NCBI RefSeq assembly: GCF_000179575.2
Contig: NC_015636.1
Location: 697,495-721,494, forward strand
Length of the DNA: 24,000 nucleotides
DNA from: Methanothermococcus okinawensis IH1
GTDB lineage: Archaea; AGJL01; Methanococci; Methanococcales; Methanococcaceae
Reading direction: 5' to 3'
Shown here piece after piece: positions 1-24,000 of the stretch (position 1 is its first letter; each line of letters begins with the position of its first letter). A program made the translations under genes and the position numbers. The notes under the pieces were generated by a model that was not told the DNA's origin, ran no database searches, and saw only the letters and a program-made list of their open reading frames with translations.

Positions 1-863
1 ATTACGGCATTACTCAGGAAGAGGTGAATATGTTAAAGGAATATGTTAAAGAACAGCTTAAAACAGAAATTACCGAAAAAGATGCCATAGTTCTCGTAGC
101 TGATGAAGAACATAAGGTGGATAGGGCATTAAATGCAATCATTGAAAGAGCTCAGGAGGCCATTAAGGGAGTTCCTGAGGAAACTAGAAAAGCACTTGAA
201 AATGGAAATACTTCCTATTTAAGACCGCTTCCTGGCTCTGCAAGAATGTATCCAGAAACCGATATTCCCGCCATAAAAATAAATAAAAAAGTTATCGAAG
301 ACATAAAAAACAATTTACCAGAGATGCCTGAGGAAAAATTGGAAAGATTTATGAAAGAGTATAATTTAAATAAGGATTTGGCAGAAATTATGGTAATGTC
401 TCATCGTGTTGAATTATTCGAAAAATTATGTAAAAAATATAAGGATAAAAACATAAAACCAACGCTAATTGCCACAACATTGGAGGGAACATTGAGAGAA
501 ATTAAAAGGGAAGGCTATAATGTGGATGTTTTAACTGAAAGACACTTTAATGAGGTATTTGATGGATTATCCAATAAAAAAATGTCAAAAGAGGCTGTTA
601 TTGAGGTATTAAAAGGATTTGCAGAATATCCTGAAAAGGATTTGAATGAGATTTTGGAAATAAAAGGTCTTAAATCACTATCAAAAGAAGAGGTTGAGGA
701 TATAATAACCGATATAATAAATCAAAATATAGATATTGTAAAAAGCAAAGGTATGGGTGCTATGGGAATGTTAATGGGTAGATGTATGGCAGTTCTTAGG
801 GGTAAAGCCGATGGAAAATTAATAAACAGCATATTGAAGGATAAACTAACAAATATGCAATAA
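1..863 (+). CDS. gatE: Glu-tRNA(Gln) amidotransferase subunit E, C-terminal ~285 codons (5' end lies upstream of the window)
   Basis: The frame is open from nt 3 (YGITQEEV precedes the ORF-track GTG at 24), so the gene is cut by the window edge. It contains the GatE/GatB-type motif SYLRPLPGSARMYPETDIP and a YqeY/GatB-like C-terminal tail (GMGAMGMLMGRCMAVLRGKADGKLIN). Stop TAA at 861-863 is followed by T-rich tracts. Confidence 0.85.
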   Translation, partial: YGITQEEVNMLKEYVKEQLKTEITEKDAIVLVADEEHKVDRALNAIIERAQEAIKGVPEETRKALENGNTSYLRPLPGSARMYPETDIPAIKINKKVIEDIKNNLPEMPEEKLERFMKEYNLNKDLAEIMVMSHRVELFEKLCKKYKDKNIKPTLIATTLEGTLREIKREGYNVDVLTERHFNEVFDGLSNKKMSKEAVIEVLKGFAEYPEKDLNEILEIKGLKSLSKEEVEDIITDIINQNIDIVKSKGMGAMGMLMGRCMAVLRGKADGKLINSILKDKLTNMQ

Positions 864-1043
864 ATTTTAGTATGTATTTTTATTTATTTTTATATATAAT
901 TTTAATATATATTATATACCTTTTATTTTTCATGTATTTTTATTTATTTTTTAAATTTTCAAATTTTAATTTATAATTCGATATATCAATATCATTATAT
1001 GTTAAATTAGATTAGTTAAATCAGCTAAATTAGGGGATATACT

Positions 1044-2540
1044 ATGAAAGAAATTATAGGATATGTAGTTGGAGAAACCACAACTACTGAGCTCTCATTT
1101 TTATCAGATAAAATTCCAGAAATTGGTAGTTATGTTTCTATAAAATACGACGATGGAATGGAGATTCTTGGAATGATTGAAGGGGTAATGCAAGGATGCC
1201 CTGTTTTTGATGAAGTGCTAAATGTAAAAGACCTATTAAAGTTAAAAAAATTGGAAATTGAGGATTCATTTTACATTATGGGTAAAATAAAGGTTTTAGG
1301 AGATATAAATTACAAGAAAATTCCAAGGGTTCCTCCAAAACCCGGAACTGAGGTATATGCCGCTGATGAAAATACATTAAAAAGGATGTTTTCGAATGGA
1401 GATATTGAGATAGGGAAGCTTATTTCAAAGGATATTCCTGTTAAATTGGATGTAAATAAATTATGTTCAAGGCATTTGGCAATACTTGCAATTACAGGTA
1501 TGGGAAAATCAAATACCGTTGCCGTGCTACTATCGGAGCTCAGTAAATTAAATGCCACCGTGCTTGTGTGTGATGTGCATGGGGAGTATAAAGGCATTGA
1601 ATCCTACGACTCAGATAATAAATTAAAAACTCATATTATAAAACCTAAAATAAATATATACAATATTGGTAGCGGTAGTTTAGCAGATTTAGCTGGCGTA
1701 GATGCCCAAGCTACAAAACAAAGACCTTATATTAGAAAAGCCATTAAAAATGTAAAAAATCGATATAGAGAAAGCGATTTTAACTCTGCGGAGGATTATA
1801 TAAATGAAGTAATAATAGAACTTGAATCATTTATGGAAATCAATAAAAAAGATGCCGATAGCATTCAAACCGCAATTTTTAGATTGGAAGATATGCTACA
1901 ATTTAAAAAGCATTTAATAGCTCTTCATTATAATCCAATAGAGGAGATAAGGGATAACCATATAAATATACTTTCACTTGAAAGCTTGGATGAAAACGAT
2001 ATGGATGTTATTGTTTCATACTTTTCAAAGGAAATATTGAAAGATAGAAAGGACTCTTTAAGAAACGGAGCTCCGAAACCTATATTTATAATATTTGAAG
2101 AGGCTCATCTTATCGTTCCACAGAACAGATATACAAAATCAAAATTATATATATCGAGAATAGCCCGAGAAGGAAGAAAATTTGGGGTTGGAATATGCCT
2201 TGTATCCCAAAGACCAAAGACACTTGACCAGGAGTCATTATCCCAGTGTAATAATTTAATAATTTCAAAATTGATAGAGCCTTCTGACCAAGCACATGTG
2301 CAACATGCCTCTGAAAATCTAAGTGAGGACTTACTTAAACAACTCCCCGGGTTAAATGTTGGTGAGGCTGTAATACTTGGTCCTGCATTAAATATCCCTG
2401 CAATAGTTAAAATAAATAGATTTAATGGAGATTATGGGGGAAAGGATTTAAATATCGTAAATATATGGAATAATAACAGCAATAATTACAACAACGAAAA
2501 ACGGCTCTCATCCGATGATATGTTTGGAGGACTGGATTAA
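1044..2540 (+). CDS. HerA/DUF87-family hexameric ATPase (FtsK-HerA superfamily)
   Basis: RBS-like AGGGGA lies 7 nt upstream of the ATG. The N-terminal region looks like a beta-barrel (HAS-like). Walker A is ILAITGMGKSNT and Walker B is IFIIFEEAHLIVP. The typical HerA segment ISRIAREGRKFGVGICLVSQRP is present. The Asn-rich C-terminal tail is not part of the conserved fold. Confidence 0.8.
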   Translation: MKEIIGYVVGETTTTELSFLSDKIPEIGSYVSIKYDDGMEILGMIEGVMQGCPVFDEVLNVKDLLKLKKLEIEDSFYIMGKIKVLGDINYKKIPRVPPKPGTEVYAADENTLKRMFSNGDIEIGKLISKDIPVKLDVNKLCSRHLAILAITGMGKSNTVAVLLSELSKLNATVLVCDVHGEYKGIESYDSDNKLKTHIIKPKINIYNIGSGSLADLAGVDAQATKQRPYIRKAIKNVKNRYRESDFNSAEDYINEVIIELESFMEINKKDADSIQTAIFRLEDMLQFKKHLIALHYNPIEEIRDNHINILSLESLDENDMDVIVSYFSKEILKDRKDSLRNGAPKPIFIIFEEAHLIVPQNRYTKSKLYISRIAREGRKFGVGICLVSQRPKTLDQESLSQCNNLIISKLIEPSDQAHVQHASENLSEDLLKQLPGLNVGEAVILGPALNIPAIVKINRFNGDYGGKDLNIVNIWNNNSNNYNNEKRLSSDDMFGGLD

Positions 2541-2653
2541 AAAAATGTAAAATAAAAATAATAATAAAAAATATAAAAAATAATCCTATTGATGTACTTT
2601 TTATTAATTAAAAAGCTTTTATTATATGAGCTCCTATATTAATATATAAAGAG

Positions 2654-3484
2654 GTGAGCTCTACGAATTGGGAGATAACATTTGATGGTATAACTTATGA
2701 ATGTATCAACTGTGGATATTGTTGTAGCTGTAAGGATTGGAGAATATATTTATCATATTTTGATACTTTGAAGTTAAAGGAATATGAAGAATATATCGAA
2801 GAAATAAAAGAAGATATTACAGGGTTGGGATTCACTAAACGACTCAAAACAAACAATAGGGGCTGCGTTCTTTTAAACAGTAACAATTTATGCAATATTC
2901 AACTTAAAAAAGGGTATGAATTTAAACCTATTATGTGTAAATTATTTCCATTTAGTTTTATGGTAAAATGGAATGGAGATTTGCTTTTAATAATTAAGCA
3001 TTACTGCAACGGTATTAAAAAAGGAAAATGCGATGATAAAATAATTAAACATGCCATAGAATGTTGTGAAGAATTATATCTTGATGAAATGGATGAAATA
3101 ATAAATATGGGGATGGAACATTCCACAAAAACCAGACTAAACAATAATACATTAATCTCATGGGAAGAGCGAGAGGAGCTCGGAAGATATATTTTTGACA
3201 GTAGTAATTTGGAGGAGCTCTCTGAAAAATGTAAAGAGGTTTTGAATATTGATATATTTAAAGATATGAAAAAATTAAATCATGATAGCGAAATATTTAT
3301 TAAAAATGAAGAAGAGATAATAAGATATTTAGGAGAACTTAATAGAAGAGAACATTTTAGAAAACTAAGTTTTAAAAAAGAGATATACTACCTGTTAAAT
3401 ATTGGAAAAGAATTGAGTAAATATAGTGACATATTCAAAGGTGAAGGGGTTATCGATTCAAAAATCTTAAATTACCATAAATAA
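2654..3484 (+). CDS. YkgJ/UPF0153-family cysteine-cluster (putative Zn/Fe-chelating) protein
   Basis: CxxCxxCC signature (YECINCGYCCSC) plus a second Cys group (RGCVLLNSNNLCNIQ, KPIMCKLFPF), typical of PF03692-type proteins. GTG at 2654 is the only possible start after the in-frame stop at 2627-2629, and it is embedded in AGAGGTGAGC. The C-terminal half has no recognisable domain. Confidence 0.65.
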   Translation: MSSTNWEITFDGITYECINCGYCCSCKDWRIYLSYFDTLKLKEYEEYIEEIKEDITGLGFTKRLKTNNRGCVLLNSNNLCNIQLKKGYEFKPIMCKLFPFSFMVKWNGDLLLIIKHYCNGIKKGKCDDKIIKHAIECCEELYLDEMDEIINMGMEHSTKTRLNNNTLISWEEREELGRYIFDSSNLEELSEKCKEVLNIDIFKDMKKLNHDSEIFIKNEEEIIRYLGELNRREHFRKLSFKKEIYYLLNIGKELSKYSDIFKGEGVIDSKILNYHK

Positions 3485-3502
3485 TATATTTTTAGTGAAA
3501 AT

Positions 3503-4021
3503 ATGATGATGAAAAAAGAAGTAATTATTATACTAATAACTACCATCTTAGTAATATTACCAATTTTATGGGTTATTCAACATAGTGATGCAAATAACTC
3601 AGATTTAAAAAAGTATGATGTATATAGTATAGAAACCAAAAAAATAGATAATAAAAACGTGTCTATTGTATATCAAATCAAAAACCCATCTCCATATGAG
3701 CATCTAAACAATATAGACTCTAAAACCAAAGCTGAAATATGTTATATTACATGGTATATGTTCAATCATTACCATAATATCGATGAAGTTCAAATAATAG
3801 CATATTACAATGATACAGGTAAATTAAAGGAATATTATAAATTTAAAATTGATAGAAATGCTGCTGAAATATCGGGGCTTTTAAATATCTCTGACGCGGA
3901 TATATCATCAAATATGTATTATTATTACCGTAAAATAATTAAACTAGGAGTGCTAAAAGTTAAAGATGTAAATATTCCATATTGGAGGAGAGTTTATGGC
4001 TACAATAACACCAATCAATGA
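3503..4021 (+). CDS. hypothetical protein with N-terminal transmembrane/signal-anchor helix
   Basis: Long ORF with coding-like composition. The N-terminal hydrophobic stretch is VIIILITTILVILPILWVI. Its 3' end overlaps the next gene by 26 nt, which suggests coupling. I recognise no family. Confidence 0.45.
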   Translation: MMMKKEVIIILITTILVILPILWVIQHSDANNSDLKKYDVYSIETKKIDNKNVSIVYQIKNPSPYEHLNNIDSKTKAEICYITWYMFNHYHNIDEVQIIAYYNDTGKLKEYYKFKIDRNAAEISGLLNISDADISSNMYYYYRKIIKLGVLKVKDVNIPYWRRVYGYNNTNQ

Positions 4022-4565
4022 AGAAGAGAAAATGAGTATATTGGCAGGACTTAGAAGTCGTGTTCCTGCTACAAAATTAATAACTTTAAAAAAAATTTCA
4101 GATATTGCAGATATGCACCCTGAATCATTGCAATATATGGATATGGATGATAAAAGAACATTACAGGAAATAATAAGTTCAGTTGAAAGGATAATTAATA
4201 TAGATACGGATGCCGTATTAAAAAGAGAAGCGTTAATCTCTCTTGAAAAAATAAAAAAGGCCTTAGGGGCCAAATTTACCCGAGATTTAATAACTTGCAA
4301 AAATTGTGGTGAAATCATAGATTTGGGATGGGAATACTGTGCAAACTGTGGAGCCAATATCACCAACATGGAATTTGAAGGTATAGAAAGATGTAAAAAT
4401 TGTAATAAACATATTTCTGAAGAATGGACATATTGTGCCCACTGCGGAGTTTTATTAAAGGAAAAAGAAGAAAAAAATTTAGTATGTCCCAATTGTAGAA
4501 GACCTGTTGACCCTTCATGGATGGTTTGCCCATATTGTGGTTACAGGCTCAAAAAGATAAAATAA
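3996..4565 (+). CDS. triple zinc-ribbon domain protein (DZR-like), unknown function
   Basis: Strong RBS GGAGGAG lies 5 nt upstream of ATG 3996. The C-terminal half carries three tandem CxxC-x(9-10)-CxxCG ribbons (CKNCGEIIDLGWEYCANCG, CKNCNKHISEEWTYCAHCG, CPNCRRPVDPSWMVCPYCG). The N-terminal ~100 aa are unrecognised. Confidence 0.65.
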   Translation: MATITPINEEEKMSILAGLRSRVPATKLITLKKISDIADMHPESLQYMDMDDKRTLQEIISSVERIINIDTDAVLKREALISLEKIKKALGAKFTRDLITCKNCGEIIDLGWEYCANCGANITNMEFEGIERCKNCNKHISEEWTYCAHCGVLLKEKEEKNLVCPNCRRPVDPSWMVCPYCGYRLKKIK

Positions 4566-4581
4566 AAAATAAAATATCTTT

Positions 4582-5430
4582 TTAATTTTTTAGAACATTT
4601 GATACAGCACATGATTCTTCTAAAAGTTCAATTTTTAATCCTATTTTTGCAGGAATTACATTAACATTTGTATTTTTTGATATATATTCGCACTCTTTAA
4701 TAGGATTGGTCATTTTCAAACCCATATGATTCATAACTGCAATTTCTGGTTTATTACTCATTTCGTTCAATAAATCTATCAAATCGTTTGAACATAAATG
4801 TCCTTTTATACGCTCATTTTTTTTCCTAACAACATTTGCTATAAGCACCCTTACTCCATTAAAATCTTCAATTAATGACTCCATATATTCCGTATCGCTG
4901 GTATATCCGATATCTCCCTTATTGGTTTTTACCCTTACGCCAATTCCAAAAGGGTCCCCATGTTTTGTCTTTGTTGCCGTTAAATTAACATCTAAAATAT
5001 CCACAGAATCCTTTGGGTTTAACAAATAAACCCTTTCAGGTTTTGATTGGTGATATTTTGATATTGCATTTTCGTAAATCCCAAATCCTTCCAAAACTGA
5101 AATATTGCTTATTACATAACCTCTTTTTTTTATCATACCGTTTGTCATAGCCTCTATAATAATCTCAGCATCGGTATAATGGTCTGGATGGTCATGAGAT
5201 ACAAATAAGGCGTTTGTGCTCCATGGCGATATTTTTAACTCATTCATCCTTACAAGAGCTCCGGGACCTGGGTCTATGTGTAATCTTGTTTTTTCAGTAT
5301 GTATTCTAAAACCGCCCGTTCCTTTATTCTGTGAAATAGTTTCCCATCTTCCTCCACCTGCACCTAAAAAAATTATTTCAACACGCAAAATTACCACATC
5401 CTTAAAATTATTAATAATAAAAAATAGCAT
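4582..5430 (-). CDS. MBL-fold metallo-hydrolase
   Basis: Canonical HxHxDH motif (VSHDHPDHY), a preceding GAGGG/IHIDPGPG region and downstream His/Asp ligands (KHGD, NHMG). The true start is uncertain. It may be an internal TTG/GTG near 5382-5388, just before EIIFLGAGGG, which follows an AAGGATGTGG RBS-like sequence. Confidence 0.75.
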   Translation of the reverse strand: MLFFIINNFKDVVILRVEIIFLGAGGGRWETISQNKGTGGFRIHTEKTRLHIDPGPGALVRMNELKISPWSTNALFVSHDHPDHYTDAEIIIEAMTNGMIKKRGYVISNISVLEGFGIYENAISKYHQSKPERVYLLNPKDSVDILDVNLTATKTKHGDPFGIGVRVKTNKGDIGYTSDTEYMESLIEDFNGVRVLIANVVRKKNERIKGHLCSNDLIDLLNEMSNKPEIAVMNHMGLKMTNPIKECEYISKNTNVNVIPAKIGLKIELLEESCAVSNVLKN

Positions 5431-5554
5431 TTCAAAATATAAATAATATTACATTAAAAATATACTAAATATTAAAATATATTAAAATATAGTAATATTA
5501 AATATAAAAATTATATCATCCTATTAAAATATATAAAATTATAATTTTTTATAT

Positions 5555-6097
5555 CTATCTTGTATCTATAAATTTAACATTTTTATATATGCCATTTACC
5601 TCTACAATTTCATAAGGGGAAGTAATTACTATACTATTATTATTTTGAACAGTGCTGGATACATAAACAGTTATATCCTCATTGCTATTTTTAATTATTT
5701 TTGCTATTTTGATGCTGTAATAATTGGGTTTTTTACCACCATAAACACATATAATGGTTGTATTTTTTCGGTTATCTATATAACTACAATAATATTTTTT
5801 ATCATATTTCCCATATTGCCCATATTCTAATATCGTATAGTTAATAGGTATGGGTAAGTTATTACAATTACTGTATGTATCCTTATTTTTATTATTCTTA
5901 TCCACATTTTTATTACCATTCAGAGCTCTGTTATATCCAAAATTGCTACTATTTTTTATGGTGATATTTTTATTGTTTATAGTTTTATGGATATTTACAT
6001 CATCATTAAAAAAATCTAAACACGACGATAAACTAACCATCAACAATATTGCAAAAATTGAAAATAACAATAATAATTTATTTTTTAAACTTTTCAT
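5555..6097 (-). CDS. hypothetical secreted protein / putative lipoprotein, Asn-rich
   Basis: RBS-like GGGGT lies upstream of the ATG. The N-terminal signal peptide ends in a lipobox-like LSSC (LLLLFSIFAILLMVSLSSC). It lies 9 nt downstream of uppS in the same orientation. I recognise no family. Confidence 0.45.
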   Translation of the reverse strand: MKSLKNKLLLLFSIFAILLMVSLSSCLDFFNDDVNIHKTINNKNITIKNSSNFGYNRALNGNKNVDKNNKNKDTYSNCNNLPIPINYTILEYGQYGKYDKKYYCSYIDNRKNTTIICVYGGKKPNYYSIKIAKIIKNSNEDITVYVSSTVQNNNSIVITSPYEIVEVNGIYKNVKFIDTR

Positions 6098-6106
6098 AAT
6101 ACCCCA

Positions 6107-6907
6107 TTATTTTCCAAACCTTCTTTTTCTTCTTTGATAATCCCTAATTGCCCTTAAAAAATCTATTTTTCTAAAATTAGGCCAGTATGTTTCGCAGAAG
6201 TAAAGTTCAGAATAGCTTGACTGCCATATTAAAAAATTACTTATCCTCTCCTCACCAGAAGTCCTTATTATTAAATCGGGATTTTGATATGGTAAATGAG
6301 CAGTGTACAAATGTTTAGATATGGTTTCCACAGATATATCATTAACATCCATCTCATTATTTTTTATCTTTTGCCCAATCCTTTTTATAGCATCCACGAG
6401 CTCCTGCTGACCCCCATATGCAATTGCAACATTTACATAATAGTTATCATAATCCTTTGTTTTATTTTCTGCATAAGCTATTGCCTCCCTAACATTTTCA
6501 GGTAGGAGCTCTATTCTACCTATAGCCTTTATATGTATTTTATATTTATGAACATTCCTATCTTCTGCAACAGCCCTAAATTCTCTTTCAAATAACTTCA
6601 TCAATGCATCAACTTCTTCCTTTGGTCTATTGAAGTTTTCCAAAGAAAATGAATATAATGTTATTATTTTTATATTTAAATCAACACACCAACCTATAAA
6701 CTCCCTGACCTTTTTTGCACCAATATAATGACCTTTTGTAGATTTTTCACCCATTATTCTTGCCATTCTTCTATTACCATCCATTATAACTCCTATATGT
6801 TTTGGAACCTTTTTTTTATTGATTTCCCCTTCAAGTATCTTTTCATAAAACTTAAATGTCCAGAACCTATTGAAAAAATTGTAAATTTTAAAGAACAAAT
6901 CCACCAC
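6107..6907 (-). CDS. uppS: cis-prenyltransferase: undecaprenyl (tritrans,polycis) diphosphate synthase
   Basis: Hallmark motifs HIGVIMDGNRRMA and IIRTSGEERISNFLIWQSSYSELYF, with the C-terminal RRFG. The ORF-track start is a GTG and the exact start is uncertain by a few codons. Confidence 0.9.
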   Translation of the reverse strand: MVDLFFKIYNFFNRFWTFKFYEKILEGEINKKKVPKHIGVIMDGNRRMARIMGEKSTKGHYIGAKKVREFIGWCVDLNIKIITLYSFSLENFNRPKEEVDALMKLFEREFRAVAEDRNVHKYKIHIKAIGRIELLPENVREAIAYAENKTKDYDNYYVNVAIAYGGQQELVDAIKRIGQKIKNNEMDVNDISVETISKHLYTAHLPYQNPDLIIRTSGEERISNFLIWQSSYSELYFCETYWPNFRKIDFLRAIRDYQRRKRRFGK

Positions 6908-6933
6908 CGAATCTTTAAATCCTTAAATTAAAG

Positions 6934-7746
6934 TTATTTAATAGAGTTTAATATCTCTCCTGTTAAAAATTTTACTGCATTATAATACCTTTTCCAATTC
7001 CCATTCCTGCTTGTGTCTATAAATTTTACATTATTGTTATTTAAAACTACTGCACCACATCCTTCAATACCACATACCAATCCCAAGCATCTAAAAATTA
7101 GATTTCCAGATATTCCATCAGGAGCTATAATAATATTATATCCTTCTTTTAGGTATTCCTCTATCAATATACCTTTGTGTTTTATTACTAAGTTATTGGT
7201 ATGTTTAGCATTATATTTATTACTATTACTGATGTATTTTACAATATTTTCGCCTTCATCTATTGATTTGTCTATCTTTTTACTTCTTCCGTAATCTGAA
7301 AGTCTTCCTGATGATAAAATTCCAATCTTTGGATAAGGGTTGCATTTAGTATTATTATCATTATTATTGATATTATCATTAGTATTATTTATATTATTTA
7401 AAAACTTTATAGCATAATTTATTATATTTATTTTATCATTAAAACCATTTTCATCATCCACCTCATCAATACCAACAGGAGATAATAAAAAATAATTATT
7501 TGTAAATGGATTTTTTAAAATAGATGCTCTATAAAATTTTCCGATATATTTTTTTAAATAAGGTATAACCTCAGAAGAAGACAGTGTGCCCCTTATAGAA
7601 CCCTGAACTTCCCTATTTACAGTCAATGATATGAGCTCCTTTGGGTCATCTACTAATTTAACTTCTATACCTTCATCTATTAATTTATGATATGCCTTTA
7701 AGAGCTCTTCATTGTTGGTCTTCCCAATTCCCATCAAATATACCAT
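6934..7746 (-). CDS. MtxX-like / phosphate-acyltransferase (Pta/PlsX)-fold protein, methanogen-type (methanogenesis-marker-4-like)
   Basis: The C-terminal APDGISGNLIFRCLGLVCGIEGCGAVVL resembles the PTA_PTB family motif (P-D-x-x-x-GN-x-x-x-K/R). Overall size and the N-terminal MGIG segment recall MtxX-family proteins. The assignment is from memory of the family, not from a search. It contains an Asn-rich insertion (NNINNTNDNINNNDNN). Confidence 0.5.
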   Translation of the reverse strand: MVYLMGIGKTNNEELLKAYHKLIDEGIEVKLVDDPKELISLTVNREVQGSIRGTLSSSEVIPYLKKYIGKFYRASILKNPFTNNYFLLSPVGIDEVDDENGFNDKINIINYAIKFLNNINNTNDNINNNDNNTKCNPYPKIGILSSGRLSDYGRSKKIDKSIDEGENIVKYISNSNKYNAKHTNNLVIKHKGILIEEYLKEGYNIIIAPDGISGNLIFRCLGLVCGIEGCGAVVLNNNNVKFIDTSRNGNWKRYYNAVKFLTGEILNSIK

Positions 7747-7829
7747 GATTTCCCTTAATCTATGTTTTAATCTATTTTAATTTTTTTATTTTTATTTTTT
7801 ATTTTAATTTTTAATTATTTTTTATTTTA

Positions 7830-8168
7830 TTATTCTTTTTCATCAATTATATTCAATTTATCCCCTATCTTTAAATCTAAACCACAGCTTTTTATTTCAA
7901 TCATTGCATTTGAATAAACATTTGATTTATAGGTTTTCCATGGTTTTAAATTCTTTACAATACCTACAACGGAATTATCCATTAGAAATACAACATCTAT
8001 TGGGTATTTCATAAAACATGTGTGTATATGGAGCTTTCTTTTATGGTAGTAAAATATAAGCCCCTCGTCATGCCCTATATCTCTAAACATCAAACCAAAC
8101 GCTCGTTTTATGAAATTATCCGCCACATTTAAATGATATATTTTATTATTCAATTTTACCTTTAACAT
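7830..8168 (-). CDS. DUF192 (COG1430) domain protein
   Basis: AGGTGA RBS lies 4 nt upstream of the ATG. The ~110 aa size and motifs (ADNFIKRAFGLMFR, PIDVVFL, AMIEI) are typical of DUF192. Its start overlaps the 3' end of the upstream protease gene by 23 nt. Confidence 0.65.
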   Translation of the reverse strand: MLKVKLNNKIYHLNVADNFIKRAFGLMFRDIGHDEGLIFYYHKRKLHIHTCFMKYPIDVVFLMDNSVVGIVKNLKPWKTYKSNVYSNAMIEIKSCGLDLKIGDKLNIIDEKE

Positions 8169-8991
8169 GATTCACCTTTTTATAAGGGGTAGGTATATAT
8201 TGAACAGAAGGTCTTTGTCCCACAGGTTGTTTGTATAAATCAAATAATTTATACACCTTATCTGGAACTTTTGTATTTACCGATATTCCCAATTCATTTA
8301 ATTTTTTAACAGTTAGCGGATAGTCATGAGTCCATTTACCTGTTGAAAGTGTCTCAGCAAGTTCTTTTGCTCTTTCTTCGGGCATCTTATCCCTTAATAA
8401 ATCAAATACAAATTCTTTAACTTGGTTTATTGCTTTTTTAGAAACATCTGCAAGTATTAATGTTTCATCATCGAGCTCATCTATATATTTAGAATTCACT
8501 GTATTTATAATAGAAGCTGCTGGATATTGCCCTATTTGGGGGTCTACTGGTCCCATCACTGCATTTTTATCCATTATAATTTCATCCACTGCCAATGATA
8601 TCAAACTACCTCCACTCATTGCATAATGTGGTATTATTACCGTTGTTTTTGCCTTATGTTCCTTTAATGCCATAGCTATTTGCTCGCTGGCAAGAACCAA
8701 ACCACCTGGTGTGTGAAGTATTAAATCAATAGGCATATCCTCAGGCGTCATTCTGATTGCCCTTAAAACCTCTTCACTGTCCTCGATATTTATAAATCTA
8801 TATATGGGTATTCCAAAAAGAGCCAGTTGCTCTTGCCTATGTATCATTACTATTACTCGGGTTTTTCGCTCTCTTTCCAATTCTTTAATGCAATTATATC
8901 TCTGCAATAATTTCAATCTAAACATGAATTGAGGATACATAAATAAAAGTAGAAGAAATAACCAAAAAAGACTTGACGGGTCCATTATCAC
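8146..8991 (-). CDS. membrane-anchored ClpP/SppA-fold serine protease (SDH-family proteinase-like)
   Basis: N-terminal TM helix (LFWLFLLLLFMYP). ClpP-fold motifs HTPGGLVLASEQIA and YAMSGGSLISLA (putative nucleophile Ser) are present. The ORF-track start is GTG at 8991, and the ATG at 8985 is an alternative. Confidence 0.65.
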   Translation of the reverse strand: MIMDPSSLFWLFLLLLFMYPQFMFRLKLLQRYNCIKELERERKTRVIVMIHRQEQLALFGIPIYRFINIEDSEEVLRAIRMTPEDMPIDLILHTPGGLVLASEQIAMALKEHKAKTTVIIPHYAMSGGSLISLAVDEIIMDKNAVMGPVDPQIGQYPAASIINTVNSKYIDELDDETLILADVSKKAINQVKEFVFDLLRDKMPEERAKELAETLSTGKWTHDYPLTVKKLNELGISVNTKVPDKVYKLFDLYKQPVGQRPSVQYIPTPYKKVNHVKGKIE

Positions 8992-9300
8992 ACCATATAT
9001 AGTTAATAATTATAATATATAACTCAAAATGTTTATATACATTTATAATCATATTTAAATAATGAAATATAAATATACTTTAAATATATTTATATATTTT
9101 ACATGTTAGATATACTATAAATATATATACTAAATACACACTTGCATATAGCTAATGCAAATATGCATTAGGTATAATTAAATATAAATTAAACCTACAT
9201 TAAATATATATCTTATTATTAAATATTTTATTATTGATTTTTTATTAATATTATTAGAATTATATATTTTACATCGAATATTTTAAAATGAGGTGTTCTA

Positions 9301-10419
9301 ATGAACAGAATAAACATAAACACCATCAAAATAAAGCCATTAGTATCAGAATCTTCAAAATTATCTGATGATATTATGGCTTTAAAATATGTAATTATAG
9401 AACCTGCTGGATTTCCTATTAAATTAAACGGCGAGAATTTGAAAATTACCATTGATGACCCAAAATTATTCAATGTATATGCGCGAGACCAGTGGGAAGG
9501 TGAGACTGTAAAAGAAGGAGATTATATATTTGATACTACAATTATCCCAGATTATGCATTTAAAGTAATCTCAACATATCCCAAAGAGGGAGGAATTGTA
9601 ACGCGAGATACTCTATTTAAGTTAAAAGCAGCGAGAACCCACAACAATATAGACTTTAAAAAAGCGAGATTTGACGAGGTAATTGGTCAGGAAAATGCAA
9701 AGAAAAAATGCAAAATAATTATAAAATATTTAAAATGTCCAGAATTGTTTGGAGAATGGGCCCCAAAAAATATATTATTTTATGGACCACCTGGAACTGG
9801 AAAAACGCTTTTAGCAAGAGCTCTTGCAACTGAAACAGATGTTCCACTTTATCTTATAAAAGCCACAGAGCTCATAGGGGAACATGTAGGTGATGGTTCA
9901 AAACAAATCCAAGACCTGTACAACAAAGCATTAAATGATAGACCCTGTATTATATTTATAGATGAGCTCGATGCCATAGCACTTAGTAGGCAATATCAAT
10001 CATTAAGGGGGGATGTTTCAGAGATTGTAAATGCACTATTAACAGAATTAGATGGAATACATAACAATGATGGTATTGTTACAATTGCAGCAACAAATAA
10101 TCCTGAAATGCTTGATAATGCTGTAAGAAGTAGATTTGAAGAAGAGATAAAATTCGAACTCCCAAATGATGATGAGAGATTAAAAATAATAGAGCTCTAT
10201 ACAAAAAAGATGCCAATAAAAGTTAAGGCAAATCTAAAAAAATATGTTGAAAAAACAAAAGGCATGAGCGGAAGAGACCTAAAAGAAAAATTCTTAAAAC
10301 CTGCACTTCATAAGGCAATATTGGAAGATAAAAAATTTATTGAAGAAAAAGATTTGGATGATGTATTGAATAAATTAAAGGGAAATAAAAAAGAAACGCC
10401 TTTAAATTTATATGGATAA
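9301..10419 (+). CDS. single-domain AAA+ ATPase with CDC48-N-like N-terminal domain (MJ1494-like, proteasome-regulatory-subunit homologue)
   Basis: GAGGTG RBS lies 6 nt upstream of the ATG. Walker A is GPPGTGKT, Walker B is IIFIDELD, and the second region of homology is ATNNPEMLDNAVRSRF. The 372 aa length matches the short archaeal AAA family. Confidence 0.85.
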   Translation: MNRININTIKIKPLVSESSKLSDDIMALKYVIIEPAGFPIKLNGENLKITIDDPKLFNVYARDQWEGETVKEGDYIFDTTIIPDYAFKVISTYPKEGGIVTRDTLFKLKAARTHNNIDFKKARFDEVIGQENAKKKCKIIIKYLKCPELFGEWAPKNILFYGPPGTGKTLLARALATETDVPLYLIKATELIGEHVGDGSKQIQDLYNKALNDRPCIIFIDELDAIALSRQYQSLRGDVSEIVNALLTELDGIHNNDGIVTIAATNNPEMLDNAVRSRFEEEIKFELPNDDERLKIIELYTKKMPIKVKANLKKYVEKTKGMSGRDLKEKFLKPALHKAILEDKKFIEEKDLDDVLNKLKGNKKETPLNLYG

Positions 10420-10509
10420 ATAATATAATACATAAATTAAAATTTAAAATATATAGTAAATTTAAAATTTATAATTAAATAAAATAATAAATAGAATAAT
10501 AAATAAAAG

Positions 10510-13500
10510 TTATTTATTTACTTTAAAGAAATCTTCTATTTTAACCTGTTTATTTTTATCATTTTCAAATAGATTATCTATACCTTCTTTGATTAATTCC
10601 AATCTCTGTTTTATATAATCGCTTGCATTGTATTTTTCAGCCATTTTTTGAGAAACTTTCATATATTTTTCCACAGCTCCTTTTGAAACTGTTAATATTA
10701 ATTTACTTCCACATTTTGGACATACTCCTCTTAATGGAACTCTTCTAAATTTTGCACCGCATTTGCATCTAACCCCTTGTCTTGAAAATGCCCTTAAATT
10801 CCCAATTAAATCAGGAACAAAATGGGATTGAATTACCTTTTCAGCAACATCTCTTTCATCAGTAGCTCTTATTTTCTTTGCTACTGCTAACTGAGCCTCT
10901 GTTTTTTCCAGCATAGAACCTAATGTTTTATAAGCACAAACAAGAGGTCCAGCATCAACTCTTGAAGTTTCGTGGGTATATCCAATACCCTCATATTGAG
11001 ATGGTTTTCCTAATCTATCCTCAACGGTTTCTATTAGTTCCTTTACCTCTTTTGGAGAAGGCATTTCAAGTGTTTTTTCGTAAAATTCTAATGGATATTC
11101 CCAAACAGTATCCATGTTATGAACTTCTCCATCAACCTCTTTTGGGTCAAGAAGTGTGGTTAATACCAGCGGGGCATCCATTTGCCCACCTCTTTTATCT
11201 GGCAAAAATCGTTTGGAAAAGTTCAAAAATGCGTCTAAAAGCAAGAATATTCCGTCTTCGTCCCCGTCACAATTATGTATTTGAATATTTAAATTTATAA
11301 CTAAATTGTGATACTTCTTTGCGTTTAGTGAATATACAAATTCATCCTTTGCCTTGATGATGGTTTTATTTCTAACCTTAACAATGAAACCATGTTTTTT
11401 TAAGCCTTTTTTAATCTTAAAATTTCTATGTAGATGTAACTCATAGATATTTTGTTTTTTAGAAGATGTAAAGCCTATATTTTCAAAATATTTCATTGCC
11501 TGTATTCCATTATAATCAATTCTATAAACTGTTGATTTTGGAATTTCAGTTCCTCTTTTTTCATGATATTTCATTACAACATTTCCATTTCTTCCATTTG
11601 CATTTTTATCTACGCCCCAGTTTCCATATAATCCAAATTTTGATATCATTAAGGTATCAACATCTTCCAATAATTTTTTATTTGCACTATATATTACTAC
11701 AATAGGTCTTGTTTTTATGGCACTTCCATCTCCTGTGAAATATGCTGAAAGCATCAATTTAACCTTTTCCTTTGGAAGTTTGAATATAAATGAAGGCACT
11801 CTTTTATTGTGTGCATTTGTTCCTGTCTTTAATATCTCAGTGAATAGTAAATAGATTATTCTTGAACCAACGGTTATTTTTCCGTCTCTTTCATATATAC
11901 CAAATCCATCTCCAAATGCTTCAATTAATGAATTTTTAATATCCTTATTTACCTCCTCATCGTAATTTGAGAAGTTTAGTTGATAAACACTACTGGTTTT
12001 TCTTACATATCCTTCTGCCAAATAATAGCCAATTATTTTTAATAGAGGTTCAATTTTAATAATTCTTTTTATATTTACCCTATCCCGCTTAACTGCAATA
12101 AATATATCCTTTGGAACAGCAGATATATTCAATTCTGCATTTTTTAAAATTTTTAACAGTGAATCCAGTGGTATTGTGTCCTGTTTTATGTATTTAGTAA
12201 TATTTTTAATCAGTTTTTCTTTTCCTTTATTGGTTTTTTCTTTTTCTCTTTCTTTTAAACAGTCTTTTGGAATATTATTTATTATCCAATCCGATATCCC
12301 TCTAACCCTTATGAGCTCCCATATATTTTTATACTCATCCTTTGAGAGTTCCTCCAATAAATCAATATATTCTATATTTTCTTCCCCAAAATCCAATTTT
12401 GGAATTAGCATTAAGTCGTTTTCTTCAACATCCATTGCATTCTTTTTTATAAATTTATCCTCTTTTTCATTGTATATCATTACTGGATGGTCTGGTGTAG
12501 TTTCAAAACTTCTTCCTGTGTCGAGCTCTATATTTATGAGATGATTTGGAGAGGGTATTTTTAAAACTTCCTCAATGTCTGTTAAAACCATTTTTTTATT
12601 TAATGTATCGAAGGAATAAACCTTAATATTTAGATTATTTTTTGGTTTATTTTTGATATAGGCATTATTTTCATAGTATTCATTATCGTATAAATTGTAG
12701 AGTTCCTCAATTGTGATTCTTTTCACTTCTCCATTTATATTTACCAATACGGTTGTATTTGGTGGAAAGCAGTTTCTCCTCTTTGAAGCATGGAAATATG
12801 GATGAGCATATCCCACATTTGCCTTACAGTATCCTATAATCCTACCAACCATTCCCGCAGAAGTGTGTGGGGCCATTCCTATTACTAAATGACCAATTAA
12901 ATCCTCTTTATTTTTTACATTATAAAATCTATCTGTTTTATAGAATTTTTCAAGTAAATCATCGATAAATTTAGTTGCATTTACAAAATATTCTGCACAA
13001 GATGTTGGGATAATTATATCCTGCACTTTTAGTTCTATAACCTGATTTTCATTAGTTATTGGATTTCCATATATATCCTTGTCATAACCTAGTTCTTTTA
13101 ATTTTTCAACGGATACATTTATTTCACAAGGTTTAAAATGAGTAATTGGCACATCCGTGCAGTCAAACCTCATAGTTCCATCTTTAAATACAAATACATT
13201 ATTCATTGCCCTTAATATAGCCTTTTCAAGTGGTTCCACTACTTTATCCTTTGACGTCATACCCTTAATACACTTTACATCCCCCGGTTTGTTTATCTTT
13301 AAATTTTCAAGTGCCTTATACCAGTAGTCTTTCAGCGGAAGTTCTATTCTATTAGGTCCTGATAATTTCACAGGAGTTCCGCAAAATGGACACCTATTGT
13401 ATAAACTTATCTTTCCACATTTTGGGCATTTTCCATAAGATATATCAATTGTATCAGTTTTACCTTCTTCAACAGCTTTATTTATCAATCTAACAACATT

Positions 13501-15600
13501 TCCTGCATTACCTATTGGAAATAACCCATTTACTGGTGGTTTCATTTTTCTTGGAGCAGCTTTTTCAGGTCTTCCCATACGAGCTCCTACATATATGTAT
13601 GCTTTCCTTTTAATCTCAAATGGTGCCAATAGATTTATAAAATGCATGCTGTTTTTTGATTTATTAAATATTTCATCTATATTGTTTATGTTATTATTTT
13701 TTATATTATTTGTATTATTTGTATTATTGTTTGTGTTGTTTATATTATTTGTATTAGCTAAATCTTGATTTTTTTCAACATCAAAACCCAATGAATACAG
13801 TAAAGGATAATATTCGTTTATTACGATAAATTTATTGAATATATTATTGATATTACCTTTGTTATTAGTTTTTTCTTTATTATTAATTTTATCTGTGTCT
13901 GTTATATTCTTATTAGTTATAACTTTATGACAGCACCCTATGAGCTCCAATATTCTTTTAGATTTTATGTGTTTTTCATCCTTTGAATTATAAGGAACCA
14001 CCCATATATCATGCCCTTCTTCTCTTTTAAGATATCCGCTTAAAAGCCAATTTCTTAACAACAATATATCCTCTTTTGACACATCATGCCAATAATATGT
14101 ATATCTTGGATGTAGTGGCGTTCCAGTTTTTATAGCAAATTTTACAGCTTTTTTTGGGTCAGGATTGTTTATATATTCTTTATTGTATTCAATATTTTTT
14201 GAAATAAGTATTTTTTCATACCATTCTTCACACCAACTACTTGGGAGTATTGGATGGTTATTTTCAAGAAAATCTCCAAAATTAATTAAAATATCTCCTA
14301 AAAATAATATTTCCTCTACGGAATCCCTATATTCCAATGCCTTCTCAATAGTATCAATTCTCATTACATTTCCATTTTTTAACTTTACAATAGGAGGTTC
14401 TATACTATCTACTGGAACAACACAGGTTGCCTTTCCAGGTCTTTCAGTTTTTAACTGAGTTCCGACAGCCATGAAGTCATCCACTAAATACATAAGTGCT
14501 GGGTGAAAACCATCTGTTGCAAACCCCGTATTTCTACTTCTGCCATACCTTAACCTGAAACCTCCCTCTTTTGAAGGGTGGGCAAAGACAGGTCTTCCTG
14601 CAATAACTTCACCTATATATTTTGTAATTGCTTCAATTTCAATATCATCATACAATTTACTGTATTCTTCAAACTCTTCTTCATCTATGTCATTATTATC
14701 GTTATCTTCTAAATTATCCTCTTCGTTTTCATTTTCATTTTCTTTTGCTTTTTTTCCCTTTAATTCTTTTAGCCAATCCCATCCTTCAATTCCAAGTTTA
14801 TCGACATGCCTTAAAATTTTTGGAGCTTTTAAAAGCACACCTTCTACCAGTGCAAGCAGAGCTCCCCCTCTTATTTGGTTGGTCTCTACCCTATCCAAAT
14901 CTCTATGTCCGCTAACTTCCACATCGTCCGTAGCTTCTCCTGTAATTTCTATGGGTATATTTTTTACAGCGGTTCTTATTTCATCGGGTTTTGGAGAATA
15001 TTGGAAACTACCAACTTCTGATTGATACAAATCAACTTCTTCCACATACCGTTCTACTTCATCCTCATTGGGCATATATCTATTTAAATTCATATTTTTT
15101 CTGACATAATCACCAACAAGAACAGATAATGCCTGAGCTGTCCCACCTGCACTTCTAATGGGTCCAGCAAAATATATTGCCAAATATTTACTACCATCTC
15201 TATTATTTTTTATTTTAACATGGGCAATTCCTTCAAGAGGAGCTGCTACAATCCCTTCTGTAATTATGGCTAATGCTGTTCTTACAGCCTGTTCTGCTAA
15301 TTCTTCCATAGTTCCTTCATTTCCAAATTTTCCTTCAACTATTTCTTTGGCAATCTCCAATGCAGCAGGTTCTTTACCAAGTTCTGAAACAAGTTCTCTT
15401 ATTCTTCCAGATACCCCTTTTGGACCTACAAGCCCTTCTACCCTATCAGCCATATCTTTTGCAAGAGGCACCTCTACAAAATCTGTGGGGTCATATCCTT
15501 TTTTTCTGCATTCCTCTGCAATATCGTAAATTTTTTTAACATTATCTAAAATATTTTTAAAATAACATTCCATATCCTTAGAGGAGCTCACATGAAACAT
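10510..15600 (-). CDS. polC: DNA polymerase II (PolD) large subunit DP2, intein-containing precursor (1696 aa; 1196 aa after splicing)
   Basis: GGTGA RBS lies 5 nt upstream of ATG 15600. The typical DP2 N-terminus is present ([24 protein letters not shown]). Zn-finger motifs are CPKCG-x8-CPFCG and CKCG-x12-CPKCG. The catalytic motif [14 protein letters not shown] is split by the intein. Confidence 0.95.
11272..12771 (-). mobile_element. 500-aa intein with LAGLIDADG homing-endonuclease domain, in frame within polC (DP2 residues 944-1443)
   Basis: The N-terminal splice junction is KRRN|[10 protein letters not shown], with Cys1 at 12769-12771. Block B is TTPDHPVM. Two LAGLIDADG motifs are present ([13 protein letters not shown] and [13 protein letters not shown]). 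Blocks F/G are [16 protein letters not shown] and NIQIHN|CDGDED, with the terminal Asn at 11272-11274 and a +1 Cys. Removing it restores the contiguous KRRNCDGDED motif. Confidence 0.9.
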
Positions 15601-15713
15601 ATCTTCACCATATTATAAAATTATAAAATTGTAAATTTAGTAAAATAATATATCCATCAAATATATAATATTAAAGTAAGTGTATAAATCTAAATATATA
15701 AATATATATTTGT

Positions 15714-15722
15714 AAAAAATAA
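15714..15722 (-). terminator. oligo-T archaeal terminator after RNase P RNA
   Basis: The minus strand reads ...CATGCC AATTATTTTTTACA, with a T6 run directly after the 3' strand of the P1 helix. Confidence 0.5.
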
Positions 15723-15724
15723 TT

Positions 15725-15964
15725 GGCATGAGGATTATAGCCCGCCTTCTGTAATTTCGACGACATTCGGCTAAGCGCTAAATGCTTGCACCCGTGCAGA
15801 ATGGTATCGTTTCACCGTTTCCTTGAAACTCCTCAATTTACATATCATTGTCATCTGTTTCAAGGCCGTGTCGTTTCTATATACCATTCAATCCTTCTCA
15901 GGATTTTATGCACATAAGGGGTGGGCGGAGCTTCCTCCTAATGGGAGTCGCCAATCCTCTTGCC
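15725..15964 (-). ncRNA. rnpB: RNase P RNA (short, probably type M)
   Basis: A GC-richer island in an AT-rich spacer. The minus strand carries a CR-I-like GAGGAAGCTCCGCCCAC, ACGGTGAAACG, GCTTAGCCGAATG and a CR-V-like ACAGAAGGCGGGCTAT. The terminal P1 helix pairs 5' GGCAAGAGGATT with AATCCTCATGCC 3' (11 of 12 bp). Length is about 240 nt. Confidence 0.78.
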
Positions 15965-15992
15965 AATATTGATAATTAATATATCGTAATCA

Positions 15993-16000
15993 TATATAAA
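15993..16000 (-). promoter_or_regulatory. candidate TATA box (TTTATATA) for RNase P RNA
   Basis: An exact match to the Methanococcus box-A octamer TTTATATA on the minus strand. Its centre is about 32 nt upstream of the P1 5' end, which is slightly long. The transcript may start a few nt upstream of 15964. The 5S terminator lies upstream, so an independent promoter is needed. Confidence 0.4.
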
Positions 16001-16099
16001 AAACCAAAGAATAAAAATGAAAAATAAAAATAAAGAATAAAAAATGCCAAATGTTGTAAAAAACACATTATACTCGAAAACTCGAAATTATATAATTAT

Positions 16100-16109
16100 A
16101 AATAAAAAA
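16100..16109 (-). terminator. oligo-T terminator after 5S rRNA
   Basis: The minus strand reads ...GCTGTTAGCC ATTTTTTATTTATAA, with a T6 run immediately 3' of the 5S gene. Confidence 0.55.
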
Positions 16110-16228
16110 TGGCTAACAGCGTCACCCTGTTTCCACCGGAAGGCAGTACTTAGGGTATCGCTGAAGGGCTTAATTTCCGAGATCGGAACGGGATCGGATG
16201 TTACACCTTCGCTATGACCGTTATGCCA
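16110..16228 (-). rRNA. rrf: 5S rRNA
   Basis: The minus strand TGGCATAACGGTCATAGCGAAGG...CCGATCTCGGAAATTAAGCCCTTCAGCGATACC...GGGTGACGCTGTTAGCCA has the conserved 5S loop sequences and complementary termini (GGCATAACGG / GCTGTTAGCC). Length is about 119 nt. Confidence 0.88.
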
Positions 16229-16286
16229 GAAAAAATAAAGCAGGCATAAGCCCCCATATCTTTAAGTGTCCAAGTATCCTAAATAT

Positions 16287-19254
<2,968 letters not shown>

Positions 19255-19348
19255 GATACTTGGATATCACCAGATACAGAGGCTTATACAAACCATCATC
19301 TAAAATCAGGTTTTCAGTTCATAACCCTATGGATTATGAACCTCGCTA

Positions 19349-19421
<73 letters not shown>

Positions 19422-19429
19422 AGTCCTCA

Positions 19430-19460
19430 GCCCGCAACCATTTAGTGCTTAGTAACGACC
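19430..19460 (-). other. 3' strand of the 16S pre-rRNA processing stem (bulge-helix-bulge)
   Basis: RNA GGTCGTTACTAAG-CACT-AAA-TGGTTGCGGGC pairs with 21004-21034. See the partner feature. Confidence 0.8.
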
Positions 19461-19468
19461 TTTTTTTC

Positions 19469-20939
<1,471 letters not shown>

Positions 20940-21003
20940 TATTTGCTAAGCATAGCTTAGCAAACACTCTTTGGAGTCGGTCAAAAAGTTTTGGAATTGA
21001 CTC

Positions 21004-21034
21004 GGTCGTTACTAAGTATCACTTGGTTGCGGGC
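21004..21034 (-). other. 5' strand of the 16S pre-rRNA processing stem (bulge-helix-bulge)
   Basis: RNA GCCCGCAACCA-AGTG-ATA-CTTAGTAACGACC. This gives an 11-bp helix, a 4-bp central helix AGTG/CACT flanked by 3-nt bulges on opposite strands (AAA and ATA), and a 13-bp helix. That is the canonical 3-4-3 BHB substrate of the archaeal splicing endonuclease. Confidence 0.8.
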
Positions 21035-21287
21035 TTACATCAAACCTGAGCTCCTATATTTTTCTATCTTTTCTCAGACTATCATTGACTGCATAATATG
21101 ATGGTGGTTTGGATAATGTATTGTTTTTAGGTTTGGAACAATATTATTTATTATTTTATATATTCATGCTTGAATCACATAATAAAATCACAAAAATAAT
21201 GAAATATAGTCAAATACCAAAATTAAATTAAAAATTATAAAATATTAACTAAAATATAAAAAATGTATGTAGTTATATAAATTAAAA

Positions 21288-22304
21288 TTAACTTCCTTTT
21301 GCAATCTTTTCTAAATTATCAAGTTGTTCAGTAGTTCCAAATGCATAAAGCACATCGTCTGGTAAAATTACAGTATTTGGAGGAGGATTTGTTATTAATT
21401 CATCATTCTTTTTGATACCAATAACATTAACATAATATTCCTGTCTTATTTTAGTTTCAGATAACAGCTTTCCTGCCAATGGAGAATCTTTTTCAATCTT
21501 TATCTTTCTTATCTCTAAATTTTCATCATATTCATATTTAGCTATGGACATAAAGGTAGATACAAAATCAAGAATATCTGGCTTCAATGCAAGTTCGGCC
21601 ATTCTTAATCCACCAATCACATAAGGAGACACTACTCTATCAGCCCCTGCAATTAAAAGTTTATCCATAGCAACCCTTTCATCAGCTTTTGCTACAATAT
21701 ATATATTTGGATTAATTCGTTTTGCAGACAAAGTAATATATACATTGTCTGAATCCCTTGAAACTGTGGAAATTAAACCTTTTGCTTCTTTTATCTTGGC
21801 CTTTAATAGTATATCATCAAGCGTGGCATCCCCAACTATATAATTAAAATTAGGATTATTTTCGAGCTCATTCTCTAAAAGTTCTGCATTGATATCTATA
21901 ACTATATATTTTGCTCCGGATTTTTCTAATTTATTTGCAACAACTTTTCCACTTTTACCATATCCACAGATAATATAATGATTTTTTAAATGTTTTATTC
22001 TTTTCTCCATATCATTCATCTGATTTATTTTTTTAAAATAACCACCTATAAAAAATTCAGCAATACTTCCAAAGGTATAAAATCCTACTCCTACGCCAAA
22101 TAATATATACATGGCTGAAAGGAGTTTCCCCAATTCAGTCTTTGGCACATAATCTCCATAACCTACTGTGGAAATTGTAACTATTGAAAAATACAATGCA
22201 TCTAATGGATTTAATCCTTCTATGTCCATCATAATTATTGAATAAATTATAATTGAAGCCCCTAATACAGCTACGCTTAATTTTATTCTATCGATAACTT
22301 CCAT
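21288..22304 (-). CDS. MthK-type two-TM K+ channel with cytoplasmic RCK (TrkA-N/TrkA-C) domain
   Basis: GTGGT RBS lies 3 nt upstream of the ATG. Two TM helices flank the K+ selectivity filter TVGYGD. The Rossmann motif IICGYGKSG starts an RCK domain. At 338 aa it has the same architecture and size as MthK. Confidence 0.88.
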   Translation of the reverse strand: MEVIDRIKLSVAVLGASIIIYSIIMMDIEGLNPLDALYFSIVTISTVGYGDYVPKTELGKLLSAMYILFGVGVGFYTFGSIAEFFIGGYFKKINQMNDMEKRIKHLKNHYIICGYGKSGKVVANKLEKSGAKYIVIDINAELLENELENNPNFNYIVGDATLDDILLKAKIKEAKGLISTVSRDSDNVYITLSAKRINPNIYIVAKADERVAMDKLLIAGADRVVSPYVIGGLRMAELALKPDILDFVSTFMSIAKYEYDENLEIRKIKIEKDSPLAGKLLSETKIRQEYYVNVIGIKKNDELITNPPPNTVILPDDVLYAFGTTEQLDNLEKIAKGS

Positions 22305-22452
22305 TTTACCACATATTTACATTAAAATATAAATAATATATAGATGGTGTGATAATATAAATGTAAATATAATGCTGTATAATATGTAATTTCGTTTTAC
22401 TCTAAATTTATTTAATTTTTAATTTATTTAACTCTATAATATATCTAAAACC

Positions 22453-24000
22453 ATGAACTATAAAATGAAGATGATAATTATGGAAATAGGCATATTGGAT
22501 ATAAAAGGTTCATTACCTTGTTTTGAAAGTTTTGGAAATCTACCTACAAAGATAATAGATGAAAATAATTTTTCAGAAATTAAAGACTTGAATATGTTAA
22601 TTATACCAGGAGGAAGTTTAGTTGAAAGCGGTTCATTAAACGAAAACTTAAAAAAGCACATATTAGAATATGATGGAATAATAGTTGGAATATGCAGTGG
22701 ATTTCAAATATTATCTGAGAAAATAGATGTTGGCAGAAAAAGTCCAGTCCCCATTATTAAAGAAGGTTTAGGGCTATTAAATGTTGAATTTTCACCACTT
22801 ATTTGCACAGACAGGGTTGAATTTGAATTAAAAAATGAAAGCATATTTGGAAAACCCCATGATGTTGGAAATGGCTTCCACTGCCACACATACGGCAATA
22901 TAAAGATAACAAATAAAAAAACAAAAGAACTATGCACCTCAAAAATCAAAAAATTAAACTACAAAATAGTTGGAGATGTAGATATTATATCTGGTGTTTA
23001 TTATAAAAATATCTTTGGAACAATGGTGCATGGATTTTTAGATAACAAAAATATTAAGGAAAATATATTTAATTCATTGAATATTGATGAAAATGAAAAG
23101 GAGCTCATATTAAAAAAAAATAATGATATAACCCATAGATTAAAAGCTAAATCCATAATAAATACTAACGCCAATAATACTAATGATACCAATACCACCA
23201 ATATTAATAATAGGAGCTCCTTCCAATCACCTTTAAAAGAAAGTGATGAAAAAAAAGGATTAATTTTATTAGCAACAGGCTCTGAAAGTGGAAAAACCTT
23301 TTTAACAACAAGTATAGTTTCAAAATTAGATAAAAAAACTTTTGTTGCAAAAATAGGTCCTGATGTAAGGGATATTGTTCCATCACTATATATGTTAAGA
23401 GAACCTATGTTAAAATACAGCAGTATAAAAATCGCAGATAGGGGTTGGTGTGATGCTGAGGAGTTTCTAAAATTTGTTAAAGATTCAGATTATACTTATT
23501 ATATCATTGAAGGAGTAATGGGTGCATTTACAGGAGCATTAAATAAAAAAAATTACAGTGGAGCCGAAATATCGAAAACATTGAAATTCCCAGTATATAT
23601 AGTAGCATCATGTAGTAAAAGCGGTATTGAAGGAGCATTTGTAGAGAGTTTTGGATATTATACCTTGTTAAAGGAAATGGGGGTTAATGTTAAGGGAATA
23701 ATATTAAATAAGGTATATAATTTTGAAGTATTTGAAAAGGTAAAAAAAATAGGAAATGAAATTGGATTATCTATATTAGGAGTTGGAAAGGCAAATATGA
23801 ATAAAAGAGGTTTAATGCCAGAGGTTGAAATAGATTATGAAAATTTCTGTAAAAATGCCATGAATATAGACATAGGGCTCGAAATTCCGAAACTTGAAAC
23901 CATCAATAAAAGATACGATAATACTAATAAAAATAATAATAAAAATAATTATAAAGACTTTGAATATTATTTAAAAAAATGGGTTAATCATTTAAAATAA
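22453..24000 (+). CDS. CbiA/CobB-family a,c-diamide-synthase-like amidotransferase with reversed domain order (N-terminal CobBQ-type GATase, C-terminal DTBS/CobB-type ATPase)
   Basis: The N-terminal half has IIPGG, the nucleophile motif GICSGFQIL (Cys81, nt 22693-22695) and [10 protein letters not shown] (CobQ-like GTYxHGxFDN). After an Asn/Thr-rich linker the C-terminal half has the P-loop [10 protein letters not shown] (nt 23278-23298), KIGPDVRD (compare KVGPDYID), [11 protein letters not shown] (compare EGVMGLYDG) and KGIILNKV (compare GVILNRV). The stop is at 23998-24000. The true start may be one of the Mets at residues 5, 7 or 10, and there is no obvious RBS. Confidence 0.6.

Follow-up and report, generated by a model that had tools for sequence, protein, structure and literature searches.

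The palindromic hexamer GAGCTC is about 25 times as abundant as expected in a window of Methanothermococcus okinawensis DNA (the whole stretch analysed, 24,000 nt). GAGCTC is a DNA-level motif and not a coding effect, and sequence comparison indicates that its excess arose independently in at least two, probably three, related lineages. The sampled DNA comprised this 24-kb window of the source genome, which represents the M. okinawensis / M. jasoni group of Methanothermococcus, and syntenic or neighbouring loci of relatives; from the loci sampled we infer that the excess extends genome-wide.

GAGCTC sites in the window

Exact counting gave 30 sites, listed here with coordinates, strand, location and reading frame. 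States in compared lineages (A to G) or single sequences (L001, L002) are added where they bear on the origin of a site.

148..153, +, gatB/gatE-type C-terminal ORF, xGA-GCT-C (Arg-Ala-Gln); common to L001
1089..1094, +, herA, Glu-Leu; in window, L001 and L002; lineage B GAATTA
1536..1541, +, herA, Glu-Leu; window lineage only; L001 GAGTTA, L002 and B GAATTA
2068..2073, +, herA, frame 1 (Gly-Ala-Pro), inside GGAGCTCC
2628..2633, intergenic, upstream of CxxCxxCC-domain ORF
2656..2661, +, 5' end of CxxCxxCC ORF, frame 2 (Val-Ser-Ser); L001 GGGACT
3176..3181, +, CxxCxxCC ORF, Glu-Leu; L001 GAGCTT
3215..3220, +, CxxCxxCC ORF, Glu-Leu; L001 GAACTC
5256..5261, -, MBL-fold hydrolase gene, frame 1 (Gly-Ala-Leu); common to A and B
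5923..5928, -, 180-aa hypothetical ORF, frame 1 (Arg-Ala-Leu)
6398..6403, -, undecaprenyl-diphosphate synthase gene, Glu-Leu; L001 and B GAAATT (Glu-Ile), amino acid changed
6506..6511, -, undecaprenyl-diphosphate synthase gene, Glu-Leu; common to A; B GATTTA
7633..7638, -, mtxX/Mmp4 gene, Glu-Leu; D AAAATT (Lys-Ile)
7702..7707, -, mtxX/Mmp4 gene, Glu-Leu; window lineage only; others GAAGTT, GAAATT, GAACTT
8473..8478, -, SDH-type ClpP-like protease gene, Glu-Leu; whole clade A; D GAATTA, B and E GAATTG
9818..9823, +, AAA (PRS2) ATPase gene, frame 1 (Arg-Ala-Leu); D and G GGGCTC
9868..9873, +, AAA ATPase gene, Glu-Leu
9964..9969, +, AAA ATPase gene, Glu-Leu
10192..10197, +, AAA ATPase gene, Glu-Leu; in A and B; D, E and G GAACTC or GAACTG
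12313..12318, -, PolD DP2, within intein, Glu-Leu
12523..12528, -, PolD DP2, within intein, Glu-Leu
13581..13586, -, PolD DP2, frame 1 (Gly-Ala-Arg); D GTGCCC
13942..13947, -, PolD DP2, Glu-Leu; window lineage only
14859..14864, -, PolD DP2, frame 1 (Gly-Ala-Leu); in A, B and C; D and F GGGCAT
15584..15589, -, PolD DP2, frame 2 (Val-Ser-Ser), made by replacing Lys with Ser; D and E AAAATC (Val-Lys-Ser)
17592..17597, within 23S rRNA; outside the excess (RNA genes at expectation level)
21048..21053, intergenic, about 110 bp upstream of 16S rRNA (operon on - strand)
21864..21869, -, TrkA-type K+ channel gene, Glu-Leu
23101..23106, +, cobyrinic-acid a,c-diamide synthase-like gene, Glu-Leu
23214..23219, +, cobyrinic-acid a,c-diamide synthase-like gene, frame 2 (Arg-Ser-Ser), inside GGAGCTCC

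The excess claimed in a preliminary description of the window is real: shuffling the whole window 100 times with its dinucleotides preserved gave a mean of 1.69 sites (sd 1.39, maximum 6). All sites but the one in 23S rRNA (17592) lie in non-RNA DNA. In the 18.9 kb of non-rRNA DNA (29% G+C, estimated earlier at about 30%) the 29 sites compare with 1.1 expected per strand under an order-0 model and with 1.9 and 5.9 under order-2 and order-3 models, the higher-order Markov expectations being inflated by the sites' own contribution. GAGCTC ranked first among hexamers by z-score in both rankings run (order-0 and order-3). By compartment, we found 27 sites in CDS (1.12 expected), two in intergenic DNA (0.02) and one in RNA genes (1.47). 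Across the window, on either side of the rRNA operon, there are about 1.5 sites per kb. The spacing of sites cannot be told from random (CV 0.87-1.3), so there is no sign of selection for even coverage.

All but one of the coordinates listed in the preliminary description were correct (9818 had been given as 9828), and its tally of 17, 7 and 3 sites in the coding frames, two intergenic and one in rRNA was exact on recount. The palindrome is extended at 19 of 60 half-sites, matching the one third of flanks described. As had been stated, GAGCT outside the RNA genes is followed by C 29 times and by T twice (8031, 14823), but G follows it twice (15135, 15240) rather than once, and A once (7122) rather than never.

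The excess does not follow from coding

Because 17 of the window's 27 coding sites read Glu-Leu in frame, and 17 of 30 CTC codons fall within GAGCTC, the excess might be put down to a codon-pair or codon-usage preference for GAG-CTC, to a changed tRNA pool or to the amino-acid make-up of the proteins. Clade A, however, carries 53, 19 and 6 sites in frames 0, 1 and 2, against 2.8, 2.1 and 0.6 in synonymous-codon shuffles, a 9- to 19-fold enrichment in all three frames (9- to 10-fold in frames 1 and 2). Intergenic sites are about 100-fold above expectation, genes of both strands carry sites, and some sites were made at the price of amino-acid changes. In clade A, 36% of Glu-Leu dipeptides are written GAGCTC, and at [R/G]-Ala-[LPHQR] tripeptides, a frame in which no codon boundary coincides with GAGCTC, use of the motif reaches 73% in A, 67% in B and 80% in C; in unenriched lineages it is 0-2% at either type of position. 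The frame and intergenic tests thus rule out a coding artefact, whose probability we put at practically nil. The earlier assignment of the DNA to Methanococcales was correct, and the earlier view that the excess is independent of reading frame and strand is upheld: it holds in three codon frames and in intergenic DNA, not just at Glu-Leu.

Repeated origin among Methanococcales

Lineage A has 100 GAGCTC sites in 62 kb (4.2 expected), lineage B has 25 in 18 kb (1.1 expected) and lineage C has 28 in 29 kb (2.5 expected). At the sampled loci no excess was found in lineage D, the sister of A (1 site, 1.2 expected), lineage E (0, 2.2 expected), lineage F (0, 1.6 expected), M. maripaludis (1, 1.4 expected) or Methanotorris igneus (0, 2.0 expected); besides D, three further Methanothermococcus lineages lack an excess at the sampled loci. 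D groups as sister of A in four genes and retains outgroup-like states at the columns of clade-A sites. Most sites do not coincide in position between A, B and C, and the sites accumulated independently by point substitutions. Some amino-acid replacements occurred in parallel: the AAA ATPase changed from GPP to GAP in its Walker A loop, and PolD from GNP to GAP and from GTP to GAP. The PolD gene is a mosaic that reveals homologous exchange between these lineages: sequences L031 and L002 share 99.7% identity over one 300-nt block and 85.7% over another. That the same hexamer arose repeatedly argues for a transferable specificity module, for example a restriction-modification-type enzyme.

Lineage B has its own dialect, in which GAGCTC is extended to GGAGCTCC (C at +1 in 39 of 50 half-sites). 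Since GAGCUC is self-complementary and GC-rich within a 29% G+C genome, selection at the RNA level might favour it through stems, formed by pairs of sites, that stabilise the AT-rich transcripts of a thermophile, and the lineage B extension GGAGCUCC would make such stems stronger. We hold this to be highly improbable: closely spaced pairs are not in excess (5 gaps below 100 nt, about 4 expected; CV about 0.9), sites also lie in non-transcribed or leader intergenic DNA, and structural RNAs are not enriched.

Gain, loss and retention of sites

Gains in clade A were polarised relative to the unenriched sister lineage D, with composition-matched hexamers as controls. Hexamers one substitution away from GAGCTC were converted in 5 of 11 cases (11x the control rate), those two away in 9 of 115 (34x) and those three away in 7 of 743 (41x), a directional gain. 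One-step gains involved positions 2, 3 and 6 of the hexamer, and 6 of 22 gains altered an amino acid. Once present, GAGCTC was conserved at 0.57-0.89, compared with 0.30-0.54 for the control hexamers. No one-off variant is elevated, all nine classes being graded at or below expectation, which marks the specificity as one for the complete hexamer. A strict three-taxon test inside clade A found two clear gains against 12 apparent losses, and none of 27 shared one-off states had been converted. Sites may have built up in an early burst instead of continuously.

These observations bear on the first mechanism proposed in the preliminary description, a GAGCTC m5C methyltransferase coupled to a Vsr/Mig-type T:G enzyme, which would make the excess the functionless by-product of a purely mutational ratchet. 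Such pairs have precedents in Dcm/Vsr, acting on CCWGG in E. coli, and in M.MthTI/Mig.MthI on an archaeal plasmid, and a mobile gene pair would suit the patchy, repeated origin. The central G/C step is the commonest single difference between site and non-site, GAACTC being the most common alternative state, and enrichment rises as constraint weakens (intergenic over CDS over RNA genes), as a mutational process predicts. However, gains involve all parts of the hexamer and include transversions and GC-to-AT steps (from GGGCTC, GAGCTA, GTGCCC and AAAATC) that T:G repair could not drive, and the high conversion of two-off and three-off states is likewise unfavourable. GAGTTC and GAACTC, the predicted substrates, are not depleted in clade A (22 observed, 16.6 expected). 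Repair limited to the central C/T would leave position 6 unprotected, yet GAGCTT, GAGCTA and GAGCTG are nearly missing at Glu-Leu pairs (2, against 53 GAGCTC). The roughly 25-fold effect also far surpasses the modest CCWGG excess of E. coli. The positions of the gains, the amino-acid changes, the retention and the one-off counts together argue against this mechanism as sole cause, and we judge it decidedly unlikely, though it may have contributed.

The alternative proposed there, in which a putative DNA-binding factor would read GAGCTC as a selected or driven whole site, agrees with all of these patterns; no such factor was found in the loci sampled. One version, which we consider unlikely, has an abundant chromosomal protein bind GAGCTC in organising the nucleoid, in segregation, in condensin loading or in replication and repair, with a high site density selected in cis for a host function and neither methylation nor DNA exchange involved. 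A palindromic 6-8-mer would suit a dimeric DNA-binding protein, and whole-site specificity, retention above controls, an amino-acid cost borne by the host and about 1.5 sites per kb on both flanks of the rRNA operon are all compatible with it. Against it, the same hexamer specificity would have to evolve or be acquired two or three times while sister D manages without sites, the spacing is random and not regular, and no candidate was found in the loci sampled; the known archaeal chromatin proteins, histones and Alba, are not hexamer-specific.

A proposed archaeal counterpart of highly iterated palindromes

We tentatively favour, at somewhat less than even probability, the reading of GAGCTC as an archaeal counterpart of HIP, a whole-site tag of a restriction-modification-type DNA enzyme that favours uptake, recombination or repair of self-DNA. 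The enzyme would recognise the whole site; the reader of the site, most likely a solitary methyltransferase specific for GAGCTC or else a partner protein, would have been gained horizontally by separate Methanococcales lineages. With the reader present, point mutations completing a site would be preferentially fixed and existing sites preserved, so that GAGCTC would settle where it costs least (at Glu-Leu, [R/G]-Ala-x and x-Ser-Ser, and between genes) up to about 1.5 sites per kb. We infer the identity of the reader, the methylation of GAGCTC and the nature of the benefit; the loci sampled, which are portions of genomes, contained no gene for a methyltransferase, a SacI-like endonuclease, a Vsr/Mig enzyme or competence.

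Bacterial uptake sequences differ from GAGCTC in their greater length, their asymmetry and the abundance of their one-off variants, which counts against the uptake reading. The pattern fits whole-site drive or selection, as for HIP1, and the excess in Methanothermococcus resembles the cyanobacterial "highly iterated palindromes". Selection acts on HIP1 (PMC5861425), and alternate hexameric HIPs are found together with their cognate methyltransferases (PMC4390886). HIP1 in its methylated state is reported to increase natural transformation by a factor of more than 100 (bioRxiv 10.1101/2024.09.10.611283), and by analogy the most likely benefit of a tagged, methylated GAGCTC would be of this kind. 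The extension of GAGCTC in lineage B likewise has comparable extensions in HIP1 (PMC4390886).

GAGCTC is over-represented in the window

GAGCTC occurs 30 times in the window by exact count, as the preliminary description had listed apart from one mistyped position (9828, which should read 9818). Shuffles of the whole window that preserve dinucleotides averaged 1.69 sites and gave 6 at most. The DNA outside the RNA genes (18.9 kb, 29% G+C) holds 29 sites, about 1,530 per Mb, against expectations of 1.1, 1.9 and 5.9 under Markov models of order 0, 2 and 3, respectively, so that the observed/expected ratio (O/E) is 26 for order 0 and 4.9 for order 3. At both orders for which we ranked the hexamers of the window (0 and 3), GAGCTC is the most over-represented, and each of its 18 one-substitution variants is present in 0 to 7 copies. 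Chance and base composition are ruled out as the cause by the shuffles and the Markov models. Outside the RNA genes, the base after the 5-mer GAGCT is C in 29 cases, T in two, G in two and A in one, nearly the preliminary tally, which had one G and no A. At the 24-kb scale, spacing judged from local gaps is random-like (coefficient of variation 0.87-1.3), with one site per 400-1,000 bp.

The gene content of the window is ordinary archaeal housekeeping: the C-terminus of gatB/E, herA, a CxxCxxCC protein, a zinc-ribbon protein, an MBL-fold hydrolase, undecaprenyl-diphosphate synthase, mtxX, DUF192, an SDH-type protease, a PRS2-type AAA ATPase, a TrkA-type channel, a CobB/CfbB-like amidotransferase and the following features:

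10510-15600, minus strand, DNA polymerase D large subunit (PolD DP2) with an intein
15726-15963, minus strand, archaeal RNase P RNA, directly flanked by the start of PolD and the 5S end of the rRNA operon
16278-19255, minus strand, 23S rRNA of the rRNA operon, which also includes tRNA-Ala and 5S rRNA
19471-20939, minus strand, 16S rRNA of the same operon

The GAGCTC copy at 21048 is some 110 bp upstream of the 16S rRNA. A second palindrome, GGGCCC (9758 and 16900-20155), has 7 copies against 0.65 expected, but six of the seven are in rRNA or tRNA genes; as it is abundant only there, we rejected it as a second over-represented palindrome.

The excess is present in all reading frames and in intergenic DNA

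Genes of either strand carry sites. Seventeen sites are in the Glu-Leu frame (GAG-CTC), 7 in the xGA-GCT-Cxx frame and 3 in the xxG-AGC-TCx frame, while two are intergenic, the same division as reported previously, and one is in the 23S rRNA gene. Sites make up 17 of the 50 Glu-Leu dipeptides of the window and include 17 of its 30 CTC codons. When the window was pooled with its enriched relatives (lineage A, see below), frames 0, 1 and 2 held 53, 19 and 6 sites compared to 2.8, 2.1 and 0.6 in synonymous-codon shuffles that preserve the protein sequence and codon usage. Among positions where the hexamer is synonymously possible, these genomes use it at 36% of Glu-Leu, 73% of [R/G]-Ala-[L/P/H/Q/R] and 10% of x-Ser-Ser, and the preferred low-cost positions are Glu-Leu and Gly-Ala-Pro. 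Intergenic DNA of the window (17.8% G+C) has 2 sites against 0.02 expected, and the RNA genes 1 against 1.5. The excess proposed for all three codon frames and intergenic DNA is thus present in each.

Glu-Leu is the most frequent context, as a codon-pair, tRNA or translation effect would have it, but such an effect is ruled out by the frame, intergenic and synonymous-shuffle tests, because all frames and intergenic DNA are enriched. A coding explanation in general is unlikely, and so is one at the RNA level. GAGCTC is a DNA-level motif.

Three lineages of Methanococcales carry the excess

The genomes closest to the window are from Methanothermococcus. Locus L002, from M. jasoni Ax23, is 84.5% identical to the window over 15 kb, and M. 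okinawensis IH1 is the closest described species to the type strain Ax23T with an ANI of 85% (PMC12955612). The window is therefore assigned to this species group and may come from M. okinawensis itself. Additional loci were collected via homologues of PolD and of the AAA ATPase, and a metagenome scan added only two short Methanothermococcus loci. We detected the excess in lineages A, B and C, whereas D (a sister of A), the other Methanothermococcus lineages (E, F and G) and two further methanogens are at or below expectation where it was computed (see table). GAGCTC ranks first among hexamers in all three enriched lineages and does not stand out in the others. No named relative with more than 80% identity was found for the DP2 and AAA proteins of lineage C.

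Table. GAGCTC sites in the window and in fetched loci (L numbers) of relatives
Lineage A (window, L001, L002, L014, L031): 100 sites in 62 kb, 4.2 expected
Lineage B (L025, L015): 25 sites in 18 kb, 1.1 expected
Lineage C (L028, L030; Methanococcus-like synteny): 28 sites in 29 kb, 2.5 expected
Lineage D (L024, GCA_054002535.1): 1 site in 15.7 kb, 1.2 expected
Lineage E (L026/L027, L006): 0 sites in 35.6 kb, 2.2 expected
Lineage F (L029): 0 sites in 24 kb, 1.6 expected
Lineage G (L003-L007): 1 site
M. maripaludis C5 (L032): 1 site in 18.5 kb, 1.4 expected
Methanotorris igneus (L033): 0 sites in 24.8 kb, 2.0 expected

Lineage B effectively uses the octamer GGAGCTCC, as 39 of its 50 half-sites have C at position +1. 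A pyrimidine at +1 is only mildly preferred in A and C, and flanks beyond +1 are weakly informative. A degenerate specificity (GRGCYC or GWGCWC) is ruled out since neither GGGCTC/GAGCCC nor GTGCTC/GAGCAC shows enrichment and GGGCCC is abundant in the rRNA alone.

Recombination has made a mosaic of PolD DP2, as seen in the window gene and its orthologues in L001, L002, L024, L025 and L031. The D locus L024 is 89.8% identical to L002 in PolD, as close as members of A are to each other, while it is an outgroup for the neighbouring genes. Identity between L031 and L002 is 99.7% for one block of 300 nt and 85.7% for another, and the intein region is 88-92% identical between A and B compared to about 77% in the rest of the gene. 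The mosaic therefore indicates DNA exchange among these lineages. The two lineage C contigs (L028 549-3959 and L030 550-5412) have PolD DP2 exteins that are 100% identical, yet one DP2 contains a LAGLIDADG intein (1620 aa) and the other does not (1136 aa), a presence/absence polymorphism within the lineage. Between gatB/E and herA, M. jasoni Ax23 carries an insertion of 1.3 kb (L002 725-1912) that the window and L001 lack and that contains no GAGCTC site. As it encodes a ClC-type membrane channel, it is ruled out as a methyltransferase or driver of the excess.

GAGCTC accumulated repeatedly and at the expense of amino acids

In four genes (AAA, SDH-protease, DUF192 and mtxX) D is clearly the sister of clade A (82-84% nucleotide identity to A, compared to 88-95% within A), with B more distant. 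In columns where all clade A genomes have GAGCTC, D has GAATTA, GAACTT, GAACTG, GGGCTC, AAAATC or GGGCAT, in agreement with the states in B, C, E, F and G, and clade A therefore gained these sites after the split from D. The sites of B and C are mostly in other columns than those of A. Within the Methanococcales, GAGCTC thus built up on at least two occasions (A and B) and probably on a third (C).

About 6 of 22 gains in clade A are non-synonymous, and site-creating replacements recur in parallel between lineages (see table). The Walker A context Gly-Pro-Pro-Gly-Thr-Gly-Lys-Thr now begins with Gly-Ala-Pro in L025, L015, L028 and L030 (column 538 of the AAA alignment; the orthologous Walker A region of the window is in the gene at 9301-10419). 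This change in B and C apparently creates GGAGCTCC, with a DNA motif overriding a conserved protein motif.

Table. Site-creating amino-acid replacements
Gly-Pro-Pro to Gly-Ala-Pro: AAA ATPase Walker A loop, in B and C
Gly-Asn-Pro to Gly-Ala-Pro: PolD, in B and C
Gly-Thr-Pro to Gly-Ala-Pro/His: PolD, in L002, L031, B and C
Val-Lys-Ser to Val-Ser-Ser: PolD, in A
Glu-Ile-Pro to Arg-Ala-Pro: PolD, in L002 only

Sites arise by point substitution and are retained

Gains were scored with the D state as a proxy for the ancestor, conversion being GAGCTC in at least one clade A genome, and compared to 63 composition-matched control hexamers. The preliminary description had suggested polarising substitutions among sister Methanococcales, and this revealed conversion into GAGCTC above the control rate: 5 of 11 columns with an ancestral state one substitution away (1-off) were converted (control rate 4.0%, 11-fold), 9 of 115 that were 2-off (0.23%, 34-fold) and 7 of 743 that were 3-off (0.023%, 41-fold). 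Gains from 2- and 3-off states account for 16 of the 21. The one-step conversions are at hexamer positions 3 (three cases), 2 and 6. At unshared sites, divergence is 0.30 within the hexamer versus a background-level 0.14-0.18 in the flanks; since only the hexamer is unusually divergent, the sites were made by local point substitutions and not by imported tracts. Repeats or mobile elements carrying the motif are likewise ruled out, as the sites are in conserved single-copy genes with flanks at background divergence, and neither a conversion nor an insertion tract is visible.

Among Glu-Leu codon pairs, states one or two substitutions short of the site are depleted relative to D: GAA-CTN falls from 45% in D to 23%, and GAG-TTR likewise, from 15% to 7%. 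The pairs of B are almost bimodal (29 GAATTA and 12 GAGCTC, n=53). One-off variants of GAGCTC are at or below expectation and elevated in no enriched lineage.

Retention of sites between genomes is 0.57-0.89, compared to 0.30-0.54 for hexamers of the same strong/weak pattern, and exceeds the controls at P<0.03 in five of six directed genome pairs. A stricter three-taxon test gave a weaker signal, with apparent losses of 12/48 (25%) versus 34/85 (40%) for controls, two clean gains and none of 27 shared one-off states converted. Sites may thus have accumulated largely in an early burst and been maintained thereafter.

These patterns bear on a mutational origin offered in the preliminary description, in which a GAGCTC cytosine methyltransferase coupled to very-short-patch T:G mismatch repair converts GAGTTC and GAACTC to GAGCTC. 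It has precedents in Dcm/Vsr of E. coli (CCWGG) and M.MthTI/Mig.MthI of the Methanothermobacter plasmid pFV1 (GGCC), a mechanism by which the palindrome of a methyltransferase can become over-represented rather than avoided, and a mobile gene pair of the Dcm/Vsr type would fit the patchy distribution of GAGCTC. However, such systems predict gain solely by T to C change at the methylated, central cytosine and depletion of the T variants. For GAGCTC, gains are seen at positions 2, 3 and 6 and from 2- and 3-off states, position 6 is "protected" as much as position 3, and GAGTTC/GAACTC are found 22 times against 16.6 expected, so this model cannot be the sole cause. The effect is also far larger than enrichment of the Dcm/Vsr type. 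We consider it quite improbable that this process caused the excess, to which it may contribute.

A proposed reader of GAGCTC

The process required would have to act on DNA and, like type II restriction-modification enzymes, tell the full hexamer apart from each of its one-off neighbours. It must also be able to arise in one lineage without its sister and be strong enough to override codon bias and some amino-acid constraint. The best match is the highly iterated palindromes (HIPs) of cyanobacteria, and it is on this analogy that we propose a horizontally acquired reader of GAGCTC, probably a solitary methyltransferase, together with a whole-site fixation bias toward the complete hexamer. The bias would plausibly be exerted via uptake, recombination or repair of tagged self DNA, from which a benefit to the host would come. 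No methyltransferase, endonuclease, Vsr/Mig enzyme or competence gene was detected in the gene content of the window or the annotations of the fetched loci, and archaeal restriction-modification surveys list AGCT methyltransferases but not GAGCTC ones (PMC11033074).

In its fullest and rather doubtful form, the proposal makes GAGCTC (as GGAGCTCC in one of the lineages) a methylated palindrome that would be the first archaeal self-recognition or uptake/recombination tag described. It would be read by a horizontally transferable reader/methyltransferase module, which would pass between vent methanogens that live together and, once in a host, quickly rewrite its genome by molecular drive, including conserved protein motifs such as the Walker A loop. 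If true, it would be a portable counterpart of the cyanobacterial HIP1. The main rival, to which we would also give a low probability, is a chromosomal binding protein acting without methylation, with sites selected in cis.

Our literature search found no earlier report of GAGCTC enrichment or of an archaeal HIP. Over-represented palindromes go against the usual rule of restriction avoidance, and to our knowledge HIP1 is the only well-studied one and has been without explanation for 30 years. The excess described here originated recently, at least two and probably three times, and is unusually tractable: it offers close motif-free relatives for gene-content subtraction, two type strains in culture (M. 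jasoni Ax23 and M. okinawensis IH1), a motif cut by the commercial enzyme SacI and deep Nanopore data for Ax23. With repeated recent origin, motif-free relatives, cultures and the SacI site, gene-content comparison should therefore lead straight to whichever gene or genes are responsible. That a DNA signal of 6 bp can prevail over codon usage and even over conserved residues, presumably genome-wide, is relevant to models of codon and protein evolution, the phylogenetics of these archaea and the design of genetic tools for vent methanogens.

Comparison with known systems

Palindrome avoidance of the kind described by Gelfand and Koonin is strong in these genomes for other palindromes, but GAGCTC behaves in the opposite way, and its abundance excludes an active SacI-type endonuclease acting on unprotected self DNA. 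In the window (1-15900 and 21000-24000) the avoided 4-bp palindromes are GATC (O/E 0.00), ACGT (0.04), CTAG (0.06) and GTAC (0.06), and the GTNNAC hexamers GTTAAC, GTATAC, GTCGAC and GTGCAC have zero copies, consistent with many restriction-modification systems. The avoided set varies by lineage (GGCC has O/E 1.0 in the window versus 0.1 in L024). AGCT is almost absent from E and F (4 copies versus 57 expected in L026, 2 versus 42 in L006 and 1 versus 69 in L029), which points to long-standing AluI-type (AGCT) restriction pressure. Outside GAGCTC, AGCT is still mildly low in A-D (O/E 0.4-0.8), and the excess is thus not a by-product of relaxed AGCT avoidance.

The uptake sequences of Pasteurellaceae (USS) and Neisseriaceae (DUS) resemble GAGCTC in their density of about one site per kb, their location in genes at low-cost positions, their accumulation by point mutation under transmission bias (for GAGCTC a putative bias) and their lineage dialects, of which the octamer in B would be an equivalent. 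They differ in being asymmetric and 9-12 bp long, whereas the GAGCTC motif is a palindrome of 6-8 bp (8 bp in B). One-off variants of USS are abundant, unlike those of GAGCTC, and USS are spaced more evenly than random, while the coefficient of variation for GAGCTC is not below random. Methanococcus maripaludis, a relative of the hosts, is naturally transformable. No report of an archaeal uptake sequence was found in our literature search.

HIP1 (GCGATCGC) and the alternate HIPs GGCGCC, GCsGC and rCCGGy are cyanobacterial (Elhai 2015, PMC4390886; Xu et al. 2018, PMC5861425), present at 300-2,700 per Mb with O/E of 15-300, in all frames, selectively maintained, variable between lineages and co-occurring with cognate orphan methyltransferases (PMC4390886, PMC5861425). 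Methylated HIP1 has been tied to natural transformation and recombination (bioRxiv 10.1101/2024.09.10.611283, 10.64898/2026.06.24.733823). In the unenriched lineages a search for alternate HIPs gave only modest signals. GGCC is about 4-fold over expectation in E (L026, L006), where the top palindromic hexamers are CCATGG (18 versus 2.2) and AGGCCT (14 versus 2.2), both only about 2-fold above what an order-3 Markov model predicts; a weak alternate palindrome signal or a codon-usage effect may be the cause.

GAGCTC is not HIP1 proper, the host being Methanothermococcus and the motif lacking the GCGATCGC core, and one-off variants are common for HIP1 but not elevated here. HIP1 is quasi-periodic on a scale of 18-94 kb (Xu et al. 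2018, PMC5861425); within the 24 kb covered here, GAGCTC is random in its local spacing. Cognate methyltransferases define the HIP story, while none is among the loci fetched here, and the multiple origins of GAGCTC fall inside one order and a short time scale. Both GAGCTC and HIPs are hyper-abundant GC-rich palindromes, and GAGCTC, at about 1,500 per Mb with O/E of about 25, is in the range that characterizes HIPs (O/E of at least about 15 at hundreds to thousands per Mb). It shares with alternate HIPs a short core (hexamers or pentamers), and with HIPs in general the occurrence in all coding frames and non-coding DNA, conservation above that of comparable oligomers, and presence, absence and palindromic extension that vary by lineage, as with GGAGCTCC in B.
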